From contig JAJZOZ010000002.1 of assembly GCA_021811405.1 (NCBI GenBank), positions 1 through 59,978 of the forward strand: a DNA stretch of 59,978 nucleotides, read 5' to 3'. The notes beneath the pieces were generated by a model. That model worked only from the letters and a program-made list of their open reading frames with translations, made no database searches and was not told the DNA's origin. The translations under genes were made by a program, and so were the position numbers. Positions within the stretch are counted from its first letter, which is position 1. Each line of letters opens with the position of its first letter. This DNA comes from a bacterium. Lineage in GTDB: Bacteria > Elusimicrobiota > Elusimicrobia > Elusimicrobiales > UBA9959. Positions 1 through 59,978 of the stretch are shown in pieces.

Positions 1-1106
1 TTGTCCAGGAAGGTCACCAGGTAGCTGGCGTCGCCGTACTTGGAGTCGTTCTTCAGCAGCTCGGCCGCCCGGCGGTAGTCCCCGCCCTTGAAGACCTGCT
101 CCAGCTGCCCCCAGGTGCCCATCGAGGAGGCGGGCATGTCCACCACGCTCATGCCCGCGTTCATCGGGTCGCCGGGCGCGAGGTGGGTATAGCTCGCCAG
201 CCAGTTGAAATCGCCGTTGGTCCAGACCTCGCCGAACATGAAGAAGTCCTTCTTGTGGGCGTGCAGGCCGGCGGTGAAGCCCCGCCAGAACTCCGGCTTC
301 ATCCAGGCCACGGTGTCTATGCGGAAGGCGTCCACGCCCATATCCTGGTAGTTCTCATATATCTGCAGGAACCAGTTCAGGACTTCGGGGTTGCCGTCGT
401 TGAGGTCCAGCAGGTCGGCTATGGCCGGGCCGCCGTGGTTGAACCAGCTCTCCCGGTCGTTGTAATAGTCGAAGGAGCGGCCCAGGCCGAACAGCCGGCC
501 GCGGTCCGCGAACCACTTCACGTCGGAACTGACGTAACCGCCGTGGCCGTGGTTGGCCACCACGTCCTGTATCACCTTTATTCCCTTGGCGTGAGCCGCG
601 TCTATCAGGTCCCGGTAGGCGGCGCCCTCGGACTCCAGGTGGGGGTCTATCTTCGAAAAATCCCAGGCCCAGTAGCCGTGGTAGCCGGCCGCGTCGTAGC
701 CGCCGTCCTGGCTCCGGTAGCGCCCGGGCGGCTGCATCACAGGCGGGGTGATCCAGATGGCGGTAAAGCCCATGGCCTTGATGTGGTCGAGGTTCTGTAT
801 GAGCCCCTTGAAATCGCCGCCCTGGTAGTACTTGAGGTTTCCGGGCCAGTACTCGTCTCCGTAGATATTGTTGTTGCCGGTGTCGCCGTCCACGAAGCGG
901 TCGGTGAGGAGGAAATAGATGGTCTCGTCGCGGAAATCCCAGCCGTCTTTGGCGGCCTTAGCCCTGGCCTCCGGAGCGCCGGCCGCGGCGGGGACCACGG
1001 CTTCCGCGGCCTTTATATCCCCGGCTTTCATGGCCGGCAGGTCGAAACAGGATCCGGCCCCGCCGGCGGAGGTCAGCAGCAGCGACGCCAGCAATACGCT
1101 TCTCAT
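1..1106 (-). CDS. Secreted alpha-amylase-family glycoside hydrolase (GH13); C-terminus cut by the window edge
   Basis: Absent from the ORF track because there is no stop inside the window. My minus-strand translation from ATG at 1106 gives MRSVLLASLLLTSAGGAGSCFDLPAMKAG (signal peptide). It is followed by GH13 conserved regions DVVANH (I), GVDAFRIDTVAWM (II), FMFGEVW (III) and FLDN (IV, cut at base 1). Track ORF 183..1136(+) is its antisense artefact. Confidence 0.85.
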   Translation of the reverse strand, partial: MRSVLLASLLLTSAGGAGSCFDLPAMKAGDIKAAEAVVPAAAGAPEARAKAAKDGWDFRDETIYFLLTDRFVDGDTGNNNIYGDEYWPGNLKYYQGGDFKGLIQNLDHIKAMGFTAIWITPPVMQPPGRYRSQDGGYDAAGYHGYWAWDFSKIDPHLESEGAAYRDLIDAAHAKGIKVIQDVVANHGHGGYVSSDVKWFADRGRLFGLGRSFDYYNDRESWFNHGGPAIADLLDLNDGNPEVLNWFLQIYENYQDMGVDAFRIDTVAWMKPEFWRGFTAGLHAHKKDFFMFGEVWTNGDFNWLASYTHLAPGDPMNAGMSVVDMPASSMGTWGQLEQVFKGGDYRRAAELLKNDSKYGDASYLVTFLD

Positions 1107-1141
1107 GCGGTTCCTCACCCCTCAGGAAGTTCTTAAGGCCA

Positions 1142-1171
1142 AGTCTATTATTTACCGGCGCCCGCGGTCAA
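1142..1171 (-). promoter_or_regulatory. Candidate sigma70-type promoter for the amylase gene
   Basis: The minus strand reads TTGACC (1171..1166), an 18-nt spacer, then TAGACT (1147..1142). This lies about 35 nt upstream of ATG 1106. A GGGGTGAGGAA purine run sits before the start. Confidence 0.3.
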
Positions 1172-1176
1172 CGGCG

Positions 1177-1449
1177 TCAGCCCACCTTGACGTTCTTGCC
1201 GACCCAGACGAAGGCCGAGGGCAGCACGATGCACTGGCAGTGGGAGCTCAGGATGGAATTATTGTCCGGCATGATGTTGACCAGGCCGCTGCTCCAGGAG
1301 ACGTAGCGAATATGCGTCCCCTCGATCCATTCGTAGACCCGGGGCCCCACCCGCGGCATCTGGCTCCAGACCACGGCGTCGTCCCACGGTATCTCCCCAG
1401 CGTCGGACGAGCACTTTATCTCCGGTATCTTCCCCGCCAAAGAATCCAT
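1177..1449 (-). CDS. Hypothetical small protein (90 aa)
   Basis: This is the C-terminal part of track ORF 1177..1686. The internal ATG at 1449 (MDSLAGKIPEIK...) is preceded by AAAGGAAAGGGGAAG (RBS-like). The longer N-terminal extension runs through a palindromic repeat and the 3' end of rnpB, so it is unlikely. No family recognised. Confidence 0.45.
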   Translation of the reverse strand: MDSLAGKIPEIKCSSDAGEIPWDDAVVWSQMPRVGPRVYEWIEGTHIRYVSWSSGLVNIMPDNNSILSSHCQCIVLPSAFVWVGKNVKVG

Positions 1450-1494
1450 AAGCTTCCCCTTTCCTTTAATTACCAGCCCGTGCAGGGTTCGGCA

Positions 1495-1610
1495 CCGGGG
1501 CCGGGGCGGCAAAACCGCCTCGGAGGCCGACGCTTGCGCAGCGCGGAGGCCGAGAGCCGGAAGCGCGCGCACGGTGTGCGCGACGCTGTTTTTGCGAACC
1601 GGCCCCGGGG
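1495..1610. repeat. GC-rich palindromic intergenic element, copy A
   Basis: Terminal inverted arms CCGGGGCCGG (1495..1504) and CCGGCCCCGG (1599..1608) plus GCAAAAC/GTTTTTGC enclose a core. The core contains AGCGCGCGCACGGTGTGCGCGA (1562..1583), the exact reverse complement of 6585..6606. A related GCGCTGCGCAAGCG-type segment is also shared with copy B. Confidence 0.5.
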
Positions 1611-1625
1611 ACGAACCCGGAATTC

Positions 1626-1997
1626 TTTCAGACCGCGGACTGTACCCCGAATTCTGTCCGGCGCCTTTCGGCGCTTGGAGGACCATTTATCTGTTGCGGC
1701 CCACTCCGCGCTGCCCCGAAGGGCGGACGGGCAGTCCATGGCGCGATTTTGGCCTTGCTTCAGGAGGGGCTTGCCCTGCCGCGCCGGTCGCCCGGCGCGC
1801 GGTGCGCTCTTACCGCACCTTTTCACCCTTACCCTTGCGGGCGGTATGTTCTCTGTGGCGCTGTCCGTCGACGGGGGATATCGCCCCCGCCTCCCGGCCT
1901 ATGGCCGCTTAGCGGCTTTGAACCGGCACCCTGCCCTGTGAAGTTCGGAAGTTCCTCCCCTCCCTCGCGGGAAGAGCGGCCCTCCGTCCGCGGTCTG
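1626..1997 (-). ncRNA. rnpB: RNase P RNA, bacterial type A
   Basis: The minus strand shows P1 pairing of CAGACCGCGGAC (5', from 1997) with GUCCGCGGUCUG (3', ending about 1629). It also has the CR-I-like GGGAGGAACUUCCGAAC..ACAGGGCAGGGUGCC and ACAGAGAACAUACCGCC. GGUAAGGGUGAAAAGGUGCGGUAAGAGCGCACCGCGCG is near-identical to the E. coli M1 RNA core. GAAGCAAGGCCAAA and ACAGAAUUCGGGGUACAG (CR-V) are also present. Ends are approximate to within a few nt. Confidence 0.9.
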
Positions 1998-2015
1998 AAA
2001 ATCCCAAAGATCGCC

Positions 2016-2762
2016 TCAGCCGTTGATAACGGTTTCGAGGTACAGCCACCGCCTGCATTCCGGGCAGACGGCGAAAGTGTCGGGCTTCTTGACGTCGAGC
2101 GCCTTCTGCGGGGTCAGGCCCATGTGGCAGCCGCCGCAGGAGTACCTGCCGGTAGCCTGGTCCACGTGCACCGCGGCCACCGCTAACCCGGCCCGGCTGG
2201 CCCGCAGCGCGTCGTAGCGCTCCAGCAGGTCCGCCTCTATGCCGGCGGCCAGCTCCGCCCGGCCCGCCTCAGCCTCCGCGAGAGTACCCGCCGCCTCGCG
2301 GCCCTCGGCCTCGAGCGCCGCGGCTTCCCTGTCCCTCTGCGCCGCGACCGCGGCCACCTCGGCCTGCTCGGCCTTGTCCTTCACGGCGGCCTTGTCTATT
2401 TCCTCGAGCAGTTCGAGCACGCCGGTCTCCAGCCCGTCCTTGGCGGCCTTGTCGTTCTCGATCTCCTTCAGCAGGGCCTTGAAGGCGTCGTTGTCCTTCA
2501 CCATGTTGAGCTCCCGCTGGTGCTTGCGTATCCCCTCTTCCGCCTCGGCTATCCTGAGCTCGGCGTCCTTCTTTTTGGCCTGCAGGGCCATCAGGGCCTG
2601 CCTGGCGGCGCTCATGGCCGCTTTCTTCGCCTCGAAGGCGTCGTTTATCGCCTTGAGCTTCACCGGCACCCCGGAGATCTTAGCCTTGAGCGCCGCTATA
2701 GCGGCGTCCCGCTTCTGCAGCTCCACCAGGGCCTTCGCCGACACGCTGTGAACTATTTCCAT
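2016..2762 (-). CDS. Coiled-coil protein with C-terminal C4 zinc ribbon (COG1579 / zf-RING_7-like)
   Basis: 248 aa. A long Ala/Glu/Lys-rich coiled coil is followed by CGGCHMGLTPQ...CPECRRWLY, the typical COG1579 architecture. Confidence 0.85.
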   Translation of the reverse strand: MEIVHSVSAKALVELQKRDAAIAALKAKISGVPVKLKAINDAFEAKKAAMSAARQALMALQAKKKDAELRIAEAEEGIRKHQRELNMVKDNDAFKALLKEIENDKAAKDGLETGVLELLEEIDKAAVKDKAEQAEVAAVAAQRDREAAALEAEGREAAGTLAEAEAGRAELAAGIEADLLERYDALRASRAGLAVAAVHVDQATGRYSCGGCHMGLTPQKALDVKKPDTFAVCPECRRWLYLETVING

Positions 2763-2771
2763 CCAGCCCCC

Positions 2772-3638
2772 CTATTTTAGCGCCCCGCCCCTGACGTTCC
2801 GGAGTATCTCCATCGCCGCCCGGCTGCGGTTCAGCGTGTACAGGTGCAGGCCGGGCGCGCCGCCCTTAAGCAGTTCCTCCGCCTGCCTGGAAGCGTATTC
2901 CACGCTGAACTTGAACATCCCGTCCTTGTCGCCGTCCCAGCGCTCTATGCCGGCGCGCAGCTCCGCCGGCACCGAGACGTTCATCAGCTGGGTGAACTTC
3001 TGTATCTGGCGGTAGCCGGTGATCGGCATCAGCCCGGGCAGGATAGGCACGGAGACGCCTGCCGCGGCGGTCTTCTCGAGGAAGCCGAAGTAAAGCGAAT
3101 TGTCGAAGAAGAGCTGGGTTATCAGGTAAGAGGCGCCGGCCGCCGTCTTCTCCCGGAGATGGGCGATGTCCTCCTCGAGCGTGGCCGCCTCCGGGTGCTT
3201 CTCCGGGTAGCAGGCCCCGCCCACCGAGAACCAGCCGTCCGCGGCTATGTCGGCGGTGAGCTGGGAGGCGTACTTATAGTCCCCCGGCGGCTCGCCCACC
3301 ACGTTCTCCCTGTCGCCGCGCAGCGCCAGCACGTTCTCGATGCCCATCTTCTTGAGGCCGTAGGCTATCTCAATGATCTCGGCGCGGGTATGCGCCAGGC
3401 AGGTGAGGTGCGCCACGACCTCCAGGCCTATCTCGTTCTTCAGGATCCCGGACAGCGCCACGGTGCGGTAGGGCAGCGTGCCCGCCGAGGAATTGGTGAC
3501 CGAGACGAAGTCCGGGGAGAGCGTCTTGAGCTCCCGGGCGGCGTCGAAAAGCCTCTTCGCGTCCGCCTCCGTCTTGGGGGGATAGAACTCGAAGGAGAAT
3601 ACCTTCCTGCCGGACTTCAGGCTTTCCGTGACCTTCAT
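2772..3638 (-). CDS. metF: 5,10-methylenetetrahydrofolate reductase
   Basis: 288 aa with MetF-like motifs: FSFEFYPPKT, VTNSSAG, AHLTC, LALRGD, ACYPEKHPEA, ITQLFFD. Confidence 0.9.
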   Translation of the reverse strand: MKVTESLKSGRKVFSFEFYPPKTEADAKRLFDAARELKTLSPDFVSVTNSSAGTLPYRTVALSGILKNEIGLEVVAHLTCLAHTRAEIIEIAYGLKKMGIENVLALRGDRENVVGEPPGDYKYASQLTADIAADGWFSVGGACYPEKHPEAATLEEDIAHLREKTAAGASYLITQLFFDNSLYFGFLEKTAAAGVSVPILPGLMPITGYRQIQKFTQLMNVSVPAELRAGIERWDGDKDGMFKFSVEYASRQAEELLKGGAPGLHLYTLNRSRAAMEILRNVRGGALK

Positions 3639-3642
3639 GCGC

Positions 3643-4641
3643 TTATTCCGGGAAGCCGATCCTCGACGGCGGCCAGTACCGGAACCAGGCCTTGCCCTTC
3701 ACCAGGTAGTCCGGCACGGCGCCCCAGTAGCGGGAGTCGCAGGAGCGGTCGCGGTTGTCCCCCATGACCAGGTACTGGCCCTGCGGCACGGTGACCGGGC
3801 CGAAATTGTCGCGCACGTACTCGGAGAACATCTTTCCCAGCATGCGGTCCTGCCAGTATTTCTGGTAGTCCTCGCGGGAGACCTGCTCGGTGGCCTTGGG
3901 GTAGCGGTACGCGTCCGCGTACCGGGCGTAAGGCTCGTCCCCGGCTTTCGCGCCGTTGACGTAAAGCCGGCCGTCGCGCACTTCCACCGTGTCGCCCGGC
4001 ATGCCGATGACCCGCTTGATGAAGTCCTTGCCGTACTGGCTGCCGCCGCACTGGAACTCGCGCGGGTCGGTGGACGGGAACTGGAACACTATGATGTCGC
4101 CGCGCTTGACGTGCCGCAGCGCGAGGAACTTCTTGCGCGTGTACGGGACGCGGAAGCCGTAGATGAACTTGTTGACGAACAGGTGGTCGCCGATCAGGAA
4201 GGTGTTCTCCATGGAGCCGGAGGGGATCTTGAAGGCCTGGATGAACAGGTACATCACCACGCTGGCCAGCAGCACGGCGGAGAAGACCGTCTCGGACCAC
4301 TCCATGTCCTCCTTCATCGTCGCGTTCAGGCCGTCCTTCACCCTGGCCTTGGCCGAAAGCCCGCGCCACATGGCGTAGGAAGCGGCCGCGGCCGCGGCCA
4401 GCAGGCCGTAGGAGAGCTGCCGCCAGCTGAAGAGCATGGAGGTGACCGCGTCGCCGCGCCTGTTGTCCAGGCTGACGGACAGCAGCACCGCCGCCACGAA
4501 GGCCGCCAGCGCCGCGAACACGGCGTGCCAGGCCCGCGTGAAGCGGGTGTCGCCCTTGAACCGGCCCTTGTCCCTGAAGTGATGGGACAGGAACAGGTGC
4601 GCGCCCATCAGCACGCCTATCCAGAAAAGCTTTTCTTCCAT
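3643..4641 (-). CDS. lepB: Signal peptidase I
   Basis: 332 aa with N-terminal TM segments. S26 boxes are present: IPSGSMENTF (catalytic Ser), FIKRVIGMPGD (Lys box) and VMGDNRDRSCDSRYWG. Confidence 0.9.
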   Translation of the reverse strand: MEEKLFWIGVLMGAHLFLSHHFRDKGRFKGDTRFTRAWHAVFAALAAFVAAVLLSVSLDNRRGDAVTSMLFSWRQLSYGLLAAAAAASYAMWRGLSAKARVKDGLNATMKEDMEWSETVFSAVLLASVVMYLFIQAFKIPSGSMENTFLIGDHLFVNKFIYGFRVPYTRKKFLALRHVKRGDIIVFQFPSTDPREFQCGGSQYGKDFIKRVIGMPGDTVEVRDGRLYVNGAKAGDEPYARYADAYRYPKATEQVSREDYQKYWQDRMLGKMFSEYVRDNFGPVTVPQGQYLVMGDNRDRSCDSRYWGAVPDYLVKGKAWFRYWPPSRIGFPE

Positions 4642-4712
4642 AGATGTATGTCTCCGCCCGCGCTTCCCGCCCCCTTAGGCCATACGGCCTCCGGCAGGGG
4701 GCGGTTGCGCGG

Positions 4713-6524
4713 CTACTTGTCCTGGCTGATCTTCAGCAGCGACATGAAGGCCTCCTGCGGGATCTCGACGGACCCCATCAACTTCATCTTGCGCTTGCCT
4801 TCCTTCTGCTTCTCGAGCAGTTTTCTTTTGCGCGTGATGTCGCCGCCGTAGCACTTGGCCAACACGTCCTTGCGCTGGGCGCCTATCGTCTCGCGCGCTA
4901 TGATCTTGCCGTTCACCTGCGCCTGCACCGCTATCTCGAACATGTGCTTCGGGATCAGCTCCTTGAGCTTCTCGCAGAGCTGGCGCGACGCGGTCAGCGA
5001 CTTGGTCTTGTGCGTGATGAAGGAGAGGGCGTCCACGACCTCCCCGTGCAGCAGCATCTCTATCTTCACCATGTCGGAGCTGCGGTATTCGAACGGCTCG
5101 TAGTCGAACGAGGCGTAGCCCTTCGAGACCGACTTCAGCTTGTCGTAGAAGTCGATGATGATCTCGGAGAGCGGCAGCAGGTACTCCACTATCACGCGGG
5201 TCGTGGAGATGTATTCTATCTTCAGGTGCTCGCCGCGCTTCTCCTTCAGGAGGTTCATGATGCCCTCCATGTAGGTCAGCGGCGCGATGATGTTGGCGTG
5301 CACGTACGGCTCCATGATGTCGAGCACGTCCCCGTAATGCGGGAATTCGGCCGGGTTGGTGACCTCCACGTACTTGGACTCCTTCGAGGTGTGGTGGGCC
5401 TTCGCCAGGACCTTGTAGATGACGTTCGGGTTGGTGGCTATCAGCGGGATGTCGAACTCCCGCTCTATGCGCTCCCGGATGATGTCCAGGTGCAGCAGCC
5501 CCATGAAGCCTATGCGGAAGCCGAAGCCGAGCGCCTTCGAGGTCTCGCCCTGGTAGGAGAAAGAGGAATCCGTCAGGCTGATCTTCTCCAGCGCGGTCTT
5601 CAGCGCCGTGTAGTCCGTGGTGTTGACGGGGTAGAAGCCGGCGTAGACCACCGGGTTGACGTCCTTGTAGCCGGGCAGCGGCGCGTCTATCTTCCTGTCC
5701 TTCTCGGAGATGGTGTCGCCCATCTTGATCTCGTGGATGTCGCGGATGCCGGGCACTATGTAGCCCACCTCGCCGGTGCGGATGGATTCGGACTTCTGCA
5801 TCTTCGGGCTGAGGTAGCCGACCTCCTCCACCTTGTAGGACTTGCCGCTGGACCAGAACGAGATGTGGCGGCCGGGCTTCAGCTCGCCGTCCACTACGCG
5901 GGTGTAGATGATGACGCCCTTGTAGACGTCGTAGAACGAATCGAAGACCAGGGCCTTCAGCGGCCTCTCCGGCGAGCCCTCCGGCGGCGGGATCTCCTTT
6001 ATCACGCGCTCCAGCACCTCTTTGGCGCCGCGGCCGTCCTTGGCGCTTATGCGCGAGGCTTCCACGGGGTTCTTCAGCACCTCCCAGATCTGCTCCTCGG
6101 TGGCGTCGGGGTCGGCGTGCTCCAGGTCTATCTTGTTGATGACCGGGAGGATCTTGAGGCCGAGCGACTGCGCCAGATGAGCGTGAGCGAGCGTCTGCGC
6201 CTCCACGCCCTGCGACGCGTCCACCAGCAGTATCGCGCCTTCGCAGGCGGCCATCGCGCGGGAGACCTCGTACGAGAAGTCCACGTGGCCGGGGGTGTCT
6301 ATCAGGTTCAGGACGTACTCCTCGCCGTCGTCCGCGCGGTACAGCATGCGCACGGCCTTGGCCTTGATAGTGATGCCGCGCTCGCGCTCGAGCTCCATGC
6401 CGTCCAGGAACTGCTCCTTCATCTGGCGGTCCGGCACCGTGTTGGTCAGCTGGATGAAGCGGTCCGCCAGCGTGGATTTGCCGTGGTCGATGTGGGCTAT
6501 GATGGAAAAGTTGCGTATCTTCAT
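4713..6524 (-). CDS. lepA: Translation elongation factor 4
   Basis: 603 aa. [30 protein letters not shown] and NKIDL GTPase motifs, with a LepA-specific C-terminal region ([24 protein letters not shown]-like). Confidence 0.97.
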   Translation of the reverse strand: [603 protein letters not shown]

Positions 6525-6557
6525 GTTACTGTTCTTAGAACTTTAGTCGCGCCATGT

Positions 6558-6671
6558 CGGGGCAATGACGCTTCGGGCACGCTATCGCGCACACCGTGCG
6601 CGCGCTACCGCTCGGGCTCGGCGCTTGCGCAAGCCTCGCCCTGCGCGAGTACCCTCTGCGCCATTGCCCCG
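6558..6671. repeat. GC-rich palindromic intergenic element, copy B
   Basis: Perfect 10-bp terminal inverted repeat: CGGGGCAATG (6558..6567) and CATTGCCCCG (6662..6671). The core TCGCGCACACCGTGCGCGCGCT (6585..6606) is the reverse complement of 1562..1583. It also contains the 12-bp palindrome GCTTGCGCAAGC. The element lies between the ptsI stop and the lepA start. Confidence 0.5.
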
Positions 6672-6690
6672 CCACGGCACTGCTCGGCAT

Positions 6691-8418
6691 TCACTTCACC
6701 TCTTCCTCTACCAGCCGGCGGATCTCGTCGGAGGTAGCCAGGCTGAGCGCGCGCTGCGCTATGCCGGTGAACTTCTCGAAGTTCATCGAGCGGACGGAAT
6801 GCTTGGAGCGCAGGTACATCTTGGCCGGCACGCTCAGGATGTCCACGCCCAGGCCGACCAGCAGCGGGATCGCGTACGGGTCCGAGGCCATCTCGCCGCA
6901 GACCGAGACCGGCTTGCCCTTCTTGTGCGCCGTCTGCACCACCAGGTTTATCAGGCGCAGCACCGCCGGGTGGAAGGGCTCGTAGAGCTCGGAGACGTAC
7001 TGGTTGATGCGGTCCACGGCCAGCGTGTACTGCACCAGGTCGTTGGTGCCTATAGAGACGAAGTCTATCTCGCTGAGCAGCGAGTCGAGTATGATGGCCG
7101 CGGCCGGGATCTCCACCATCACGCCGAACTCGGGGTCCTTGCCGACGCTGAAGCCCTCCTCGGCCAGCTCGGTGCGCACGTCGACCGCTATGCGCTTGAC
7201 GGTCAGCAGCTCGTCGGCCGAGGACAGCATCGGGATCATCACCTTGATGTTGCCCCCGGTATTGGCCTTATAGATCGCCCGCAGCTGCGTCTTCAGCAGC
7301 TCCGGGTACTTGATGAACAGGCGGATGCCGCGGAAGCCCATGAACGGGTTGCGCTCGTCCTTCAAGCCCTTGATGCCCAGCTGCGTGGCGCGGTCTCCGC
7401 CGATGTCGGCGGTGCGTATCGTCAGCGGGATCGCCGGCGCGGCCTTGACCACGGACGAATAGGCGGCCAGCTGCTCCTCCTCCGTGGGCACCGAGTCGCG
7501 GTTCATGTAGAGGAACTCCGTGCGGTAGAGCCCCACGCCCTCGGCCTTTACGGCCGTCAGCTCGGGCGCGTCCTCGGCGGAGTCCAGGTTGCACATCAGG
7601 CTGATCTTGTGGCCGTCGCGCGTGGTGGCGGGCAGGCCCTTCAGGCGGTGGAAGAAGTGCTCCTGCTTCTGCAGCTCCTCCTTGCGCACCTTGTACTTCT
7701 CGATGATCTCGGCGGTGGGCGAGATGATCACCATGCCCTGCTCGCCGTCCACGATCAGCGTGTCGCCGCTCTGGATCTGGCGGCTGATGTCCGACAGGCC
7801 GACGACCGCCGGGATGCCCATGCTCTGCGCGAAGATAGCGGTGTGGCTGGACTTGGAGCCCAGGTCCATGCAGAAGCCCAGCACCTTGTTGGACTCGCGG
7901 ATGTGCAGCGTGTCCGAGGGGTAAAGGTTGTGCGCGACTATGATCACCGGGTCCTTCAGGTCCTTCAGCGAGGTCTTCTTGCTGTTGACCAGGTTGGAGA
8001 TGATCTTCTTGCCCACGTCGAAGATGTCGTGCTTGCGCTCGTGGAAGAACTCGTCGTCGATCTTCGCGAACTGCTCCTCGGCCTTGTCGAGGATCTCGGA
8101 CAGCGCGAACTCGGCGTTCATCCCCTTGGAGGCGATCAGCTTCGGCACGTCCTTAGTGATCATCGTGTCCTGCAGGATCAGGTGGTGGGCGTCGATCAGC
8201 TTGGCGTGCTGCTTGCCGAGCACGTTGAGTATCTTGCCCCGTATCGCGTCCAGGTCGAGCTTGGTCTTGTCGAGCGCCTCCTTGAAGCGCTTCACCTCCG
8301 CCTTCACCTTCTCGGGCGGGATGTCCTTCTGCTCGATGAGGATGTTCTCCTCCTTGACGATGTGGGCCTTGCCTATGGCTATGCCCAGGCTGGCCGGCAC
8401 CCCTTTCTTTATCAGCAT
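6691..8418 (-). CDS. ptsI: Phosphoenolpyruvate-protein phosphotransferase (PTS Enzyme I)
   Basis: 575 aa. Phosphohistidine region GSKSSHTAIFAQSMGIPAVVG, PEP-utilising motif GLYRTEFLY, and C-terminal FVSIGTNDLVQYTLAVDR. Confidence 0.95.
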   Translation of the reverse strand: MLIKKGVPASLGIAIGKAHIVKEENILIEQKDIPPEKVKAEVKRFKEALDKTKLDLDAIRGKILNVLGKQHAKLIDAHHLILQDTMITKDVPKLIASKGMNAEFALSEILDKAEEQFAKIDDEFFHERKHDIFDVGKKIISNLVNSKKTSLKDLKDPVIIVAHNLYPSDTLHIRESNKVLGFCMDLGSKSSHTAIFAQSMGIPAVVGLSDISRQIQSGDTLIVDGEQGMVIISPTAEIIEKYKVRKEELQKQEHFFHRLKGLPATTRDGHKISLMCNLDSAEDAPELTAVKAEGVGLYRTEFLYMNRDSVPTEEEQLAAYSSVVKAAPAIPLTIRTADIGGDRATQLGIKGLKDERNPFMGFRGIRLFIKYPELLKTQLRAIYKANTGGNIKVMIPMLSSADELLTVKRIAVDVRTELAEEGFSVGKDPEFGVMVEIPAAAIILDSLLSEIDFVSIGTNDLVQYTLAVDRINQYVSELYEPFHPAVLRLINLVVQTAHKKGKPVSVCGEMASDPYAIPLLVGLGVDILSVPAKMYLRSKHSVRSMNFEKFTGIAQRALSLATSDEIRRLVEEEVK

Positions 8419-8421
8419 ATT

Positions 8422-8688
8422 CTAGTCCTCGTCGAATTTCTTCTCGAACAGGTCGGCCAGGGCGGCAACCGCCTCCGCCTCGTCCGAACCCTTCGCCGTT
8501 ATCTCTATCGCGCTGCCCTTGCCGGCCGCTAGCGTCATGATGCCCATGATGCTCTTCGCGTTGACCTCCATGCCGTCCTTCACCAGCCGGATGTCGCAGG
8601 AGAACCTGGAGGCGGTGTTGGCTATCATGCCGGCGGGCCTGGCATGTATGCCCAGTTCGTTGATGATCTTGATGGTTAGTTTTGTCAT
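8422..8688 (-). CDS. ptsH: Phosphocarrier protein HPr
   Basis: 88 aa. His15 motif GIHARPA and Ser46 motif NAKSIMGIM, the HprK target site. Confidence 0.9.
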   Translation of the reverse strand: MTKLTIKIINELGIHARPAGMIANTASRFSCDIRLVKDGMEVNAKSIMGIMTLAAGKGSAIEITAKGSDEAEAVAALADLFEKKFDED

Positions 8689-9521
8689 ATATAGAGCTCG
8701 AAAGGCTTGAAGTCGAAAACGCTGAACAGCAGCAGCGAGGCGAACAGCAGCGCCGCGGCCGCGAAAAAGACGGACCTGCCGGTGGCGCGGCAGACGCGGT
8801 GCAGCGCCAGCACGCCCAGCACGGTCCCCGCCCTCATGGCCAGGCCGCCCAGGGAGCAGGAGACGCCGCCGAGCGCCAGCAGCATGCCCAGGGCCAGCAG
8901 CGAGATGGCCAGCGACATCGCGAAGCCGGCCGCGGAGAGCCTTCGTATGATCCTGGTCCAGTTGACGCTGTCGAGGCCGCAGGCGGCGGTTCCGCCGCAG
9001 GCGTATCCCGTCTTCAGGCCGCGCCAGCGCCAGTAGACCGCGAAAGCCGAGTAGAAGACTATGCCGGAAAGGGGGCCGGCCAGCAGCAGCGGCATGCCGG
9101 CGCGGGAGTCCATGCCGGTGAACAGCCAGCCGGAGAATCCTCCGGCGGCCCAGACCAGCAGGCAGATCTGAGTGGTCATCGGCTTCAGCCTGCCCCAGAA
9201 GACCCTGTCGCCTATGGAGGCGAAGCTCGAGGCCAGGGCCTGCTTGACGCCGGGCATGCTCTTCAGCGCGGCCTCCTGGTCGGCGGACGCCGCGGCCTTC
9301 TCCTCCATGCGGGCCAGGTTGCCGGCCACGAAGGAGGCCATGTAGGGCTGCGTGTTCACCAGTTGCAGGTGGCGCAGCAGCGCCGCCTTCAGCTTCTCCC
9401 TGTCGGGGTAGATCCTCTCCAGGGCGGGCATCAGCGTGAAGGCGAAGCCGAGGTTCTGGAACCTTTCGTAGTTCCAGCCCGCCTGCATTAAGAACGACCT
9501 CAGAAACATCGACGCGAACAT
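8685..9521 (-). CDS. PTS mannose/fructose/sorbose-family EIID component
   Basis: Track ORF 8685..9782, trimmed to ATG 9521 (MFASMFLRSFLMQAGWNYERFQNLGFAF..., the typical EIID N-terminus). The upstream 87 codons are Arg/Gly-rich and overlap the EIIC gene. Confidence 0.85.
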   Translation of the reverse strand: MFASMFLRSFLMQAGWNYERFQNLGFAFTLMPALERIYPDREKLKAALLRHLQLVNTQPYMASFVAGNLARMEEKAAASADQEAALKSMPGVKQALASSFASIGDRVFWGRLKPMTTQICLLVWAAGGFSGWLFTGMDSRAGMPLLLAGPLSGIVFYSAFAVYWRWRGLKTGYACGGTAACGLDSVNWTRIIRRLSAAGFAMSLAISLLALGMLLALGGVSCSLGGLAMRAGTVLGVLALHRVCRATGRSVFFAAAALLFASLLLFSVFDFKPFELYI

Positions 9522-9523
9522 CT

Positions 9524-10129
9524 TTATCCTTTCTTGTAGATCTGCGTCCTGAACCTGAAATAGAGCCCGCTCAGGCCCAGCCACGGCATCAGCGAGTAGG
9601 CGAAATCCGTACCCGGGTAGAGGCGGGCCACGCCCGGCACCGCGGCCAGCAGCCCGGCCGCGGCGGCGCAGCACGTCACGAAAGCCGCGGTGGCCGCCGC
9701 CTCGGAAGCCAGCGAGAAGGCGACCCAGCGGCCCAGGCCGAGATCGCCGGCGGCGACCTGGGCGTCCAGCTTCCTGCCCCACGAGGAGCGGGCCGCGCGC
9801 AGCCTGTACTCCAGCGGGGAGAAGAGCGAGCCCGCGGCCAGGCCGATGAAGAAGGCCAGCGAAGGGGCCAGCCCGCCCGCGGTATGGGCCAGCACCGCGG
9901 CCGCGGCGGCCACGGCCCCGTTCGGCGGCACGACGCCGCCCACCGGGATGAAATCCATGTACAGCAGCTCTATGATGGCGCCGAGGCGGGCCCCCTCCAG
10001 AGGAAAGCCGTTCAACCAGCCCAGCAGCGGGCCGACCAGCGCCGGGCGCGACAGCAGGAACTGGCCCGCCTGGACGGTGTCCAGGCCGAGCAGGCCCGCC
10101 AGGGCGGAGGAAACGAGGGCCTTAAGCAA
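9524..10129 (-). CDS. PTS mannose-family EIIC component (short, 201 aa)
   Basis: Polytopic membrane protein (LLGLDTVQAGQFLLSRPALVGPLLGW...ELLYMDFIPVGG) resembling EII-Sor/ManY. It sits between the EIIB and EIID genes. Confidence 0.8.
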   Translation of the reverse strand: MLKALVSSALAGLLGLDTVQAGQFLLSRPALVGPLLGWLNGFPLEGARLGAIIELLYMDFIPVGGVVPPNGAVAAAAAVLAHTAGGLAPSLAFFIGLAAGSLFSPLEYRLRAARSSWGRKLDAQVAAGDLGLGRWVAFSLASEAAATAAFVTCCAAAAGLLAAVPGVARLYPGTDFAYSLMPWLGLSGLYFRFRTQIYKKG

Positions 10130-10170
10130 GGATGCCTCCCCGTACCGCGCGGCGCGTTCCCGTTCCCATG

Positions 10171-10647
10171 CTAGGCTATGGCCTCCATGAGGTTGAGGGG
10201 CTTGTCCGAGGGCACGCCGCGGCCCTCTATCTGGATGCCCGAGGCGGAGAGCTCGCGCAGCGCGGCGCAGTCCTCGTCGTTCAGGAAGATGGCCTTGCCT
10301 ATGGAAAGGTTCTTGCCGGCCGAGTAGTGCATGCCGCCGATGTTCAGCGAAGGGATCTTCACGCCGTTCTTGGAGAGCGCGACCGCCTCCGCGAGGCCCG
10401 GCAGCAGCAGCAGCACCCGGCGCGGCGACTTCTCGGCCTCCGGCAGGTAGGCCTCGGCGGCGGCCACCGTCATGATCTTCAGGTCCACGCCTTCGGGGGT
10501 GGCGAAGCGCATGATGGTCTGCCGCATCTCGTCGCCGGCTATCTCGTCGGACACCACGGCCAGCTCCTCGGCCTTGAGCAGCGGCACCCAGCCCTCCACC
10601 ACCTGGCCGTGAACCAGCCTGTCGTCCACCCTGTAAAGGATTATCAT
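10171..10647 (-). CDS. PTS mannose-family EIIB component
   Basis: 158 aa. MIILYRVDDRLVHGQVVEGW carries the active-site His of the PTS-IIB sorbose family. Confidence 0.9.
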   Translation of the reverse strand: MIILYRVDDRLVHGQVVEGWVPLLKAEELAVVSDEIAGDEMRQTIMRFATPEGVDLKIMTVAAAEAYLPEAEKSPRRVLLLLPGLAEAVALSKNGVKIPSLNIGGMHYSAGKNLSIGKAIFLNDEDCAALRELSASGIQIEGRGVPSDKPLNLMEAIA

Positions 10648-10654
10648 GCCGTCC

Positions 10655-11062
10655 TCACTTCTTCATCAGCAGGCTCTTCACTTCGCAGACGGCCTTCCGG
10701 CCGTCCTCAACTATCTTGACCGCTAGCCTGTCGAAATCCAGCGTCTGCCTGTAGGCGAACGCGGAGGTCATCATGTTTATGTTGACCCCGCAGATCACCG
10801 CGCTCTTCGCGATGTCCTTGGCCAGCGGCAGCACCACGTTCATCGGGGTGCCGCCCGGCATGTCTATCAGGAAGATCATCCCGTCCTCGGAGCGCATCTC
10901 CACTATAGCCGAGGAAATGGCATCCCGCACTCGCTCCAGCGTCATGCGCGCGGAGATGGAGACGTTCTTGAGGCCCTCGTGCTGGGCGCCCACTATGCCT
11001 TCGGCCGCCTCTATCAGGTAGGCGCCGAACTCGCCGTGCGTGATGACTATGATGTTTATCAT
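10655..11062 (-). CDS. PTS mannose-family EIIA component
   Basis: 135 aa. MINIIVITHGEFG carries the EIIA-Man His10 motif. Confidence 0.9.
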   Translation of the reverse strand: MINIIVITHGEFGAYLIEAAEGIVGAQHEGLKNVSISARMTLERVRDAISSAIVEMRSEDGMIFLIDMPGGTPMNVVLPLAKDIAKSAVICGVNINMMTSAFAYRQTLDFDRLAVKIVEDGRKAVCEVKSLLMKK

Positions 11063-11091
11063 AAGAACTCCGGCCGCGTCCCGGCGCGGCG

Positions 11092-11955
11092 CTACTTGCG
11101 GATATCCCGGTGGTATTCGGAGACCGAGAAGCCGCCCGCGGAGAGCGTCTCGGCTATCTGCCGTGCTATATAGACGCTGCGGTGCCTGCCGCCGGTGCAG
11201 CCTATCGCGATGGTCAGGTAGGACTTGCCCTCCTTGATGTAGAGCGGCAGCAGCGTCCGGATCTGCTCGGTGTAGGACTTCAGGAAGCTCTTGAAGCCGG
11301 GCTGCCGGCGCAGATAGGCCCCCACGGGGGCGTCCATCCCGGTCTTCTTCCGCAGGGAATCCACGTAGTACGGGTTGGGCAGGAAGCGCACGTCCATCAC
11401 GATGTCCGCGTCCAGCGGTATGCCGTACTTGTAGCCGAACGAGATCACGGAGAGCTTCATCTCCGCCGTGCGCTTGAGCTCCAGGGCGGCCGAGAGGACC
11501 TCCTTGAGCTCGCCCAGCGTGAGCTTGGTGGTGTCTATCACCTTGTTGGCCCGGGCCTTCAGCTCGAAGAGCAGCCGCCGCTCCTCCTTGACCGCCGCCG
11601 CGATGTTCTTGCCGAGCGGGTGGCGGTGGCGGGTCTCCGAGAAGCGCTGCATCAGCACCTCGTCGGAGGCGTCGAGGAACATGATCTTGTAGTCCAGGCC
11701 CAGTTTGCCCAGGTTGTCCAGCGTGCGGATGAAGTCCTTGAAGAAGCGGCCTTCGCGGATGTCTATGCCCAGCGCCACGTTCCTCAGGTAGCGCCGGTCG
11801 CCCACCAGGCCCGCGAACTGAGGGATCAGCGAGATCGGCAGGTTGTCGATGCAGTAGAACCCGAGGTCCTCGAAGGACTTCAGCGCCTGGCTCTTGCCGG
11901 CTCCGGACATGCCCGTGATGATGAATATCCTGCCCTTCCTGCCGGTCGTGGCCAT
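11092..11955 (-). CDS. rapZ: RNase adapter protein RapZ (YhbJ-family P-loop NTPase)
   Basis: Track ORF 11092..12630, trimmed to ATG 11955 (MATTGRKGRIFIITGMSGAGKSQALKSFEDLGFYCIDNLP...). C-terminal IAIGCTGGRHRSV motif. The start overlaps the hprK stop by 1 nt (TAATG). Confidence 0.9.
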   Translation of the reverse strand: MATTGRKGRIFIITGMSGAGKSQALKSFEDLGFYCIDNLPISLIPQFAGLVGDRRYLRNVALGIDIREGRFFKDFIRTLDNLGKLGLDYKIMFLDASDEVLMQRFSETRHRHPLGKNIAAAVKEERRLLFELKARANKVIDTTKLTLGELKEVLSAALELKRTAEMKLSVISFGYKYGIPLDADIVMDVRFLPNPYYVDSLRKKTGMDAPVGAYLRRQPGFKSFLKSYTEQIRTLLPLYIKEGKSYLTIAIGCTGGRHRSVYIARQIAETLSAGGFSVSEYHRDIRK

Positions 11956-12917
11956 TATTTCTTCCCCATCTCGCGTATCAGGCTGTCGTTGAAGCGCTTG
12001 GCGACGAAGTAGCCCTGGTTCTTCAGGCGCTGGTTCAGCGCGGCGACCTCTATCAGCACGGCCAGGTTGCGCCCCGGCGTGACCGGCAGCCGCAGCGACG
12101 GCACGGGCACCTCCAGGATGCTGACGCTGTCGGCCTTCAGGCCGGTGCGGTCGTAGTTGGCCAGCGAGCCGGAAGGCACGCTCTCCAGCTTGACGTGCAT
12201 CTCGATCAGCGACTGGTCCATCGTGGAGCCGATACCGAACAGCAGCTCCACGTCTATGATGCCGAGGCCGCGCACTTCCATGTAATGCTTGATGTTCTTC
12301 GGCGAGTTGCCGACGAGCATATAACCGATGCGCCGCTTCACCTCGACCACGTCGTCGGCGATCAGGATGTGGCCGCGCTTGAGCAGCTCGAGCGCGCACT
12401 CCGACTTGCCCACCCCGGAGTCGCCCTGGATCAGCACGCCCAGCCCGTAGACGTTGACCAGCACGCCGTGGGCGTACGTGATGGCCGCGAGCTGGTCGTC
12501 CAGGAACATCGTCAGCTCGCGGATGAACGCCGACGTGTCCGAGGTGGTGGTCAGCAGCGGCACCCGCGCCTTCGCGCAGGCATGCTTGATCACGGTCAGC
12601 GGCTTGGCGCCGCCGGTCACTATCACGCACGGGATGTCCTGCGCGGAGAACATCTTCTGCAGGTTGGCCGAGACCCTGCGCGCGTCCTCTTTCTGGCAGT
12701 AGGCGTACTCGCCCTGCCCGATGATCTGGATGCGCTCCGCCCGGAACTGCTCCATGTGGCCGGCTATCGCGAGGCCGGGGCGGTTTATCTCGCTGACCGT
12801 CACGTGACGGTTGAGGTTCCCCGCGCCGGCGACGGCCTTCAGGCCCAGGATCTTGCCCCTGGACCTGAGCAGTTCCCTTACGGTGATATGCTTGGCCGGC
12901 CTGGTCTGCTCTGACAT
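11955..12917 (-). CDS. hprK: HPr kinase/phosphorylase
   Basis: 320 aa. Walker A GDSGVGKSE and LIADDVV, with the full-length two-domain HprK layout. Confidence 0.93.
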   Translation of the reverse strand: MSEQTRPAKHITVRELLRSRGKILGLKAVAGAGNLNRHVTVSEINRPGLAIAGHMEQFRAERIQIIGQGEYAYCQKEDARRVSANLQKMFSAQDIPCVIVTGGAKPLTVIKHACAKARVPLLTTTSDTSAFIRELTMFLDDQLAAITYAHGVLVNVYGLGVLIQGDSGVGKSECALELLKRGHILIADDVVEVKRRIGYMLVGNSPKNIKHYMEVRGLGIIDVELLFGIGSTMDQSLIEMHVKLESVPSGSLANYDRTGLKADSVSILEVPVPSLRLPVTPGRNLAVLIEVAALNQRLKNQGYFVAKRFNDSLIREMGKK

Positions 12918-12930
12918 CTGGCCGCGCCGC

Positions 12931-13452
12931 TTACTTCTTCACCGGCTGCAGCAGCCCGTAGGTGCTGTCGAGCCGCTTGAAGACGACCTGGAGCTGCTTC
13001 GAGCCCCTGTCCTGGAACATCCAGAAATTGAAGCCGAGTTTCTCCATCTCTATGACGGCCTCTTCCTTGTTCATCGGCTTGAGCGGTACGTCCTTGATGA
13101 CCGAGAAGCGGATCTCGGGGCCGACCAGCGTGGTGAACTCGCCCAGGTCGGTGACCTCGGCGGCGTGGTGGTCGGTAAAACGCTCCTTGTACTTCTTGAC
13201 CTGGGCCTCCATCTTGTCCATGGCCTTGTCGATGGCGGAGTACATCTCGTCGGTGGTGGCGGCGGCCTTCATGGTCTGGTGGCCGGCGTGCACTATGACC
13301 TCGGCGGCGTGGATCTTCTTCTCCACCGAAACTATGACCTGCGCCCAGACTATGTTGTCCAGGTACTCGTGGAGCTTCTCGAGCTTGGTCTCGATGAACT
13401 CTTTTATCGGCTTGGTCATCTTTATCTTGCGGGCCACTATATGTATTCTCAT
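12931..13452 (-). CDS. hpf: Ribosome hibernation promoting factor (long HPF)
   Basis: MRIHIVARKIKMTKPIKEFIETKLEKL... plus a C-terminal dimerisation domain (PMNKEEAVIEMEKLGFNFWMFQD). ATG 13452 is preferred over 13464 because GGAGG lies 5-6 nt upstream of it. Confidence 0.88.
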   Translation of the reverse strand: MRIHIVARKIKMTKPIKEFIETKLEKLHEYLDNIVWAQVIVSVEKKIHAAEVIVHAGHQTMKAAATTDEMYSAIDKAMDKMEAQVKKYKERFTDHHAAEVTDLGEFTTLVGPEIRFSVIKDVPLKPMNKEEAVIEMEKLGFNFWMFQDRGSKQLQVVFKRLDSTYGLLQPVKK

Positions 13453-13480
13453 CTTGTCCTCCATGCATGCAGCTCTTGCT

Positions 13481-13514
13481 AAAACAAAATCTCCCCCGCT
13501 TTGGGGGCGGGGAG
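13481..13514 (-). terminator. Terminator-like hairpin plus U-tract upstream of hpf
   Basis: The minus strand reads CUCCCCGC-CCCCAAA-GCGGGGGAG (8-bp stem with one bulge), then AUUUUGUUUU. An AT-rich stretch (13515..13545) lies immediately 5' of it. Confidence 0.35.
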
Positions 13515-13575
13515 CGATTTATATATTTTATCATAATTAAGGGAAGGCCGGCGAAGGCCCGGCCGGCCGCCCTTC

Positions 13576-13602
13576 TTGCCCGGGGCGGCTCTGTGCTATG
13601 AT
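13576..13602 (+). promoter_or_regulatory. Candidate extended -10 promoter giving a leaderless ABC transcript
   Basis: TTGCCC (13576..13581), 15 nt, then TGcTATGAT (the -10 hexamer is 13597..13602). Exactly 6 nt separate the -10 from ATG 13609 and there is no Shine-Dalgarno sequence. Confidence 0.4.
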
Positions 13603-13608
13603 ACTGGA

Positions 13609-14280
13609 ATGGTCCTGGAAGCCCGCGGGCTGGTAAAGGTCTTCCCGCCGCCGCCGTTCAGCGGCGGCGCGGGCCTGCGCGCGCTGGACGGCGTGGATCT
13701 GGCGGCCGGGCCGGGGACGCTGGGGCTGGAAGGGCCCAACGGCTCAGGCAAGACCACCCTGCTGAAGACCCTGGCCGGGGTGCTGGAGGCCGACGGAGGG
13801 ACCATAAGCGCCGGCGGCAGGCCCGCCGCTTCCGCCGACCTCAGGAAGATAGCCGCCCTCTGCCCCCCCAACCCCAGGAGCTTCTACTTCCGCCTGAGCG
13901 CCGCCGAGAACCTGCGCTTTTTCGGCGCGCTGGCCGGGCTGGAGCCCGGGCGCTCCCTGGCGCTGGCCCGCGGGCTGGGCGCCAGGCTGGGCCTGCCGGA
14001 GGCGGAGCTGGAGCGCCGCTTCGACCGCCTCTCCGAGGGGAACATGCAGAAGGTGTCGCTGATACGGGCCTTCTCGCGCCCCGCGGAGTTCCTGCTGCTG
14101 GACGAGCCTTTCCGCGGCCTGGACTCCGCCGCGGTCAACGGCCTGCTGGGGCTGATAGAGGAGCGCGGACGGCTCGGGGCGGTGCTGCTGTCCTCGCATT
14201 CGCCCGGCCTGCTGCGCGAGGCCGCGCCCAGGGTGGTAACGCTGGAAAAAGGCCGCGTGCGCAACGGGGGAGCTCAATGA
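13609..14280 (+). CDS. ABC transporter ATP-binding protein
   Basis: Track ORF trimmed to ATG 13609 (MVLEARGLVKVF). Walker A GPNGSGKTT, signature LSEGNMQKV, Walker B LLLDEP. Confidence 0.88.
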   Translation: MVLEARGLVKVFPPPPFSGGAGLRALDGVDLAAGPGTLGLEGPNGSGKTTLLKTLAGVLEADGGTISAGGRPAASADLRKIAALCPPNPRSFYFRLSAAENLRFFGALAGLEPGRSLALARGLGARLGLPEAELERRFDRLSEGNMQKVSLIRAFSRPAEFLLLDEPFRGLDSAAVNGLLGLIEERGRLGAVLLSSHSPGLLREAAPRVVTLEKGRVRNGGAQ

Positions 14281-15089
14281 GCCTTGCGCGCCTGATGCTG
14301 GCCTTCGTCAGGCGGGACTTCCTGACGGAAAGCAGCTACAGGCTATCTTTCGCGCTGGGGGCGCTGGCCTCTCTGGCGAACCTCGCGGTGTTCTATTTCA
14401 TCGGCCGGCTGTTCGGGGACGCGCTGGCGCCGGACCTCGCGCCCTACCGCTGCGGCTACTTCGCCTACGCTTTCGCGTCGCTGGCCTTCTTCGGCTATAT
14501 CGGCACCGGCGCGGGCTCGTACGCCGAGAGGCTGCGCCTCGAGCAGACGCAGGGCACGCTGGAGGCGGCCCTCTCCACCCCGCTCGGCACGCTGCCGCTG
14601 CTGGCCGCGCTGTCGGCGTGGAACTTCGTCTTCGCCACGTTCGAGCTCGCCGTCTACGCGCTGGCGGGCTTCTTCGCCTTCGGCCTGCGCTTCCCGCAGG
14701 CGAACTGGCCGGCCGCCTCGCTGGTCTTCCTGCTCTCGGCGGCCGCATTCGCTTCCCTCGGCGTGCTCTCTTCCTGCTTCGTGATGCTGTTCAAGCGCGG
14801 CAACCCGGTGGCCTGGCTTCTTAATAATTTCGAAGGACTGCTGGGCGGGGTGTACTTCCCGGTGACGGTGCTGCCGGGCTGGCTGCTGGCGGTGTCGAAG
14901 CTGCTGCCGGTCACCTACGCGGTGCGGGCCTTCCAGCTGGCGCTGAACGGCGGGGCTGGCGTGGGCGCGATAAAAGGCGACCTGCTGGCGCTGGCCGCCT
15001 TCGACGCGGCGCTGGCCCCGGCCGCGGTATGGCTTTTCGGTCTCTCGGTGCGCCGCGCCAGGAAGGCCGGCACGCTCGGGGAATACTAG
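14277..15089 (+). CDS. ABC-2 type transporter permease
   Basis: 270 aa with about six hydrophobic segments. The start overlaps the ATPase stop (ATGA), the typical ABC-2 exporter pairing. Confidence 0.8.
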   Translation: MSLARLMLAFVRRDFLTESSYRLSFALGALASLANLAVFYFIGRLFGDALAPDLAPYRCGYFAYAFASLAFFGYIGTGAGSYAERLRLEQTQGTLEAALSTPLGTLPLLAALSAWNFVFATFELAVYALAGFFAFGLRFPQANWPAASLVFLLSAAAFASLGVLSSCFVMLFKRGNPVAWLLNNFEGLLGGVYFPVTVLPGWLLAVSKLLPVTYAVRAFQLALNGGAGVGAIKGDLLALAAFDAALAPAAVWLFGLSVRRARKAGTLGEY

Positions 15090-15096
15090 TTCGCCT

Positions 15097-16632
15097 TCAG
15101 TTCTTGACCGCGAGAGCGTAATGCGAGCTGAGCGGCACGGCGCCGGTAAGCTCGCAGACCCCTCCATCGCAGCCCCCCTTCTCCGCCGGCACCCGTCTCC
15201 ACCCCGAAGAGGTCATATAGAACAGCCAGGGTTCCCCGTAATTGACGGCTGGCTCCAGGAAACGGAAGGTCATGGATATATCCCCGCTGACGCCGGCAAA
15301 GCCCGAGCCCAGCTGCCAGGCCGCCAGAGGAGTGAAGCCCTTGGGAAGGGACGAGCGCAGGCCCGGCGGCAGGGCGCCTTCCAGCACCTCCAGCCGCTGC
15401 TCCGCGCCTCCGCGCTGCCTGGTCCTGAATTCCATGGCGCTCAGGGCCGCCTGCCCCGAGACGGCCTTCACGGCGAACTCCGCGCTGAGATTGGAGATCT
15501 TCACCGGCCGGCGCGTGACCTCGTAGTTAAGCGTCGCCCCCTCGACCCTCTCCGCCGCGGGTTCGGCCCCGGTCGGAGGCTTGGGCGCCGCCTTTGGCGG
15601 CACCCCGAACCTGAAGGCCAGCGAGACGCGGTGGGCCGAACCCAGGTCGCCGAACGGGGAGAAAGCATAGTCGAAGCTGAACTGGTCGTAGACAAAGCCG
15701 AGGCCTGCGGAAAAACCGGACCAGGCGCCCAGTTCGTTGCCGTGCTGCCGGTAGCGGTAGCCGGTTCTGAGCGCCAGGCCGCCCGGCAACGGGTGTTCCA
15801 AACCCACCGCCAGCGACGGGTAATTGTCTATCGGCTTGACCAGGTCAGCGGAGAGCAGCAATCCCTTCTGATATATCCGGTGGGAGATGCCGGCCCTGAA
15901 GGTCAGCGGCAGGTCGAAACTCCGGGAGACGAACTTTATTCCAGGCCCGAAGTTCTGCACCGCGAAGCCGGCGGTGAACTGCCTGTCCAGCCAGTTGAAA
16001 TCGCAAAGCGCGCCGAGGTCCAGCGCGACGGTGTTGCCGGCTTCGTTGTCTATGCTCTGGCGGATGAACTTGAGGGCCGCGCCAAGGCGCAGGTCCTGGC
16101 CGTAGCTGAAGCCGTAGGCGGCGGAGAAGGCCATGTCGTAGGCGCTGAACTTCCCCTCCACCGGCGAGATCGGGACCAGCGGGTCGGCCTCGTTGAGGCC
16201 GCTGCGCCTCTCCATGTCCTTCGGCGTGTAGAAATAATCCAGGCCCAGGCCCAGCGTGCCGCGCGCCAGCGGGCCGCTCTTGAACAGACCCGTCTCCTCG
16301 CCTGGCAGCGTGAAGCCGAAATACTCCTGGCCAAGCCCCTGGAAGTAGTCGTTATGCGTGAAGACCAGCGTCTTGCCCGGGCCCAGCGCCAGGCCGGCAG
16401 GGTTCCAGTAGACGGCGTAGGCGTCGTCGGAAAGCGCGGTATAGGCCCCGGCCATAGCGGAGGGGCGGGCGCCCACCCCTATCTTCAGAAAGGCGGCGGA
16501 GGTGGTGCCGGCGGAAGGGTAGATCCTGGCCGCGCGGGAATCCGCGGCCGCTGCGCAGAGGCAGACAGCCGCCAGCAGCGCGGCGGCCGCCAGCCCCGTC
16601 CTCTTCGATTCGCTTTCTCTCGGCATATCCAT
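15097..16632 (-). CDS. PorV/PorQ-like outer-membrane beta-barrel protein with an extra C-terminal domain of about 165 aa
   Basis: 511 aa with a signal peptide. The N-terminal signature SAAFLKIGVGARPSAMAGAYTALSDDAYAVYWNPAGLA is typical of the PorV/PorQ (FadL-like) family. The barrel shows an alternating beta-strand pattern ending ..SAHRVSLAFRF, followed by an uncharacterised domain. Confidence 0.72.
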   Translation of the reverse strand: MDMPRESESKRTGLAAAALLAAVCLCAAAADSRAARIYPSAGTTSAAFLKIGVGARPSAMAGAYTALSDDAYAVYWNPAGLALGPGKTLVFTHNDYFQGLGQEYFGFTLPGEETGLFKSGPLARGTLGLGLDYFYTPKDMERRSGLNEADPLVPISPVEGKFSAYDMAFSAAYGFSYGQDLRLGAALKFIRQSIDNEAGNTVALDLGALCDFNWLDRQFTAGFAVQNFGPGIKFVSRSFDLPLTFRAGISHRIYQKGLLLSADLVKPIDNYPSLAVGLEHPLPGGLALRTGYRYRQHGNELGAWSGFSAGLGFVYDQFSFDYAFSPFGDLGSAHRVSLAFRFGVPPKAAPKPPTGAEPAAERVEGATLNYEVTRRPVKISNLSAEFAVKAVSGQAALSAMEFRTRQRGGAEQRLEVLEGALPPGLRSSLPKGFTPLAAWQLGSGFAGVSGDISMTFRFLEPAVNYGEPWLFYMTSSGWRRVPAEKGGCDGGVCELTGAVPLSSHYALAVKN

Positions 16633-16647
16633 CCCCTGGTCCTTCCC

Positions 16648-19600
16648 TTAATGTACTATGGCGAGCTTCTTGGTGACCGACTTGGTGCCCGACGGGCTCC
16701 TGGCCTCCAGTCGGTACACGTATACCCCGCTGGCCACGTTCGCCACGCGCCAGACGATCTCCGAGGTGACGCCGCCGGGGCAGGAGTCCTTGGCCAGCCT
16801 GGCCACCTTCTCGCCGGCCACGTTGTAGACGTCTATGGTCACGTCGGCGTTGTCAGCCGGCAGGAACCTGAACGTCAGCGTGTCGCCGCGGGCCGGGTTC
16901 GGGTAGGTATAGACCCTGTCGGAGGTGAGCAGCGCCCCGGAAGGCACGTAGCCGAACAGCGAATACACGGAGAAATGCTTCACCTCGGCGCTGACCTTGT
17001 GCTGTTCCGGCAGCGCCTTGGACGTGTTCATCAGCACCCAGCGCGAACCGTCCAGCAGGTAGACGCGCAGGCTGGCCGCCGGGACGGAAGCCGTCTCGGC
17101 GTCCGTGTAAGGAAGATATATGACCGCCGGCTTCAGCAGCCTGGTGGACGGGTTCTCGAACTTCACCTCGTAGACTATCCCTGTCGGCCTGGCGCCGCCG
17201 GTGTCCGCCTTAACCCGCGCCGAGGCGCCGAAATACTCCGCCTGGTCCAGCCGCGTCATCAGCAGATTGTCGTTCTGCGAGGCGCCGTCGCCGGGTATGC
17301 TCACCTCGGCGCCGTCGGCCAGGCGCACCGAGCCGCCGTTGGACTTGTCGAAGAACCGCCAGTTGTCGGCCGAGATGCCGGAGGCCTCGGCCGTAGCGGT
17401 GGAAAGGTTGGTACTGTCGAACGCCGCCACGGCATAATAGAACTTGAGGTTCGCCGGGGCGGACGTGTCGGCATAGACCGCCGTACCGGCGCCCGCCTCG
17501 GCGTAGGGAGAGGTGGATACCTGCACACCGGAATGCAGGGCCCTGAAGACCTTGTAGCCGTAGACGTCGCCGGCCCCGGCGCCGTCGTCCGCGGAGCGGG
17601 TCCAGGAAAGCGTCAGCGCGCCGCCGTGGTCGCCCGGCCTGTCCGCCACCGTCAGGCCGCCAGGCGCCCCGGGCGCGACAAGGTCGCGCGTGGCCGCGGC
17701 GAAAGCGGTCGAGGAGGGGACGGAGTAATTCGAGTTCGGATCGTAGGCTTCAATGGAGAAATAGTACGTCACGCCGCCGAAGAGACCGCGCACGGTCTCG
17801 GCCTCGCCGGTGCCGTAGGGTCCCGAAACGGCGCGGGTGCTCTTCCAGACCCGGCCAGAGGCCCAGCCGAAAGAGGGATAGGTGGCGTAGCGCATCTCGT
17901 AGCCTGCTGCCGAGCCGACGTCCCCGTCGCCCCCCGGCGCCGTCCAGGACAGGTCCACGGAACCGCCGGCCGCGCCCGGCGCCGCGGCCAGGCCGTGCGG
18001 CGCCGAAGGCGGCACCGCGTCGGAGGAGGGATTGTCGTTGACGGAGAAAGCGGAGGCGTGCGGCGAATCCGCCGACTCATCGTAGCCGTCGAAGGCGCGG
18101 ACCGCGTAAGCGAAGGTCGAGCCGGTCACGGCGGTCGCGTCCAGATAGCTCACGGCCGGGGTGCTGACGCTGGCCAGATAGGAGAATTCCCCTCCGGAAG
18201 GCGCGCGATAGACGTTATAGGCCGTTACCCATGACGAAGAGGAAGCGGTCCAGACAATCGCGATCCTGTTGCCGCTGTCCCCGGGGTTATCCGCGGCGGA
18301 CAGCGAGGCGGGCGGCTGAGGCGCGTGGTTGACGCGCGCCGTCAGCGTGGCACGCGGCAGCGAGCCGGACGGGGATGACTCGGAAGCCGTGAGGCGCAGC
18401 GTGTATAGTCCGTTAGCCAGCCCCGAGACGTCCCAGGAGCCGAGCTGGCCTCCCGACACCTCCGAGGAGGCCGTAGTGGAGACCAGCGTGGTCCACGAGG
18501 CGGGATTCTCCCCCTGCCCGTACTCCAGCAGGTAGCCGGAAAGGGCCGGGTTGCGCAGCCAGCCCCGCACCGGCACCGTGCCGTCCACCACCTGGTAGGG
18601 CGCCGGGGAGGAGATGGAGGCGGCGAGGGCGGCCTTGAAGCCCAGAACGGTCCCGCCCATGGTGCCGGCGTAGACCCAGCCGTTCGAGACGGCCGGGGAG
18701 GTATAGACCGACGAAGAGACCGCCAGGGACTGCAGTACGGCGCCGGAAGAGCTGACGGCCAGCATCCTGGCGTCCACCGTGCCCAGATACATCACGCCGT
18801 TGGCCATCGAGGGCGACGAGAGCACCCCGAAGGCCAGCGTGCCGCCGGCGGACGGGGAGCTGAAGGCCAGGTCGGAGAGCGAATACGGGTCGAAGGCGTA
18901 GATATGGTGCGGGCGCGAGCCGGCCCCGGCGAACACGCCGTACGGAGAGATCACGGGGGCGGTCACCTCGTTCTCGCTGGCCTGGCCGACGAGCTTGGCG
19001 AACGGGGCGCTCTCGGCGGCCTGATTGCCGTCGGCGGCCGAAAAGCGCAGCAGCCTCCTCTCGTCGTGGCCCGGCAGGGCGTAAACGGACCCGCTGCTGA
19101 CCGGCAGCGCTCCGCTGCCGAAGCTCCCCATGGTCTGTTGCGTGCCGGTGAAGGTCCAGGCCGGCTGGCCCGTGTCCTTGTCCAGCGCGTAGACCCTCCC
19201 CCCGTTGGAGCCGAAATATACCGTGCGGCCGTCCGTGGACGGGGCCGATTCCACCGGCTGCGGCCTCAGCGCCGCGTACTGCCAGAGCGGGGCGCCGGTG
19301 GCGGCGTCGAAGGCCTTCAGCATGTTCTGCGGGGCCCCGACGCCAACGTACACATTGCCGTCCAGCACCAGCGGGCTGGAGATAGACGGCCCGCCGAGAG
19401 CGGCGTTCCAGAGGACGCCGCCGGTCAGCCTGTCCAGCGCGTAGAGATGCCCGTCCCTCGACGGCACGTACACCGTCCCGCTGGACACGGTCGGGGAGGC
19501 GTCCACCCAGTCGTTGGTGGAATAGTCCCAGATGAGCTCGCCTGTGTACGCGTTCAGCGCGTAGACGCTGCCGGAGCGCGCGGCCGCGTAGACCATTCCG

Positions 19601-19800
19601 CCGCTTGCCACCGGGCCGGCCACCACGTCGCCCTGAACCTGGAACTCCCACATCTGCGCCAGCGGCGGATAGGCCTGCTCCGGCAGATAGCCGGTGCGGG
19701 CCCGGTCGGCCCTGAACATCGGCCAGTCGGCCGCGGAAACGTTATCCGCCGGCAGGGGCGGCAAGCCCGCCCATAGAAAAGCGCAAATAAGCCATTTCAT
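16648..19800 (-). CDS. Secreted PQQ-like beta-propeller / FN3 x3 protein with a T9SS-type (Por_Secre_tail / FlgD-Ig-like) C-terminal domain
   Basis: ATG 19800 (MKWLICAFLWAGLPPLPA) is preferred over TTG 19824. BamB/PQQ-like repeats are present (WPMFRADRARTGY, VYAAARSGSVYALNAYTGELIW, GHLYALDRLTGGVLW, GRVYALDKDTGQPAW). Three FN3-like units follow (..IAIVWTAS.., ..VDLSWTAPGGDGD..YEMRY.., ..LTLSWTRS..YKVFR). The C-terminus is YPNPARGDTLTFRF..VTIDVYNVAGEKVARL..SGVYVYRLEA..KKLAIVH. Confidence 0.85.
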   Translation of the reverse strand: MKWLICAFLWAGLPPLPADNVSAADWPMFRADRARTGYLPEQAYPPLAQMWEFQVQGDVVAGPVASGGMVYAAARSGSVYALNAYTGELIWDYSTNDWVDASPTVSSGTVYVPSRDGHLYALDRLTGGVLWNAALGGPSISSPLVLDGNVYVGVGAPQNMLKAFDAATGAPLWQYAALRPQPVESAPSTDGRTVYFGSNGGRVYALDKDTGQPAWTFTGTQQTMGSFGSGALPVSSGSVYALPGHDERRLLRFSAADGNQAAESAPFAKLVGQASENEVTAPVISPYGVFAGAGSRPHHIYAFDPYSLSDLAFSSPSAGGTLAFGVLSSPSMANGVMYLGTVDARMLAVSSSGAVLQSLAVSSSVYTSPAVSNGWVYAGTMGGTVLGFKAALAASISSPAPYQVVDGTVPVRGWLRNPALSGYLLEYGQGENPASWTTLVSTTASSEVSGGQLGSWDVSGLANGLYTLRLTASESSPSGSLPRATLTARVNHAPQPPASLSAADNPGDSGNRIAIVWTASSSSWVTAYNVYRAPSGGEFSYLASVSTPAVSYLDATAVTGSTFAYAVRAFDGYDESADSPHASAFSVNDNPSSDAVPPSAPHGLAAAPGAAGGSVDLSWTAPGGDGDVGSAAGYEMRYATYPSFGWASGRVWKSTRAVSGPYGTGEAETVRGLFGGVTYYFSIEAYDPNSNYSVPSSTAFAAATRDLVAPGAPGGLTVADRPGDHGGALTLSWTRSADDGAGAGDVYGYKVFRALHSGVQVSTSPYAEAGAGTAVYADTSAPANLKFYYAVAAFDSTNLSTATAEASGISADNWRFFDKSNGGSVRLADGAEVSIPGDGASQNDNLLMTRLDQAEYFGASARVKADTGGARPTGIVYEVKFENPSTRLLKPAVIYLPYTDAETASVPAASLRVYLLDGSRWVLMNTSKALPEQHKVSAEVKHFSVYSLFGYVPSGALLTSDRVYTYPNPARGDTLTFRFLPADNADVTIDVYNVAGEKVARLAKDSCPGGVTSEIVWRVANVASGVYVYRLEARSPSGTKSVTKKLAIVH
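16651..16905 (-). other. T9SS type A sorting-domain-like C-terminal domain (approximate bounds)
   Basis: The last ~85 aa of the 1,050-aa protein match the Por_Secre_tail pattern: YPNP...(V/I)YD/N..G..V......SG.Y.......KK(L/I)..(V/I). Confidence 0.6.
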
Positions 19801-19843
19801 AATTAGCGTTCCTAAAAACAACAATACCGCCGCGCGGACGCGG

Positions 19844-22800
19844 TCAGGGACCGATGCTCAGCACGTAGGTCTTCCCGTCCGAAGACCCGACTATCAGTGT
19901 CAGGCTGCCGGTGTCTATCACGGGATCGGCGCGCACCGGACCGCCGGTGGGCACGGGCCAGCCGGTCCTCAGCTGGCCCGTATTCACGTTCACCGCGTAG
20001 ATATAGCCATCGTCGCAGCCGAAGTAGGCGTAATCCTCTCCGGCGGGCAGACCCAGCCACGTCCCGGGGATCACCACCGGCGAGGAGCGTATCGGTCCGC
20101 CCGCCTGGAAGCTCATGATCTCCGTGCCGCTGGCCGCGTCCACCTTGTAGAACCGGCCGGCGTCGTTGCCGAAATAGACGTACTTGCCGGTATCGAGGTC
20201 CTTGAAAGGCGACGTGTAGATCGGGGACCCGGAGGGGAAGTCGGCCCAGCCCGACGGCTGAGTGGTCAGGTTGGCCGAGGTCCTGGCGTAGAGCTTGCCG
20301 TCGGTGGAGGTTATATAGAGGTTGTTGCCTCCGAGGTAGGCGGCGTCGGCGAACGGCGAGGACTTGATGGCGGCTCCGGTCTGGAACCAGCTGGAGATGG
20401 CGCCCGAAGCGGTAAGGAAGCGCACCACCTTGCCGTCCTCCAGGCCTATCCAGGAGGCGTTCACGCCCGGCGTGCGGTCGTCCAGCGCCAGCGTGCCGGA
20501 GATGGCGGCGGTGAAGCCGGCGTCGTAGGTCCAGCCGAGGCAGTCGGAGCCGTCGGCCTTGTTGAGGCAGTAGACCCTGTTGTCGGCGGCGCCGAAATAG
20601 AGCTTGGCGCTGGAATCTATCGGATTGGAGACCACCGAGACCCCGAGGGGGCGCTTCCAGATCTGCTGCGAGGAGGCGTCGTTGTCCCTGATCTTGTAGA
20701 TGTCGCCGGCCACGTCCGCGAAGTAAAGGTATACGCCGCCGGACTCCTCGCGCGCCATCGGGGAGGTCTTCACGGAACTGAGCGGGAAGGTCAGGAAATC
20801 CCACTTGGAAGTGCCGTCCAGCCTCAGCCCGCGCAGCGTGCCGTCCAGTCCCGGCACGTAGACGGCCGACTGCACCAGGCCGCCGGTGTAGTAGTCTACG
20901 GGCGCCGTCACTCCGGCCTGCGTGCCCGCGTCGAACGGCCAGAAGGTGCCCGCGGGCGGCTTGGCGGACACTATGATGACCGTGGAGGAGGTCTGCACCG
21001 CCGCGCCTGCCGCGGGCGCCTGCGGCTCGGCGCTGGGGACGTCGGTCAGCACCAGGTCCGTGGAGGGATCGAAGCTTACGCGGAACGCGTTGGGCGTCTG
21101 CGTGGAGGCGTACTGCGCGGCGGTGAAGACCACGAAGTAGGCCGCCGTGGAGGCGGCGGGCGTCCAGGCCGCGGCGGCCGGCGGCACCGGCAGCAGCAGC
21201 GTTCCGGAGGCGTCCAGCGTGATGCCGGAGTTCGGCAGCGAGGCGGTCACCTGGGTATCCAGTCCCGACTCGTAGAGGCCGCTGGTGCCTCCGGCCGAGT
21301 CCTTCACCAGGGAAACGCCGGAGAAGAGGCTCCTGGCCTGGGCGGTGTTCAGCGGAACGAGACCGGGGTCCAGCAAACGCACGGTGACGCTCGCCAGCGC
21401 CACCGAATTACGCCCGGAGAGGCTCGTATCGTCCACCCTGATGGCGACCATCGAGCCCGAATAGCCCTCGCCCAGCCTCAGCGGCGCGGTGGGCGCGGCG
21501 CTGACGGAATGCACGGCGGCGTCGTAGGTCACGCCCGCGCGTACCACGGGCGGGGCGGAGACCGCCCCGTTATCGGTGTTCAGGACGAGCTTGTACGCCG
21601 CACCGTCCGAGAGGCCGCGGCCGTCCTGATCGTAGAAGGATATCCCCAGCTGCGAGGTGGACTGGGCGGCCAGCGAGGCCGGGGCGAAGCCGATGTCGGC
21701 CAGCCGGTAGAGATGCGGCGAGTAGTTGTCCGCCGCGCCGCCGGTGCGCGTAAGCACCAGGTAGTTGCCGGTCCCGGCCGAGGAATCGGCGCCGAGGGTC
21801 AGCCGCAGCGGGAACCGGCGCGGCAGTATCTGCGAGGCCGCGGGATAGGCCAGCGTATTCGCCGCTCCCTGGCCGGCGCCGTTGTTGCGCGAGGCCGGCG
21901 TGGCGGAAGCGGAAGCCGCGAAGTCGGCGGCGTTGCTGCCGGTGTCGGACCCCTCCGAAGGGCTCCTGCCTATGGAGCCGGACGCGTTGGCCGGCGCCCA
22001 GGCCGCGGCGCTGACCAGGGCGGACTTGTAGTTGCGCAGCGAGTAATTAGCGCCGGACTGCCAGGTCACCCGGTCCACGGTCTGCCCGGCCGCGTTCTCC
22101 AGCGCCGCGAAGTCCCCGGCGGCGTTCAGGCCGGAGGCGCCGAACACCGACGCGTAGGGCAGGGCCTCGTCGCTGAGGGAGGAGGCGTCTATCAGCGCGT
22201 AGGAACGGGCGTAGATCTTCCTGGTGAACCTGAAGCGGCCGTTGTACGAGCCGCGCAGGTAATAGCCGGCCAGCGCGGGCGTGGAGGCGCCGGTATTGTA
22301 GAGTTCTATGAACTGGTCCGCTAGGGCGCCGTAGGCCACCTCGTTTATCTTGACCGGATCGGTGGTTATCGCGTTGGCGTAGCCTTTCGTGGGCGTGGGG
22401 TCGGCGTCGAAGTAGTCGGCGTTGCCGTCGGTGACGCGCGCGAACGAGCGGCCGGACTGCAGCGCGGGCCACTGCACCCTGTCCACCACGTTGCCGCCGG
22501 AGTCCTTCAGGATCAGGTGATAGCTCTGCGCGCCGTTGAGGTCCAGCGACGGGGCGGCCGCGAAGAAGCCGTTGACGTTGACCGTATCCACGCTGGTACC
22601 GGTCCAGACCGTGGTCTCAAGTCCCGGCAGGTCTATGGAGCCCTGATCGTAGACCAGTTTCCAGCCGGTCAGGGTTATCGTGGAGGCGGTGTTGTTGAAG
22701 AGCTCCACCCAGTCCTCGGCCGCGGTGGCGCCGGCCGCGTAGACCTCGTTGATATAAAGATTGGCCGTCTGCGGCGGCGAGGAGGCCTGGTTGGACAACG

Positions 22801-25800
22801 GCGAGACGTTATTGGCCTTGTCGGTGGTCTTCACCGCGAAATAATAGGTCTTGCCCACGTCCAGGCCGTAGAGCACGCGCTGCTCCGGCTGGCCGGCCGC
22901 CGCCGGCGCCCAGGCCTGCGCGTAGGTGCTGGCCGCGCTGAACAGCGCGTCCGTGATTATCTGGAAGGTGGCCAGCTTGACCGTGTAGTAGCCGCCCGTA
23001 TTGTCCGTAACCGCGCCGTCGTCCCCGGGGGCCGTCCAGGACAGGCTCACCGAACCGCGCACCGGTCCGGGGGCCGCGGCCAGGCCCGTTATCGCGGCCG
23101 GCGGCTGCGTGTCCTTGAGTATCCGGAACGCGTCGACCAGCGTGGTGGTGCTGGAGGCGTTGTCCATGGCGCGCACGCTGATATAGTTGGTGCCGTGGCC
23201 CAGCAGCGAGAAGTTCAGCGCCCAGTTGGACGTGTAGATGGAGCCCAGAGTGCCGGAGGAAATGACGGTCCAGCCCAGCGTCTGGATGCCGGTCCGGTTG
23301 GGACCGCTGGAGGCCGAGTACTCCAGGCTGCTCAGGCCGGAGCCGCCGGTATCCGCGAAGTCCACGTCGTACACCGCGCCCTGCGCGGCGTTGCGCCAGG
23401 CCCCGTCGTAGCCGGCGGCCAGGTTATTGGTGACCGTGGGCGGCGCCGTGTCCTTCTTCACGTAGAAGGCGTCCGTGATGACGGGAGAGCTGTTGCCTGC
23501 GCTGTCGCGCGCCCTGACCGTCACGTAGCTGATCCCCTGCGGCAGCAGGTCCCACGTGCCCTGCGCGAACTGCCAGTCGGCGGTGTAGGAATCGGCGTTG
23601 ATCCCGGATACCTGGTCGGTCCAGTCCTGTACCAGCGCGCCGCCGCCGGCGGGCTGCGAGAGCACCCTGGTCTGCACCGAGGCCAGGTGCGAGCCGCCGG
23701 AATCCGTCGCGTCGATGTTATAGAAGACGCGGGAATTGCGCCAGGAATCGTCGCCGGCCTGGTTGTCTATCACGGTAGGCGGCACCGGGTCCTGCCTGTC
23801 GAACGCGATGCCGGCCGGCTCGTAGCTGAAGTCGGACACGGTGTTGGTATGCTGGAAGTTGGACGAGGCCGCGGTGCCGGCCCACGAAGTGCCGCCCCAC
23901 AGCGTGGTTTTCAGGTTCCCGGAGATATCCATCCCCAGCGCGGTGATCTTGTTGGTGTTCGGGTCCGGGTACAGCGCCAGCAGCCTGATGTCGTTGGCGA
24001 AGGTGGTATTGGTATTGGCGGTGGTCACCGACGGGCTGGCCGGCGTCCACGTGCCGCCCGACCAGGTTATGTAATCGAACTGCGTGTCGAAATTGCCGAT
24101 ATTGTCCACGGCGGCCGCCAGGAACCTGCCCGACTGGGATTCCCAGGCGGCGTCCGTGATGCGGCCGAGATTGGAGGACATGGAGGTGTCCGCCGCCGGG
24201 GAGGCGCTCCAGGCCTCGGTGCCGAGGGTGGACTGCCAGATGGAGACGTACCAGCCGGGCGACACGGTCATGATGCTGGCGCCGAGGCGGTTAGTGGTCG
24301 GGTCGGCAGCGACGCGCAGCCAGTAGACCGAAGTGGAGCCCACCGCGGGACCGGCCGGGGTGGCCGCGTCCCACGTGGACGAGGCGGAGCGCCAGATCTT
24401 GTAGGCCGTGGCGGTGCCGGCACCCCACAGCGCCACGGCGTTGCCGCTCTGGCTCTCCCAGCCGCCGTCGAAGCACTCCGTGGTCGCCATGGACGCCGCG
24501 GTGGTCAGGTTCTGCACCGAGGTCCAGGCGGAACCGGTCCAGACCGCGGCCGTGAGGCGGCCGTTGGCGTCCAGGGCCATCAGCAGCACCCTGTCGGTCC
24601 CCGGCATGGCCTTAAGCCGCACCCAGTTGACGTCGCCGGTCAGGCCGGTCAGCACGAGCGGCGCGGGCGCGCCGGCCCAGACGGAGGCGGTAGCGGACCA
24701 CACGGCGTAGGAGACGGTCCCGAGCGTACCGTTGTTATACACCGCCAGCATCCTGCCGGTCAGGCTTTCAGGGGCCAGGTCGAACTTGCGCGTGGCGGAG
24801 CCGCCGGGCGCCGGCGCGGGCGAAGGCGTGATGTCGCTCCACGCCGAGGCGAGCCCGTCCCACTTCAGCAGCTTCAGGCTGTTGTCGGAGGCCAGGAAAC
24901 CGCCTATCTTGGCGTTGGCGACTACCGGGACGGACTTCAGCACCGCCCAGCGCACCGTGGCGCCAGTGACCAGCGAACCGCCCTGCGCGCCCCAGATATC
25001 GGGCGTCCAGTTCCGGTAGACCGGGATATTGGACGCGCCGGAACCGTAAACTATCATGCCGGCGGCGGCCCCCGCCGGCGTGGCGCTGGAGACGGGAACG
25101 TTGGAGATGGGACCAACGTTGCCGGCCTCGTCCACGGCCTTTACGGCTATGGAATAAGTGGCGCCGGGAGTGAGGCCGTCCAGCACGCGGATCTCGGGCA
25201 GGCCGTAGGCCGCCGGCGACCAGGTCTGCGTATAGGTGGAGACCGCGGGCGAGGCGAAGTTGGCCCCGGTGATGAGGAACGGCGCGTAGCGCACGATGTA
25301 GGACGTCGCCGTACCGGCGTTGGCGACGCCCTTGACGCCCTCGCCCGGGGCCGTCCAGGTAAGGGATATCTGACCCTGGAAATCGGCCATTACGGCGGCC
25401 AGGTCGGCGATGGCCCCCGGCGGCGTGGTGTCCGTGCCTGCGTAGGAAGAGGTCGGGTTGCTCAGCGGCCCGGAGTTGCCGGCCTTGTCCACGGCCTCCA
25501 CGGCGAGATAGTAGGTGGCGCCGGCGGTGAAGCCGCTCAGGACCAGGCCTTCCGGCGAGCCGGCGGCCTTCGGGACCAGCGTGGAGACGTAGACGGCGGC
25601 CGCGTCGAAGTCGGCCTGGCCGGTGAAGGCGGAACCGGTCTTGTAGCGGATCATGTAATAGCTGGCGCTGCCGGTCAGGTCGCTGTCGCCGGGGGCGGTC
25701 CAGGACGCGTCGATGCCGCCCTCGCCGGCCTGGCCGGCGGAGGGAACGGCGGTCAGCGTGGTTATGGCCGACGGCGGCACCGTATCCTTGAGGATGTAGA

Positions 25801-28800
25801 ACACGTCCACCGAGGTGGAGGAGTGGCCGAGCGCGTCCCAGGCGGTCACGGTGATGTAGTTAGTGCCCGGCGCCAGCAGCGCCCAGTCCGCGCCGTAAAC
25901 GCCCCAGTTCTGGGTATAGGCCGGGAGGGGAGCCCCGGAGAATATCGGCGTGGAAGGCGCGACCTGCGCGCCCGTGCGCCCCGGCCCGGTCCAGGCCTCG
26001 TAGGCGGCCGTGGACACGCCTATGCCGGAGTCGGAGAAGTCCACGTCGAACACCGGGCCGGGGTTGGCCTTGTACCAGGTGGTGTCGCCGTCCTGCAGGT
26101 CGGCCACCGACGGGGGAGAGGTGTCCTTGCGCACGTAGAAGACGTCGGAGGCCGCGCCCATGTTCCCGGCCACGTCCCACGCCCGCACAGAAACGTAGTT
26201 GTAGCCTTCGGCCAGCGCCGCGAAGTCCACGGCCCAGTCCGAGGTGGAGAGCACGGTGCGGCTGGAGAAGAGCTGGGTCCAGCCCTTGACCTGCGCGCCG
26301 GTAAGGCCGGGGCCGGTCCAGGCGGAATAAGCCGCGCTGGAGAGCAGCGAGCCGTAGTCGGCGAAGTCCACGTCGTAGAGCGTGCCGGCGGCGGTGCGCC
26401 AGACGCCGTCGCCCGCCTGGTTGCCGGTGACGGCGGGCGGCGTGGTATCCTTCAGCACGCGGAACGCGTCGGTGATCGTGTAGGTGCTGCCGGCGCCGTC
26501 GAAGACCATCACCGAGACGTAGTTGGTGGCGCTGTCGTAGAGCGAGTTCCAGACGCCCAGCGACAGCGGCCAGTCCACCGGGTAGGAGGCCAGGCCGATG
26601 CCCGTTATGTTGTCGGTCCAGTCGAAGGCCTGTATGCCGGTGCCGCCGGGGCCGGTGCTGGCCTTAAGCTGGAACTTCGACACCAGCGAGCCGCCGGTGT
26701 CGGCGAAGTGGACGCTGTAGACGCCGCCGTTGGAATTGCGCCAGGAGAACTCCCCGCTCTGGAGGTTCTGCGCGGTGGGCGGCGTGGTGTCCTTCTTCAC
26801 GTAGAAGGCGTCCTTGAGCACGGCGGTGGAGCCCGCCACGTCCCACGCGCGCACCGAGACGTAGTTGGTCACGCCTTCCCTGAGCGCGGCGAAATCCAGC
26901 GGCCAGTCGGCCGAATACAGGGCGCCGGAGGGCCCGGCTATTGCGGTCCAGCCCTTCACGCCGCCGTCGGCGGAGGCCGGCGCGGTGCTGGCGCTGTACT
27001 CCAGGGCGGCCAGGCCGCTCATCGGGTCGGCGAAGTCCAGGTTGTAGGCCCTGCCGGCGCTGCGCCAGGCGGCGTCCCCGCCGGCCTCCCCGTTGACGAA
27101 GGCCGGCGGCGTGGTGTCCTTCAGGATGAAGAACGGCTGGAAGCCGAACGTGGCCGAGCTCTGCGCGTTGTCCCAGACGCGCACCGAGATGTAGCTGGTG
27201 CCTTCGCCCAGCAGGTCCCACAGGGTCTGCGGCAGCGGCCAGTCCGCCGTGTAGGAAGCGGCGTTAATGCCGGTGACGGCGTCGCTCCAGTCGAAGTACC
27301 ACGGTCCCAGCGTGCCGGCGTTGTAGGAGGCCCGGGCCTGGACTTTCGAGAGGTTCGAGCCGCCGGTATCGGCGAGATCGATGTTGTAGACGGTACCGGA
27401 GCTGTTGCGCCAGTAGGAGTCCCCGGCCTGGTTGTCCGCGAGCGAGGGCGGCGTGGTGTCCTTGAACACCCTGAAGGCGTCGGCCACGGTGGAGGTGTTG
27501 CCGGCCACGTCGTAGGCGCTCAGCGAGACGTAGTTGGTCGCGCCCTCGGCCAGCAGGCTGAAGGAAGAGGGCGGTATCGCGAAGTCCGTTGTATATGAGG
27601 CCGCGCCTATGCCCGTCTGTATGGGAGTCCAGTCGAAGAGGTACGGGCCGGCGCCCGGCACGGTGGAGACCCGCAGCTCGAAACCGGAGAGCAGGGAGCC
27701 GCCGGCGTCGGCGAAGTCCACGTTATACAGCGCGCCGGGGCCGTTGCGCCAGCTCAGGTCGCCGCCCGCGATATTATTGGTCACCTGCGGCGCCACGGTG
27801 TCCTTCTTCACGTAGAACACGTCGGCGAGCTCCGCGAAGAGGCCGGCCTGGTTGTAGGCCCGCACCGACACGTAGTTGGACTGCCCGCTGAGCATAGCGT
27901 CGAAGACGGGTGCGGGCAGGCCCCAGTCCGCCGTATACGTGTAGGCGTTGAGGCCGCTCACCGCTGCGGTCCAGCCGGAGGTGAAGGGCCCCAGGTTGCC
28001 GGGCAGCGTGGAGGAGCGCACCTCGAAACGGTCCAGCGGCGAGCCGCCCAGCGCCTGGGCGTCCACGTCGTAGAGCGCGTTGCCGGAGGAGCGCCAGACG
28101 TCGTCTCCGAGCTGGTTGTCGGTCAGCGTGACGGTCCGGGTGTCCTTCCTGATATGGAACGCGCCGGCCAGCGCGGCCGAGGAGCCGGCGGTGTCGAAGA
28201 CGCGCACGGAGATGTAGGAGGTGCCGGGGCCCAGCAGGTCCCACAGCTGGGAGGTGAGCTGCCAGTCGGCGGTATAGCTCTGCGCGTTGATGGCGGATAC
28301 GAGCGTGGTCCAGTCGAACAGCGGCGTGCCGGCGCCGGCCGCGTCGGTGGTGGCCTTCACCTGGAAGTGGTCCACGCCGGAGCCGCCGGCGTCGGCGAAG
28401 TCCACGTTGTAGACGCCGGTGTTGGCGCCGCGCCATACGTAGTCCCCGGCCTGGTTGTTCTGCACCGACGGCGGCGTGGTGTCCTTGCGCACCACGAAAA
28501 CGTCCGCCTGCTGGGCGGAATTGCCGGCGCCGTCGTAGACCCTCACGCTGACGTAATTCTGGCCCTCGCCCAGAACGGCGAAATCCGGGCCCCAGAGCTG
28601 GTTGTAATAGGTGGCGTTAATGGCCAGCACCCGGTCGGTCCAGTCCTGCGCCAGCGTGCCGGTGCCGGCCGGCCCCGACGTGATGCGCGTCTGGAAGCGG
28701 TCCAGCCTGGAGCCGCCCAGGTCGGAGAAGCCCACGTTGTAAACGGCGCCGGGGTCGGAGGCGTGCCAGAGGTTGTCGGCGGGCTGGTTGTTCAGTATGG

Positions 28801-31800
28801 CCGGGTTCGTCACGTCCTTGAGGACGTAGAAGACGTCCGCGAGCTCGCGGCTGCTGCCCAGCACGTCGAAGGCGCGCACGCTGACGTAGTTGGTGGCGCC
28901 CTCCGCCAGCGCGAAGAAGTCCACCCCCCAGTTCGCCGTGTACGAGGCGATCCCGGTGGACGAGAAGATGCCGGTCCAGTTCTTCAGGAGCGTGCCGCCG
29001 CCGGCCGGGGCGGAAGTGATGCGGTACTGCGCGGTGGCCAGGCCGGAGCCGAGGTCGGAGAAGTCGACGTCGTAGACGGCGCCGGAGGCGCGGCGCCACG
29101 TAGTGTCCCCCGCCTGGTTGTCCGCGATGGCGGGGGCGGAAGTGTCCTTTCTTATCACGAAGGCGTCCACGGCCTTCGAGGAGAAGTCCACCCGGTTGAA
29201 CGCCCGGACGCTGACGTAGTTCTGTCCCTCCCGGAGCGCGGCGAAGTCCACCGGCCAGGCCGCGCTGTAGCCGGCGGACCCGGAGGGCGTGGAGAAGATA
29301 TCGGTCCAGTCCTTCACGAGCGTCCCGCCTTCCGCCGGCGCCGCGGTGATCCTGTACTGGCCGGTGGTCAGGCCGGAGACCAGGTCCTGGAAGCTCACGT
29401 TGAACACGGCGCCCGGGTCCGAGAGGTACCACGGCGTGGGGGAGGCCTGGCCGTTGGTTATCGTGGGGCTGGAGGTGGCCGCCGTGAAGGAGCGGGTGGA
29501 GGACCAGGCCGCGTAGTTGCCTGCCGCGTCCCCGGCGCGGACCCGCCAGAAATACGCGCCGCCGGCCAGTCCGGAGACAGAGGCGGAAGCGGCGGCTGTC
29601 ACGGAACTGGCGCTGACCTGGGCGAACTCCTGCGAAGTGGAGAGCTGCAGCTCGTAGGCGGAGACCCCGGACCGCAGGTCCGAGGAGGCCGTCCAGGCGA
29701 AGGAAACCGCGCCCGTGGAGAACAGCGCCCCGTCGGCCGGGGACGACTGGCTCACGGCGGCGGGCGGCGTGGTGTCCTTGAGGACGTAGAAGGCGTCGGC
29801 GGAGGCCGAGCTCTGCGCCAGCTCGTCAAAGGCGCGCACGCTGACAAAGCCGGTGGTCCATTCCTGCAGCGCGGAGAAGTCGACGGGCCAGTCTGCCGTG
29901 TACGAGGCCGCCCCGGTGGGATAGGCGATGTCGGTCCAGTCCTTCAGCACCGCCCCGGCGCCGGCCGGCAGCGTCGTGATCCGGTACTGCGCCGTGGAGA
30001 GCCCCGAGAGGGGATCGAAGAAATCCACGTTGTAGGTCTTGCCGGCCGCGTTCTGCCACGCGGCGTCGCCCGCCTGGTTCAGGCCGAGGGACGGCGGCAC
30101 GGTGTCTTTCAGCACGTAGAAAGCGTTGCCCAGGGTGGAAGAACTGGGCAGCAGGTCGAAGACCGCCAGCGAGACGTAATTCCTGCCCGGCGCCAGCGCG
30201 TCGAACACGGCCTGGGGCAGGGACCAGTCCGCGGTATAGACCGTGGAGCCTATGTTATAGGCCGCGCTGGTCCACGCCACCAGGTAGGAGGGCGCCGCGG
30301 CGGAGGTGGCGGCCGTCACCTGGAAGTAATCCAGGTTGAAGCCGGACTCCGCCTGGAAGTCCACGTTGTAAAGCCCCGTATTGGCCGCGCGCCAGGCGTT
30401 ATCCCCCGCCTGGCCGTTGATTATCAGCGGGCCGGAACCCTCCTTGTAGACGCTGAAGACGTCGTTATAATACGAAACCCCTCCGGCGTTGTCGTAGACG
30501 CGCGCGCTGACGTAGGAAACGGCCAGGTTGGGCAGCGCCATATAATTGACCGGCCAGTCCGCGAGGTAGTCGGCGGCGTTGATGCCGGCGGCTATGTCGG
30601 TCCAGGTCACCACCTCGCCCCCGGTGCGCCCGGGCTGCGTCCAGACGGCGTACTGCGCCTTCGAGAGCAGCGAGCCGCCGGTATCGTGGAAGTCCACGTT
30701 CATCGCGTTCACGTCGGCCTGGCTCCGGGCCAGGGCTATGTCGGCCTGGTTATCCGAGGCCGTGGGCGGCGTGGTGTCCTTCCTGACGTAGAAAACGTCC
30801 GCCAGCAGCGAGGACTGCGCGAGCCTGTCGTAGGCGCGCACCGTGACGTAGCTGGCGCCTTCCGGCAGCAGGCTCCAGGAGGCGGCGGAAAGGCCCCAGT
30901 TGGCGCTGTAGGTGGAGACCGCCAGGCCGCTGGCGACGTCCGTCCAGTCGGCCAGCAGGGTGCCGCCCTGCGCCGGCTGCGAGGTGATCCGGTACTGTAT
31001 CGTGGCCACGCCGGAATAGAGGTCCAGGAAATCCACGTCGTAAACGGCCCCGGGGTTGGCGGCGCGCCAGACGTCGTCCCCGGCCTGGTTGTCCAGCATG
31101 GCCGGGGCGGAAGTGTCCTTCAGCACGTTGAAGACGTCGGAGCGGGTGGCGGTGGAGCCGGCCGCGTCCCAGGCCCGCGCGGAGATATAGTTGGTCCCGG
31201 CGGCCAGCAGGGAGAAGTTCACGCTCCACGGGCCCGGATAGGCCAGCCGCGGCGTGCCGGAGGAAATGACTGTCCACGGGACGGAATTGGAGCCGGTCTG
31301 GCCGGGTCCCGTCCAGGCGGAGTACTGCATGGTGTCCAGGCCAGTCATGTCGTCGGAGAAAGGCACGTTGTATACCGCGCCCGGGTCCGAATTGCGCCAG
31401 TTCGTCTCTCCGGGCTGGCTGTCGGTGACCACGGGAGCGACAGTGTCCGCCAGCACCCTGTAATAGGCGCTGTAGCCGGAATAGTTGCCGGCGTTGTCCC
31501 TGGCCCTGGCCTGCCAGTACCAGGTGGCCCCGGAAGGCAGCGCCGCGGCCTGCTGGGACGCGGCGGGCGCGGCCGAATAGGCCACGGGCGAGAAGGAGGC
31601 CGAGGTGGCCGCGCGCAGCTCGTAGCCGGCTATGCCGGAGGAGCCGTCGGAGGAATCCGTCCAGTCCAGCAGCGGGGAAAGGGTAGCGCGAGGGGCGAGG
31701 TCGGCGGGCGAAACGGCCGCGGGAGCGGAAGGCGGAGTGGTATCCTTCATGACGTAGAAGGCGTCGTCGAGCTCGGCGGAGTTGCCGGCGTTGTCGTAGA

Positions 31801-34800
31801 CGCGCACCGACACCATGCCGGGGCCTTCCGGCAGGGCGGTGAACGTGGAGGCGGGCAGGGCCCAGTCCGCGGTATAGGAATTGGAGTTGATGGAGGCGGC
31901 CTGGGGGTACCAGTCCGCGACCAGGGTACCGGTAAGGCCGGGGCCCGTGGTCACCTTCACCTCGAAGCGCGAGAGCCCGGAGCCGCCCGCGTCGGCGAAG
32001 TCCACGTTGTAGACGGTCCCCGATGAGGAGCGCCAGGCGGCGTCGCCGAGCTGGTTGTTGGCTACCGACGGGGCGGTCACGTCCTTCCTGACGTAGAAGA
32101 CGTCGCTGACGGCGGTAGTGGCGCCGGCCACGTCCCAGACCCTCACGGAAACGTAGTTGGTAACGCCCTCGGCGAGCGCGGCGAAGTCCACCGCCCAGTC
32201 GGCCGTATAGGAAGGCGCGTTGATGCCGGAGGCGATATAGGTCCAGTCCTTCACGAGCGTGCCGCCCTGGCCGGGGGCCGAGGTTACCTTGTACTGCGCG
32301 GCCGACAGGCCGGAGGCGCCGGAGTCCTCGAAGTCCACGTCGTAGAGGGTGCCGGGGGCGTTGCGCCAGACGTCGTCGCCCGCCTGGTTGTCCAGTATCC
32401 TGGGAGCGGCGGTGGACTTGCGGACGTAGAACGCGTCGGACAGCGCGGCGGAGAGGCCGGCGCCGTCATAGACCCGCACGGACAGGTAGTTGAGCCCGCT
32501 GGCCAGCGAATCGAATACGGCCTGCGGCAGCGTCCAGCCGCCCGGGTAGGAGCCGGCCGCCAGGCCCGAAGCCACGGTGGTCCAGTCGGCGGTGATCGTG
32601 CCGGTCTGGGCGGGACCGGTGGTCGCCTTCACCTGGAAGTAGGACAGCCTGGAGCCGCCGGTGTCGGCGAAACTGACGGCATAGGAGCCCGAATTGACGG
32701 GGCGCCAGACGTCGTCCCCGGCCTGCGAGTCGGTTATGGAAGGCGGCGTGGTGTCCTTGCGCACGTAGAAGACGTCGCTGAGGGAAGCCGAGTTGCCGGC
32801 GTTGTCCCAGACCCGCGCGGAGATGTAGGAGGTGCCCTCCGGCAGCAGCAGCCAGGTGGAGATGCCGAGGTCGAAATCCTGCGTGTAGGAGGCCGAGTTG
32901 ATGGCCGCCGACCTGTCGAACCAGTCCGAGAGCACCGTGCCGGTCTGGTTGGGGCCGGAGGTGATCTTCAGCTGGAACTTCGACAGCAGCGAGGCGCCGG
33001 TGTCCTGGAAGTCCACGTTGAACAGCGCGCCGGGAGCGGCCCGCCAGACGTCGTCGCCGGGCTGGTTGTCCACTATGGCGGGCGAGTAAGCGTCCTTCTT
33101 GACGTAGAACACGTCCTGGGCGGTGACGGTGGAGCCGGCGGCGTCCCAGACCCTCACGGACACGTAATTGGTGCCGTCGCCCAGCAGGGAGAAGTCGACG
33201 CCCCAGGTGGAGGAATAGGAATCCGAGCCCAGCGGCGTGGAGGTTATCACGGTCCACGGGATATGGTTGACGCCGGTGCGGCCGGGGCCGGACCAGGCGG
33301 AGTATTCCAGCGAGTCTATGTGAGAGCCGCCGGCATCGGCGAAGGAGACGTTATAGAGCGTTCCGCCGGCGGAGCGCCAGGCGTCGTCGCCGGCCTGCGC
33401 GTCGGCCACCGCGGGCGGCGCCGTGTCCACCCGCACGGAGAACGTGGAACCGTAGGCGCCGTAGTTCCCGGCGTTGTCGCGCGCCCTGGCGCGCCAGTAG
33501 AACAGCCCGGAAGGCAGGCTGGCCGGGTACTGGGAACCCGCCGTCGCCGCGCTGGCGTAGTTCACGGCGAAGTCCTGGGAAGTGGCCACGTAGACCTCGT
33601 AGCCGGAGATCCCGGAGCCGGCGTCAGCGGCGTCCGTCCAGTCCAGCAGCGGCGAGGCGCTGTTGGTCACCTTGCCGTCGGCGGGAGAGACCCCCGCCAC
33701 CGCGGAAGGCGGAGAGGTGTCCTTGCGCACGTAGAAGGCGTCGGTCAGCGTGGAGGAATTCCCGGCGTTGTCCCAGGCCCGCGCGGAGATATAGGAGGTG
33801 CCCTCCGGCAGCAGCAGCCAGGTGGAGATGCCGAGGTCGAAATCCTGCGCGTAGGAGGCCGCGTTGACGGCGGTCGCGCGGTAGAACCAGTCCGAGAGCA
33901 CCGTGCCGGTCTGGTTGGGGCCGGACGTGATCTTCAGCTGGAACCCGGCCAGCTGGGAGCCGCCGGCGTCGGCGAAATCCACGTTGAACAGCGCGCCGGG
34001 AACCGCACGCCAGACGTCGTCGCCGGGCTGGTTGTCGGTGATGACGGGGGCGGAGACGTCCTTGCGGATATAGAACACGTCGTCCGAGGAGGCGGAGTTG
34101 CCCGCGCGGTCCGAAGATTGCACGGAAACGTAGCTGGTGCCGTTGGGCAGCAGGGCCCAGTTGGTCGGCGACAGCGCCCAGTCGGAGTTATAGGCGGGGG
34201 CGGCGATGCCGGAAGCTATGACGCCGCCCGAGAAGGGGACCAGCTGCGCGCCCGTGCGGCCTGGGCCGCTGTAAACGGCGTAGCTGACCGTGTCCAGCAG
34301 GGAGCCGCCGGCGTCGTTGAAATGGACGGCGTAGAGCGTGCCGGAGGCGTTGCGCCAGACGTCGTCCCCGGCCTGCGCGTCCACGGCGACGGGTGGCGCG
34401 GTGTCGACGTATACGGCGCGCGTGGAGGTATAGGCCGAGTAATTGGAGACCAGGTCCACGGCCCTGACGCGCCAGTAGTACATGCCGCTGGCCAGCGCCG
34501 CGGAGGTGGATCCGGAGACCGACGGCGCGGCGCTGTAGGCCGGCGCGGCGAAATCCGCGGAGGTGGCCACCTGCAGCTCGTAAGCGGCCACGCCGCTGGC
34601 CAGGTCCGAGGAATCCGTCCAGTCGAAGAAGACGGCCGGGTCCTTCAGGAACGCGCCGTCGGCCGGCAGCGAGAGCGCCGGCAGCGTGGGCGGAGTGGTG
34701 TCCTTCTTGACGTAGAAGGCGTCGGTTATCGGCGCCAGCGACGTGTTGTCCGAACCGTCGGTGGAGCGCACCGTGACGTAGTTGTAGCCCTCTTTCATCG

Positions 34801-37800
34801 CGGCCCAGGTGCCGGCGGAGAGCGGCCAGTCGGCGGTATAGACGTCCACCCCCGAGGTGGAGACCTGCGTGGTCCAGCCCTCGAGCAGCGCGCCGGTCTG
34901 GTTCGGGCCGGAATAGACCCTGGTCTGTATGCCGCGCAGGTGCGAGCCGCCGGTGTCGGCCGCGTCTATGTTGTAGACGCCGGTGTTCGTCCCGCGCCAG
35001 GCGTCGTCACCCGGCTGGTTGTCGGTGACGGTGGGCGGCACTATGTCGTGGCGGTCTATGGCCAGCATGGCCGGCATGTAGTTCCGGTCCGAGATGGTGG
35101 TGGTATGAGGCGTCGGGTCCAGCGTGAACACGCTGCCGCTCCAGGCGGCGCCGCGCAGGTCGCGCGAGGAGGACCAGCCGGTGAGCATCAGGTTGTTCGA
35201 CTTGGTGTCCGGCTCCAGCTCCACGCCGTAGACCACGTTGCTCCAGTTGCCCACGCTGTACGCAGCGGCCAGTGTAGTAGCCCAGCCGCCGGCCTGCGAC
35301 CAGTAGGAGTACAGCACGGTAGGCAGGGACCTGTGCGCCGAGGCCACCACGAACTTGCCGTCCCGGGTCCAGGCGGCGTCGATGGTCCTGGACTGGTTGC
35401 CGTTCCTGGCCACGCTGGCGTTCTCCGTGGCCGAAGGGAACCAGCCGGTGCCGTCCCAGATGGCGGCGTTCCAGTCGCGGACGGAATCTATGGAAGCGGC
35501 GCCTATGTAGTTGGAGTTGGGGTCCGAGGCCAGCCGCAGCCAGTTGGAGTTGCCGTCGGCTCCGATGAACGTGAACTCCGTCGTGGTGAACTGGGCCCAG
35601 GAAACGCCGTTCCACAGCCAGGTGATCGCCTTGCCGGTGACGGCCGTGCCTCCGTAGCTCACGAGGCAGTGCCCCGACAGGCTCTCCCAGGCCACGTCGA
35701 AATTCTGGTAGGTGGTAAGGCCGAGGTTGTTCACTATAGTGGTCACATCGGACCAGAGCGAGCCGGTCCAGCGGGCGGCGGTGAGCTGATTGGAGCTGAG
35801 GTTGGAGAATGCGGCCATCAGCTCGCTGGACCCAGGCCTGGCCTCCAGCCGCACCCAGACCGCGGCGGCGGCGGGATCTCCGGCGGCGAGGGTCTGCGCC
35901 CCGGTCCAGGAGGAGCCGTCGTAGATATTGTAATAGAGAGTGCCGACCGCGGCACCCTGGTACAGCACCACGGCCCTGCCCGTGTTCTGCTCATAGGCTA
36001 TGTCGAAGCCTCTGTAGGCGGAATCAGTGGCCCCTATGGTGGTGGTGCTCCATTCGTTGGTCCATTGGCCGTTGAGGCCGTTATACCTCTGTATCTGCAG
36101 CGTGCCGTCCGAGAACAGTATGCCGGCCAGCTTCTCGTTCCTGAGCGGAGAGGCCCGGACTATCACGTGCCTGGCCACGGCGCCGGCGGCCGCGTTGGCG
36201 GCGAGGCTGGTCTGCACGCCCGCGAAAGAGGGCGGGGTCCACTTGCGTACGTACGGCGTGTTGCCCGTGCCGTTGCCGAACATGAACATGCCGGGAGTCC
36301 CCTCTCCCACCTTGGCAGGCGCCGACGGACTGTTGGACAGCGGAGAGGTATTGGCGACTTCGTCCACCGCCTTTACGGCCCAGTAGTAGGTGACCCCCGG
36401 TGTGAGATTGTCTATCCCCTGCGCCTCCGGGACCCCGGGATACTGCGGCACCCAGGCCTGCGCGTAGATATTGGCCCCGTCCCACAGCAGGGCCGACGTG
36501 ACGGCCTGGTCGGTGCGGTAGCGCACCTGGTAGGCCGTCGCGGTGCCTAGGGAGACCCCGTTGTCCCCCACCGCCGTCCAGGAGAGCGCTATCTGGCCGT
36601 CGAAACCTCCCTGCTGCGCCGCGAGGTCCGTTATGGCGCCTGGAGGCGTCGTGTCCGGGCCGGCGGACGCGGTGGCGGTGTTGGAGACGGCCGAGATATT
36701 ACCCGCCCTGTCCACCGATTTCACGGCGATATGATAGGCGGTGTTCGGAGCCAGGCCGGTAAGGTTGTAGCTCTCCGGCGAGCCGGGACCGACCGGCGTC
36801 CAGGACTGCGTGTAGGTGTCGGCCGTGTCGAAATTGCCGGCGGCGATGACGATATAGGAGGAGAACTTCACGAGGTACGAGCTCACGGCGGCGCCGCCGT
36901 CGTCCGGCGCCGTCCAGGACAGCGCTATGACCCCTTCGGCGCCCGTGACGCCGGCCAGCGCGCCTATGGCCGGCGCCGGGGCGGTATCCTTGCGCACGTA
37001 AAAGACGTCGGCCAGGGAGGAAGTGGAACCGGCCATGTCGAAAGCGCGCACCGAGATGTAGCTGGTGCCCGGGGCCAGCAGGTCCCATTGCGCCTGGGGG
37101 ATGGACCAGTCCGCGGTGTAGGACGCGGCGTTGATGCCGGCCACGGCGTCGGTCCAGTCGAAGAGCAGCGTACCGGTCTGGCCGGCCCCCGTCATGGCCT
37201 TGAGCTGGAACTTCGCCGCCAGGGACTTATCGTCGGCGAAATCCACGTTGTAGAGGCCGGAGTTGGAGGCGCGCCAGACGTCGTCGCCGGCCTGGTTGTC
37301 GGTTATCACGGGACCGGAGGTATCCTTCCTGACGTAGAAGGCGTCGGAAAGCGCGGAACCGTTGCCCGCGCTGTCCAGCGCGCGCACCGAGACCTGGTTG
37401 GCACCCTCGCGCATCGCCGCGAAGACGGCGGGAGGCAGCGCCCAGTTCGCCGTGTAGGAAGCGCCGGAGAGCGCGGAGACCGGCGTCCAGTCGGCCAGCA
37501 CCGTGCCGCTCTGGTTCAGGCCGGTGGTCACCTTCACCTCGAAGGAGGCCAGGCCGGAGAGCTGGTCCGCGAAGTCCACGTCGTAGACGCCGGTATTGGC
37601 GGAGCGCCAGGCGTCGTCGCCGGCCTGGTTGCCGGAGATGGCGGGGCCGGCGACGTCCTTGCGCACGTAGAAGACGTCGGCCAGCGTAGTAGTGGAGCCG
37701 GCGTTGTCCATGACCCTTACGGATACGTAGCTGGTGCCGGACTGGAGCAGCGTGAAGGCGCCCGCCGAGAGCTGCCAGTCCGCGGTATAGGAAGTCAGCC

Positions 37801-40800
37801 AGGCCGGGGACGGGGAGATGTCGGTCCACGGCACCAGCCCGGCCCCCGCCATGCCGGTGGAGGTCCAGGCGCCGTACTGCGCCTTCAGCAGCCGGGAGCC
37901 GCCGGCGTCGGCGAAGTCCACGTTGTAGAGGCCGGAGTTGGAGGCGCGCCAGACGTCGTCGCCGGCCTGGTTGTCGGCGGAGGCGGGCGGCACGGTATCC
38001 TTCAGGACGTAGAAGGCGTCGGTGCTCACCGCCACGTTGCCGGCCAGGTCGTAGGCGCGCGCCGAGATGTAGGCGGTGACTCCGGAGGTCAGCGAGAGGA
38101 AGTCCACGCCCCAGCTCTGCGAATAGGAGGCGGCCGAGATGCCGGAGGCTATGTCCGTCCAGCCCTTGATATTGCCCGAAGCGCCGCCGGGGACGGAAGA
38201 AGCCGAGTACTGCACCCTGGAGAGCAGCGAGTAGGGGTCGTTGAAGCCGACGTTATAGACGGCGCCGGGGTCGGCCTGGCGCCAGACGTCGTCGCCGGCC
38301 TGGTTGTCGGCGAAAGCCGGGGCCTCGGTGTCCTTCTTCACGTAGAAAACGTCGTTGGCCGTGGTGGTGGTGCCCGCCTGGTTCCAGACGCGCACGCTTA
38401 CGTAGTTGAAGCTGGACTTGAGCGCGGCGAAATCCACCGCCCAGTCGGCCGAGTAGTTGGCCGCGTTGATGTTCTGCGCTATGTAGGTCCAGTCCTTCAG
38501 CACGGTCCCGCCCTGGGCCGGCGACGAGGTCGCCTTGTACTGCGCGGCGGAGAGCAGCGAGCCGCCGCCGCCGCTGAAGTCCACGTTATATAGCGTGCCG
38601 CCCGCGTTGCGCCAGACGGCGTCCCCCGTCTGGTTGTTCACCACGGAGGGCGGGGTGAGGTCCACCACCGTGGCGGCCTCGGGCGGAGTGTCGCTGGTGG
38701 GCGGGTCCGTCTCGTCCCTGTTGCCGGCCTTGTCGTAGACCACCAGCCTGAAGCCCGCGGTGCCGCCGGCCGGGGCCGTGAAGGCTATGGGCGAGGCCGA
38801 GAACGTCGTCCCGAACTGGGTCCAGGAATACGGCACCCCGGTGGCCATGGTGTAATACAGTTTGACGTACTGCACGTCGGAGGGCCCCGCGTCGGAAGCG
38901 GAATACGGAACGTTGAAGCCGAGCGCGCCCGAGAAGGCCGGCGGCGTCACGGTCCCCGACGGGGGCTGCGTATCCTTCAGGATATAGAAGACGTCGGCGT
39001 AGTCGGAGAAGGCGCCGGCGTTGTCATAAACGCGGGCCGAGATGTAGTTGGTACCCGGCAGCAGCAGGCTCCAGAGCGCCGGCGTCAGCTGCCAGTCGGA
39101 AGGATACGAAGCGGAGCCTATGCCGGTCAGGAGGTCCGTATAACCGAAGGCATGGGCGCCGGCCCCCGCCGGGGCGGAAGAGGCCTTCACCTGCACTTTC
39201 GAGAGCAGCGAGCCGCCTTCGTCGGCGAAATGCACCGCGTACGCCCCGGCGTTGGAATTGCGCCAGGCGGCGTCGCCGGACTGCAGGTCCGCGGCCGTGG
39301 GCGGAACGGTATCCTTGAGCACGTAGAAGGCGTCGGAAAGGGTGGTAGTGGAGGCGGCGCCGTCCGCCACGTCCACGGAAACATAGGCCGTCACGCCGCT
39401 CTGTATGGCGTTCCAGAGGGCCGCGGTGAGCGGCCAGGGCGTGGAATAGGAGGCGGCGTTGATGTTGGAGAGCACCGGCGTCCAGTCCGCTATGACGGCG
39501 CCGGTCTGGGCGGGACCCTCGGTGAGCTTCACGCGCGCCCCCTCCAGCAGCGAGCCGCCGGTATCGGCGAAGCGCACGTCGTAGACGGCCGTATTGGCCG
39601 CGCGCCAAACGCCGTCCCCGCCCTGGTAGTCGGCTATGGAGGGCGGCGTGGTGTCCTTCTTCACGTAGAAGACGTCGGAGATCTCGCGCGCGTTGCCCGC
39701 ATTGTCGTAGACCCGCACGGACACGTAGGACTGGCCTTCCGGCAGCGGCTGCCACAGGGACTCGGGCAGCGCCCACGGCGCGGAGTGCGAAGCCGAGCCT
39801 ATGCCGGAGAGGATATCGGTCCAGCCGGCTATCTGCGCGCCGGTCTGCGCCGGGCCGGACATCAGCAGCGTCTGGAACCTGGAGAGCAGCGAGCCGCCGG
39901 CGTCCGCGAAGGACACGCCGTATAGCGTCCCGGAAGAATTGCGCCAGAGATCGTCACCGGGCTGGTTGTCGGCTATGGCCGGCAGCGTGACGTCCTTGAA
40001 CACCTTGAAGACGTCGCTAGAAACGCTGGCCAGCCCCAGCCTGTCGTAGGCGCGCACCGAGATGTAGTTGGTCGTGTTCTCTGCCAGCGTGGAGAAGCTC
40101 ACCGACCAGTTGTCCGTGTAATAGGTCGGATAGCCGGTGAGGATATTGGCCGGCAGCCAGTCGCTCACCGGGTACCCGAGCGCCGGGGCGGTACTGACCC
40201 TGTATTCTATGGCGGAGAGGCCGGAAGCCCTGTCGAAGAAATCCACGTCGTAGAGCGTGCCGGGCGAGCCGCGCCAGGCGTAGTCGCCGGCCTGGTTGTC
40301 GGCTATGACCGGCGGCGTCGTATCCTTCAGCACGTAGAAGGCGTCCTGCGCGGCGGTCGCCAGGCCGCCGCGGTCGAACACGCGCACGCCGACGTAATTG
40401 GCCCCTTCGCGGGCGGCGGCGAAGTCCACGGCCCAGTTGGCCGAGTACAGCGGCGTGCCGGCGGGCGCGCCGAAGATGTCCGTCCAGTCCTTCAGCAGGG
40501 TCCCGGTGCCGCCGGGGCCGGAGTACAGGCGGTACTGCGCGGTCGTCGCGCCGGATCCCAGGTCGCCGAAGTCCACGTCGTAGACGGCGCCGGGGTCGGT
40601 CAGCCGCCAGGTATCGTCGCCCGGCTGGTTCACCGTGACATAGGGCGGCGCGGTGTCCTTCCAGACGCTGAAGGCGTTATAGGTGTCGGAGGACTGCAGC
40701 GCCGCGTCGAACACGCGCACCGAGATATAGGCCGTGACGCCGCTGTCCAGGGAATCCCAGATGGCCGCGGGCAGCGGCCAGTCCGAGGCGTAGTTCCCGC

Positions 40801-43800
40801 CGGAGATGTTCGCCGCGTCGGTCCAGTCCAGCAGGTACGGGGCGTAATTGCCGGTGTGGGTGGAGGCGCGCAGCTGGTAGCGCAGCAGGCCGGACTCCTG
40901 GCCCGGGTCGTGGAAGTCGACGTTGTAGAGGCGGCCGTTGGAGGACTGGTAATACGTGGCCCCGGCCTCCAGGCTGACGGCGTACGGCGGCGTGGTGTCC
41001 TTGCGCACGTAGAAGACGTCGTTGGCCGAAGCGGAGAGGCCCGCCTGGTTATAGGCCCGCACGGAGACGTAGCCCGTGGTCCAGCTCTGCAGCGCGGCGA
41101 AGTCCACCGGCCAGTTGGCCGTGTAGGAGGGCTGGCCGGCCGGGCTGGAAACTATGTCCGTCCAGTCCTTGAGCAGCAGCCCCGCCTGGGCGGGCAGGCC
41201 GGATATCCTGTACTGGGCGGTGGTCAGCAGCGAGCCCGGGTCGGCGAAGTCTATGTTATAGACCGTCCCGGCCGAGGCGCGCCAGATGTTGTCGCCGCCC
41301 TGCAGGTCGGTGATCACCGGCGGGCTGGTGTCCTTTCTGACGTAGAAGACGTCCTCCACGGTCATGCTGGTCGAGTTGACGTTCCAAAGCCGCACGGAGA
41401 TGTAGTTCGTGGTCTCCTTCAGCGAGTCGAAGAAAGGCTGCGGCAGGGACCAGTCGGTGTAATAGTAGGTGGCGTTTATGTCCAGCACCTTGGCCCAGTC
41501 CGCGCTGAGCTCGCCGGTGCGGCCGGGCTGCGTCCAGGCCTGCACCGAGAAGGAGCTGAGGTTCAGCGCGGCGTTGTTGCTGAAGAAGTCCACGTTGTAA
41601 GTCCCGTTATTGGCGGTGCGCCAGACGGCGTCGCCGGCCTGGTTGATGGCGAGCCCCATCGGGAAGCTGGAGCGGAAGAGCTTGAAGGCGTCCGCGTAGT
41701 CCGAGGTACCGCCGGCCAGGTCGGTCACGCGCAGCGAGAAATAATTGGTGGCCGGCAACTGGGCCAGGGAATAGAAGTCCGCCCCCCAGTTCTGCGTGTA
41801 ATACGTAGCTCCGGAGAGCGTGGCGATATTGGTCCAGTCCTTGACCAGAGCGCCGGTACCGCCGGGGCCTTCGGTCACGCGGTACTGCGGCGCGGCTATG
41901 CCCGAGCCGCCGGCGTCGAAGAAGTCCACGTCGAAGACGGCGCCAGGGTTGGCGAGGTAGGGACCGTAGCCGTCGGCCGGAGTGCTGACTATGACCATGT
42001 AGGGCGGCACTGTGTCCTTCAGCACGTGGAAGGCGTCGTTCACCTGCGCCGGATTGCCGGCGTTATCGTAGACGCGCACGCTGACGTAGCCGGTGGTACC
42101 GCTGGGTATGGCCGCGAAATCCACGGGCCAGTCCGTAGTGTAGGAGGAAAGGCCGCCGGGGGAGTAGACTATGCCGGTCCAGTCCTTGAGCACCGTGCCG
42201 CCCTGGGCCGGCAGCGAGGTTACGCGGTACTGCGCGGTGGTCAGGCCGGAGGTAAGGTCCCCGAAGTCCACGTTGTACAGGGTGCCACCCGTCCCGCGCC
42301 AGACGTCGTCCCCGGCCTGGTTGTCGGTGATGACCGGCGAGCCGTTGTCCTTCAGCACGCGGAAGGCGTCCTGCAGCGCGGCGGAATGGCCCAGCTGGTC
42401 GGTGACCGTGACGCTTATGTAATTGGTCCCCTGCGCCAGCAGGCTGAAGTCGACGCTCCAGGGAACGGAATAGGCCGCTCCCGAAACGCCGGGGATGGCC
42501 GTCAGCGGGACCGCGTTGACGCCGGTGAGTCCGGGCCCGGTCCAGGCTTCGTAGGCCGCCGAAGCGAGGCCGGCGCCGGCGTCGCCGAAGCCCACGGTGT
42601 AGGCGGTGCCGCCGAAGCGGCGCCAGGCGTCGTCTCCGGCCTGGCCGTTGGCTATAACGGGGGCGGAAGTGTCCTTAAGCACGTAGAAGGCGTCGGTAAG
42701 CGAGACAGTGGAGCCGGCGTGGTCGAACACCCGTACCGAGATATAGCTGGTGCCGGACGGCAGCAGGTTCCAGAAGGCGGAGGGCAGCTGCCAGTCGGCG
42801 GCATAGGAGGCCGCGTTGATGCCGGTCGCGGCGTCGGTCCAGTCGGCCGCCAGCGTCCCGGTCTGCCCCGGGCCGGTAGTCGCCTTCACCTGGAAGCCGG
42901 AGAGCAGCGAGCCTCCCTCGTCGGCGAAGTCCACGTTATAGAGGCCGGAGACGGCGCGCCAGGAGGAGTCACCGGGCTGGTTGTCCGCTATGGACGGCGG
43001 CGAGGTGTCCTTCAGGACGTAGAAGACGTCGTTGTTCGCCTGCTGGTTGCCTGCGTTGTCCGTGACGCGGGCTGAAACGTAGGAGATGCCGGCCGGCAGC
43101 GCGTCCCACTGCGCCTGCGCCAGCTTCCAGCCGGCGGGGTAGGAGGCCGAATTTATGGCGGACTGCTGCGCCGCCCAGTCCTGCACGAGCGTCCCCGTCA
43201 GGGCGGGGCCGGTCGTTATCCTCAGCTCGAAGCTCGAGAGCAGCGAGCCGCCGGCGTCCGCGAATCCCACGTCGTAGGCCGTGCCGGAGGAACTGCGCCA
43301 GGAATCGTCCCCGAACTGGTTGTCAGCGATGGTCGGCAGCGTCTTGTCCTTGCTGATATAGAAGGCGTCCGCGTAGGTGGAGGAATTGCCGGCGAGATCC
43401 GTGAACCGCAGCGAGACGTAGTTGGTGGCCGCGCCCTCGGCCAGGGAAGTGAAGTCCACGGGCCAGTCGGCGATATACGAGGCTGCGCCCAGCGGCGCGG
43501 TGACTATGGGGCTCCAGGTCTTGCGCTGCGTGCCCTTCTGCCCAGGCTCCGACCAGACCGAGTATTCTATCGCGTTCAGCAGCGAGCCGCCGGTGTCGTA
43601 GAAGTCCACGTTGTAGAGCTTGCCGGGGTCCTTCTGCCACTGGGCGTCGCCGCCGGCCATGCCGTCCTGGGCGGAGGGCGCGGTGGTGTCCTTCAGCACG
43701 TAGAAGACGTCGTCCAGGGAGGTGGTGGTGCCGGCCACGTCCCAGACCCGCACGGAGATGTAGTTATAGCCCTCGGCCAGGGCGGGCCAGGAGGAGGCGG

Positions 43801-46800
43801 AAACGCCCCACGGCGCGGCGTAGGAATTATCGTACGGCGTGCCCGAGGAGATGAAAGTCCAGTCCAGCCGCCTGGTACCGGTCTGGCCGGGGCCGGTCCA
43901 GGCCGTGTACTGTATGCTGTCTATTCCGGAGCCGCCGGTATCCGCGAAGGAGACGTTATAAACGCTGCCGGGGTTGGCGTTGCGCCAGGCGGCGTCGCCG
44001 GACTGGGAGTTGGTTATCGCCAGCGGCACGGTGTCCTTGAGCACGTAGAACAGGCTGTCCGCCGAGGCGGTGGAGTTGCCCACGTTGTCGTAGGCGCGCA
44101 CGCTGACGTAGGCGGTGGTGCCGCTGGGGATGGCGTTCCAGGCCGCGGCCGGCAGGGCCCACGGCGAGGAATAGGAGGAGGAGTTGATGCCGGAGGCGAT
44201 GGTGGTCCAGTCGTAGAGCGTGGTGCCGGTCTGCGAGGGCCCGGTGGTCAGCTTTACCTGGAAATAGGAGAGCAGCGAGCCGCCGGCGTCGTTGAAGAAG
44301 ACGCTGTAGAGGCCGCCGTTGGCGTTGCGCCACTTCGTATCCCCGGCCTGGGAGTCGTTTATCGTAGGGGTGGAGAGGTCCACCAGCAGCGAGCGGTAGG
44401 CGCTGAAGGCGGAATAGTTGCCGGCCGTGTCGCTGGAGGCAGCGCGCCAGTAATAGGTGCTGCCGGCCACCAGCGGCAGGGAGGCCGCGGAGACCGCCGG
44501 CTGGCTGGAGTACGAGATGGTGGTGAAATCGGTGGAGGTGGCCAGCTGCAGCAGGTAGTTGGTGACGCCGGAGCCGGAGCCGTCGGAAGAATCCCCCCAG
44601 TCGAAAGAGAGGGCCGCGCCGTTGGTCTTGTAGCCGTCGGCCGGGGTCAGGAGCGAAGGCACCGAGGGTGCGGTGGTGTCCTTGAGCACTTTGAAGGCGT
44701 CTGTCACCGTGGCCGTATTGCCGGCCACGTCGTAGAACTCCACCGTGATATAGTTGGTGCTGTCGCCGCCCAGCGAGGCGAAGGCGACCTGCCAGGGCGT
44801 AGTGTAGGAAGGGCCCGAGACCCCCGTGATGGCTACGGAGGAGACCTTGAGCGCCCCGTTCTGGCCGGGGCCGGTCCAGGCGCTGTAAATGGCGCCGTTC
44901 AGCCAGGACCCGGCGGAGTCGGCGAACCTGAAGTCGTAAGCCGTCCCGGCGGCCTTGCGCCAGGTCAGGTCCCCGCCGGCGACGTTGTTGGTATACGCGG
45001 GAGGCGTGGTGTCCTTGAGCACCCTGAAGGCGTCGGTCACCGTGGTGGTGTTGCCGGCTATGTCGTAGACCTCCACCGTTATGTAGTTGGTGGCGTCCCC
45101 GCCCAGTCCCGCGAAGTTCAGCGCCCAGTCCGCGGTATACGAAGCGCCGCCCACGCCGGCCAGCGCCGTGGTGGAGAAGAGCACCGCCCCGGCCCCGCCG
45201 GCAGCCGCGCGGGCCGCGTAGACGGCCCCGGCCAGTTTGGAATAAGGGTCGGCGAAGTCCACGTTGTAGTTCCGGCCGGCCTTGCGCCAGGTCAGGTCCC
45301 CGCCGGCCTCGCCGTTGGTCACTACCGGCGGCACGGTATCCTTGAAGACCTTGAAAGCGTCCGACAGCGTCGCCGTGTTGGTGGAGTAGTCTATGGCCCT
45401 TACCGAGATATAGTTGGTGGTCCAGCTCTGCAGGCTGGTCCAGAAGGCGGCGGGCAGGGCCCAGTCTGTGGTGTAATAGGTGGCATTTATCGTCAGCGGC
45501 AGGTCCACCCAGCCGCCGCCGAAGTCGGTGCCGGTCTGCGCGGGCCCGGAGGTGGCCCGCACCTGCAGCTTCGAGATCAGCGAGCCCCCGTCGTCGTTGA
45601 AGTCCACGTCGTAAAGGCCGCTGTTCGTATTGCGCCAGACCTGGTCGCCGGTGCCCATGTTGGAGGTTATGACCGGCGTCGAGAGGTCCACCCGGAAGGC
45701 GCGCGTGGAGGAATAGACGCCGGTGTTCCCGGCGTTGTCCAGCGACCGCACGCGCCAGTAATAGTAGTTCTGGGCCAGCGCTGCCGGCTGCGCCATCGAG
45801 GCCAGCGGGCTGGAGCTGTAGGTGACGGTCGCGAAGTCCGCGGAAGTGGCCACCTGCAGCTCGTAGTTCTTCAGGCCGGAGCCGTCTATGTCGGTCACGT
45901 CCTCCCAGTCCAGCAGCGGGGGGCTGGCGTTCAGGTTCACCCGGTCGACCGGGACTATGGCCGCCAGGGCCGGCGCCGGAGGGCTGGAATAGTCCACGCC
46001 GAAGTCCGGATTGCCGCCCTTGTTCACCCAGCGCCCGCGGCCGCCGTCCCCGAAACCCGCGGCCCGCCAATGATAGACGGTACCGGAGACCAGCCCCGAG
46101 ACCACCGCGTAGCTGGAGGCCGCCACGGTATTATAGTTGAAGACCGGGCCGGTGGAAAGGGCGCTCTCGTCGAAAGCCGCGGCGTTCGGCTTCACCTCCG
46201 CCACCAGCGCTATATTGTCCACGTTCATCGAGCTGGCCAGCACGCCCTCGAAGCGCAGCTCCCGCGCGTTGGTCCAGGCGCCCTGGGCGAGGGCCGCGCC
46301 GTTGGCCTTCTGCACGAGCGACTCCGGCAGCTTGGGGAAGGGCACGAAGCTGTAATTTATCGCCGCGCGGCCTCCCATCAGGCCGCGGGAAGTGCTGAGC
46401 GCGTAGTTGGCGGTGACCACGGCGGGGAAGGTACTGAACTGCACCAGGTTCTGGTAGAACTGGTTTACCGTGCAGTCCTCGGTGGTCGTGCGGTGAAAGG
46501 CGGTTTCCGGAGCGTTGCCGTTGAAATCCACCGTGGTATTGAAGTCCTGCGTGGTGCCGCTGTTGTTCAGGAAGTCGGTATAGGTATAGGCCTCGCGCAG
46601 CGTCTTGGTACCCTCCGTTTCCGGGTACCAGGCCCCGAATGGGAAAGTATCGCTGGGTACCGTGCCGTTGGTATCGTTGCCGGCCAGCACCTCGTAATCG
46701 TCCGTATGGGCCGCGCCGTTGGTATAATCGTACGTTATTATCAGTTCCATGCCGTGCGCGCCGGTGGCGCTGTTGGCCGCGTAGATGGTTGTTCCCACCT

Positions 46801-48052
46801 GGAGGCCGTTGGTCCAGCCCGCCGAAATGGCCGCCGAGGTCATGTCGTGGAAGAACTGATAGCCGGAGATCTGCGCGAACTGCGACTGTACCGCGTAGGA
46901 GCGCTGCGGCACTGCTACTCCGCCGATGGAGGAATCCACCGGCATGGCGGAATTGGTGGAGGAATCGTAGGAACCCACTATGCGCGCGTATGCGCGCCTG
47001 ATCGTTATCCCCTCCTCGCGCAGGAACACCTGCGCGCCCAGTACGGCGTCCGTGACCGCGGCCAGACCCTGGCCTATGAAGGTCTTGGCCGTCTTGGTCT
47101 TGACCGCCGAGTTGCTGTCAGCGATATAGGTAAGCACCACCTCGCCGCCCAGCGTATTGACGGGGCTCTGGACCGTCACCACGTTCAACGTCTGCACGGT
47201 GCCGGTGGAGAAGCCGGGCATGATGTCGGAATTGGACAGGTATCTGAACTCGTAGGAATCGCGCCGGGAACCGTCCATGTTCATGGTGGGCTCGGCTGCA
47301 TAGCCGCTGATCCCCGCGTAAACAGTGCCGTCGGCGGTGGAGCCGCCGCTCTGCCTGAAGCCGCGCAGCTCCACCCACTGCTGCTGCAGGCTGTAGCCGG
47401 AATCCGCTATCCCGGCCAGGTACTGCAGGGTCCTGGCGCCGGCCGGCTGCTGGGCGGTATAGGCCGCTATGCCGTTGACATAGTCCGAATAGACCGGGAA
47501 ACGCACCGTCTTGGCCACCTGCGGGGACTGGTCGTCGTACTCGTAGGTGACGTACAGCGTCATGCTGTGCATGTTGCTGGCCGGCCCGGTGATGGCGACC
47601 CCGGCGGTGAACTGCGCGCCGGCGGCCAGGTTGGCCAGTTGCGCGCTGATGACGGAGGTCACGTCCGCCCTGGCGAAAAGGCGTATGGACTCGCCTGACT
47701 GGGCCGTATACTGGACCGAGGTGAAGCGCGCGGTATTAGCGGCCGCTCCGGCGTCGAAGTAAATGACCAGCGGGTTGATATTGGTGGCGCTGACCGCTAT
47801 GCCCTCGTAATGCAGCCAGGCGCTGCGTATGACCTTGCCGTTCTCCGGCAGCTTTATGGTCCTGGAAGTGAAGGTCGTCTTGGAGCCGGAAGTCTTGTCG
47901 GTATTCGAGTAATAGCCGCCGAAATTGTACTCGACGGTCTTTATCTGCGTATCGGCCGCGGCCGGGGACGCGCAGAGCGCGGCGCAGAGCAGCAGCAGCG
48001 GCCGCAAAGCGGCCCGCCACGCTCTTCCGTTATATCCAGCGGCCTTCGGCAT
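19844..48052 (-). CDS. Giant secreted multi-repeat surface protein (~9,402 aa)
   Basis: A single uninterrupted frame (track 19844..48538). It is trimmed to ATG 48052 because the upstream 486 nt overlap the well-supported Rrf2 gene in another frame. MPKAAGYNGRAWRAALRPLLLLCAALCASPAAADTQ is a good Sec signal peptide. Domain content is listed in the sub-features. Confidence 0.9.
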   Translation of the reverse strand: MPKAAGYNGRAWRAALRPLLLLCAALCASPAAADTQIKTVEYNFGGYYSNTDKTSGSKTTFTSRTIKLPENGKVIRSAWLHYEGIAVSATNINPLVIYFDAGAAANTARFTSVQYTAQSGESIRLFARADVTSVISAQLANLAAGAQFTAGVAITGPASNMHSMTLYVTYEYDDQSPQVAKTVRFPVYSDYVNGIAAYTAQQPAGARTLQYLAGIADSGYSLQQQWVELRGFRQSGGSTADGTVYAGISGYAAEPTMNMDGSRRDSYEFRYLSNSDIMPGFSTGTVQTLNVVTVQSPVNTLGGEVVLTYIADSNSAVKTKTAKTFIGQGLAAVTDAVLGAQVFLREEGITIRRAYARIVGSYDSSTNSAMPVDSSIGGVAVPQRSYAVQSQFAQISGYQFFHDMTSAAISAGWTNGLQVGTTIYAANSATGAHGMELIITYDYTNGAAHTDDYEVLAGNDTNGTVPSDTFPFGAWYPETEGTKTLREAYTYTDFLNNSGTTQDFNTTVDFNGNAPETAFHRTTTEDCTVNQFYQNLVQFSTFPAVVTANYALSTSRGLMGGRAAINYSFVPFPKLPESLVQKANGAALAQGAWTNARELRFEGVLASSMNVDNIALVAEVKPNAAAFDESALSTGPVFNYNTVAASSYAVVSGLVSGTVYHWRAAGFGDGGRGRWVNKGGNPDFGVDYSSPPAPALAAIVPVDRVNLNASPPLLDWEDVTDIDGSGLKNYELQVATSADFATVTYSSSPLASMAQPAALAQNYYYWRVRSLDNAGNTGVYSSTRAFRVDLSTPVITSNMGTGDQVWRNTNSGLYDVDFNDDGGSLISKLQVRATSGPAQTGTDFGGGWVDLPLTINATYYTTDWALPAAFWTSLQSWTTNYISVRAIDYSTNTATLSDAFKVFKDTVPPVVTNGEAGGDLTWRKAGRNYNVDFADPYSKLAGAVYAARAAAGGAGAVLFSTTALAGVGGASYTADWALNFAGLGGDATNYITVEVYDIAGNTTTVTDAFRVLKDTTPPAYTNNVAGGDLTWRKAAGTAYDFRFADSAGSWLNGAIYSAWTGPGQNGALKVSSVAITGVSGPSYTTPWQVAFASLGGDSTNYITVEFYDVAGNTATVTDAFKVLKDTTAPSVPSLLTPADGYKTNGAALSFDWGDSSDGSGSGVTNYLLQLATSTDFTTISYSSQPAVSAASLPLVAGSTYYWRAASSDTAGNYSAFSAYRSLLVDLSTPTINDSQAGDTKWRNANGGLYSVFFNDAGGSLLSYFQVKLTTGPSQTGTTLYDWTTIASGINSSSYSSPWALPAAAWNAIPSGTTAYVSVRAYDNVGNSTASADSLFYVLKDTVPLAITNSQSGDAAWRNANPGSVYNVSFADTGGSGIDSIQYTAWTGPGQTGTRRLDWTFISSGTPYDNSYAAPWGVSASSWPALAEGYNYISVRVWDVAGTTTSLDDVFYVLKDTTAPSAQDGMAGGDAQWQKDPGKLYNVDFYDTGGSLLNAIEYSVWSEPGQKGTQRKTWSPIVTAPLGAASYIADWPVDFTSLAEGAATNYVSLRFTDLAGNSSTYADAFYISKDKTLPTIADNQFGDDSWRSSSGTAYDVGFADAGGSLLSSFELRITTGPALTGTLVQDWAAQQSAINSASYPAGWKLAQAQWDALPAGISYVSARVTDNAGNQQANNDVFYVLKDTSPPSIADNQPGDSSWRAVSGLYNVDFADEGGSLLSGFQVKATTGPGQTGTLAADWTDAATGINAASYAADWQLPSAFWNLLPSGTSYISVRVFDHAGSTVSLTDAFYVLKDTSAPVIANGQAGDDAWRRFGGTAYTVGFGDAGAGLASAAYEAWTGPGLTGVNAVPLTAIPGVSGAAYSVPWSVDFSLLAQGTNYISVTVTDQLGHSAALQDAFRVLKDNGSPVITDNQAGDDVWRGTGGTLYNVDFGDLTSGLTTAQYRVTSLPAQGGTVLKDWTGIVYSPGGLSSYTTDWPVDFAAIPSGTTGYVSVRVYDNAGNPAQVNDAFHVLKDTVPPYMVIVSTPADGYGPYLANPGAVFDVDFFDAGGSGIAAPQYRVTEGPGGTGALVKDWTNIATLSGATYYTQNWGADFYSLAQLPATNYFSLRVTDLAGGTSDYADAFKLFRSSFPMGLAINQAGDAVWRTANNGTYNVDFFSNNAALNLSSFSVQAWTQPGRTGELSADWAKVLDINATYYYTDWSLPQPFFDSLKETTNYISVRLWNVNSTSMTVEDVFYVRKDTSPPVITDLQGGDNIWRASAGTVYNIDFADPGSLLTTAQYRISGLPAQAGLLLKDWTDIVSSPAGQPSYTANWPVDFAALQSWTTGYVSVRAYNQAGLSASANDVFYVRKDTTPPYAVSLEAGATYYQSSNGRLYNVDFHDPGQESGLLRYQLRASTHTGNYAPYLLDWTDAANISGGNYASDWPLPAAIWDSLDSGVTAYISVRVFDAALQSSDTYNAFSVWKDTAPPYVTVNQPGDDTWRLTDPGAVYDVDFGDLGSGATTAQYRLYSGPGGTGTLLKDWTDIFGAPAGTPLYSANWAVDFAAAREGANYVGVRVFDRGGLATAAQDAFYVLKDTTPPVIADNQAGDYAWRGSPGTLYDVDFFDRASGLSAIEYRVSTAPALGYPVSDWLPANILTGYPTYYTDNWSVSFSTLAENTTNYISVRAYDRLGLASVSSDVFKVFKDVTLPAIADNQPGDDLWRNSSGTLYGVSFADAGGSLLSRFQTLLMSGPAQTGAQIAGWTDILSGIGSASHSAPWALPESLWQPLPEGQSYVSVRVYDNAGNAREISDVFYVKKDTTPPSIADYQGGDGVWRAANTAVYDVRFADTGGSLLEGARVKLTEGPAQTGAVIADWTPVLSNINAASYSTPWPLTAALWNAIQSGVTAYVSVDVADGAASTTTLSDAFYVLKDTVPPTAADLQSGDAAWRNSNAGAYAVHFADEGGSLLSKVQVKASSAPAGAGAHAFGYTDLLTGIGSASYPSDWQLTPALWSLLLPGTNYISARVYDNAGAFSDYADVFYILKDTQPPSGTVTPPAFSGALGFNVPYSASDAGPSDVQYVKLYYTMATGVPYSWTQFGTTFSASPIAFTAPAGGTAGFRLVVYDKAGNRDETDPPTSDTPPEAATVVDLTPPSVVNNQTGDAVWRNAGGTLYNVDFSGGGGSLLSAAQYKATSSPAQGGTVLKDWTYIAQNINAANYSADWAVDFAALKSSFNYVSVRVWNQAGTTTTANDVFYVKKDTEAPAFADNQAGDDVWRQADPGAVYNVGFNDPYSLLSRVQYSASSVPGGASGNIKGWTDIASGISAASYSQSWGVDFLSLTSGVTAYISARAYDLAGNVAVSTDAFYVLKDTVPPASADNQAGDDVWRASNSGLYNVDFADAGGSRLLKAQYGAWTSTGMAGAGLVPWTDISPSPAWLTSYTADWQLSAGAFTLLQSGTSYVSVRVMDNAGSTTTLADVFYVRKDVAGPAISGNQAGDDAWRSANTGVYDVDFADQLSGLASFEVKVTTGLNQSGTVLADWTPVSALSGASYTANWALPPAVFAAMREGANQVSVRALDSAGNGSALSDAFYVRKDTSGPVITDNQAGDDVWRASNSGLYNVDFADDKSLAAKFQLKAMTGAGQTGTLLFDWTDAVAGINAASYTADWSIPQAQWDLLAPGTSYISVRAFDMAGSTSSLADVFYVRKDTAPAPAIGALAGVTGAEGVIALSWTAPDDGGAAVSSYLVKFSSYIVIAAGNFDTADTYTQSWTPVGPGSPESYNLTGLAPNTAYHIAVKSVDRAGNISAVSNTATASAGPDTTPPGAITDLAAQQGGFDGQIALSWTAVGDNGVSLGTATAYQVRYRTDQAVTSALLWDGANIYAQAWVPQYPGVPEAQGIDNLTPGVTYYWAVKAVDEVANTSPLSNSPSAPAKVGEGTPGMFMFGNGTGNTPYVRKWTPPSFAGVQTSLAANAAAGAVARHVIVRASPLRNEKLAGILFSDGTLQIQRYNGLNGQWTNEWSTTTIGATDSAYRGFDIAYEQNTGRAVVLYQGAAVGTLYYNIYDGSSWTGAQTLAAGDPAAAAVWVRLEARPGSSELMAAFSNLSSNQLTAARWTGSLWSDVTTIVNNLGLTTYQNFDVAWESLSGHCLVSYGGTAVTGKAITWLWNGVSWAQFTTTEFTFIGADGNSNWLRLASDPNSNYIGAASIDSVRDWNAAIWDGTGWFPSATENASVARNGNQSRTIDAAWTRDGKFVVASAHRSLPTVLYSYWSQAGGWATTLAAAYSVGNWSNVVYGVELEPDTKSNNLMLTGWSSSRDLRGAAWSGSVFTLDPTPHTTTISDRNYMPAMLAIDRHDIVPPTVTDNQPGDDAWRGTNTGVYNIDAADTGGSHLRGIQTRVYSGPNQTGALLEGWTTQVSTSGVDVYTADWPLSAGTWAAMKEGYNYVTVRSTDGSDNTSLAPITDAFYVKKDTTPPTLPALSLPADGAFLKDPAVFFDWTDSSDLASGVAAYELQVATSADFAAPAYSAAPSVSGSTSAALASGMYYWRVRAVDLVSNYSAYTSTRAVYVDTAPPVAVDAQAGDDVWRNASGTLYAVHFNDAGGSLLDTVSYAVYSGPGRTGAQLVPFSGGVIASGIAAPAYNSDWALSPTNWALLPNGTSYVSVQSSDRAGNSASSDDVFYIRKDVSAPVITDNQPGDDVWRAVPGALFNVDFADAGGSQLAGFQLKITSGPNQTGTVLSDWFYRATAVNAASYAQDFDLGISTWLLLPEGTSYISARAWDNAGNSSTLTDAFYVRKDTSPPSAVAGVSPADGKVTNSASPLLDWTDAADAGSGISGYEVYVATSQDFAVNYASAATAGSQYPASLPSGLFYWRARARDNAGNYGAYGSTFSVRVDTAPPAVADAQAGDDAWRSAGGTLYNVSFADAGGSHIDSLEYSAWSGPGRTGVNHIPWTVITSTPLGSDSYSSTWGVDFSLLGDGTNYVSVRVWDAAGSTVTAQDVFYVKKDAYSPAIVDNQPGDDVWRAAPGALFNVDFQDTGASLLSKFQLKITSGPNQTGTVLSDWFDRSAAINSASYTQDFDLGISTWLLLPEGTSYISARVWDNAGNSASLSDVFYVRKDTTPPSITDSQAGDDVWRPVNSGSYAVSFADTGGSRLSYFQVKATTGPAQTGTITADWTTVASGLAAGSYPGGWTLPQAVFDSLASGLNYLSVRVYDGAGLSAALSDAFYVRKSTAAPRILDNQAGDDVWRNAPGTLYDVDFEDSGASGLSAAQYKVTSAPGQGGTLVKDWTYIASGINAPSYTADWAVDFAALAEGVTNYVSVRVWDVAGATTAVSDVFYVRKDVTAPSVANNQLGDAAWRSSSGTVYNVDFADAGGSGLSRFEVKVTTGPGLTGTLVADWYPQAASINSNSYTADWALPASTFTALPEGPGMVSVRVYDNAGNSAELDDAFYVMKDTTPPSAPAAVSPADLAPRATLSPLLDWTDSSDGSSGIAGYELRAATSASFSPVAYSAAPAASQQAAALPSGATWYWQARARDNAGNYSGYSAYYRVLADTVAPVVTDSQPGETNWRNSDPGAVYNVPFSDDMTGLDTMQYSAWTGPGQTGSNSVPWTVISSGTPRLAYPGPWSVNFSLLAAGTNYISARAWDAAGSTATRSDVFNVLKDTSAPAMLDNQAGDDVWRAANPGAVYDVDFLDLYSGVATIQYRITSQPAQGGTLLADWTDVASGLAVSTYSANWGLSAASWSLLPEGASYVTVRAYDRLAQSSLLADVFYVRKDTTPPTASDNQADIALARSQADVNAMNVDFHDTGGSLLSKAQYAVWTQPGRTGGEVVTWTDIAAGINAADYLADWPVNYMALPNLAVSYVSARVYDNAGGVSYYNDVFSVYKEGSGPLIINGQAGDNAWRAANTGLYNVDFQAESGFNLDYFQVTAATSAAAPSYLVAWTSAAYNIGSTVYTADWSLPQAVFDALAPGRNYVSLAVFDLLPSSSTLGNAFYVLKDTVPPSLGLNQAGDAAWQNAAGKTYNVDFFDPLSGLSTAQYRITTLPAGAGAVLKDWTDIAYPTGAASYTADWPVDFSALQEWTTGFVSVRAFDELAQSSASADAFYVLKDTTPPAAVSQSSPADGALFSTGAVSFAWTASSDLRSGVSAYELQLSTSQEFAQVSASSVTAAASASVSGLAGGAYFWRVRAGDAAGNYAAWSSTRSFTAATSSPTITNGQASPTPWYLSDPGAVFNVSFQDLVSGLTTGQYRITAAPAEGGTLVKDWTDIFSTPSGSAGYSAAWPVDFAALREGQNYVSVRAFNRVDFSSKAVDAFVIRKDTSAPAIADNQAGDTTWRRASGAVYDVDFSDLGSGLATAQYRITSAPAGGGTLLKNWTGIFSSTGIASYTANWGVDFFALAEGATNYVSVRAFDVLGSSRELADVFYVLKDVTNPAILNNQPADNLWHASDPGAVYNVGFSDLGGSRLDRFQTRITSGPAGTGTLAQDWTDRVLAINATYYNQLWGPDFAVLGEGQNYVSVRVYDGAGNSAQQADVFVVRKDTTPPSVQNNQAGDYVWRGANTGVYNVDFADAGGSGVDHFQVKATTDAAGAGTPLFDWTTLVSAINAQSYTADWQLTSQLWDLLGPGTSYISVRVFDTAGSSAALAGAFHIRKDTRTVTLTDNQLGDDVWRSSGNALYDVDAQALGGSPLDRFEVRSSTLPGNLGPFTSGWTAAVSGLNAYTYTADWGLPAPVFDAMLSGQSNYVSVRAYNQAGLFAELADVFYVKKDTVAPQVTNNIAGGDLSWRNGPGALYNVDFADAGGSLLSGFELRVSTVPGAGPYLFDWTPIQTGIGAASYTTDFAIPPSSFSLLAEGATNYVSLSAYDVAGNTSTVADAFRVFKDTTPPSLADNQAGDSYWRNSSGTVYNIDLADTGGSNLSKVQARASYNAGTLGPWYFDWSDAVTGINAASYTADWPLPQTLWDLLGEGTSYISVRVWDNAQSSATFGFQPFFILKDTTPPAFVNGEAGGDAAWRSAGRAYNLDFADPMSGLAALEYSASTAPASADGGVKGWTAIAGPSGALYSADWPLDFAALREGVTNYVSVRAWDVAGSTAVLKDAFYVKKDTTPPTAQNLQSGEFSWRNSNGGVYSVHFADTGGSLVSKFQLKASTGPGGTGIQAFDWTDNITGIGLASYPVDWPLSLGVWNSLYDSATNYVSVMVFDGAGSTYTITDAFRVLKDTTPPAVTGNQAGDGVWRTAAGTLYDVDFADYGSLLSSAAYSAWTGPGLTGAQVKGWTQLFSSRTVLSTSDWAVDFAALAEGYNYVSVRAWDVAGNMGAASDVFYVRKDTSPPSVADLQDGDTTWYKANPGPVFDVDFSDSGIGVSTAAYEAWTGPGRTGAQVAPSTPIFSGAPLPAYTQNWGVYGADWALLAPGTNYITVTAWDALGHSSTSVDVFYILKDTVPPSAITTLTAVPSAGQAGEGGIDASWTAPGDSDLTGSASYYMIRYKTGSAFTGQADFDAAAVYVSTLVPKAAGSPEGLVLSGFTAGATYYLAVEAVDKAGNSGPLSNPTSSYAGTDTTPPGAIADLAAVMADFQGQISLTWTAPGEGVKGVANAGTATSYIVRYAPFLITGANFASPAVSTYTQTWSPAAYGLPEIRVLDGLTPGATYSIAVKAVDEAGNVGPISNVPVSSATPAGAAAGMIVYGSGASNIPVYRNWTPDIWGAQGGSLVTGATVRWAVLKSVPVVANAKIGGFLASDNSLKLLKWDGLASAWSDITPSPAPAPGGSATRKFDLAPESLTGRMLAVYNNGTLGTVSYAVWSATASVWAGAPAPLVLTGLTGDVNWVRLKAMPGTDRVLLMALDANGRLTAAVWTGSAWTSVQNLTTAASMATTECFDGGWESQSGNAVALWGAGTATAYKIWRSASSTWDAATPAGPAVGSTSVYWLRVAADPTTNRLGASIMTVSPGWYVSIWQSTLGTEAWSASPAADTSMSSNLGRITDAAWESQSGRFLAAAVDNIGNFDTQFDYITWSGGTWTPASPSVTTANTNTTFANDIRLLALYPDPNTNKITALGMDISGNLKTTLWGGTSWAGTAASSNFQHTNTVSDFSYEPAGIAFDRQDPVPPTVIDNQAGDDSWRNSRVFYNIDATDSGGSHLASVQTRVLSQPAGGGALVQDWTDQVSGINADSYTADWQFAQGTWDLLPQGISYVTVRARDSAGNSSPVITDAFYVKKDTAPPTVTNNLAAGYDGAWRNAAQGAVYDVDFADTGGSGLSSLEYSASSGPNRTGIQTLGWTVISSGTLGSIYTSNWALNFSLLGHGTNYISVRAMDNASSTTTLVDAFRILKDTQPPAAITGLAAAPGPVRGSVSLSWTAPGDDGAVTDNTGGYYTVKLATFQIITDALFSAASTYAQAWAPAAAGQPEQRVLYGLDVGKTYYFAVKTTDKANNVSPLSNQASSPPQTANLYINEVYAAGATAAEDWVELFNNTASTITLTGWKLVYDQGSIDLPGLETTVWTGTSVDTVNVNGFFAAAPSLDLNGAQSYHLILKDSGGNVVDRVQWPALQSGRSFARVTDGNADYFDADPTPTKGYANAITTDPVKINEVAYGALADQFIELYNTGASTPALAGYYLRGSYNGRFRFTRKIYARSYALIDASSLSDEALPYASVFGASGLNAAGDFAALENAAGQTVDRVTWQSGANYSLRNYKSALVSAAAWAPANASGSIGRSPSEGSDTGSNAADFAASASATPASRNNGAGQGAANTLAYPAASQILPRRFPLRLTLGADSSAGTGNYLVLTRTGGAADNYSPHLYRLADIGFAPASLAAQSTSQLGISFYDQDGRGLSDGAAYKLVLNTDNGAVSAPPVVRAGVTYDAAVHSVSAAPTAPLRLGEGYSGSMVAIRVDDTSLSGRNSVALASVTVRLLDPGLVPLNTAQARSLFSGVSLVKDSAGGTSGLYESGLDTQVTASLPNSGITLDASGTLLLPVPPAAAAWTPAASTAAYFVVFTAAQYASTQTPNAFRVSFDPSTDLVLTDVPSAEPQAPAAGAAVQTSSTVIIVSAKPPAGTFWPFDAGTQAGVTAPVDYYTGGLVQSAVYVPGLDGTLRGLRLDGTSKWDFLTFPLSSVKTSPMAREESGGVYLYFADVAGDIYKIRDNDASSQQIWKRPLGVSVVSNPIDSSAKLYFGAADNRVYCLNKADGSDCLGWTYDAGFTAAISGTLALDDRTPGVNASWIGLEDGKVVRFLTASGAISSWFQTGAAIKSSPFADAAYLGGNNLYITSTDGKLYARTSANLTTQPSGWADFPSGSPIYTSPFKDLDTGKYVYFGNDAGRFYKVDAASGTEIMSFQAGGPIRSSPVVIPGTWLGLPAGEDYAYFGCDDGYIYAVNVNTGQLRTGWPVPTGGPVRADPVIDTGSLTLIVGSSDGKTYVLSIGP
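19847..20900 (-). other. C-terminal PQQ/BamB-like beta-propeller domain of the giant protein (approximate bounds)
   Basis: Repeated blade motifs: GDIYKIRD, NRVYCLNKADGS, GKVVRFLTASG, GKLYARTS, GRFYKVDAASGTEI, GYIYAVNVNTGQLRTGW, GKTYVLS. Confidence 0.7.
21900..22760 (-). other. Two tandem lamin-tail domains (LTD) in the giant protein (approximate bounds)
   Basis: LYINEVYAAGATAAEDWVELFNNTASTITLTGWKL...GNVVDRVQW and VKINEVAYGALADQFIELYNTGASTPALAGYYL...GQTVDRVTW match the LTD pattern (INE..EWIELYN...L.GW.L....D.V.). Confidence 0.7.
23790..25060 (-). other. W-rich propeller-like insert 2 (~420 aa) of the giant protein (approximate bounds)
   Basis: GMIVYGSGASNIPVYRNW...FDRQDPVPPTV. It is paralogous to insert 1 and is preceded by two FN3-like domains (25090..25780). 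Confidence 0.55.
32750..33075 (-). repeat. Recent intragenic duplicate, copy 1 (offset 966 bp from copy 2)
   Basis: Shares exact runs with 33716..34041. One example is GGAGGTGCCCTCCGGCAGCAGCAGCCAGGTGGAGATGCCGAGGTCGAAATCCTGCG at 32828..32883, matching 33794..33849. Another is a ~42-nt run, GAACCAGTCCGAGAGCACCGTGCCGGTCTGGTTGGGGCCGGA. Confidence 0.8.
33716..34041 (-). repeat. Recent intragenic duplicate, copy 2
   Basis: See copy 1. The encoded modules (..FQLKITSGPNQTGTVLSDWF.R..A.N.ASY.QDFDLGISTWLLLPEGTSYISAR.WDNAGNS..) are about 85% identical. Other module pairs are clearly more diverged by eye (not quantified). Confidence 0.8.
35050..36295 (-). other. W-rich propeller-like insert 1 (~415 aa) of the giant protein (approximate bounds)
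   Basis: GMFMFGNGTGNTPYVRKW...IDRHDIVPPTV. It has recurring ..A(A/V)W.G..W.. strands roughly every 55-60 aa. It is preceded by two FN3-like domains (36330..36980). Confidence 0.55.
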
Positions 48053-48063
48053 ACCCGTTAAAT

Positions 48064-48474
48064 TCAGTCCTCCGACGTTCCCTCGCGCGCGCGCCTTTCC
48101 TCTTCCCGCATCATCTCCACTATGTCCTGCACCGTAAGCCCCACCAGCCAGTGGTTGACCTCGGCGCGCAGGGTCTCGTACAGCTTGTTGGAAACCTGCT
48201 CCCGCTCCGCTTTCGGCGCCCCGTTGAAAGTGAAGGCCTCCATCAGCTGCCAGACGCTGATGCCGTCGAGGTCCTTGCGCAGGCGGTAACCTTTGCCCTT
48301 CTGGGACTCGACCATGCCGGCGTGCACCAGCGCCTGCAGCACCTTGTTGCAGTACGGCGCGGGCAGGCCCTGGAAGCGGGCAATATCGGCCACCTGGTTC
48401 CACTGCCCGCCGTTGTTCTGCCCCAGGTAATGCAGGCAGGACAGTCCGTAGGCTAAAGTGCGGTTCATCCTCAT
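48064..48474 (-). CDS. Rrf2-family transcriptional regulator (no Fe-S Cys triad)
   Basis: 136 aa. MRMNRTLAYGLSCLHYLGQ...IARFQGLPAPYCNKVLQALVHAGMVESQKGKGYRL is a typical Rrf2 winged helix. No three-Cys cluster-ligand motif is seen around residues 90-105. GGAG lies 7 nt upstream of ATG 48474. The stop is 11 nt upstream of the giant gene start. Confidence 0.9.
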   Translation of the reverse strand: MRMNRTLAYGLSCLHYLGQNNGGQWNQVADIARFQGLPAPYCNKVLQALVHAGMVESQKGKGYRLRKDLDGISVWQLMEAFTFNGAPKAEREQVSNKLYETLRAEVNHWLVGLTVQDIVEMMREEERRAREGTSED

Positions 48475-48540
48475 AAGAAAGCTCCGGCGCCTTACAAGCT
48501 GTATCGCCGCTACGCGGCTGTTTTATTCCAGCGACCAACA

Positions 48541-48567
48541 GTCATCGGATATTTTCTATCCGATGAC
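48541..48567. promoter_or_regulatory. Perfect 11-5-11 palindrome, candidate Rrf2 operator
   Basis: GTCATCGGATA-TTTTC-TATCCGATGAC, with the two arms exactly reverse-complementary. It lies in the leader between the promoter-like element and the Rrf2 start. Confidence 0.4.
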
Positions 48568-48571
48568 GACC

Positions 48572-48606
48572 AAAAAAAAAGGACAGCCGCGACCGACACT
48601 CTGTCC
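48572..48606 (-). terminator. Intrinsic-terminator-like hairpin plus U9
   Basis: The minus strand reads GGACAG-AGUGUCGGUCGCGG-CUGUCC followed by nine U (A9 on the plus strand, 48572..48580). It lies 61 nt downstream of the radical SAM stop (48667). Confidence 0.45.
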
Positions 48607-48646
48607 ATTGATATCAATAGTATAGCAGAGGCCGGTCTTGTGTCAA
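48607..48646 (-). promoter_or_regulatory. Near-consensus sigma70 promoter plus a 12-bp palindrome at the predicted start site
   Basis: The minus strand reads TTGACA (48646..48641), a 16-nt spacer, then TATACT (48624..48619). ATTGATATCAAT (48618..48607, a perfect palindrome) follows immediately. Confidence 0.45.
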
Positions 48647-48666
48647 GGCCCAGAACAGGTTACACA

Positions 48667-49701
48667 TTATACACCGGCCCCGCGCCGCATAATAGCCGCC
48701 ATTTCGCAGGCCGCGCTATTAGGGGCAAGGACGTCGTCCTCCTCCAGCAGGCTTATGCCCGGACAGAGGCTGCAATATTCCCTGTCGCGGCATTTGACGC
48801 AGCTTTTCTGGTCGGCCGCGGAAAGCCGGCGCCATTTCTTCAGCCAGGGGGATCCGCGCCAGATGGAGGAGAAGCGGCTCCGCGCGAGGTTCCCCAGCCT
48901 TACCGGCAGCTGCAGACAGGGATAAAGCCAGCCGGAAGGGTCCACCGCGCAGACGTTGCGGCCCGCGCCGCAGATAAAATCGTCGGCTCCGGGCCCCGCC
49001 GCGGCCTCCGCGGTGGACGGGGGAGGAGGGACCTTACTGACCGCCCGCGCCAGGGCAGGGCCGGAGAGCCGGAAGGCGGAGGCGCCGGGGTGGCCGTCGT
49101 TCGCCGGGGCTATCACCGGGTCGAACGAGACAGCGAAGCCTTCCGCCGAGGAGAGGCGGGTCAGCCAGCCGGCCTCCTCCGCGTTCAGGGTCATCAGCGG
49201 CGACTTCATCCTGACCCGCACCCCGGCTTTTCGCAGCAGCCTGGCCGCGGCCAGACTGCGGCGGAAAGAGCCCTTCAGCCCGGTCACGCGGTCATGCAAC
49301 TCCGGGCGGCCATAGAAACTTATCCCGAAGGAGGATATCCCGGCTTCCTTAAGCTCACCGGCCAGGGCCGGGGTCAGGCCCAGGCCGGTGGAGAACACGC
49401 TGACGTCGAACCTGAGGGAGGCGGCATGGCGGCAGAGTTCCGCCAGGTCCTCGCGCAGCAGCGGCTCCCCCCCGGTGAATGTCAGATAAAGGGCTCCGGC
49501 CCGGGCCAGGTCCGAAATGATGCTCTTCCATACCGCCGCGGACAGCTCCCGCGGCGCCCTGGCGCGGCCGCGCGTTTCCGGCAGGTAGCAATGGCGGCAG
49601 GAAAGCGGACAGCGGCGGGTGAGCTCCGCCGTAGCCGAGACGGGGATATTGCGCTCCAGCGTCAGGCGGTTAAGCCTGGCGGATGGCAGGCGGTCAGCCA
49701 T
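48667..49701 (-). CDS. Radical SAM/SPASM-domain peptide-modifying enzyme
   Basis: 344 aa. CPLSCRHC (CX3CX2C), the SPASM segment CGAGRNVCAVDPSGWLYPC, and terminal CVKCRDREYCSLC. Confidence 0.9.
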   Translation of the reverse strand: MADRLPSARLNRLTLERNIPVSATAELTRRCPLSCRHCYLPETRGRARAPRELSAAVWKSIISDLARAGALYLTFTGGEPLLREDLAELCRHAASLRFDVSVFSTGLGLTPALAGELKEAGISSFGISFYGRPELHDRVTGLKGSFRRSLAAARLLRKAGVRVRMKSPLMTLNAEEAGWLTRLSSAEGFAVSFDPVIAPANDGHPGASAFRLSGPALARAVSKVPPPPSTAEAAAGPGADDFICGAGRNVCAVDPSGWLYPCLQLPVRLGNLARSRFSSIWRGSPWLKKWRRLSAADQKSCVKCRDREYCSLCPGISLLEEDDVLAPNSAACEMAAIMRRGAGV

Positions 49702-50023
49702 GGGAAAGAAAAAGGCGGGAGAGAACGCGCCTGGTCAGGGAATAGGCAAGGCCGGCCCGGCCGCGCGAGAGCGGGCCGCCGGAGACGGCCGTGCCGCTGA
49801 TATCACTGAACGGGACGAAATGCCTGTCCAGGCGGCCGGCGTCGTCGGCCAGCCACGCCCCTTTTTCAGTGACGGACAGCACCCGGTGCAGCAATCTGGC
49901 GCCCTGGAACAGGTAAACGGCGCAGTCTCCGGGGCCCGGCCTGTCGTCGCTCAGCAGCACCAGCTCGCCGGGCCTGAATACCGGCAGCATGCTGGAGCCT
50001 TCCAGGCTGAAGCAGGCAGGCAT
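49694..50023 (-). CDS. Mini S24/S26-family peptidase-like protein (109 aa)
   Basis: Track ORF trimmed to ATG 50023 (MPACFSLEGSSMLPVFRPGELVLL...). GSSMLP resembles the catalytic Ser box and LLHRVL sits where S26 has (K/H)RV. The stop overlaps the radical SAM start by 8 nt. The start lies 2 nt after the precursor stop. Confidence 0.6.
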   Translation of the reverse strand: MPACFSLEGSSMLPVFRPGELVLLSDDRPGPGDCAVYLFQGARLLHRVLSVTEKGAWLADDAGRLDRHFVPFSDISGTAVSGGPLSRGRAGLAYSLTRRVLSRLFLSHG

Positions 50024-50025
50024 CC

Positions 50026-50160
50026 TCAGGAGAACTTCTTGAGGGTCTTGCAGGCCAGCTGGCTGATGGGGCCGCTCGTGCATTTGCCGCAGGCCAGCGC
50101 GGCCTTCTCGAAGACCTTCTCGGTCTTGATGGAGGGCTTTTCGTATTTTTTCTTTTTCAT
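50026..50160 (-). CDS. Unannotated 44-aa candidate RiPP precursor peptide
   Basis: My translation is MKKKKYEKPSIKTEKVFEKAALACGKCTSGPISQLACKTLKKFS*. AGGA lies about 8 nt upstream. It is below the size cut-off of the ORF track. It is flanked by PqqD (19 nt upstream) and the peptidase-like gene (2 nt downstream). Confidence 0.6.
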   Translation of the reverse strand: MKKKKYEKPSIKTEKVFEKAALACGKCTSGPISQLACKTLKKFS

Positions 50161-50179
50161 ATGTGGTCCTGAAATATGG

Positions 50180-50452
50180 TCACGCGGTCTTTTTTAAGAG
50201 GCCGCAGTCTATCAATTCCTTTATAAAGTCCCGGGAGTCCGCGCGGGCCGCGTCCCGGCCCACCTCGAACTTCCCGGTAAGGGCCGCCACGATGCCGTCC
50301 TCGTCCTGGCCGGCCGCCAGGCACTCCCAGATGACGGCCGCCGTGCCGTTCAGCTCGTGCAGCCGGGCGGAGGCGGCATCCACTACGAACAGCTCCTCGC
50401 CCATGCGCCTGAAGGCCAGGTCCTTCCGCATATTTACCGCTTTGTCCGTCAT
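50180..50452 (-). CDS. PqqD-family peptide chaperone (RiPP recognition element)
   Basis: 90 aa with PqqD-like LFVVDAASARLHELNGTAAVIWECL. The start overlaps the kinase stop (ATGA). Confidence 0.85.
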   Translation of the reverse strand: MTDKAVNMRKDLAFRRMGEELFVVDAASARLHELNGTAAVIWECLAAGQDEDGIVAALTGKFEVGRDAARADSRDFIKELIDCGLLKKTA

Positions 50453-51252
50453 ATCAGCTCCAGGAAAGCGGCGTCCCGCTTCGCGAATTCCAGACGTTTC
50501 GGCCTTGCGGCCTCCAGCAGGCCGCAGGCATTACTCAGCGCCAGGGACGCGGCTTCCCCCCCTTTTTCGAAGTTCACCAGACAGCGCAGCAGCAGCTTCA
50601 GGGCCTCGCCGCCGCCGCAACTATGCAGCGAGTGGCTGCGCGCCTTGGCCAGGATGTAGACCCCCCCCAGAGGCCAGGCGCCGGGCCTGCCGTCGGCCCG
50701 CATCTCGCCCCAGAAAGGCGAGCCGTGTACCGCCCAGCCGCGCTTGCCGGGCCGCAGCAGGTTTATCTCGTCGCTTATCACTTCGGCCCCGCCGGCGGCA
50801 GCGGCCAGCCTGGCGAGGGTGGACTTGCCTGCCCCGGACTTGCCGAGGAACACGTACGCCCGGCCGTTCTTCAGCAGGCCGGCCGAATGCAGCATCAGGC
50901 CTCCGGAACGGAGCAGCAGCGAGCTCAGCAGAGAGCGCAGGAAAGCGTCCAGGCACTGGGCGTCGGACGCCGCGGCCAGGCGGCCTTTCCCGGTCCGCAG
51001 GTCCAGCCCGGCGCGGAAATCCCCGCGCTTCAGCGTCAGGGTGGTCCCCGCAAGGGCCACCGCGGGCCTGAACGGCAGGTCTCTCCTCTGGACGGACGAG
51101 ACCTCGAACTCGCGGCAGGCCCCGACGGGGCGGGAGAAGGCGCCGTAGCGGCGCCTCAGCGACGAAACGATGCCTTCCTCGTCAGGCCCAAAAGAGAATC
51201 CCAGACCGGCGATCCTCAGCCCCAGACGGGGCGTCACAGCCCCGGGGGCCAT
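50449..51252 (-). CDS. HprK-related (HPr kinase C-terminal-domain-like) kinase
   Basis: 267 aa. LMLHSAGLLKNGRAYVFLGKSGAGKSTLARL is the P-loop in an HprK_C-like context. There is no N-terminal HprK domain. The start overlaps the end of the upstream PilX-like gene by 19 nt. Confidence 0.78.
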   Translation of the reverse strand: MAPGAVTPRLGLRIAGLGFSFGPDEEGIVSSLRRRYGAFSRPVGACREFEVSSVQRRDLPFRPAVALAGTTLTLKRGDFRAGLDLRTGKGRLAAASDAQCLDAFLRSLLSSLLLRSGGLMLHSAGLLKNGRAYVFLGKSGAGKSTLARLAAAAGGAEVISDEINLLRPGKRGWAVHGSPFWGEMRADGRPGAWPLGGVYILAKARSHSLHSCGGGEALKLLLRCLVNFEKGGEAASLALSNACGLLEAARPKRLEFAKRDAAFLELI

Positions 51253-52499
51253 TCGCCCTTGACCTCGTACCAGGTCCCCTTCACTATGGTCACCGGGCTG
51301 GTATACAGCCTTATGTTGGACGCGATGTCGGGATCGTAGTAGATAAGGAAGTTGGAAGTGTCCGTAGTGCTGTCGTTGGCCGACACGACCACGCCATGGA
51401 AGATGCCGTTGCCGCCGCCGGACAGCTCCATGTTGCCGCCGGCGTAAAGCATGCCGTGCGTCAGGACCCCGGTAAGAGGGTAGGTCTTGCCCGTCGCGAC
51501 GTAGTTGGAACTGACCGCGTCGGCGTAAGTGGCTGGGCCGGCCGGGTCGAAGATCTTGTAATGCGCCCAGTTGGCACCGTACTCCTTCCAGGCGTAAGGG
51601 GGGAGCGCGGCGTTGTAGCTGCCGTCGGGGGCGTTGGCGGAACCGCCGTTGCCGGCAAAGGTGACGTTGCCGAGCGCGATCACGTTGCCGGTGATATGGT
51701 TGCCGCCGGCGCCGGATTTAAAGATGGCGTTGCCGGTGATATAATAGGTCTTTCCGCTCTTATCATGGCATCCCATGAAGGTCCTGTCGCCTACGGTGTA
51801 ATAGTTGCCGCCGCAGGGCGAGGCGCCGCTGCCCGTGGCCGAACTCAGGTAGAAGCCGAAATTGATGGTCGGCGCGGAGGGGACGGGGTAGTAAGACCAC
51901 CAGTAAACATCGTCGGTGGAGGCGGTGGACGAGCCGCCGTCCTGCGTGGTGACGTGGCCGGCGCTGTAGAACCTCGGGAAGGTGCGCCCCGTGGCGATGA
52001 TGCTGCCGTTGGAGATCACCGGCCCCCATTCCACGTGCGGGTTGCCGCCGCCGTTGGTGAGGACCTTCTCCGACCTTATGGCGAACTTCACCCCGGTGTT
52101 GGTGTTGACCAGGTACATGCGGATGCGGCGCACCTGCCTGCTGCCGAGGTCCTTGCCGGCGGCCTCGACTATCCTCGCGTCCGGGTTGGCGGGGTCCGAG
52201 CTGATCCTTATCGTGTAGTAGCCCCCGCCTATGTCGTCGTAGACCTGGTCGAAATTATAGCCCGCTATCGTGCCGGTGGAGGTGGCGTTCCACATGTCCA
52301 CGCTCTCCAGTATCTTCCAATACGCCCGGTCCGCGCCGCCCTCCGCCAGATGGAAAGCCGTTGTGGACTGTTTCTCCTTGACCGACCATTTGCCCTCGTT
52401 CCGCGTGAACAGGTTCATGACCGGGAACATCAGCATCAGGAAGAGCAGGATGCTGATGACCATGGTTATGGCCATCTGACCGTGTCTGCTGTTCTTCAT
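51234..52499 (-). CDS. PilX-like pilus assembly / minor pilin-like protein, paralogue 2
   Basis: Track ORF trimmed to the in-frame ATG at 52499 (MKNSRHGQMAITMVISILLFLMLMF..). It shows the PilX_N-like pattern: a G-Q/M-A hydrophobic helix followed by STTAFHLAEGGADRAYW. The C-terminal part is Gly/Asn-rich and beta-helix-like. Confidence 0.68.
   Translation of the reverse strand: MKNSRHGQMAITMVISILLFLMLMFPVMNLFTRNEGKWSVKEKQSTTAFHLAEGGADRAYWKILESVDMWNATSTGTIAGYNFDQVYDDIGGGYYTIRISSDPANPDARIVEAAGKDLGSRQVRRIRMYLVNTNTGVKFAIRSEKVLTNGGGNPHVEWGPVISNGSIIATGRTFPRFYSAGHVTTQDGGSSTASTDDVYWWSYYPVPSAPTINFGFYLSSATGSGASPCGGNYYTVGDRTFMGCHDKSGKTYYITGNAIFKSGAGGNHITGNVIALGNVTFAGNGGSANAPDGSYNAALPPYAWKEYGANWAHYKIFDPAGPATYADAVSSNYVATGKTYPLTGVLTHGMLYAGGNMELSGGGNGIFHGVVVSANDSTTDTSNFLIYYDPDIASNIRLYTSPVTIVKGTWYEVKGEWPPGL
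52288..52478 (-). repeat. Near-identical 5' segment shared by the two PilX-like genes (copy in paralogue 2)
   Basis: A 113-nt exact match (52288..52400 equals 53630..53742). About 95% identity continues to 52478/53820. Elsewhere the paralogues are much more diverged. Confidence 0.8.
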
Positions 52500-52572
52500 A
52501 TCATGTCCAAAGGCCCGCCTGTCAGGCGGTCCTTCCGGGAAATCCCCGTGCCGGTCGTCATGCTCCGGATGG

Positions 52573-53853
52573 TCAAGGCAGCCCCGCCGGCCACTCGGCC
52601 TTGATCTCATACCAGTCCTTCCTGGAGATCGTCAGATGTCCCGCCGACAGTTTAACCGCTTCGGCGACCAGGGAGTCGTAGTAAACGGTATAATTGGAGG
52701 TTTCCGTCTCGTATTCGCCGGCGGTCATCACCAGCCCGTGAAAGACGCCGTTACCGCCGCCCTGCAGCGACATCTCCCCCCTGGCGTAGAGGAAGCCGTG
52801 CACCAGAACGCCGCTCAGAGGATAGGTCTTGGCCGTTGCGACGTAGTTGGAGCTGACCGCGTCGGCCCAGGTGGCCGGCGCGGCCGGGTCGAACGTCTTA
52901 TAGTGCGCCCAGTTGGCCCCGTACTCCCTCCAGGCATAAGGAGGAATATTCGCGCTGTAGCTGCCGTCCGCGCCGTTGGAGGAGCCGCCGTTCCCGGAAA
53001 ATTCCACGTTGCCGAGCGTCATCACGGTGCCGGTTATATGGTTGCCGCCGCCGCCGGCCTTGAAGATGACGTTGCCGGTGACGTAATACGTCTTCCCGCT
53101 CTTGTCATGGCAGCCCATGAAAGTCCTGTTCCCCACGGTATAATAGTTCCCTCCGCACGGGGAAGCGCCGCTAGCCTGGGCGGAGGATAAGTAAAAACTG
53201 AAGCTGACGGCCGGGGCGGGGGGCACCGGATAGAAAGACCACCAGTACACGTCGTCGGTGCCCGCGACGGCCGAACCGCCGTCCTGTGGCGTGACGTGGC
53301 CGGCGCTGTAATACCTGGGGAAAGTGCGCCCCGACGCCTGTATCTCCTTGTAAGATACCACCGGTCCCCACTCCACCTGGGAATTTCCCCCTCCCAGTTC
53401 GGCCTCGTCCTCGGTCCTCACTGCGGAATCCACGCCGGTGTCGGTGTTCTCCAGGTACATGCGGACGGCGCGCAGCTGGGAACCGGTGCCGTCCCTGCCC
53501 ACCGCTTCGACTATCCTGCGGTCCGGATTGACCGGGTCGGAACTGATCTTCACGGCGTAAGAGCCGCCGCCTATGTCTTCGTAGACCTGGTCGAAATTAT
53601 AGCCGGGTATGGTGCCGGTGGAGGTGATGTTCCACATGTCCACGCTCTCCAGTATCTTCCAATACGCCCGGTCCGCGCCGCCCTCCGCCAGATGGAAAGC
53701 CGTTGTGGACTGTTTCTCCTTGACCGACCATTTGCCCTCGTTCTGCACGAACAGGTTCATGACAGGGAACATCAGCATCAGGAACAGCAGGATGCTGATG
53801 ACCATGCTTATGGCCATCTGTCCCGCCCTGCGGTTCCGCGGATATTTGGTCAT
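52573..53853 (-). CDS. PilX-like pilus assembly / minor pilin-like protein, paralogue 1
   Basis: 426 aa. MTKYPRNRRAGQMAISMVISILLFLMLMFPVMNLF...STTAFHLAEGGADRAYW, with the same architecture as paralogue 2. Confidence 0.68.
   Translation of the reverse strand: MTKYPRNRRAGQMAISMVISILLFLMLMFPVMNLFVQNEGKWSVKEKQSTTAFHLAEGGADRAYWKILESVDMWNITSTGTIPGYNFDQVYEDIGGGSYAVKISSDPVNPDRRIVEAVGRDGTGSQLRAVRMYLENTDTGVDSAVRTEDEAELGGGNSQVEWGPVVSYKEIQASGRTFPRYYSAGHVTPQDGGSAVAGTDDVYWWSFYPVPPAPAVSFSFYLSSAQASGASPCGGNYYTVGNRTFMGCHDKSGKTYYVTGNVIFKAGGGGNHITGTVMTLGNVEFSGNGGSSNGADGSYSANIPPYAWREYGANWAHYKTFDPAAPATWADAVSSNYVATAKTYPLSGVLVHGFLYARGEMSLQGGGNGVFHGLVMTAGEYETETSNYTVYYDSLVAEAVKLSAGHLTISRKDWYEIKAEWPAGLP
53630..53820 (-). 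repeat. Near-identical 5' segment shared by the two PilX-like genes (copy in paralogue 1)
   Basis: See 52288..52478. The offset is 1,342 bp. Confidence 0.8.
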
Positions 53854-53856
53854 AGG

Positions 53857-54363
53857 CTAGTTCATTATCCTCACCTTTTCCACGGCCATCTGCAGGGCCT
53901 TGGTGCCGCCCTCGTAAGTGGCCTTTTCGAACGTGATCGAGATGGACAATATGCTGTCGTCGTCCGTGCGCGGGTAGGTGAAAGCGATGTAGCGCAGGTT
54001 GTTTGCTATCATCTTGCCCGCGACGCCGCCGGTGGCCTGGTAAAGCTTGTTGCCCTGCTGGTAGTAGGAGACGGTGTCAATCCCTCCCGATGAGTTGTAC
54101 TTGTTGAAAGTGACGCGGGAATGGGGCGGCTGGCCGGAGACGGCGTCCACCGTGATGCTGGAGGCCACGGCCTGCCGCAGGTCCCGGTTGATGTTGGCCA
54201 GCGCGCCGCGGGCGTTCTTCTGTATCTCCACCCTCGCGGTCATCAGCTGCACGAACTGGTAGGTCCTGATGAAGGTCTTCGGGGCGGCCAGGACCAGGAC
54301 GCCCAGGATCCCCACCACGAGCATCATCTCCATCAGCGTGTAGCCGCGTTTCCAGACGTTCAT
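53857..54363 (-). CDS. Prepilin-type N-terminal cleavage/methylation-domain protein (PilW/GspJ-like minor pilin)
   Basis: 168 aa. MNVWKRG/YTLMEMMLVVGILGVLVL is a canonical class III signal (G|(F/Y)TL.E). Confidence 0.8.
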   Translation of the reverse strand: MNVWKRGYTLMEMMLVVGILGVLVLAAPKTFIRTYQFVQLMTARVEIQKNARGALANINRDLRQAVASSITVDAVSGQPPHSRVTFNKYNSSGGIDTVSYYQQGNKLYQATGGVAGKMIANNLRYIAFTYPRTDDDSILSISITFEKATYEGGTKALQMAVEKVRIMN

Positions 54364-54370
54364 ATTCCGG

Positions 54371-56938
54371 TCACCAGTTGAAATTCACCGTCACGGTCTG
54401 ATTGGGATTTACGGCCACCCCGAGGGATTGCTTGCGCGTGACGACGGGCACGGAGTTGCTCCACGTGGTGTACCACGCGTACACGTTATAGGAATAGCCT
54501 CCCTTCACCGAGATGCTGAAATTGCCCAGCGCGTTGCTGGAATCGGCGTAATAAACAGCCGTGCCGGAGCGCAGCGCGGAGGTTATGTCAGGGGGGGACG
54601 CTCCGGCGGCCAGCGTGGCCGTGGTCACGTATACCAGCACGCCCGTGGTTATGGCTTCGCTGCTCTTCGTTACCTGGCCCTCGACGGCGCCGAAGGCGTT
54701 GGCGATCGTGAACGTGGAGGAGAAGGTGGTGACGCCCGCGGTCACCGTGACGGTCTTGGAGGAGGGCGAGCAGCCCTCGCCGATTTCCAGCTGCGGCTGC
54801 ACGATGTAGGTGCCCGTGGAGATGCCCGTGCCCGAGATGGTGAAATAGCCGTCGTCGTCGCTGACGCCGCTGCCCTGCTCTACCCCGCCCTTGAGGCCCG
54901 CCACCGGTATGCCCGGCAGAGGGTCCACGCCGTTGGTCGTTATCTTGCCGCGGATGCGGCCTCCCTGGTAAAGCGCGAAATCCACGCCCTGGCGCGCTTC
55001 GCCAACACCTACGTTTATATCTGCGGAGGACAGCTCCACGTAACTGGGGCTGTAGCTCTGGTAATTGGCCCGTATGGAGACCACGCCGGCCTCCACCGGC
55101 AGCGTGTAGCGGCCGCTGGCGTTGGTGTAGACCGGAGAGGCGCCCGGCGCGTACATCTTTATGCTGGACAGGTTGTTGCCGAGCACGTCGGTCACTCTGC
55201 CGGTGATGTAACCGTATATGGTGGGGGAGGACATCACGTTGTAGCCGGACCAGGAGCTGTAGTTGCTGGTCGTGCCGCCGTAATAGGCGACGCTGGAGAA
55301 AGAGAGCCCGCTGGACATATAAACGGTCCAGCTGCCGGTAGAGACGGGGGAAACGTTATAGTAGCCCATCCAGGTGGCGGCAACTGGACTGGAGAGGCCG
55401 TCGTCCACGAAGACGATGGCGCCCTCGCCCGTGCTGCCGGTCACGCAGGTCTGCGTGTCGGTGCTGGTCCTGGGCGGCGCATAAGTCACCGTGGTGCACA
55501 TGACGTCGTAGTAGTTGTAGTTGGAATCGAAACAGCTGGCCTGGCCCGCGAGGACCTGGCCGAACCAGGTGTTGCGCAGGAAGGCCCTGTTGGGCTTCAT
55601 TCCGTGATCGATATTCTTCCAGCCCTGCCAGTAGAAGACCGGCCACATCTCGTACGAATCCGGGTATTGGTACGTTAATGCCACCGGATCGAAGTTCATC
55701 CAGCCCACCGTGTCGTACACCCTGGAGGTGACGTTGTTGCGCAGGGAGATGTACGCCGCTATATCGTCCACGGTTACAACGTCGTCCTGGTGGAGCCAGT
55801 CCCCGTTGGAGCTGTAGACGGCGTCGGCCTGCACGGTCACGCCGGCGGCCGTTACGGTCCCCGTGTTGGCGAACAGGTAATAATGATTGGGGACCAGCGT
55901 CGTGGTGCGGTAATCTATATCCGGGGTCACCACCGCACCGGTCTTTTCCTTGTAGGAGAAGTTGATCACCTCGTTGGCGCCGATGCCCAGGCCGGTGGCC
56001 ATGGTCCAGGTCCAGGTGGTGGGATTGTACACCTCTATCCATTCCGTGTCTCCGGTGGCGGTATTCGTGCTGCCTACCACGCCGCTTATCATCAGATGGT
56101 CCCCGGGAAGCATGGCGTAGCCGGAGATGCTGCCGGTGGACATCTGGGTGAGCGTGAAATCCTTGCCGGAAACAGTGGCGCCGTCGCCCACTCCGAACGA
56201 CGGCAGCACGGACGGGAAATAGAAGTTCTTGGTGGCCAGCAGGGTATAGGTGCCGGCGACTATGCTGAAGGAATAGTTCCCGGAAGCGTCCGACTCGCCG
56301 TAATAGGAAGGGTCCTCCTGTGCGCGGATTATCACGTCGGACACGTTGCCGCCGCCGGACTTATAGACGTGGCCGCTGATGGTGGCGCTCCTGTTGACCC
56401 GGGCCGGGTTCTCGCGGAGGTTGCGCACCTCCAGCTTGCGCCACTCGCCTCGCTCGTACCAGCAGACGTAGACCTTTATCTCCTTGAGCCCAGGGTCGGG
56501 GGAGTTCCAGCTCAGGTAGCTGAGGTTGCCGGACGGGTCCTCGGTCACCTTGCGGATGTATACCCGCCTGAGGAAGTTTATACCGCCGACGTTGACGGTC
56601 TCCTCGCCGTTGGGAGCCACGTCGTAGATCATCTCTCCGGCGGCGTAGTTGGGGTCGGAAGCGGAAGCCGTGGTGACCAGGACCCTGTAGTAGGACTTGT
56701 TCTTCAGGTACTCGATGCGCTCCTGGGCTATGTTGTTGGCCAGCGAGCGGGTCTTGGCCGACTGTATGCCCACGTTGAAGAACTTGAAAGCCCCCACCAT
56801 GCCCAGCACGCCTATGGTCATGATGACCATCGCGACCATCAGCTCGGTCAGCGTCATGCCGGGGCGCGGCCGCCCGCCGCGGGCCGCTGAGGCCCGCGGT
56901 TCCGCGGCTGGCTGTCCCGACATGGCTGCTGTACGCAT
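54371..56938 (-). CDS. Large (855 aa) PilV-like prepilin fused to CarboxypepD_reg-like and lamin-tail-like domains
   Basis: The N-terminus ..RPRPG/MTLTELMVAMVIMTIGVLG is a prepilin signal. ISGHVYKSGGGNVSDVIIRAQ..DASGNYSFSIVAGTYTLLA and several later repeats resemble carboxypeptidase-regulatory-like folds. GDTEWIEVYNPTTWTWTM...RVYDTVGW resembles an LTD. An alternative start is ATG 56923. Confidence 0.78.
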   Translation of the reverse strand: MRTAAMSGQPAAEPRASAARGGRPRPGMTLTELMVAMVIMTIGVLGMVGAFKFFNVGIQSAKTRSLANNIAQERIEYLKNKSYYRVLVTTASASDPNYAAGEMIYDVAPNGEETVNVGGINFLRRVYIRKVTEDPSGNLSYLSWNSPDPGLKEIKVYVCWYERGEWRKLEVRNLRENPARVNRSATISGHVYKSGGGNVSDVIIRAQEDPSYYGESDASGNYSFSIVAGTYTLLATKNFYFPSVLPSFGVGDGATVSGKDFTLTQMSTGSISGYAMLPGDHLMISGVVGSTNTATGDTEWIEVYNPTTWTWTMATGLGIGANEVINFSYKEKTGAVVTPDIDYRTTTLVPNHYYLFANTGTVTAAGVTVQADAVYSSNGDWLHQDDVVTVDDIAAYISLRNNVTSRVYDTVGWMNFDPVALTYQYPDSYEMWPVFYWQGWKNIDHGMKPNRAFLRNTWFGQVLAGQASCFDSNYNYYDVMCTTVTYAPPRTSTDTQTCVTGSTGEGAIVFVDDGLSSPVAATWMGYYNVSPVSTGSWTVYMSSGLSFSSVAYYGGTTSNYSSWSGYNVMSSPTIYGYITGRVTDVLGNNLSSIKMYAPGASPVYTNASGRYTLPVEAGVVSIRANYQSYSPSYVELSSADINVGVGEARQGVDFALYQGGRIRGKITTNGVDPLPGIPVAGLKGGVEQGSGVSDDDGYFTISGTGISTGTYIVQPQLEIGEGCSPSSKTVTVTAGVTTFSSTFTIANAFGAVEGQVTKSSEAITTGVLVYVTTATLAAGASPPDITSALRSGTAVYYADSSNALGNFSISVKGGYSYNVYAWYTTWSNSVPVVTRKQSLGVAVNPNQTVTVNFNW

Positions 56939-56950
56939 ATTCCCGGTTAT

Positions 56951-56979
56951 ATTATAATTCAGGCCCCTTCAGAAATAAC
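56951..56979 (-). promoter_or_regulatory. Candidate promoter for the pilin-like operon
   Basis: A perfect TATAAT on the minus strand (56956..56951) lies 12 nt upstream of ATG 56938. The -35 is weak (TTATTT at a 16-nt spacing). No Shine-Dalgarno sequence is present. Confidence 0.3.
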
Positions 56980-57012
56980 CTAAAAGGGCGTCAAATCCTG
57001 CGCAAATCCCGG

Positions 57013-57687
57013 TCAGGGATAGGCGCCGGGGGCGGCTTCGTCGGCGCCCTCGTCGGCGGCGGGCGGCTCCTCCGCGGCGGGAGCTTCCTCGGCCGCGGGC
57101 GCCTTGGCGGCGGCCGGCTTAGGGGCGGCCTTCTTCTTGACAGGCTTCTTCTTGGGCGCCTCGGAATCCACCATCACCCCCCCTTCCTCCTCAGCGGCGG
57201 CGGCCGGGGCCGCCTTCTTGCGCCTGACGAGACGCCTCTTCTTCACAGGCTTGGGAGCCTGCTCGTCCTCCGCCGCCGACGCGGCGGCGGCGGCCGGCTT
57301 CTTTTTGGCCTCCACCAGCGCGTCGAAGGACTCGCGCTGCTCGTCGTCCAGGTATTCGCGTATGGTGTCGGGGATCGAGGAACTGAGCTGCAGCATCTCG
57401 TGCCGGACCTCGTTGGCCTTGAGGCGCCATTTCTTCTCTTCCTCGGCGTTCCTGTCGTACTCCTTCATCAGCTTGTCGAAATCCGCGCTCTTCTTCTTGA
57501 GGGCGCCGGAGATGCGGTCCTCCTGCTTGGAGCTCAGCTTCAGCGAGGTGACCAGGTCGCTCATTATGGCCTGCGGGTCCGGCCTCTTCACCGGCTCCAG
57601 TATCTTAGGCCAGCCGTCGGCGTCCGTGCCCTGGCAATAGCCCGCGGCGGGCAGCAGCAGCAGCGCGGATATCAGCAGTTTCCTCAT
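57013..57687 (-). CDS. Secreted CpxP/Spy-like (LTxxQ-type) protein with a Lys/Ala/Pro/Glu-rich tail
   Basis: ATG 57687 (MRKLLISALLLLPAAGYCQG) has GGAGG 5 nt upstream. LKLSSKQEDRI and YLDDEQRESFDAL resemble LTxxQ repeats. The C-terminal ~100 aa are low complexity. Confidence 0.55.
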   Translation of the reverse strand: MRKLLISALLLLPAAGYCQGTDADGWPKILEPVKRPDPQAIMSDLVTSLKLSSKQEDRISGALKKKSADFDKLMKEYDRNAEEEKKWRLKANEVRHEMLQLSSSIPDTIREYLDDEQRESFDALVEAKKKPAAAAASAAEDEQAPKPVKKRRLVRRKKAAPAAAAEEEGGVMVDSEAPKKKPVKKKAAPKPAAAKAPAAEEAPAAEEPPAADEGADEAAPGAYP

Positions 57688-57709
57688 AAGACCTCCGTGG
57701 TATTCATGT

Positions 57710-58945
57710 TCATTCAACGAGATCCGCTATGGCCACCCGGCTGGTATGCTCGGTGCGGCCCCAGAGCTCGGTGCCCCTGAAGACCCCGGCTACGAAGACC
57801 GGCAGGCGCAGCAGGCTGAGCGCGGGCTGCAGGAAATAAGCGGCCAGCAGGCCGGGGCTAGCTCCCTCCAGCAGCAGCGCGGCGGCCGGGTACAGCAGCA
57901 AAGGCACCAGCGACAGCGCCTTCATGGCGTGCTCGGCCCCCGGCAGGGCCCCGTACAGCCAGACGAAAACGTTGAAAGAGTCCCGGCTGAACCAGAGCAG
58001 GCCGGCGGCCGCGGAGGCGGTGACGAACCGGAACGCCTGCGCGGAGTAGATGCCGCCTTCGAGGGCGCGCGGGTCGGCCTTGCCGAAGGCCCGCGCGAAA
58101 AGCCCCGGCAGGTGACGGCGCGCGGTGTCCAGCGAGCCGCGGGTCCAGCGGATGGTGCGGCAAAGGTACTGGGAGAGGTTCTCGGGCTCCTCGTCGTAGA
58201 CCACTGCCTCCCGCGACCAGCTTATGCGCACCCCGTGCCGGATCAGGCGCATCTGCATCTCGAGGTCCTCGGTGAGGCAGGTCTCGTCCCAGGGGAAGCG
58301 GCGCGCCACGTCGGCCGTAAAGCACATGCCCTTGCCGTGCAGCGTGGCGGACAGCCCCACGGCCTGCTTCGGCAGCTGGAAGAAGCGGTTGGTCACCAGG
58401 TGCCCGGCCGCGAGTATCCTGGAGATGAGCTTAGAGGTGTTCTTGGCGAGCTGGCGCCCCTGCACGGCCGCGGCGCCGGCCTCCAGCTCCGCGTCCATAG
58501 CGGCCAGGAAATCCGGGTGGGCCAGCGAGTCCGCGTCGAAATAGCAGAGAGCGTCGTAGCGGCCGGCCTCGAAGACCCGGGCGGTAGCCCATTTCAGGGC
58601 GCGGCCTTTGCCCGCCTTCAGCCCCGGGCCTGAATGGTCCAGCACGCGCGCCCCGGCCGCGGCCGCCGCGGCGGCGGTACCGTCGGAACAGTGGTCGGCT
58701 ATGACGTAGACGTCGAAAAGCTCCCGCGGATAGCGCAGCCGGAAGAGGCTCTCCACCGCGAAGCCTATGACCCCTTCCTCGTCGTGCGCCGGCACCAGCA
58801 GCGCGAAGCGCCGCTTCCCGCCGCCCGGGGCGGGGGCCTTCAGGCCCCGGAAGCCGCGGAAGCTCAGCAGGAGGTAGAAAAGCCCGCTCGCCGCCAGCAG
58901 CACCTGGACGAGGTTGGAGAGGATGACGACGGATAATTTTCCCAT
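57710..58945 (-). CDS. Family 2 glycosyltransferase (processive, membrane-integrated type)
   Basis: 411 aa. LVPAHDEE, YFDADS (DxD), TEDLE and RTIRWTRG (a Q/RxxRW-like motif), with N- and C-terminal TM segments. Confidence 0.88.
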   Translation of the reverse strand: MGKLSVVILSNLVQVLLAASGLFYLLLSFRGFRGLKAPAPGGGKRRFALLVPAHDEEGVIGFAVESLFRLRYPRELFDVYVIADHCSDGTAAAAAAAGARVLDHSGPGLKAGKGRALKWATARVFEAGRYDALCYFDADSLAHPDFLAAMDAELEAGAAAVQGRQLAKNTSKLISRILAAGHLVTNRFFQLPKQAVGLSATLHGKGMCFTADVARRFPWDETCLTEDLEMQMRLIRHGVRISWSREAVVYDEEPENLSQYLCRTIRWTRGSLDTARRHLPGLFARAFGKADPRALEGGIYSAQAFRFVTASAAAGLLWFSRDSFNVFVWLYGALPGAEHAMKALSLVPLLLYPAAALLLEGASPGLLAAYFLQPALSLLRLPVFVAGVFRGTELWGRTEHTSRVAIADLVE

Positions 58946-58987
58946 AGCGTCCCAGCCGGCTTACGGGGCCGGCTATGGATATCGTTA

Positions 58988-59017
58988 ATTATAACCATAT
59001 CTTGCCGGTCAAAGCAA
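58988..59017 (-). promoter_or_regulatory. Candidate promoter for the GT2 gene
   Basis: The minus strand reads TTGCTT (59017..59012), 18 nt, then TATAAT (58993..58988). The ~42-nt leader contains the hairpin AGCCGGC-N7-GCCGGCU. Confidence 0.35.
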
Positions 59018-59029
59018 CGAAACCCGCTG

Positions 59030-59059
59030 TTGACTAACCGCGACCTTGGGTGTTATATT
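59030..59059 (+). promoter_or_regulatory. Candidate extended -10 promoter giving a leaderless transcript
   Basis: TTGACT (59030..59035), 18 nt, then TGtTATATT (hexamer 59054..59059). Exactly 6 nt separate the -10 from ATG 59066. The TTG start of the track ORF is this -35 box. Confidence 0.45.
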
Positions 59060-59065
59060 ATCTCC

Positions 59066-59974
59066 ATGGAAGGCGAACCGAAGAAGGCCGGTTGGAAGAT
59101 CTGGCTGTACCTGACGCCCGTGTACGTCATCTTGGCCATACCGCTCATACTCTGGATGAAGAAGATCAACTCCAGCGACGTGGACCTGTCCAAGGACGAG
59201 TACAACGCCTTCAACGCCGAAAGCGGGAACGTCAAGACGCGCAGCGCCGAGGACTACAATCCAGGGCTGACCGACAGCGGCTACAACGTGAGGTATCGTT
59301 CCGACGGCGAGACCGGAGAGGAGCTCGGCGTCGGCGGTTCCATAGGCTCTTCCGGCCAGAAAGGCTCCGGGCCCGGATACTCCGGCGGCCAGGCGCCAGG
59401 CGCCGGCGGCCAGGGCTCCGGCCAGGCCGGAGACGGCCGGAGTACAGGCGGGCAGGGCGGGAATTACTCCCTGCCGCCAAACGAGGCCCAGGTGAAGGCC
59501 CAGACCGGAATGGGCTACCAGAAAGGCTACCTGACCACAGCGGTAAGCAAGGTCCTGGGCAGCCCCGCGGCGGTCAAGGCCCTGCTCAACAACAAATATA
59601 TAGTCAACGGCTTCATGTCGCGCGCCACGGTCAAGGCCGCCACCGGCAGCCCCGAGGGCCTGGCCAATTTCCTCAAGGGACCCGGCCCTTCCAATTTCAT
59701 CAATAACCCCGTGGTCAAGGCCGCCCTCAACAACCCGGCCATAGTCAGCGCCGTCGCCTCCAGCGGCCTGATAGGCGCCATGATGGACACCCCGGCCGCG
59801 AAGGCCCTGATGAACGATCCCGACAAGCTGGCCGACATCGTGAATTCCAACCCGCAGCTGATGCAGCTGGCCATGCAGAACCCGCAGACGCTCACCATGC
59901 TTATGGGCAACAAGGACGTCTCCGGCCTGATAGGCAGGTTCGACACCAGCAAGGTAAAGACCACCCCGTTCTGA
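59066..59974 (+). CDS. Membrane-anchored protein with a Gly-rich linker and STI1-like NP..(M/L)..NP repeats
   Basis: MEGEPKKAGWKIWLYLTPVYVILAIPLILWM (TM helix), a Gly/Ser/Gln-rich region, then NNPVVKAALNNPAIV, TPAAKALMNDPDKLADIVNSNPQLMQLAMQNPQTLTMLMGN. Confidence 0.72.
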   Translation: MEGEPKKAGWKIWLYLTPVYVILAIPLILWMKKINSSDVDLSKDEYNAFNAESGNVKTRSAEDYNPGLTDSGYNVRYRSDGETGEELGVGGSIGSSGQKGSGPGYSGGQAPGAGGQGSGQAGDGRSTGGQGGNYSLPPNEAQVKAQTGMGYQKGYLTTAVSKVLGSPAAVKALLNNKYIVNGFMSRATVKAATGSPEGLANFLKGPGPSNFINNPVVKAALNNPAIVSAVASSGLIGAMMDTPAAKALMNDPDKLADIVNSNPQLMQLAMQNPQTLTMLMGNKDVSGLIGRFDTSKVKTTPF

Positions 59975-59978
59975 GCCC

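Follow-up and report, generated by a model that had tools for sequence, protein, structure and literature searches.

Positions 15097-56938 of a contig from an uncultured Elusimicrobiales bacterium (UBA9959; JAJZOZ010000002.1) hold a tightly spaced run in which minor pilins, a RiPP cassette, an Rrf2-family regulator, a giant protein and an outer-membrane barrel follow each other, and the question is whether these genes make up one system. We analysed the run within the whole 59,978-nt stretch of DNA (the window). A sequence-only reading had described it as a single ~42 kb locus; the gene order was borne out in Elusimicrobiales, the indivisible system was not. The run consists of two separable gene modules, each conserved independently, which adjoin each other in a single order of Elusimicrobiota (Table 1). 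Module P comprises a family-2 glycosyltransferase (GT2), a 234-aa protein and the PilV/W/X-like pilins. Module R-G (~37 kb, 13576-51252) comprises the RiPP cassette, a promoter, Rrf2, the giant, a CTD protein, a PorV/PorQ barrel and an ABC-2 exporter.

Table 1. Features of the two modules (positions in the window).
Feature	Position	Strand	Evidence or remark
Family-2 glycosyltransferase (GT2)	57710..58945	-	Pfam Glyco_tranf_2_3, 95.6 bits
234-aa secreted protein, Lys/Ala/Pro/Glu-rich tail	57013..57717	-	conserved between GT2 and PilV
855-aa PilV-like minor pilin, large beta-rich body	54371..56938	-	N_methyl 24.9 bits (cut-off 21.2)
168-aa PilW/GspJ-like minor pilin	53857..54363	-	N_methyl 25.8 bits; IV_pilin_GFxxxE 26.6 bits
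426-aa PilX-like protein, copy 1	52573..53853	-	hydrophobic N-terminus without Glu5
PilX-like protein, copy 2, tandem paralogue	51234..52610	-	73% identical to copy 1
ScmC/HprK-related P-loop kinase-like protein	50449..51252	-	weak matches to HprK_rel_A, ScmC, HprK_rel_B
PqqD-family peptide-binding protein (RRE)	50180..50452	-	PqqD 54.8 bits
44-aa RiPP precursor MKKKKYEKPSIKTEKVFEKAALACGKCTSGPISQLACKTLKKFS	50026..50160	-	YxxPxI leader motif, three Cys, C-terminal Ser
Small S24/S26-like (Ser/His type) peptidase	49694..50023	-	GSSMLP and HR motifs
Radical SAM/SPASM peptide maturase	48667..49701	-	Radical_SAM 81.6 bits, SPASM 30.6 bits
Sigma-70-type promoter TTGACA-16-TATACT, upstream TG	48619..48646	-	before Rrf2
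Hairpin, then T9 run	48572..48606	-	-12 kcal/mol, z = -2.2
Perfect palindrome GTCATCGGATA-N5-TATCCGATGAC (11-5-11)	48541..48567	-	unique in window
Rrf2-family regulator	48064..48474	-	Rrf2 67.4 bits
9,402-aa secreted giant protein	19844..48052	-	signal peptide first, C-terminal propeller last
1,050-aa secreted protein, PQQ/BamB-type propeller, fn3, T9SS type A C-terminal sorting domain	16648..19800	-	PQQ_2 148 bits, Por_Secre_tail 37.2 bits, TIGR04183 32.7 bits (cut-off 23)
511-aa PorV/PorQ-family outer-membrane beta-barrel	15097..16632	-	NF033709 164.8 bits (cut-off 90)
ABC-2 exporter pair, ATPase and permease	13576..15089	+	ABC_tran and ABC2_membrane; convergent with PorV

The interval contains 13 genes, not the 14 counted previously, and all its ORFs lie on the minus strand as claimed; the co-directional run extends upstream as far as 58945, through the 234-aa protein to GT2. 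Nearly all other genes of the window (HPF, HprK, RapZ, PTS genes, PtsI, LepA, LepB, MTHFR) are on the minus strand as well, so that strand alone gives no evidence for one unit. On the ORF coordinates, all the previously described gaps and overlaps were reproduced: 7 nt between PilV and PilW, 3 nt between PilW and PilX, a 19-nt overlap of the PilX copy 2 stop with the kinase start, an ATGA overlap at the kinase/PqqD junction, a 192-nt spacer between the radical SAM gene and Rrf2, 11 nt between Rrf2 and the giant, 43 nt between the giant and the CTD protein (downstream ATG at 19800) and 15 nt between the CTD protein and PorV. The domain calls held for both N_methyl pilins (855 and 168 aa), PqqD, Radical_SAM with SPASM, Rrf2, the fn3/Ig repeats of the giant, the PQQ-like propeller that ends it and the PorV-like last gene. 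A lamin-tail domain (LTD) had been assigned to both the PilV-like pilin and the giant; the giant has two, whereas the pilin match is sub-threshold (17.9 bits vs a cut-off of 34.3).

The predicted promoter in the 192-nt spacer matches at 11 of 12 positions and is the best found in 16 kb; CCTTGAC-N17-CTGCTATAcT is invariant in eight relatives. The palindrome, kept in eight relatives with symmetric changes at five pair positions, is a candidate Rrf2 operator. Equivalent hairpins were detected in seven relatives, with differing stem sequences and a T run after each; the hairpin may either terminate the upstream operon or act as a leader attenuator, and a simple two-operon scheme fits poorly with its place downstream of the predicted promoter. 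Because the spacer holds the promoter, the T9 hairpin and the palindrome, all kept in eight relatives, the run probably comprises at least two transcription units. The regulator lacks the three-Cys Fe-S motif, with only Cys13 and Cys42 present, and its homologues (78-94% identical) precede giants in relatives.

GT2 marks the upstream end of the run and also precedes the pilin operon in relatives, with homologues of 52-76% identity in the same position in seven loci. Searches of Pfam and NCBIfam revealed no family match for the 234-aa protein, which stands directly before the kinase in L036 and L058. The PilV, GspI and ComGE models match the 855-aa pilin at its N-terminus only, and its homologues contain CarboxypepD_reg domains. 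PilX-like copy 1 had no match in Pfam or NCBIfam; the family, defined from alignment A4, follows PilV and PilW in 80 metagenome loci. The start of copy 2 is likely the ATG at 52499. In 27 of 47 loci the PilVWX trio comes by itself, without a RiPP-giant block, and is followed by housekeeping genes. A PilY1-like gene after the pilin module was never found in the 47 loci. Module P is a common stand-alone minor-pilin operon, for which we propose co-transcription with the RiPP genes in this lineage.

Homologues of the precursor were detected in 33 loci and 80 clusters, and a profile search extended the family to 422 clusters (50% identity). In alignment A5, all close relatives share Cys24, Cys27, Cys37 and the terminal Ser; 31 more divergent precursors keep the first two Cys and the Ser without exception, and at least 80% of them have the third Cys. 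The YxxPxI leader resembles the YxxPxL-type lasso leader motif used by PqqD-like B1 proteins, and lasso precursors are phosphorylated by HprK-like kinases, including at a C-terminal Ser (PMC10368454). By its sequence, the 44-aa peptide looks like a real RiPP substrate. The best NCBIfam match of the PqqD protein is a lasso PqqD chaperone (44.8 bits, under the cut-off of 70), and homologues of the kinase carry PF27840 ScmC. The small peptidase shows a weak sigpep_I_arch match, its homologues match Peptidase_S24 (weakly), and it is probably the leader peptidase. An NCBIfam search with the radical SAM/SPASM enzyme reached no equivalog.

From N- to C-terminus, the giant consists of a signal peptide, a conserved all-beta region of ~790 aa, ~53 repeats of ~110 aa, two inserts of ~770 aa, the two LTDs and a PQQ-like propeller with eight blades of BamB/YxaL type. 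Its homologues range from ~1,000 to 9,390 aa and share both ends. The CTD protein is found downstream of the giant in L017, L037, L040 and L048, where the giant's N-terminal region is 34-60% identical to that in the window, and in L055-L057, whose contigs were found via its C-terminal region. The PorV-like gene follows in L037 and L055-L057, in L056 with an IS200-type transposase gene inserted before it; the remaining CTD loci end short of this position. No T9SS core genes were seen. Homologues of the ABC-2 exporter lie inside the cassette in four loci (L020, L021, L031, L042) and adjoin it in four others (L001, L002, L055, L057). The block-less loci L126, L130 and L136 showed no such homologue. 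The pair probably belongs to the RiPP-giant block.

Of 36 evaluable loci with the giant's N-terminal region as anchor, 27 carry two or more RiPP genes immediately upstream of the giant, across Elusimicrobiota and also in MAGs labelled Ignavibacteria, Firestonebacteria and "Deltaproteobacteria". The other nine lack the cassette, some having only an NTP_transf_5 gene or Rrf2. The earlier assignment of regulator, peptide cassette and outer-membrane pair to the giant is supported. In L126, L130 and L136, (GT2), the 234-aa protein and PilVWX are followed directly by HPF and the whole block is missing; in L126 and L136, HprK, RapZ and PTS genes come after HPF. All three contigs have exactly the flanks of the window, with nothing between. 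The RiPP-giant block behaves as a unit. This bears on the possibility that the cassette makes an independent secreted peptide (antimicrobial or signal) and adjoins the giant only by descent, the two sharing no function. In the peat metagenome locus L146, a related 2-Cys cassette (precursor, S24 peptidase, ScmC, PqqD and rSAM, plus NTP_transf_5) has no giant nearby, which shows that a cassette can work without one. One genome (L058) has the cassette beside the pilin trio and no giant next to it, the precursor family is a large one, and Rrf2 and the giant are driven by a separate predicted promoter. However, the adjacency persists where the giant's N-terminal region is just 29-40% identical, where the internal gene order is altered, and where the slot after RiPP genes and Rrf2 is held by giants whose N-terminal domains are unrelated; three genomes (P0005/L003, L032, L041) have an in-frame fusion of peptidase and giant, and in four others the peptidase lies no more than ~150 nt from the start of the giant; and syntenic comparisons show cassette and giant gained or lost together. 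An independent peptide is unlikely on this evidence.

Two further explanations tie the giant to the pilins. According to the sequence-only reading, the giant replaces PilY1, its propeller docks on the PilV/W/X tip and the whole 42 kb is one filament-associated adhesin system. The gene order was checked for conservation, and GT2, 234-aa protein, PilV, PilW, PilX, kinase, PqqD, precursor, peptidase, rSAM, Rrf2, giant is found again in many Elusimicrobiales contigs, even with PilV just 30-60% identical; the PilX and kinase genes overlap, and L058 keeps the cassette beside the pilin trio even after rearrangement. Yet it is the kinase that follows pilX, and five RiPP genes, the conserved promoter and the regulator separate pilX from the giant. 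Outside one order, pilins are almost always absent from RiPP-giant loci: at least two pilin genes occur in four loci, and in most the 10 kb upstream contain no prepilin gene. The three-part pilin-RiPP-giant order is conserved within Elusimicrobiales only, the block is missing from otherwise syntenic loci, and no large gene follows pilX in stand-alone trios. The expected likeness to PilY1/PilC also failed to appear. A Pfam search with the giant gave no match to either; the sequence matches of its propeller are PQQ-repeat and BamB proteins, with PilY1 missing even at E<=10, and its fold matches are YxaL and BamB (TM ~0.7), with PilY1 outside the top 50. We regard a PilY1 replacement as very unlikely. 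It is improbable, too, that the trio forms a GspI/J/K-like pseudopilus tip of a type II-like machine exporting the giant across the outer membrane. This would suit a giant that has a Sec signal peptide but itself bears no T1SS, T5SS or T9SS signal, the weak N-terminal GspI/GspJ matches of the pilins and a PilX-like protein that, like GspK, lacks Glu5, and in Omnitrophota, T2SS/T4P-like loci that include pilin-like genes generally stand before the giant genes (bioRxiv 10.1101/2023.11.21.568195); against it, no secretin, ATPase or platform gene lies within the window, most lineages show no pilin genes near their RiPP-giant blocks, and the trio is itself widespread in loci that lack a giant.

We favour, at somewhat better than even confidence, a two-module explanation: module R-G is a self-contained RiPP-giant block whose peptide is the giant's dedicated accessory, and module P is a separable pilin neighbour. 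The pilin-kinase overlap and the order-wide conservation of the pilin-RiPP-giant arrangement still leave room for a real pilin role. The association of RiPP cassette, giant and CTD/PorV pair appears undescribed. The division into modules and the genetic linkage are established by the comparisons; as to the working of the block, we infer that the PqqD-type protein would bind the precursor via its lasso-like leader, the radical SAM enzyme would cross-link it at the three Cys, the kinase would possibly phosphorylate the invariant C-terminal Ser, the small peptidase would trim the peptide and the ABC-2 pump would export it. The giant would form a long surface fibre, its propeller end held at the outer membrane via the CTD protein and the PorV-like barrel, and the peptide would not be a free antibiotic but would serve the giant as a ligand or maturation factor, or as a signal.

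On the minus strand, the genes of the locus follow one another from 58945 to 15097. A GT2 gene and the gene for a 234-aa secreted protein are followed by the genes for an 855-aa PilV-like protein, a 168-aa PilW-like protein and two PilX-like paralogues. Then come an HprK/ScmC-like kinase, PqqD, a 44-aa peptide, an S24/S26-like peptidase and a radical-SAM/SPASM enzyme, which together form a RiPP cassette. After a 192-nt spacer these are followed by an Rrf2 regulator, the 9,402-aa giant protein, a 1,050-aa protein with a propeller and a type A C-terminal sorting domain (CTD protein) and a PorV/PorQ-family barrel. The sequence-only reading had taken the stretch 15097-56938 as one 42-kb system of 14 co-directional genes. 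Every gap and overlap that it listed was correct on recheck; the number of genes is 13. The run does lie on the minus strand, but it extends two genes further upstream, and its strand is not evidence for a unit, because almost all remaining genes of the window are also on the minus strand (HPF, HprK, RapZ, PTS, PtsI, LepA, LepB, MTHFR and RNase P RNA). The GC content of the window is 61-70%. A plus-strand open reading frame considered as MntP was rejected as the antisense of the HPF gene.

Coordinates of the features described in the text (forward-strand numbering)
Feature	Position	Strand	Remark
RNase P RNA, bacterial class A	1627-1995	minus	187.5 bits
LepB signal peptidase I, canonical	3643-4641	minus	Peptidase_S26 167.5 bits
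Open reading frame considered as MntP	12962-13540	plus	
PorV-like barrel	15097-16632	minus	
CTD protein	16648-19800	minus	
GC hairpin and T-rich stretch	19830-19843	minus	
Giant protein	19844-48052	minus	
Second ~500-residue insert domain of the giant	~23500-25100	minus	residues ~7640-8150
First ~500-residue insert domain of the giant	34853-36385	minus	residues ~3890-4400
Rrf2 regulator	48064-48474	minus	
Spacer	48475-48666		
12-bp palindrome	48607-48618	minus	
RiPP cassette	48667-51252	minus	
Precursor peptide	50026-50160	minus	
Tandem PilX-like genes	51234-53853	minus	
Gly/Ser-rich protein with ubiquilin/STI1-like domain	59030-59974	plus	divergent from GT2; family also borders the locus in L060 and L062

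The spacer contains a sigma-70-type promoter (TTGACA-16-TATACT with an upstream TG) that is the best match in 16 kb. Downstream of it lie a hairpin, with a run of nine T's at 48572-48580, and, at 48541-48567, a perfect 11-5-11 palindrome, which was found only once in the window. An alignment of the spacers of the window and eight relatives showed that the -35 and -10 elements are unchanged across the eight relatives and that the 11-5-11 palindrome is kept in them, with symmetric changes at five pair positions. When the relatives' spacers were folded one by one, at least seven of the eight displayed a hairpin of their own followed by a T run. The RNAalifold consensus fold recovered the palindrome and missed the terminator-like hairpin owing to indels. 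Since the conserved promoter, hairpin and palindrome occupy the spacer ahead of Rrf2, the genes for Rrf2, the giant, the CTD protein and the PorV-like barrel probably form a separate transcription unit. The pilin and RiPP genes probably form another, because they overlap one another and no promoter was predicted among them. Lying 3' of the promoter, the hairpin and T run could act as the terminator of the upstream operon, as an attenuator of the downstream one, or as both.

Further elements were seen in the intergenic regions. A second perfect palindrome, of 12 bp (ATTGATATCAAT), adjoins the -10 element on its 3' side, where transcription is expected to start; most of the eight relatives have it unchanged or almost unchanged, and it could be a further operator. 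The 43-nt gap between the stop codon of the giant and the CTD gene contains a GC hairpin (CCGCG-TCCG-CGCGG) with a T-rich stretch, which could act as a partial terminator setting the ratio of giant to partner transcript. The regulator carries an Rrf2 domain (67.4 bits). Inspection of its sequence revealed only Cys13 and Cys42 and no C-terminal Cys triad, and all equivalog scores were below cut-off. As judged from these residues its membership goes no further than the Rrf2 superfamily, the three cysteines of the Fe-S sensors IscR, NsrR and RirA being absent.

Homologues of residues 1-800 of the giant were found almost exclusively in Elusimicrobiota, and the closest relatives of the window are metagenome-assembled members of this phylum. 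The N-terminal region of the giant is 92% identical to one in DAIENX010000064, the C-terminal region 97% identical to P0010. A scan anchored on the giant, with one genome per species, revealed 51 loci, against which all window proteins were compared by tblastn; 36 loci with enough upstream sequence were evaluable. At least two RiPP genes lie directly upstream of the giant in 27 of these 36 loci, including ones whose giants have an N-terminal region only 29-40% identical and ones from metagenome-assembled genomes labelled Ignavibacteria, Firestonebacteria and Deltaproteobacteria. The small peptidase was present in 18/36 and Rrf2 in 16/36. At least two pilin genes were detected in only 4/36 loci and one pilin gene in two more; a motif search of the distant loci revealed no prepilin gene within 10 kb upstream.

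The gene order inside the cassette varies between near and distant relatives, with the cassette still adjoining the giant. Four loci (L020, L021, L031, L042) have an ABC-2 exporter pair inside the cassette; the homologous pair of the window lies just past the PorV-like gene. In P0005/L003 (L003/L038), L032 and L041, the small S24/S26-like peptidase and the giant share one open frame uninterrupted by a stop codon; the peptidase is an in-frame N-terminal fusion and lies ahead of the hydrophobic (membrane) segment of the giant. In four more loci it is at most ~150 nt from the giant start. Four giants have no RiPP cassette and are preceded only by an NTP_transf_5 gene (L001, L002, L017, L018), plus Rrf2 in L002. 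This gene may be a remnant or an alternative partner; a member of the same family ends the cassette of L146, a locus from a peat metagenome. L036 displays GT2, the 234-aa protein and then the kinase, without pilins.

The same neighbourhood was approached from the pilin side. A metagenome scan with the PilX alignment revealed 80 loci, nearly all with PilV, PilW and PilX together, and 47 of them extend 2 kb or more downstream and were evaluable. In 20/47 loci the trio leads into kinase, PqqD, precursor, peptidase and radical-SAM enzyme, and Rrf2 comes next in 14 of the 15 that reach far enough. All ten Rrf2 loci inspected showed a long open frame running to the end of the locus, starting directly after Rrf2 or within ~2 kb. 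The neighbourhood is real and its pilin-RiPP-Rrf2 order recurs in relatives; as the sequence-only reading had it, the giant does belong together with Rrf2, the RiPP cassette and the CTD/PorV pair. No such continuation was seen in the remaining 27/47 loci. Inspection of nine trio-alone loci revealed housekeeping or unrelated genes next (e.g. tmk, holB, metG) and in none of the nine a PilY1-like gene after the trio.

Decisive are L126 and L136, in which GT2, the 234-aa protein and PilVWX are directly followed by HPF, HprK, RapZ and PTS genes. These are exactly the two flanks of the window minus the ~37 kb between them, and therefore the block from the RiPP to the ABC genes is a discrete unit of gain or loss. 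L130, a shorter contig, shows this junction as far as HPF. In L133, Rrf2 follows ~1.3 kb after the aligned portion of PilX, which leaves no room for a complete cassette. In L058/L059 (GCA_040753515.1) the cassette is convergent with the PilVWX trio and has no adjacent giant; a 368-aa protein without family assignment is encoded after the radical-SAM gene there, and a 748-aa protein and a TolC-like gene past the pilins. The pilin trio commonly stands alone as an operon. Only one order has it upstream of the RiPP-giant block, probably co-transcribed with the RiPP genes.

The 855-aa and 168-aa proteins are above threshold for N_methyl (motifs G/MTLTE and G/YTLME, the slash marking the Gly site) and display the type IV pilin/pseudopilin signature of class III signal peptide, Gly site, Glu5 and hydrophobic helix. 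The PilX-like proteins have a hydrophobic segment, no Glu5 and no family match. Their gene is tandemly duplicated in the window, the copies being 73% identical; a single copy is present in at least L005, L007, L039 and L058. A lamin-tail domain had been assigned to both the 855-aa pilin and the giant; the giant contains two, but the match in the pilin is below threshold. No prepilin peptidase, ATPase, platform or secretin gene was found within the 60-kb window.

What the pilins do beside the giant can be explained in several ways. The sequence-only reading placed the giant in the PilY1 position of a type IV filament. The likeness to the PilY1/PilC and PilV-W-X tip of type IVa pili is that PilV- and PilW-like prepilins are followed by a PilX-like protein and that a large protein ending in a beta-propeller is encoded further downstream. 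This assignment fails the family, fold and wide-synteny tests. Neither half of the giant gave a Neisseria_PilC/PilY1 Pfam match at E<=0.01, the sole propeller match being Beta-prop_ACSF4/PQQ-like. A phmmer search of the propeller against the PDB (E<=10) revealed PQQ-repeat and BamB chains and no PilY1. The propeller model (block-mean pLDDT mostly 75-90) had also been expected to resemble PilY1/PilC; in Foldseek searches of the PDB, YxaL and BamB came out on top (target-normalised TM ~0.7-0.75), then 8-bladed designer propellers, and PilY1 was not among the 50 matches listed. Unlike PilY1, the giant thus has an 8-bladed propeller of the BamB/YxaL type. The gene directly after pilX is the kinase; five RiPP genes, a promoter and a regulator separate the window's pilX from the giant. 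Trios of this type normally have no large gene downstream, and FimU, PilE and assembly genes are not nearby.

Alternatively, the pilins could form a pseudopilus tip for export of the giant, by analogy with what has been suggested for Omnitrophota, where giant genes are preceded by T2SS/T4P-like loci, according to West-Roberts et al. (bioRxiv 10.1101/2023.11.21.568195). There, too, a very large secreted repeat protein of an uncultured diderm phylum has pilin-like genes upstream. In contrast to those loci, the window has three minor pilins only and no secretion machine, and the conserved partners of its giant are the RiPP cassette and the CTD/PorV pair, of which no mention was found in the passages of the paper that were searched. 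The pilins could also exert their role via the peptide.

The giant starts with a Sec signal peptide. Its conserved N-terminal ~790 residues were modelled as stacked beta-sandwiches with no close solved relative (mean pLDDT 76.6). A fold search with this model gave matches to fn3, ephrin-receptor and phage tail-tip structures; because they are generic and their query-normalised TM is <0.2, no function was drawn from them. The interior consists of ~53 repeats of ~110 residues, two ~770-residue inserts and the two lamin-tail domains, and is followed by the C-terminal propeller. Two insert domains of ~500 residues each follow an fn3 pair; for the first, phmmer found no PDB match and Pfam no match past the fn3 flank. 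Homologues share both ends and vary in length from ~1,000 to 9,390 residues. In some relatives, the giant's slot is taken by proteins whose N-terminal domains are unrelated, and the distal end of the giant appears to be exchanged in the manner of a cassette. Among relatives that keep the pilin-RiPP-Rrf2 order, at least three such unrelated domains begin the large gene that follows Rrf2, e.g. "ATTVYLGDT..." and "GSFSGPT...", in L065, L069, L096, L098; L066, L102, L115, L137; and L077.

As to how such a protein is held at the surface, neither an RTX nor a retention-module match was detected in the giant, and the neighbouring ABC genes belong to the ABC-2 type and come with neither MFP nor TolC. 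By its domain matches it is not a T1SS RTX-type adhesin. The CTD protein contains a propeller related to that of the giant (~25% identity), fn3 domains and a type A CTD (TIGR04183 32.7 bits, cut-off 23; PF18962 37.2 bits, cut-off 27). The barrel scores 164.8 bits with NF033709 (cut-off 90) and is below cut-off with the PorV and PorQ equivalog models. The CTD gene is next to the giant in L017, L037, L040, L048 and L055-L057, and a PorV-like gene is next where the sequence reaches. Propeller-CTD tblastn matches inside the giants of L017, L037 and L048 are fn3 cross-matches, not partner genes, and such matches were left out of the counts. In L056, an IS200-type (Y1_Tnp) transposase gene (12375-13040) lies between the CTD protein and PorV-like genes.

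This pair resembles T9SS cargo and PorV in that a protein with a type A sorting domain above threshold is followed by a gene for a PorV/PorQ barrel. Unlike in T9SS, no core genes (SprA/Sov, PorK-N, PorU) were found in the window, the giant has no CTD and the pair is dedicated to one locus. Elusimicrobiota is not known to be a T9SS phylum. In the proposed arrangement the giant would be a surface fibre of variable length, which the CTD protein and the barrel would anchor to the outer membrane at its propeller end.

The cassette has the features of radical-SAM/SPASM RiPP pathways (Radical_SAM 81.6 bits, SPASM 30.6, PqqD 54.8; core motif CPLSCRHC); the enzyme reaches no NCBIfam equivalog. Precursor homologues were found in 33 loci in one search and 80 clusters in another. 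Close relatives share without exception three Cys, the Tyr-x-Lys-Pro motif and a C-terminal Ser. In 31 more divergent precursors, the Tyr and Pro, Cys one and two, and the Ser at the end do not vary, and the third Cys is present in at least 80%. The precursor profile revealed 422 clusters at 50% identity; the family includes forms with two Cys that still end in Ser, one in Thr. Many of the 422 clusters are two-Cys forms ending in ...RKxS (P0096-P0245). L146 (peat metagenome 3300014153) has a two-Cys precursor, S24 peptidase, ScmC, PqqD, radical-SAM enzyme and NTP_transf_5 with no giant nearby; its cassette adjoins polysaccharide genes.

In pathways for phosphorylated lasso peptides the kinase requires the B1 protein, and phosphorylation of a C-terminal Ser is known (PMC10368454). 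Phosphorylated lasso clusters (paeninodin; BsfK/BsfB1, PMC10368454) share with the cassette a YxxPxL-type leader, a PqqD-like B1-type protein and an HprK-related kinase, and also a precursor ending in Ser and a nearby ABC exporter. The lasso likeness proper is limited to leader motif, PqqD protein and kinase: in contrast to those clusters, neither an Asn-synthetase-like cyclase nor a B2 protease was found in the cassette, the core ACGKCTSGPISQLACKTLKKFS offers no Asp or Glu for a ring (lasso cores have one at position 7-9), and the cassette has a radical-SAM/SPASM protein as its modifying enzyme and a core with three invariant Cys. With Scm, GeoRSP and SCIFF/ranthipeptide cassettes it has in common a ScmC-type kinase-like protein, a PqqD-like protein, a radical-SAM/SPASM enzyme and a short Cys-containing peptide. 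Yet the SynChlorMet scores are far below the equivalog cut-offs (ScmC 29.4/125, ScmD 17.5/100, ScmE 92.3/400, ScmF 63/400 bits), one radical-SAM gene is present, not two, an S24-like peptidase is added and the cassette is linked to a giant surface protein. The kinase homologues match the broader Pfam ScmC family PF27840. Literature searches for SynChlorMet, ScmC and GeoRSP found only unrelated acronyms. Judging from the encoded enzymes, the product is most likely a thioether-bridged peptide, possibly phosphorylated, that would be exported by the ABC-2 pump.

The small peptidase could instead be a signal peptidase for the giant. The tapA-sipW-tasA operon of Bacillus is a fibre operon with its own signal peptidase, and the window likewise has a small Ser/His-type signal-peptidase-like gene beside a surface-fibre gene. 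Unlike SipW, the peptidase belongs to a RiPP cassette and is also found without a fibre gene, and its fused form is on the N-terminal side of the membrane segment of the giant. We judge a giant-specific signal peptidase less likely because the same peptidase occurs in the giant-less L146 cassette, because the fused form precedes the membrane segment and because the genome has a normal LepB, which makes the cassette peptidase an extra, specialised enzyme.

RiPP cassettes are usually read as makers of antibiotics or signals, and giant adhesins as passengers of T1SS, T5SS or T9SS. Here, the phylum-wide association of a cassette with giant genes, together with the fusions in three genomes, suggests that the peptide serves a surface machine. 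No description of the RiPP-giant-CTD/PorV association was found in the literature searched (Elusimicrobia pili; giant proteins with radical SAM). Its parts are of known kinds, their combination appears to be undescribed, and the mechanism is put forward as a proposal. Tentatively, and with more doubt than confidence, we suggest that the ribosomal peptide is a dedicated partner of the giant fibre, that the fibre is tethered by CTD protein and PorV, and that in one order the system has become wired to the minor-pilin operon. The peptide would be made with a lasso-like leader, RRE and kinase set together with a radical-SAM enzyme, and might be a bound ligand, a maturation factor, an anchoring factor or a signal read at the Rrf2-controlled promoter. 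As tether, the CTD/PorV pair would act on its own in a phylum from which T9SS is not known, and the wiring to the pilins would be transcriptional.

The case shows that tightly packed co-directional genes can still be two independently conserved modules. For chemical work the precursor is a predictable target: the peptide is short and could be expressed, its leader is of the lasso type, and it has three Cys and an invariant Ser at its end. The CTD/PorV pair beside a CTD-less giant offers a testable route for holding proteins of 1,000-9,400 residues on the outer membrane of Elusimicrobiota. If true, the proposal would give a RiPP a new role and reveal a novel way in which very large adhesins are mounted.

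What the first reader, a model, noticed from the sequence alone, without database searches (positions are those of the whole stretch)
15097..19800. Propeller/FN3 protein with a T9SS-type sorting domain paired with a PorV/PorQ-like barrel, with no T9SS core genes in view
Seen: the 1,050-aa protein ends in a Por_Secre_tail-like domain (YPNP...VTIDVYNVAGEKV...SGVYVYRLEA...KKLAIVH). The next gene, 15 nt downstream, starts with the PorV/PorQ signature SAAFLKIGVGARPSAMAGAYTALSDDAYAVYWNPAGLA. That gene also carries an unusual extra C-terminal domain of ~165 aa (about 15097..15600). Established: in Bacteroidota, PorV binds CTD-bearing cargo and shuttles it for surface attachment. Inference: this is a dedicated cargo-shuttle pair placed directly after the giant gene, possibly an outer-membrane anchor or partner for it. 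No PorK/L/M/N/SprA-type genes are present in this window.
Basis: partly seen in the sequence, partly recalled or inferred. Interest (0 to 1): 0.65.

Follow-up and report, generated by a model that had tools for sequence, protein, structure and literature searches.

The report
CTD protein with dedicated PorV-like barrel
In an Elusimicrobia genome, a large surface-type protein with a type IX secretion sorting tail sits next to its own PorV-like outer-membrane barrel and a giant adhesin-like gene; the same pairing recurs in many phyla not known to have that secretion system.

Summary
Window 16648-19800(-) encodes a 1,050-aa PQQ-type propeller/FN3 protein. It ends in a type-A T9SS C-terminal domain (CTD) that scores above the curated cut-offs. 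Fifteen nt downstream, 15097-16632(-) encodes a PorV/PorQ-family barrel (NF033709 164.8 bits, cut-off 90). Its best solved-structure match is PorV, not FadL. It also has an extra 150-aa beta-sandwich domain that is predicted to be periplasmic and is specific to this family.

The contig is from Elusimicrobia. The order giant gene, then CTD protein, then barrel is conserved in 6 of 6 relatives that could be evaluated. Among the 79 closest barrel loci from many phyla, 60 have a CTD-bearing gene immediately upstream.

My best reading is a cognate CTD-barrel surface-anchoring pair. It would work like PorZ-PorQ, PorU-PorV or SprB-SprF, and probably serves the giant protein.

No T9SS core gene was found in the window or in the neighbours I scanned. 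Whether the whole genome lacks T9SS could not be tested. Binding, surface location and the export route are all inferred.

Verdict: a new variant of a known kind, of moderate interest.

The parts
15097..16632 (-). PorV/PorQ-family outer-membrane barrel gene (511 aa, including signal peptide)
   Evidence: NF033709 164.8 bits (cut-off 90) and PF19572 29.4 bits (cut-off 27). All 60 aligned family members hit NF033709. A profile search of solved structures finds PorV 6h3i_F at E 2e-15. The AF2 model has pLDDT 88, and its best Foldseek hit is PorV at E 2.3e-11, TM 0.65, ahead of FadL/TodX at ~1e-7.
15607..16506 (-). N-terminal plug-like segment plus 14-stranded barrel (residues 43-342)
   Evidence: This is the extent of the NF033709 match. 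DSSP on the AF2 model shows 14 long strands between residues 88 and 341. The motif FLK..GAR...G.A....D....WNPAGL is invariant in the family and aligns to PorV.
15100..15546 (-). Family-specific C-terminal beta-sandwich domain (residues ~363-511), after a Pro/Ala-rich linker; predicted to be periplasmic
   Evidence: The domain is conserved (alignment A2). It has no Pfam hit and no PDB sequence hit. The AF2 model has pLDDT 91.5 and is all-beta. Foldseek gives only weak ZU5-like matches at E ~0.03. In 1.84 billion representative proteins, the full-length domain is found only at the C-terminus of this barrel family. The periplasmic side is inferred from the even strand number and the loop/turn lengths.
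16633..16647 (-). 15-nt spacer with a Shine-Dalgarno-like GGAAGGA between the CTD-protein gene and the barrel gene
   Evidence: Read directly from the sequence.
16648..19800 (-). 1,050-aa secreted propeller/FN3 protein with a type-A T9SS CTD (the ORF extends to a TTG at 19824; the likely start is the ATG at 19800)
   Evidence: Domain hits are. About 96 full-length orthologues were found, all in Elusimicrobia, on the same contigs as the barrel orthologues (one search compared).
18625..19653 (-). PQQ/BamB-like beta-propeller (ORF residues ~58-400)
   Evidence: PF13360 148 bits in three stretches. The BamB equivalogs score far below their cut-offs. PDB hits are PQQ-type propellers and BamB.
17395..18327 (-). 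FN3-type repeats (ORF residues ~500-810)
   Evidence: PF00041 29.7 bits at residues 607-704. An Fn3-like PDB hit covers residues 493-581.
16954..17328 (-). Conserved ~125-aa pre-CTD domain ending in ...VKHFSVYSLFGY
   Evidence: An HMM built from the orthologues finds this domain directly before the CTD in 43 ORFs across the fetched loci. It has no Pfam hit.
16651..16905 (-). Type-A T9SS C-terminal sorting domain (ORF residues 974-1058)
   Evidence: PF18962 37.2 bits (cut-off 27) and TIGR04183 32.7 bits (cut-off 23). The CTD portions of the NF052323 and PorU models also match. There is no CHU_C (type B) hit.
19801..19843 (-). 43-nt spacer after the giant gene, with a 5-bp GC hairpin, a T-rich tail (weak terminator or attenuator-like) and an AGGAA ribosome-binding site
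   Evidence: The count of terminator-like sites is not above the shuffled controls, so this is a weak feature.
19844..48052 (-). Giant secreted protein (~9,400 aa from the probable ATG; the ORF runs to 48538) with Ig-like, FN3 and lamin-tail domains and a C-terminal PQQ-type propeller; no CTD
   Evidence: My CTD HMM finds nothing in it. A giant ORF runs into the partner gene in 6 of 6 evaluable syntenic loci. Its C-terminal propeller is weakly similar to the partner's propeller (BLASTP E 3e-6).

Best explanation
This is a cognate cargo-barrel surface-anchoring module.

The 1,050-aa propeller/FN3 protein is exported by Sec and crosses the outer membrane by a route not identified here. It is then held on the cell surface because its uncleaved type-A-like CTD docks non-covalently onto the extracellular face of the dedicated 14-stranded PorV/PorQ-family barrel encoded 15 nt downstream. 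Known precedents are the retained CTDs of PorZ and PorU, which stay bound to PorQ and PorV, and type-B CTD proteins, which stay bound to PorP/SprF barrels.

The barrel's fused C-terminal beta-sandwich lies in the periplasm. There it probably tethers or positions the complex, a role played in trans by PorE for PorP.

The pair is fixed immediately after a ~9,400-aa Ig/FN3/LTD/propeller protein that has no CTD of its own. The anchored propeller protein is therefore most likely an accessory (adaptor or anchor) for that giant surface protein.

Shown: domain identities, homology and fold similarity to PorV, conserved three-gene synteny, and widespread CTD-gene/barrel-gene adjacency.

Inferred: physical CTD-barrel binding, surface location, CTD retention, periplasmic placement and role of the extra domain, and the functional link to the giant protein.
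For: - **Family assignments above curated cut-offs.** The barrel passes NF033709 and PF19572; the CTD passes PF18962 and TIGR04183. All 60 family members hit PorV_fam, then PorQ, PorV2 and PorV in that order.
- **The barrel resembles PorV more than FadL.** A PDB profile search hits PorV at E 2e-15. Foldseek gives PorV at E 2.3e-11, TM 0.65, against FadL/TodX at ~1e-7, TM 0.43-0.5.
- **Synteny.** The order giant gene, then ~1,055-aa propeller/CTD protein, then ~505-aa barrel is conserved at 46-70% identity in L001, L003, L005, L007, L084 and L085. In the four of these for which flanking gene calls were returned (L001, L003, L084, L085), it sits in the same housekeeping neighbourhood. The two orthologue lists share many contigs.
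- **General rule.** 60 of the 79 closest barrel loci have a CTD ORF ending less than 400 nt upstream on the same strand, and 5 more have one within a few kb. The phyla include Elusimicrobia, Cloacimonadota, Eisenbacteria, Zixibacteria, Poribacteria, WOR-3, Desantisbacteria, Aerophobetes, Sumerlaeota and Acidobacteriota. Of 58 such C-termini, Pfam matches FlgD_ig in 37, CHU_C in 33 and Por_Secre_tail in 28.
- **Tight coupling.** The spacer is 15 nt and carries an SD-like site.
- **Published precedent for cognate CTD-barrel anchoring.** PMC10202324 and PMC9143113.
- **No sortase next door.** None of the 8 upstream partners tested, nor the window protein itself, is a PorU sortase; only their CTDs match.
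Against: - There is no direct evidence of binding, localisation or CTD retention.
- The barrel is below the equivalog cut-offs for PorV, PorQ and PorV2, so function cannot be transferred by orthology.
- The outer-membrane export route is unknown. A 14-stranded barrel cannot itself pass a folded 1,000-aa protein.
- The loci surveyed were chosen as the closest relatives of this barrel, so the 76% adjacency describes this subfamily, not all PorV-like genes.
- My CTD HMM was built iteratively from the same loci. It was checked with Pfam, but only per family, not per sequence.
- The link to the giant protein rests on synteny and a weak propeller-propeller similarity.
- The weak hairpin between the giant gene and the pair may mean they are separate transcription units.
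Confidence: 0.55

Rival explanations
1. This is an ordinary T9SS cargo plus a cargo-specific PorV paralogue. The genome would encode a SprA/Sov-type translocon and a PorK/L/M/N-type machine elsewhere. The barrel would collect this one cargo from the translocon, as proposed for SprF with SprB. The locus would then be just a peripheral module of a canonical T9SS that has spread beyond the Bacteroidota.
For: - The CTD and the barrel are both true members of T9SS-associated families.
- T9SS genes are normally scattered around the genome, so their absence from a 60-kb window says little.
- Several phyla in the survey (Gemmatimonadetes, Ignavibacteria, Calditrichota, Cloacimonadota, Zixibacteria) belong to the FCB group, where reviews place the T9SS (abstracts).
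Against: - No T9SS core gene was found in the window or among the 18 neighbour proteins scanned in related loci.
- TXSScan found T9SS only in Bacteroidetes among 1,528 diderm genomes (PMC4793230).
- No paper in the library links Elusimicrobia with T9SS components.
- One barrel per cargo is not the canonical type-A arrangement, in which one PorV serves many cargos.
Confidence: 0.25
2. This is a self-contained two-gene export-and-display system that does not depend on a T9SS. The CTD would target the protein to its own barrel. Translocation would use another machine: BAM-assisted as in type V systems, the abundant type II/type IV-pilus-like systems of Elusimicrobia, or an Oar-like TonB-dependent transporter. 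The CTD/FadL-type barrel pair would be the ancestral unit from which the T9SS attachment complex was later built.
For: - The one-to-one gene pairing is widespread in phyla outside the FCB group.
- No conserved third partner was found across the loci.
- Oar-like TonB-dependent receptors occur in 12 of the 79 loci, and ExbB/ExbD/TonB genes occur beside the pair in Cloacimonadota loci. An Oar-type transporter is needed to secrete PopC in Myxococcus (PMC6434023, abstract listed).
- Pseudopilin genes lie upstream in the window.
Against: - The argument rests on not finding T9SS genes in partial data.
- No mechanism is known for such export.
- The neighbouring TonB-dependent receptor and pilin genes are not universal.
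Confidence: 0.12
3. The barrel is a FadL-type channel for hydrophobic small molecules, or a BamG-like BAM accessory platform. Under this reading its position next to the CTD protein reflects co-regulation only.
For: - FadL, TodX and BamG appear among the structural hits (E 1e-7 to 3e-5).
- There are weak UPF0164 and Toluene_X hits.
- BamG is a FadL-family barrel that serves as a platform for a surface lipoprotein encoded in the same operon (PMC12578637).
- The partner has a BamB-like propeller, and JGI names it BamB.
Against: - Toluene_X scores 14 bits against a cut-off of 29.7.
- PorV is the best hit both by sequence profile and by fold.
- The BamB equivalogs score far below their cut-offs (117.7 against 285).
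- The partner carries a CTD and FN3 domains, unlike BamB.
- Adjacency to a CTD gene in 60 of 79 loci, despite otherwise unrelated cargo domains, points to the CTD as the shared feature.
Confidence: 0.06

Closest known systems
PorZ-PorQ and PorU-PorV sub-complexes of the Porphyromonas gingivalis T9SS attachment complex
   Same: In both cases a CTD-bearing surface protein is held on a 14-stranded FadL-family barrel of the PorV/PorQ family through a retained type-A CTD. From my own knowledge, PorZ is also a beta-propeller protein plus a CTD. The barrel here scores best on the PorQ model among the equivalogs (81 bits). The retained-CTD paradigm is described in PMC10202324.
   Different: - The barrel is not orthologous to PorQ or PorV: PorQ scores 81 against a cut-off of 220, and PorV 62 against 250.
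- The partner has no hit to the PorZ model and matches the PorU model only over its CTD.
- The two genes are adjacent here.
- The barrel carries a fused periplasmic domain.
- The host is an Elusimicrobia bacterium with no T9SS core detected in view.
Type-B CTD protein/PorP-SprF pairs (SprB-SprF in Flavobacterium johnsoniae; PG1035-PorP-PorE in P. gingivalis)
   Same: - These are cognate, often adjacent, gene pairs of a CTD protein and its own FadL-family barrel, which anchors it at the surface.
- One such pair serves a giant repetitive adhesin (SprB, 669 kDa).
- A periplasmic component (PorE) can tether the barrel to the cell wall (PMC9143113). That role is analogous to the one proposed here for the fused C-terminal domain.
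   Different: - The CTD here is type A (TIGR04183), with no CHU_C/type-B hit.
- The barrel belongs to the PorV/PorQ family, not PorP/SprF; TIGR03519 is hit by only 2 of 60 family members, and weakly.
- The giant protein itself has no CTD. A separate 1,050-aa protein carries it.
PorV of the SprA/Sov translocon (PDB 6H3I chain F)
   Same: It is the best sequence-profile match and the best structural match. It shares the conserved N-terminal FL..ARA...WNPA segment and the 14-strand barrel.
   Different: - Identity is about 20%.
- The equivalog cut-off is not met.
- No SprA or PorU is in view.
- Canonical PorV serves many cargos and has no C-terminal periplasmic domain.
BamG-BamH of the Bacteroidota BAM complex
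   Same: [quoted passage not shown]
   Different: - BamG is a much weaker structural match (E 2.6e-5, TM 0.44).
- BamH is a lipoprotein without a CTD.
- There is no evidence here of any association with BamA.

Membership tests
PorV/PorQ family (NCBIfam NF033709; Pfam PF19572) | Profile score above the curated cut-off over the whole barrel | tested here: met
   NF033709 scores 164.8 bits against a cut-off of 90, over residues 43-342 and model positions 1-326 of 326. PF19572 scores 29.4 against 27. All 60 homologues match.
PorV/PorQ family (NCBIfam NF033709; Pfam PF19572) | 14-stranded FadL-type barrel with an N-terminal plug-like segment, closest in structure to PorV | tested here: met
   The AF2 model has pLDDT 88 and 14 long strands. 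The Foldseek top hit is 6h3i_F PorV at E 2.3e-11, TM 0.65, ahead of FadL/TodX. This rests on a predicted structure, not an experimental one.
Bona fide T9SS PorV (NF033710 equivalog) | Equivalog score of at least 250 bits | tested here: not met
   62 bits.
Bona fide T9SS PorV (NF033710 equivalog) | Works with a SprA/Sov translocon and a PorU sortase | not testable with these tools
   No SprA or PorU is in the window or in the scanned neighbours.
T9SS PorQ (NF033711) with its PorZ partner (NF052228) | Equivalog scores for the barrel (at least 220) and for the partner (at least 260) | tested here: not met
   PorQ scores 81.2 bits. The window partner does not hit the PorZ model at E<=1.
T9SS type-A CTD cargo (TIGR04183 / PF18962) | CTD profile above the cut-off, located at the extreme C-terminus of a protein with an N-terminal Sec signal | tested here: met
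   TIGR04183 scores 32.7 against 23, and PF18962 scores 37.2 against 27, at residues 974-1050 of 1058. The N-terminus MKWLICAFLWAGLPPLPADNVSA looks like a signal peptide; I judged this by eye.
T9SS type-A CTD cargo (TIGR04183 / PF18962) | [quoted passage not shown] | not testable with these tools
   This needs genetics or proteomics. No RNA or protein data are available; only DNA metagenome runs hold this sequence.
Complete type IX secretion system | Presence of the core genes (SprA/Sov, PorK/L/M/N or GldK/L/M/N, PorU, PorW/SprE, PorT) | tested here: inconclusive
   None was found among the window ORFs scanned with Pfam and NCBIfam. However, 60 kb is a small part of a genome and T9SS genes are scattered. 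The whole genome was not available.
FadL/OmpP1/TodX transporters (PF03349) | Profile score above the gathering threshold | tested here: not met
   14 bits against a cut-off of 29.7. Structural matches are weaker than to PorV.
Type-B CTD / PorP-SprF pair | A CHU_C/TIGR04131-type CTD on the cargo and a TIGR03519 PorP/SprF barrel | tested here: not met
   The window CTD has no CHU_C hit at E<=1. TIGR03519 does not hit the window barrel and hits only 2 of 60 relatives.
BamB (TIGR03300) | Equivalog score of at least 285 and a ~390-aa lipoprotein architecture | tested here: not met
   117.7 bits, from the propeller repeats only, in a 1,050-aa multidomain protein.

The most novel reading that the evidence does not exclude
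Elusimicrobia and several other phyla outside the FCB group may have no SprA/PorKLMN machine at all. They would use the two-gene unit 'CTD protein plus its own PorV/PorQ-family barrel' as a free-standing surface-display system, here specialised with a periplasmic tether domain to serve a ~9,400-aa adhesin. That would make the CTD-barrel pair the ancestral core from which the Bacteroidota T9SS attachment complex evolved. It would also imply a CTD-directed outer-membrane export route that has not been described.
Probability: 0.25. Interest if true: 0.8.

Novelty: new variant of a known kind. Interest (0 to 1): 0.55.

Why it matters
The T9SS literature treats CTD signals and PorV-type barrels as parts of a machine confined to Bacteroidota or the FCB group. 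In that machine, one PorV serves many type-A cargos.

Here a type-A-like CTD protein and its own PorV/PorQ-family barrel form a fixed gene pair in Elusimicrobia. The same arrangement is the rule (60 of 79 loci) for the closest barrels in about a dozen phyla.

If the pair works as an anchor, then cognate barrel-CTD docking is a general and probably old principle of surface display in diderm bacteria, not a special case limited to PorZ-PorQ or SprB-SprF. If those genomes truly lack the translocon, the origin of the T9SS, and the way such cargo crosses the outer membrane, become questions that can be tested directly.

The finding also gives a concrete handle on how an uncultivated lineage mounts a ~9,400-aa surface protein.

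Tried and rejected
1. **Shared domain between barrel and partner.** I suspected that the barrel's C-terminal domain and the partner's pre-CTD domain (both end in a W...H[FY][SA] strand) were homologous. BLASTP gave E 0.18 and hhalign gave probability 0.4%. Rejected.
2. **HFS autoproteolysis site.** I considered the pre-CTD 'HFS' as a ZU5/GAIN-like self-cleavage site. The motif is not conserved among orthologues (SFS, SLA, HLS). Only the barrel's domain was folded, and it gave only weak ZU5-like Foldseek hits (E ~0.03). Not pursued.
3. **PorU next to PorV-like genes.** I looked for PorU sortases, or any other T9SS component, beside PorV-like genes in 18 neighbour proteins from Elusimicrobia, Cloacimonadota, Poribacteria, WOR-3, Desantisbacteria, Cytophagia, Calditrichota, Gemmatimonadetes and FCPU426. 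Only CTD-level matches appeared. As a result I had no T9SS core sequence to use as a query.
4. **A conserved third gene.** All-against-all clustering of ORFs across the loci found no universal third gene. It found only Oar-like TonB-dependent receptors (12 loci) and lineage-specific neighbours.
5. **Expression data.** Only DNA metagenome runs (mine drainage, sediment) hold the sequence.
6. **Literature.** Searches for Elusimicrobia with T9SS, SprA, PorU or Gld terms, for PorV-like or PorQ-like proteins outside Bacteroidota, and for T9SS in candidate phyla returned nothing relevant.
7. **Terminator and promoter scan around the pair.** This gave only weak, non-significant signals.


Full report
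**What is in the window**

The window has about 67% G+C. Third-codon-position G+C (GC3) singles out the real genes, and most of them are on the minus strand. Three consecutive minus-strand genes make up the finding.

- **Giant gene.** The ORF 19844-48538 probably starts at the ATG at 48052, just before a signal-peptide-like MPKAAG...LLLLCAALCASPAAA. That gives a protein of about 9,400 aa. It has Ig-like, FN3 and lamin-tail domains and a C-terminal PQQ-type propeller. It has no CTD.
- **CTD protein.** After a 43-nt spacer comes 16648-19800, encoding 1,050 aa.
- **Barrel.** After a further 15 nt containing GGAAGGA comes 15097-16632, encoding 511 aa.

Downstream lie a convergent ABC-2 transporter and then hpf, hprK, (rapZ), mannose-type PTS genes, ptsI, lepA and lepB. 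Upstream of the giant gene lie an Rrf2-like regulator, a radical-SAM/SPASM gene, several unknown genes, two prepilin-type proteins and a GT2 glycosyltransferase. No T9SS core component was detected among the ORFs scanned.

**Checking the observation**

The 1,050-aa protein has these features:
- a PQQ_2 propeller at 148 bits;
- an fn3 domain at 29.7 bits (cut-off 25);
- a C-terminal Por_Secre_tail at PF18962 37.2 bits (cut-off 27) and TIGR04183 32.7 bits (cut-off 23).

The BamB equivalogs score far below their cut-offs, and the PorU model matches only over the CTD.

The 511-aa protein scores as follows:
- 164.8 bits on NF033709 'PorV/PorQ family' (cut-off 90), over the whole model;
- 29.4 bits on PF19572 (cut-off 27);
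- only 14 bits on FadL/Toluene_X (cut-off 29.7);
- below cut-off on the PorQ, PorV2 and PorV equivalogs, with 81, 66 and 62 bits.

A profile built from 60 homologues hits F. johnsoniae PorV (6h3i_F) at E 2e-15. An AlphaFold2 model (pLDDT 88) shows 14 long strands. Its best match among solved structures is PorV (E 2.3e-11, TM 0.65), ahead of FadL, TodX and TbuX (E ~1e-7, TM 0.43-0.5) and of BamG (E 2.6e-5).

**The extra C-terminal domain**

Residues ~363-511 follow a Pro/Ala-rich linker.
- The domain is conserved in all of the more than 120 listed homologues of ~500 aa.
- It has no Pfam hit and no PDB sequence hit.
- It folds confidently as an all-beta sandwich (pLDDT 91.5).
- It has only weak ZU5-like structural neighbours (E ~0.03).

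In a search of 1.84 billion representative proteins, the full-length domain was found only at the C-terminus of this barrel family (16 hits below 1e-10). The remaining hits cover only a ~45-residue repeat-like stretch.

The barrel has an even number of strands, and the long loops and short turns alternate as expected. The domain should therefore lie on the periplasmic side. This is an inference from the model.

**Whose genome is it, and is the arrangement conserved?**

Named homologues of both proteins are almost all from Elusimicrobia or Elusimicrobiales MAGs. The sequence itself occurs in mine-drainage and sediment metagenomes.

The order giant ORF, then ~1,055-aa propeller/FN3/CTD protein, then ~505-aa barrel is kept in L001, L003, L005, L007, L084 and L085, that is, in 6 of 6 loci with enough upstream sequence. 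In the four for which flanking gene calls were returned (L001, L003, L084, L085), the triad is followed by the same convergent ABC transporter and hpf-hprK-rapZ-PTS genes. Barrel identity across these six ranges from 46 to 64%. The giant gene is 3,982-9,395 aa long in the loci where it was called.

The two orthologue lists share many contigs, including those of 698,259, 521,761, 388,812, 212,029, 188,642, 163,908 and 115,595 bp. The triad is therefore a vertically inherited chromosomal locus of this clade, not an island.

**A wider pattern**

A scan of one genome per species found 573 relatives of the barrel. I fetched the 79 best loci. They come from Elusimicrobia, Endomicrobia, Cloacimonadota, Eisenbacteria, Zixibacteria, Poribacteria, WOR-3, Desantisbacteria, Aerophobetes, Sumerlaeota, Gemmatimonadetes, Acidobacteriota, Nitrospirota, Calditrichota, Ignavibacteria and others. 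Only the three closest carry the extra C-terminal domain.

I built a CTD HMM iteratively from the window's CTD and found the following:
- In 60 of 79 loci, the ORF ending less than 400 nt upstream on the same strand has this domain at its extreme C-terminus.
- Five more loci have such a gene within a few kb or immediately downstream.

Pfam, run independently on 58 of these C-termini, matches FlgD_ig in 37, CHU_C in 33 and Por_Secre_tail in 28. The N-terminal parts of the partners are unrelated to one another (191 to more than 3,000 aa). None of the 8 tested is a PorU sortase, and only their CTDs match T9SS models. Some MAGs carry more than one such pair; L042 and L066 are one example, and L023 and L036 another.

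Clustering all neighbouring ORFs found no universal third gene. It found only Oar-like TonB-dependent receptors in 12 loci, and ExbB/ExbD/TonB genes beside the pair in Cloacimonadota loci.

**Mechanism**

Three published precedents apply:
- The CTDs of PorU and PorZ are retained and hold those proteins on PorV and PorQ. 'Cognate PorV-like barrels' have been proposed to protect CTDs from cleavage (PMC10202324).
[quoted passage not shown] This includes the 669-kDa adhesin SprB on SprF. The periplasmic protein PorE can tether PorP to peptidoglycan (PMC9143113).
- In the Bacteroidota BAM complex, a FadL-type barrel (BamG) serves as the platform for a surface lipoprotein (PMC12578637).

Against that background, a one-barrel-per-CTD gene arrangement is best explained as a stoichiometric, non-covalent anchor. 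The partner's CTD would dock on the barrel's extracellular face. The barrel's fused periplasmic domain would do in cis what PorE does in trans. The giant protein has no CTD but is invariably encoded just upstream and ends in a propeller weakly similar to the partner's (E 3e-6). The anchored propeller/FN3 protein is therefore most plausibly an adaptor or anchor for it. All of these functional steps are inferred.

**What remains open**

The outer-membrane export route is unknown, because a 14-strand barrel cannot pass a folded 1,000-aa protein. Whether these genomes encode SprA/PorKLMN could not be tested. I had access only to the 60-kb window and to +/-10 kb around related genes, and I found no T9SS core sequence to use as a query.

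TXSScan reported T9SS only in Bacteroidetes (PMC4793230). Several reviews describe it as confined to Bacteroidetes or the FCB group (abstracts). The paper library returned nothing that links Elusimicrobia to T9SS components.

Two readings therefore remain beside the anchor model itself. Either this is a peripheral module of a canonical T9SS located elsewhere in the genome, or it is a T9SS-independent display system.

**Verdict**

By family membership, these are a PorV/PorQ-family barrel and a type-A CTD protein. They are not orthologues of PorV, PorQ, PorZ, PorU, PorP or FadL. The features that differ from known systems are the fixed adjacency, the fused periplasmic domain, the association with a giant gene that lacks a CTD, and the occurrence in Elusimicrobia and other non-FCB phyla. 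Together these make it a new variant of a known kind. Interest is 0.55.

Noticed in passing
window 48064-48474 (-): A 136-aa ORF with good coding statistics ends 11 nt before the giant gene's probable ATG. By eye it looks like an Rrf2/BadM-type winged-helix regulator, so it may regulate the giant gene. The long TTG-started N-terminal extension of the giant ORF (48053-48538) is probably not translated.
   Followed up: partly
window 48667-51252 (-): A radical-SAM/SPASM protein (48667-49701) lies near a protein (50449-51252) with weak HprK-related-kinase/ScmC-like hits. Together they resemble a peptide-maturation (SCM-like) cassette, located just upstream of the giant-gene locus.
   Followed up: partly
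window 53857-56938 (-): Two proteins with prepilin-type N-terminal methylation motifs (168 aa and an unusually large 855 aa) precede two unknown proteins of 426 and 458 aa. This may be a type II/type IV-pilus-like module near the giant gene.
   Followed up: partly
L050:2758-5550 and 11 other loci; L044, L053, L074, L076: Oar-like TonB-dependent receptors (CarboxypepD_reg plus Plug plus barrel) occur near CTD/PorV-like pairs in 12 of 79 loci. In the Cloacimonadota loci, ExbB, ExbD and TonB genes sit directly upstream of the CTD protein.
   Followed up: partly
window 16954-17328 (-); 43 ORFs in the fetched loci: A conserved ~125-aa domain with no Pfam match sits directly before the CTD in many partner proteins from different phyla. 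It often ends in an HFS-like strand (...VKHFSVYSL...).
   Followed up: partly
P0033, P0038, P0098 (barrel) and P0143, P0145, P0155, P0164, P0170 (partner); L006:166-3648: Some orthologues of both genes are ~100-130 aa longer and carry a PF05635 (four-helix-bundle, 23S rRNA intervening-sequence protein) hit. This suggests that a small gene has been inserted or fused at this locus in some lineages.
   Followed up: no
L002:1-6751; L085:1-6778: In two relatives the C-terminal LTD/propeller part of the giant protein is called as a separate ORF (1,731 aa and 572 aa). This may reflect a frameshift, an assembly error, or a real split of the giant gene.
   Followed up: no
window 19830-19843 (-): A 5-bp GC hairpin followed by TATTGTTGTTTTT lies directly after the giant gene's stop codon. 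A sigma-70-like match lies at 19890-19917 inside the giant gene's 3' end. Together these hint that the CTD-protein/barrel pair may be transcribed partly on its own.
   Followed up: partly
one search hits P0254-P0295: Profile positions ~113-158 of the barrel's C-terminal domain (FY....GW...A......F.A.AP.S.HY) match 4-18 tandem stretches in many unrelated large proteins. This part of the domain therefore resembles a common beta-hairpin repeat.
   Followed up: no

What the first reader, a model, noticed from the sequence alone, without database searches (positions are those of the whole stretch)
19844..48052. Uninterrupted ~28.2 kb gene encoding a ~9,402-aa secreted protein
Seen: one open frame with no stops, and a Sec-type signal peptide at ATG 48052. 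The architecture runs as follows: a unique ~790-aa N-terminal region, about 50 modules of ~112 aa, and about 6-7 FN3-like units of the YYWR(V/A)RA.D.AGN type. Then come 5 classical FN3-like units, 2 W-rich propeller-like inserts, 2 LTDs, a ~330-aa unknown linker and a PQQ-like propeller. The sum of my domain estimates (~9,395 aa) matches the ORF length. Established: bacterial proteins of more than 9,000 aa are very rare. Known ones are mostly adhesins, and giant genes adjacent to pilus/T2SS-like genes have been reported from uncultivated Omnitrophota. Inference: this is a cell-surface adhesin or contact-dependent protein. No catalytic domain was recognised by eye.
Basis: partly seen in the sequence, partly recalled or inferred. 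Interest (0 to 1): 0.9.

Follow-up and report, generated by a model that had tools for sequence, protein, structure and literature searches.

The report
Giant Elusimicrobiota surface adhesin-like fibre gene
The 28.2-kb gene is real and encodes a 9,402-residue secreted fibre of about 62 Ig-like domains with predicted sugar-binding modules; it is a repeat-expanded member of an uncharacterised surface-protein family found across Elusimicrobiota, so it is interesting but not unique.

Summary
There is one stop-free frame at 19844..48052 (-), starting at ATG 48052 with a Sec-type signal. It has a unique head, 50 modules of ~111 aa, 6+1 'YYWR' units, 5 FN3, two ~440-aa inserts, two LTDs, a ~370-aa linker and a PQQ/BamB-like propeller. 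The gene is not an assembly artefact: it has no repeated 77-mers, GC3 is at least 0.84 throughout, and two independent assemblies agree (dN/dS 0.17 over 4,287 codons). The organism belongs to Elusimicrobiota, not Omnitrophota. The head is four tandem jelly-roll sandwiches. The inserts model as seven-bladed propellers closest to PLL-type lectins. The head defines a family of several hundred clusters, whose complete members of 3,074, 4,148, 4,521 and 6,457 aa keep the same domain order. The window gene is therefore a repeat-expanded orthologue. It meets no defining feature of T1SS, T5SS, T9SS-cargo, LPXTG or PilY1 adhesins. The new information lies in the locus. A radical-SAM/SPASM–PqqD cassette with a conserved 44-aa three-Cys peptide sits upstream in 31 relatives. 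An S26-like peptidase from that cassette is fused in frame to the giant gene in several genomes. A T9SS-type CTD protein and a PorV-family barrel lie downstream. Best reading: a lectin-bearing surface adhesin. Its export and anchoring route is unknown.

The parts
19844..48052 (-). Giant gene, 9,402 codons plus stop
47954..48052 (-). Sec-type signal peptide (aa 1-33; predicted cleavage after AAA, before DTQIKTVE)
45995..47953 (-). Conserved head (aa 34-686): four tandem ~145-aa jelly-roll sandwiches plus one FN3-like domain. No Pfam family.
   Evidence: AF2 pLDDT 82.7, pTM 0.87. Only generic jelly-roll matches. D1-D3 are homologous. No Pfam hit. 645 clusters in the family.
36992..45994 (-). Stalk 1 (aa 687-3687): 24 modules, 2 YYWR units and 1 divergent unit, joined by KDTTPP linkers
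36353..36991 (-). FN3 pair 1 (aa 3688-3900)
35048..36352 (-). Insert 1 (aa 3901-4335): predicted seven-bladed W-rich propeller, PLL-lectin-like
   Evidence: AF2 pLDDT 80.7, pTM 0.85. Foldseek PLL/PHL/BP39L, target-normalised TM 0.64-0.69. No Pfam hit.
25790..35047 (-). Stalk 2 (aa 4336-7421): 24 modules and 4 YYWR units
25121..25789 (-). FN3 pair 2 (aa 7422-7644)
23792..25120 (-). Insert 2 (aa 7645-8087), paralogue of insert 1 (30% identity)
22778..23791 (-). Two modules and the last FN3 (aa 8088-8425)
21983..22777 (-). Two lamin-tail domains (aa 8426-8690)
   Evidence: Pfam LTD, 94 bits
20873..21982 (-). Conserved linker of unknown fold (aa 8691-9060)
   Evidence: No Pfam, NCBIfam or PDB hit. 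Conserved in L026, L048 and L051.
19847..20872 (-). C-terminal PQQ/BamB-like beta-propeller (aa 9061-9402)
48064..48474 (-). Rrf2-family regulator, 11 nt upstream of the giant gene; first gene of the putative operon
48619..48646 (-). Near-consensus sigma-70-like promoter (TTGACA-16-TATACT, 11 of 12 matches, TG extension)
48667..49701 (-). Radical SAM/SPASM maturase
49694..50023 (-). S26/S24-like peptidase (GSSMLP motif), no transmembrane segment; fused in frame to the giant gene in other genomes
50026..50160 (-). 44-aa three-Cys putative RiPP precursor MKKKKYEKPSIKTEKVFEKAALACGKCTSGPISQLACKTLKKFS
50180..50452 (-). PqqD-family peptide chaperone
50449..51252 (-). P-loop protein with weak similarity to HprK-related kinase/ScmC; homologues in L009 and L010 carry NTP_transf_5
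51234..56938 (-). Minor-pilin-like set: two PilX_N-like paralogues (458 and 426 aa), a 168-aa pilin and an 855-aa PilV-like pseudopilin
16648..19800 (-). Downstream partner: PQQ propellers, FN3 and a T9SS type-A C-terminal sorting domain (about 1,050 aa)
15097..16632 (-). PorV/PorQ-family outer-membrane barrel (511 aa)
   Evidence: NCBIfam PorV_fam, 164.8 bits against a cut-off of 90

Best explanation
The gene encodes a Sec-exported, cell-surface fibrillar adhesin of an Elusimicrobiota bacterium.

Shown:
- An N-terminal signal peptide.
- A conserved ~650-aa head of tandem jelly-roll sandwiches.
- A stalk of about 62 Ig/FN3-like domains joined by KDTTPP linkers.
- Two embedded domains that model as seven-bladed propellers closest to PLL-type lectins.
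- A conserved tail made of two LTDs, an unknown ~370-aa region and a BamB-like propeller.
- Purifying selection on the protein.
- A family-wide domain order in which only the number of stalk modules varies, from about 3,000 to 9,400 aa.

Inferred:
- The stalk holds glycan-binding modules (the head and the two propellers) about 0.25 micrometres from the cell, so that they can bind carbohydrates on particles or on other cells.
- The C-terminal tail is the cell-proximal end and docks on the co-transcribed CTD protein, which has propellers of the same family, and on its PorV-family barrel.
- Transcription starts at the promoter upstream of the Rrf2 gene.

The route across the outer membrane is not identified.
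For: - The ORF is real and under constraint: (97.5% aa identity, no indels, dN/dS 0.17 over 4,287 codons).
- Extracellular character: one hydrophobic segment only, 8 Cys in 9,402 aa, acidic composition.
- Stalk.
- Lectin-like inserts.
- Jelly-roll head.
- Family and conserved domain order.
- Tight operon with the CTD protein and the PorV-family barrel (gaps of about 43 and 15 nt), also found in L026, L046, L051, L076 and L077.
- Promoter.
- PorV is known to bind CTDs (PMC5562754), and PorP-like barrels anchor type-B cargo (PMC9143113).
Against: - No binding was tested. The lectin assignment rests on fold only (~12% identity, query-normalised TM 0.55).
- The head matches nothing specific.
- The giant protein has no recognised anchor or outer-membrane secretion signal: no CTD, RTX repeats, TPS domain, barrel, LPXTG motif or lipobox.
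- Which end is attached to the cell is unknown.
- T9SS is not documented in Elusimicrobiota, and my literature search found nothing.
- PorV is adjacent only in this species among the loci I could see.
- A related strain carries an amber codon just before the tail.
Confidence: 0.6

Rival explanations
1. PilY1-like pilus-associated adhesin. The protein would be exported by Sec and carried at the tip of a type IV-like filament, with its C-terminal propeller seated on the minor pilins encoded upstream.
For: - Four co-directional minor-pilin-like genes lie upstream and are conserved in L013, L015 and L029.
- A Sec signal combined with a C-terminal propeller is the PilY1 layout (from my own knowledge).
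- Some stand-alone insert homologues begin with PilX_N-like segments.
Against: - The propeller belongs to the PQQ_2/BamB family. No PilY1/PilC hit appears in Pfam, NCBIfam or PDB sequences.
- The pilin genes are separated from the giant gene by the RiPP cassette and a promoter.
- The pilin genes are absent upstream in most relatives.
- Head-domain relatives occur in archaea and CPR bacteria.
Confidence: 0.12
2. The giant protein is itself a client of the upstream maturation cassette. The S26-like peptidase would remove its leader, the radical-SAM enzyme would modify it, or the modified 44-aa peptide would bind to it. The locus would then be one functional unit, not two neighbouring ones.
For: - The cassette lies directly upstream in 31 of about 40 Elusimicrobiota-type loci.
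- The S26-like domain is fused in frame, with no stop, to the giant gene in L043, L047, L048 and L049, and in P0005, P0027, P0028 and P0037.
Against: - The cassette has its own conserved three-Cys precursor, which is enough to explain the PqqD and rSAM genes.
- The giant protein is almost free of Cys.
- The S26-like protein has no membrane segment, so it cannot act at the periplasmic face.
- Synteny could instead reflect co-regulation, for example peptide signalling through Rrf2.
Confidence: 0.15
3. Artefact or pseudogene: a chimeric or collapsed repeat assembly, or a gene no longer expressed.
For: - A 94.5%-identical strain has an in-frame CAG-to-TAG change at Q8422.
- L076 has a frameshift in the last FN3.
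- Most relatives are cut at contig ends.
Against: - There are no repeated 77-mers, and the contigs carry k141_ names, which suggests a final assembly k-mer of 141.
- Two independent assemblies are collinear without indels.
- dN/dS is 0.17 and GC3 is uniform.
- Frames of more than 4,000 aa stay open in relatives with 29-33% GC.
Confidence: 0.03

Closest known systems
Fibrillar adhesins of Gram-negative bacteria exported by T1SS (LapA, SiiE, MpIBP)
   Same: Thousands of residues, a long stalk of tandem Ig-like domains, and ligand-binding (including sugar-binding) modules displayed away from the cell.
   Different: Those proteins lack a Sec signal, end in RTX repeats with a T1SS signal, and sit next to ABC/MFP/TolC genes. 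None of these features is present here.
SprB and other T9SS cargo adhesins of Bacteroidota
   Same: A Sec signal, a giant repetitive surface protein, and a dedicated outer-membrane barrel gene downstream (SprF/PorP there, a PorV-family barrel here).
   Different: The giant protein has no type-A or type-B CTD. The CTD sits on the neighbouring 1,050-aa protein instead. The phylum is not known to have a T9SS.
Giant proteins of Omnitrophota (West-Roberts et al. 2023, bioRxiv 10.1101/2023.11.21.568195)
   Same: An uncultivated lineage, a giant gene, pilin-like genes nearby, and attachment domains inferred from structure prediction.
   Different: According to that paper, those loci have GspD/E/F-type secretion genes, and most of the giant proteins have transmembrane regions and divergent SecA DEAD helicase domains. 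Here the phylum and architecture differ, and no secretion ATPase or secretin lies in the window.
PLL-family seven-bladed propeller lectins (Photorhabdus PLL/PHL, Burkholderia BP39L)
   Same: The best structural match of both inserts: a W-rich seven-bladed propeller.
   Different: Identity is about 12% and there is no family-model hit. The known lectins are small soluble proteins, whereas here the domain is embedded in a fibre. Sugar-binding residues were not checked.
PilY1/PilC tip adhesins
   Same: A Sec signal, a C-terminal propeller, and minor pilin genes nearby.
   Different: A different propeller family, no vWA domain, eight times the size, and the pilin linkage is not conserved.

Membership tests
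T1SS RTX adhesins (LapA/SiiE/MpIBP) | C-terminal RTX nonapeptide repeats and a T1SS signal; no Sec signal peptide | tested here: not met
   Pfam and NCBIfam on the last 1,102 aa give only LTD and PQQ/BamB hits. An N-terminal Sec-type signal is present.
T1SS RTX adhesins (LapA/SiiE/MpIBP) | Adjacent ABC transporter, MFP and TolC genes | tested here: not met
   Among the neighbours scanned, the only transporter is a convergent ABC-2 pair.
T5SS (two-partner secretion or autotransporter adhesins) | N-terminal TPS domain or C-terminal beta-barrel translocator | tested here: not met
   No such hit at either end. The head models as jelly-roll sandwiches.
T9SS cargo (SprB-like) | C-terminal type-A or type-B sorting domain on the cargo itself | tested here: not met
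   No Por_Secre_tail or type-B CTD in the giant protein. TIGR04183 scores 32.7 bits against a cut-off of 23 in the next gene instead.
T9SS cargo (SprB-like) | Cognate PorV/PorP-type barrel encoded nearby | tested here: met
   PorV_fam scores 164.8 bits against a cut-off of 90 at 15097..16632.
T9SS cargo (SprB-like) | T9SS core genes (SprA/Sov, PorK/L/M/N) in the genome | not testable with these tools
   Only 60 kb of the genome is available, and none of these genes is in the window.
LPXTG-anchored giant adhesins (Ebh/Bap type) | C-terminal LPXTG motif, hydrophobic segment and charged tail | tested here: not met
   The protein ends ...GKTYVLSIGP inside the propeller, and the only hydrophobic segment is at residues 14-32.
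PilY1/PilC | C-terminal PilC-type propeller (PF05567) | tested here: not met
   The propeller hits PQQ_2/Beta-prop_ACSF4 and BamB. No PilY1 chain appears among PDB sequence hits at E up to 1.
PilY1/PilC | Encoded with a minor-pilin set | tested here: inconclusive
   The pilin set is present 3-9 kb upstream here and in L013, L015 and L029, but it is absent in most relatives and separated by a promoter.
Fibrillar adhesin (general kind) | Stalk of tandem Ig-like repeats | tested here: met
   About 62 sandwich domains.
Fibrillar adhesin (general kind) | Adhesive domain with demonstrated or family-level ligand binding | tested here: inconclusive
   There is only fold-level similarity of the inserts to PLL lectins and a generic jelly-roll head.
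Omnitrophota giant proteins | [quoted passage not shown] | tested here: not met
   Relatives are Elusimicrobiota. No such genes or domains were found.
Elusimicrobiota head-domain family (unnamed, defined here) | Signal peptide, (T/R)IKTVE...TYEYD jelly-roll head, stalk, FN3 pair, W-rich propeller, two LTDs, linker and PQQ propeller, in that order | tested here: met
   The same order is found in L026, L048, P0027, P0035 and P0037. The closest relative, L012, has 92% identity in the head.

The most novel reading that the evidence does not exclude
The giant fibre and the upstream radical-SAM/SPASM–PqqD–S26 cassette, with its 44-aa three-Cys peptide, form one conserved system. Either the cytoplasmic S26-like protease and the rSAM enzyme mature the giant protein itself, or the modified peptide is a ligand or signal that acts through the Rrf2 repressor to control fibre display. 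In addition, the fibre would be held on the cell by a minimal CTD-plus-PorV module working outside Bacteroidota. That would be a new way of maturing and anchoring giant adhesins in a phylum with no described outer-membrane route for them.
Probability: 0.15. Interest if true: 0.8.

Novelty: new variant of a known kind. Interest (0 to 1): 0.55.

Why it matters
Elusimicrobiota have been flagged statistically as unusually rich in proteins over 5,000 aa, with no function assigned (PMC11573180). This window holds one of the few uninterrupted copies of what appears to be a phylum-wide family; most relatives are cut at contig ends. It therefore gives a full domain map, three domain types with no Pfam model (head, lectin-like propeller and linker), and a conserved gene neighbourhood. 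Together these turn 'giant hypothetical protein' into testable hypotheses: glycan binding, anchoring through a CTD protein and PorV-family barrel, and a link to a RiPP cassette. If the adhesin reading is right, the protein is a candidate for how these very small cells attach to particles, hosts or partner cells.

Tried and rejected
- **Exact-sequence look-ups:** The TTG-start version of the downstream protein found nothing.
- **Unannotated regions:** Pfam, NCBIfam and PDB-sequence searches of the four head subdomains, the insert and the linker found nothing, even at E up to 1.
- **Head fold searches:** Foldseek against PDB and against viral models gave only generic tandem jelly-roll matches with TM below 0.2. 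No function follows from them.
- **PilY1 membership:** rejected on sequence.
- **Omnitrophota origin:** rejected.
- **Repeat collapse:** rejected.
- **The rSAM cassette acting only on the giant protein:** weakened once a conserved precursor peptide was found.
- **Contexts of stand-alone insert homologues** (P0014, P0019): uninformative.
- **Literature searches** for Elusimicrobia with T9SS, RiPP or large surface proteins found nothing specific.
- **tRNA scan:** empty.
Full report
**1. Is the ORF real?**

The mechanical ORF runs 19844..48538 (-) from a TTG. Positions 48064..48474 (-) hold a separate gene in another frame with GC3 0.88, which Pfam identifies as an Rrf2 regulator. The first in-frame ATG, at 48052, is preceded by GGAGGA. 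It yields 9,402 aa beginning MPKAAGYNGRAWRAALRPLLLLCAALCASPAAA|DTQIKTVE.

GC3 is 0.84-0.94 in all eighteen 1.5-kb windows of the frame. By my estimate a random 68%-GC sequence has about 0.02 stops per codon, so a chance open frame of this length is excluded.

The repeats have diverged at the DNA level. The longest exact internal repeat is 61 nt and no 77-mer recurs.

An independent ENA assembly (ERZ27236928, locus L004) matches window 11905..26632 at 99.92% identity without gaps, and its gene fragment is 7,121 aa. A second strain (ERZ27237563, locus L077) is 97.5% identical in protein over 4,287 codons, with no indels and dN/dS 0.17. The gene is therefore real and under purifying selection.

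**2. Anatomy**

HMMs iterated on the protein itself give the following map:

| Region | Residues |
|---|---|
| Signal peptide | 1-33 |
| Head | 34-686 |
| 50 modules of ~111 aa | first at 789, last ending at 8312 |
| Six 'YYWR' FN3-like units | starting at 687, 1124, 4450, 4777, 5436, 6092 |
| One divergent unit | 3026-3114 |
| Five FN3 | starting at 3688, 3800, 7422, 7540, 8313 |
| Two paralogous inserts | 3901-4335 and 7645-8087 |
| Two LTDs | 8426-8690 |
| Linker | 8691-9060 |
| Propeller | 9061-9402 |

All the sandwich types recognise one another at the HMM level and are joined by KDTTPP-like linkers. Pfam confirms fn3, LTD and PQQ_2/Beta-prop_ACSF4, and gives only weak Big_13/Big_3_3 hits for the modules.

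The protein has a single hydrophobic segment (residues 14-32), eight Cys in total, and is acidic.

The only amendments are that the head is ~686 aa rather than ~790, and the linker is ~370 aa.

**3. The parts without annotation**

- **Head.** It has no Pfam or NCBIfam hit. With nine homologues it models confidently (pLDDT 82.7, pTM 0.87) as an all-beta array. Subdomains D1-D3 are homologous to one another (hhalign 88-97%), while D4 is divergent. Foldseek returns only generic tandem jelly-roll proteins (Cry protoxin, reelin, PNGase F, BcsB, capsids) with TM below 0.2.
- **Insert.** It models (pLDDT 80.7, pTM 0.85) as a propeller of about 28 strands. Its best PDB matches are the seven-bladed PLL/PHL/BP39L lectins (target-normalised TM 0.64-0.69), followed by the fucose lectins AAL, AFL and RSL. 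Identity is about 12%, so this is a resemblance of fold, not membership of the family.
- **Linker.** It matches nothing.
- **C-terminal propeller.** By sequence it is closest to designed propellers (Cake/Scone), to an archaeal PQQ-repeat protein (3HXJ), to chains named 'cell surface protein', and to BamB. PilY1 is not among the hits.

**4. Whose gene is it, and is it a family?**

Head homologues in the protein database all come from Elusimicrobiota MAGs and are all cut at contig ends. A scan of GTDB species genomes found 64 loci. Most are Elusimicrobiales or Endomicrobiia, and the best has 92% identity ('Elusimicrobia bacterium clean1135'). Remote relatives occur in Firestonebacteria, Desantisbacteria, Aenigmatarchaeota, Woesearchaeota and Saccharibacteria/Patescibacteria.

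A profile search of 1.84 billion representative proteins found 645 clusters at E up to 1e-3 and 104 at E up to 1e-30. Part of this count comes from matches to the FN3-like end of the profile alone.

In most loci the frame stays open for the full 4,000 aa that could be read, including genomes of 29-33% GC.

Complete relatives keep the same order (head, stalk, FN3 pair, propeller insert, two LTDs, linker, propeller) but differ in size:
- L026: 3,074 aa.
- L048: about 4,046 aa.
- P0027: 4,148 aa.
- P0035: 4,521 aa.
- P0037: 6,457 aa, with two inserts like the window gene.
- P0026: a near-orthologue fragment of 6,986 aa.

The window gene is thus the longest seen here, but it is a repeat-expanded orthologue and not a singular object.

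Literature context:
- 7,478 gap-free proteins of at least 10,624 aa exist in BV-BRC (10.1101/2023.11.21.568195).
- Elusimicrobiota are reported as enriched in proteins over 5,000 aa, with no COG assignment (PMC11573180).

**5. The neighbourhood**

*Downstream.* After a gap of about 43 nt lies a protein of about 1,050 aa with PQQ propellers, FN3 domains and a T9SS type-A sorting domain (TIGR04183, 32.7 bits against a cut-off of 23). After a further 15 nt lies a PorV/PorQ-family barrel (164.8 bits against a cut-off of 90). The CTD protein also follows the giant gene in L026, L046, L051, L076 and L077.

*Upstream.* An Rrf2 gene ends 11 nt before the giant start. It is preceded by a near-consensus promoter at 48646..48619.

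*Further upstream.* In order come a radical-SAM/SPASM enzyme, an S26/S24-like peptidase without a membrane segment, a PqqD chaperone and a P-loop HprK-related-like protein. Clustering the small ORFs across loci revealed a conserved 44-aa peptide gene at 50026..50160 (-), MKKKKYEKPSIKTEKVFEKAALACGKCTSGPISQLACKTLKKFS. It is present in 26 loci including the window and matches no NCBIfam model. The cassette is therefore a RiPP-type cluster with its own three-Cys precursor.

The cassette lies directly upstream of the head-domain gene in 31 of about 40 Elusimicrobiota-type loci. In L043, L047, L048 and L049, and in P0005, P0027, P0028 and P0037, the S26-like domain (GGSMRP motif) is fused in frame, without a stop, to the signal-like segment of the giant protein. 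Fusion of two genes in some genomes is classic evidence that they work together, but what the link is remains open.

*Pilin-like genes.* Four minor-pilin-like genes (PilV-like 855 aa, pilin 168 aa, and two PilX_N-like paralogues) and a GT2 lie further upstream. They are conserved only in the closest relatives.

**6. Mechanism**

*Shown:*
- Sec-type export signal.
- Extracellular-type composition.
- A very long modular stalk.
- Fold-level lectin modules.
- A conserved head and tail.
- Selection on the protein.
- Tight operon structure.

*Inferred:*
- The fibre is a glycan-binding adhesin. At about 4 nm per Ig-like domain (from general knowledge), 62 domains give roughly 0.25 micrometres.
- The tail is the cell-proximal end and docks on the CTD protein and the PorV-family barrel.

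*Unknown:* how 9,400 residues cross the outer membrane. Every defining feature of T1SS, T5SS, T9SS-cargo, LPXTG and PilY1 adhesins that could be tested on the protein itself was not met (see the membership table).

Confidence: 0.6 for the adhesin reading, and much lower for the anchoring model.

**7. Caveats**

- Strain L077 has CAG changed to TAG at Q8422, exactly between the last FN3 and the first LTD.
- L076 has a frameshift in the last FN3.

These could be sequencing errors, decay, or natural variants that shed the tail.

**8. Verdict**

- **Observation:** confirmed.
- **Interpretation:** partly supported. The adhesin reading holds. The Omnitrophota analogy and the rarity claim do not.
- **Novelty:** a new variant of a known kind, namely a giant fibrillar adhesin belonging to an uncharacterised Elusimicrobiota-wide family.

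The conserved link to a RiPP cassette and the S26 fusions are the most novel lead.

Noticed in passing
window 50026..50160 (-): Unannotated 44-aa three-Cys peptide gene lying between PqqD and the S26-like peptidase. It is conserved in 26 loci including the window (motif Y.KP.I.(T/S)EK(V/I)(F/I)E.AAL(A/S/G)C(G/K)KC...C) and matches no NCBIfam model. It is probably the precursor of an undescribed rSAM/SPASM RiPP.
   Followed up: partly
L043, L047, L048, L049 (about 9540..10000); window 49694..50023 (-): The S26/S24-like peptidase (GGSMRP motif) is fused in frame, without a stop, to the N-terminus of the giant-protein homologue in several genomes. In the window it is a separate gene, 1.6 kb upstream of the giant gene's start.
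   Followed up: partly
L077 about 9920 (equivalent to window 22787..22789, codon Q8422); L076 about 5550: A 94.5%-identical strain has an amber codon exactly at the FN3/LTD boundary, and a 52%-identical relative has a frameshift in the last FN3. Both would detach the tail made of the LTDs, linker and propeller.
   Followed up: partly
window 48619..48646 (-): Near-consensus extended -10 sigma-70-like promoter (11 of 12 matches) in the 192-nt gap between the rSAM and Rrf2 genes. It suggests an operon of Rrf2, the giant gene, the CTD protein and PorV.
   Followed up: no
window 51234..52610 and 52573..53853 (-): Two paralogous proteins of 458 and 426 aa with PilX_N-like hydrophobic N-termini and GGGN-rich C-terminal parts, next to a 168-aa pilin and an 855-aa PilV-like pseudopilin. 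Neither paralogue has a Pfam family.
   Followed up: partly
L053, L055, L059-L064, L066-L070, L072, L074, L075; P0055, P0065: Remote relatives of the jelly-roll head occur in DPANN archaea and in Patescibacteria. In several archaeal loci the same large ORF also carries a PQQ propeller. P0055 (7,063 aa) and P0065 (7,591 aa) carry several head-like copies and a W-rich, insert-like region.
   Followed up: no
window, gene positions 10075 and 10750 (about 37978 and 37303): The longest exact repeat (61 nt) recurs at a spacing of 675 nt, which equals two modules. This suggests a recent two-module duplication as the unit of stalk expansion.
   Followed up: no
window 59030..59974 (+): ORF running to the window end with a UBQLN1/STI1-type domain hit (E 3e-8), a domain family mostly seen in eukaryotes.
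   Followed up: no
window 6691..13464 (-): Complete PTS regulatory block: hibernation factor, HPr kinase, RapZ, EIIA/B/C/D of the mannose family, HPr and enzyme I. These are ordinary housekeeping genes flanking the locus.
   Followed up: no
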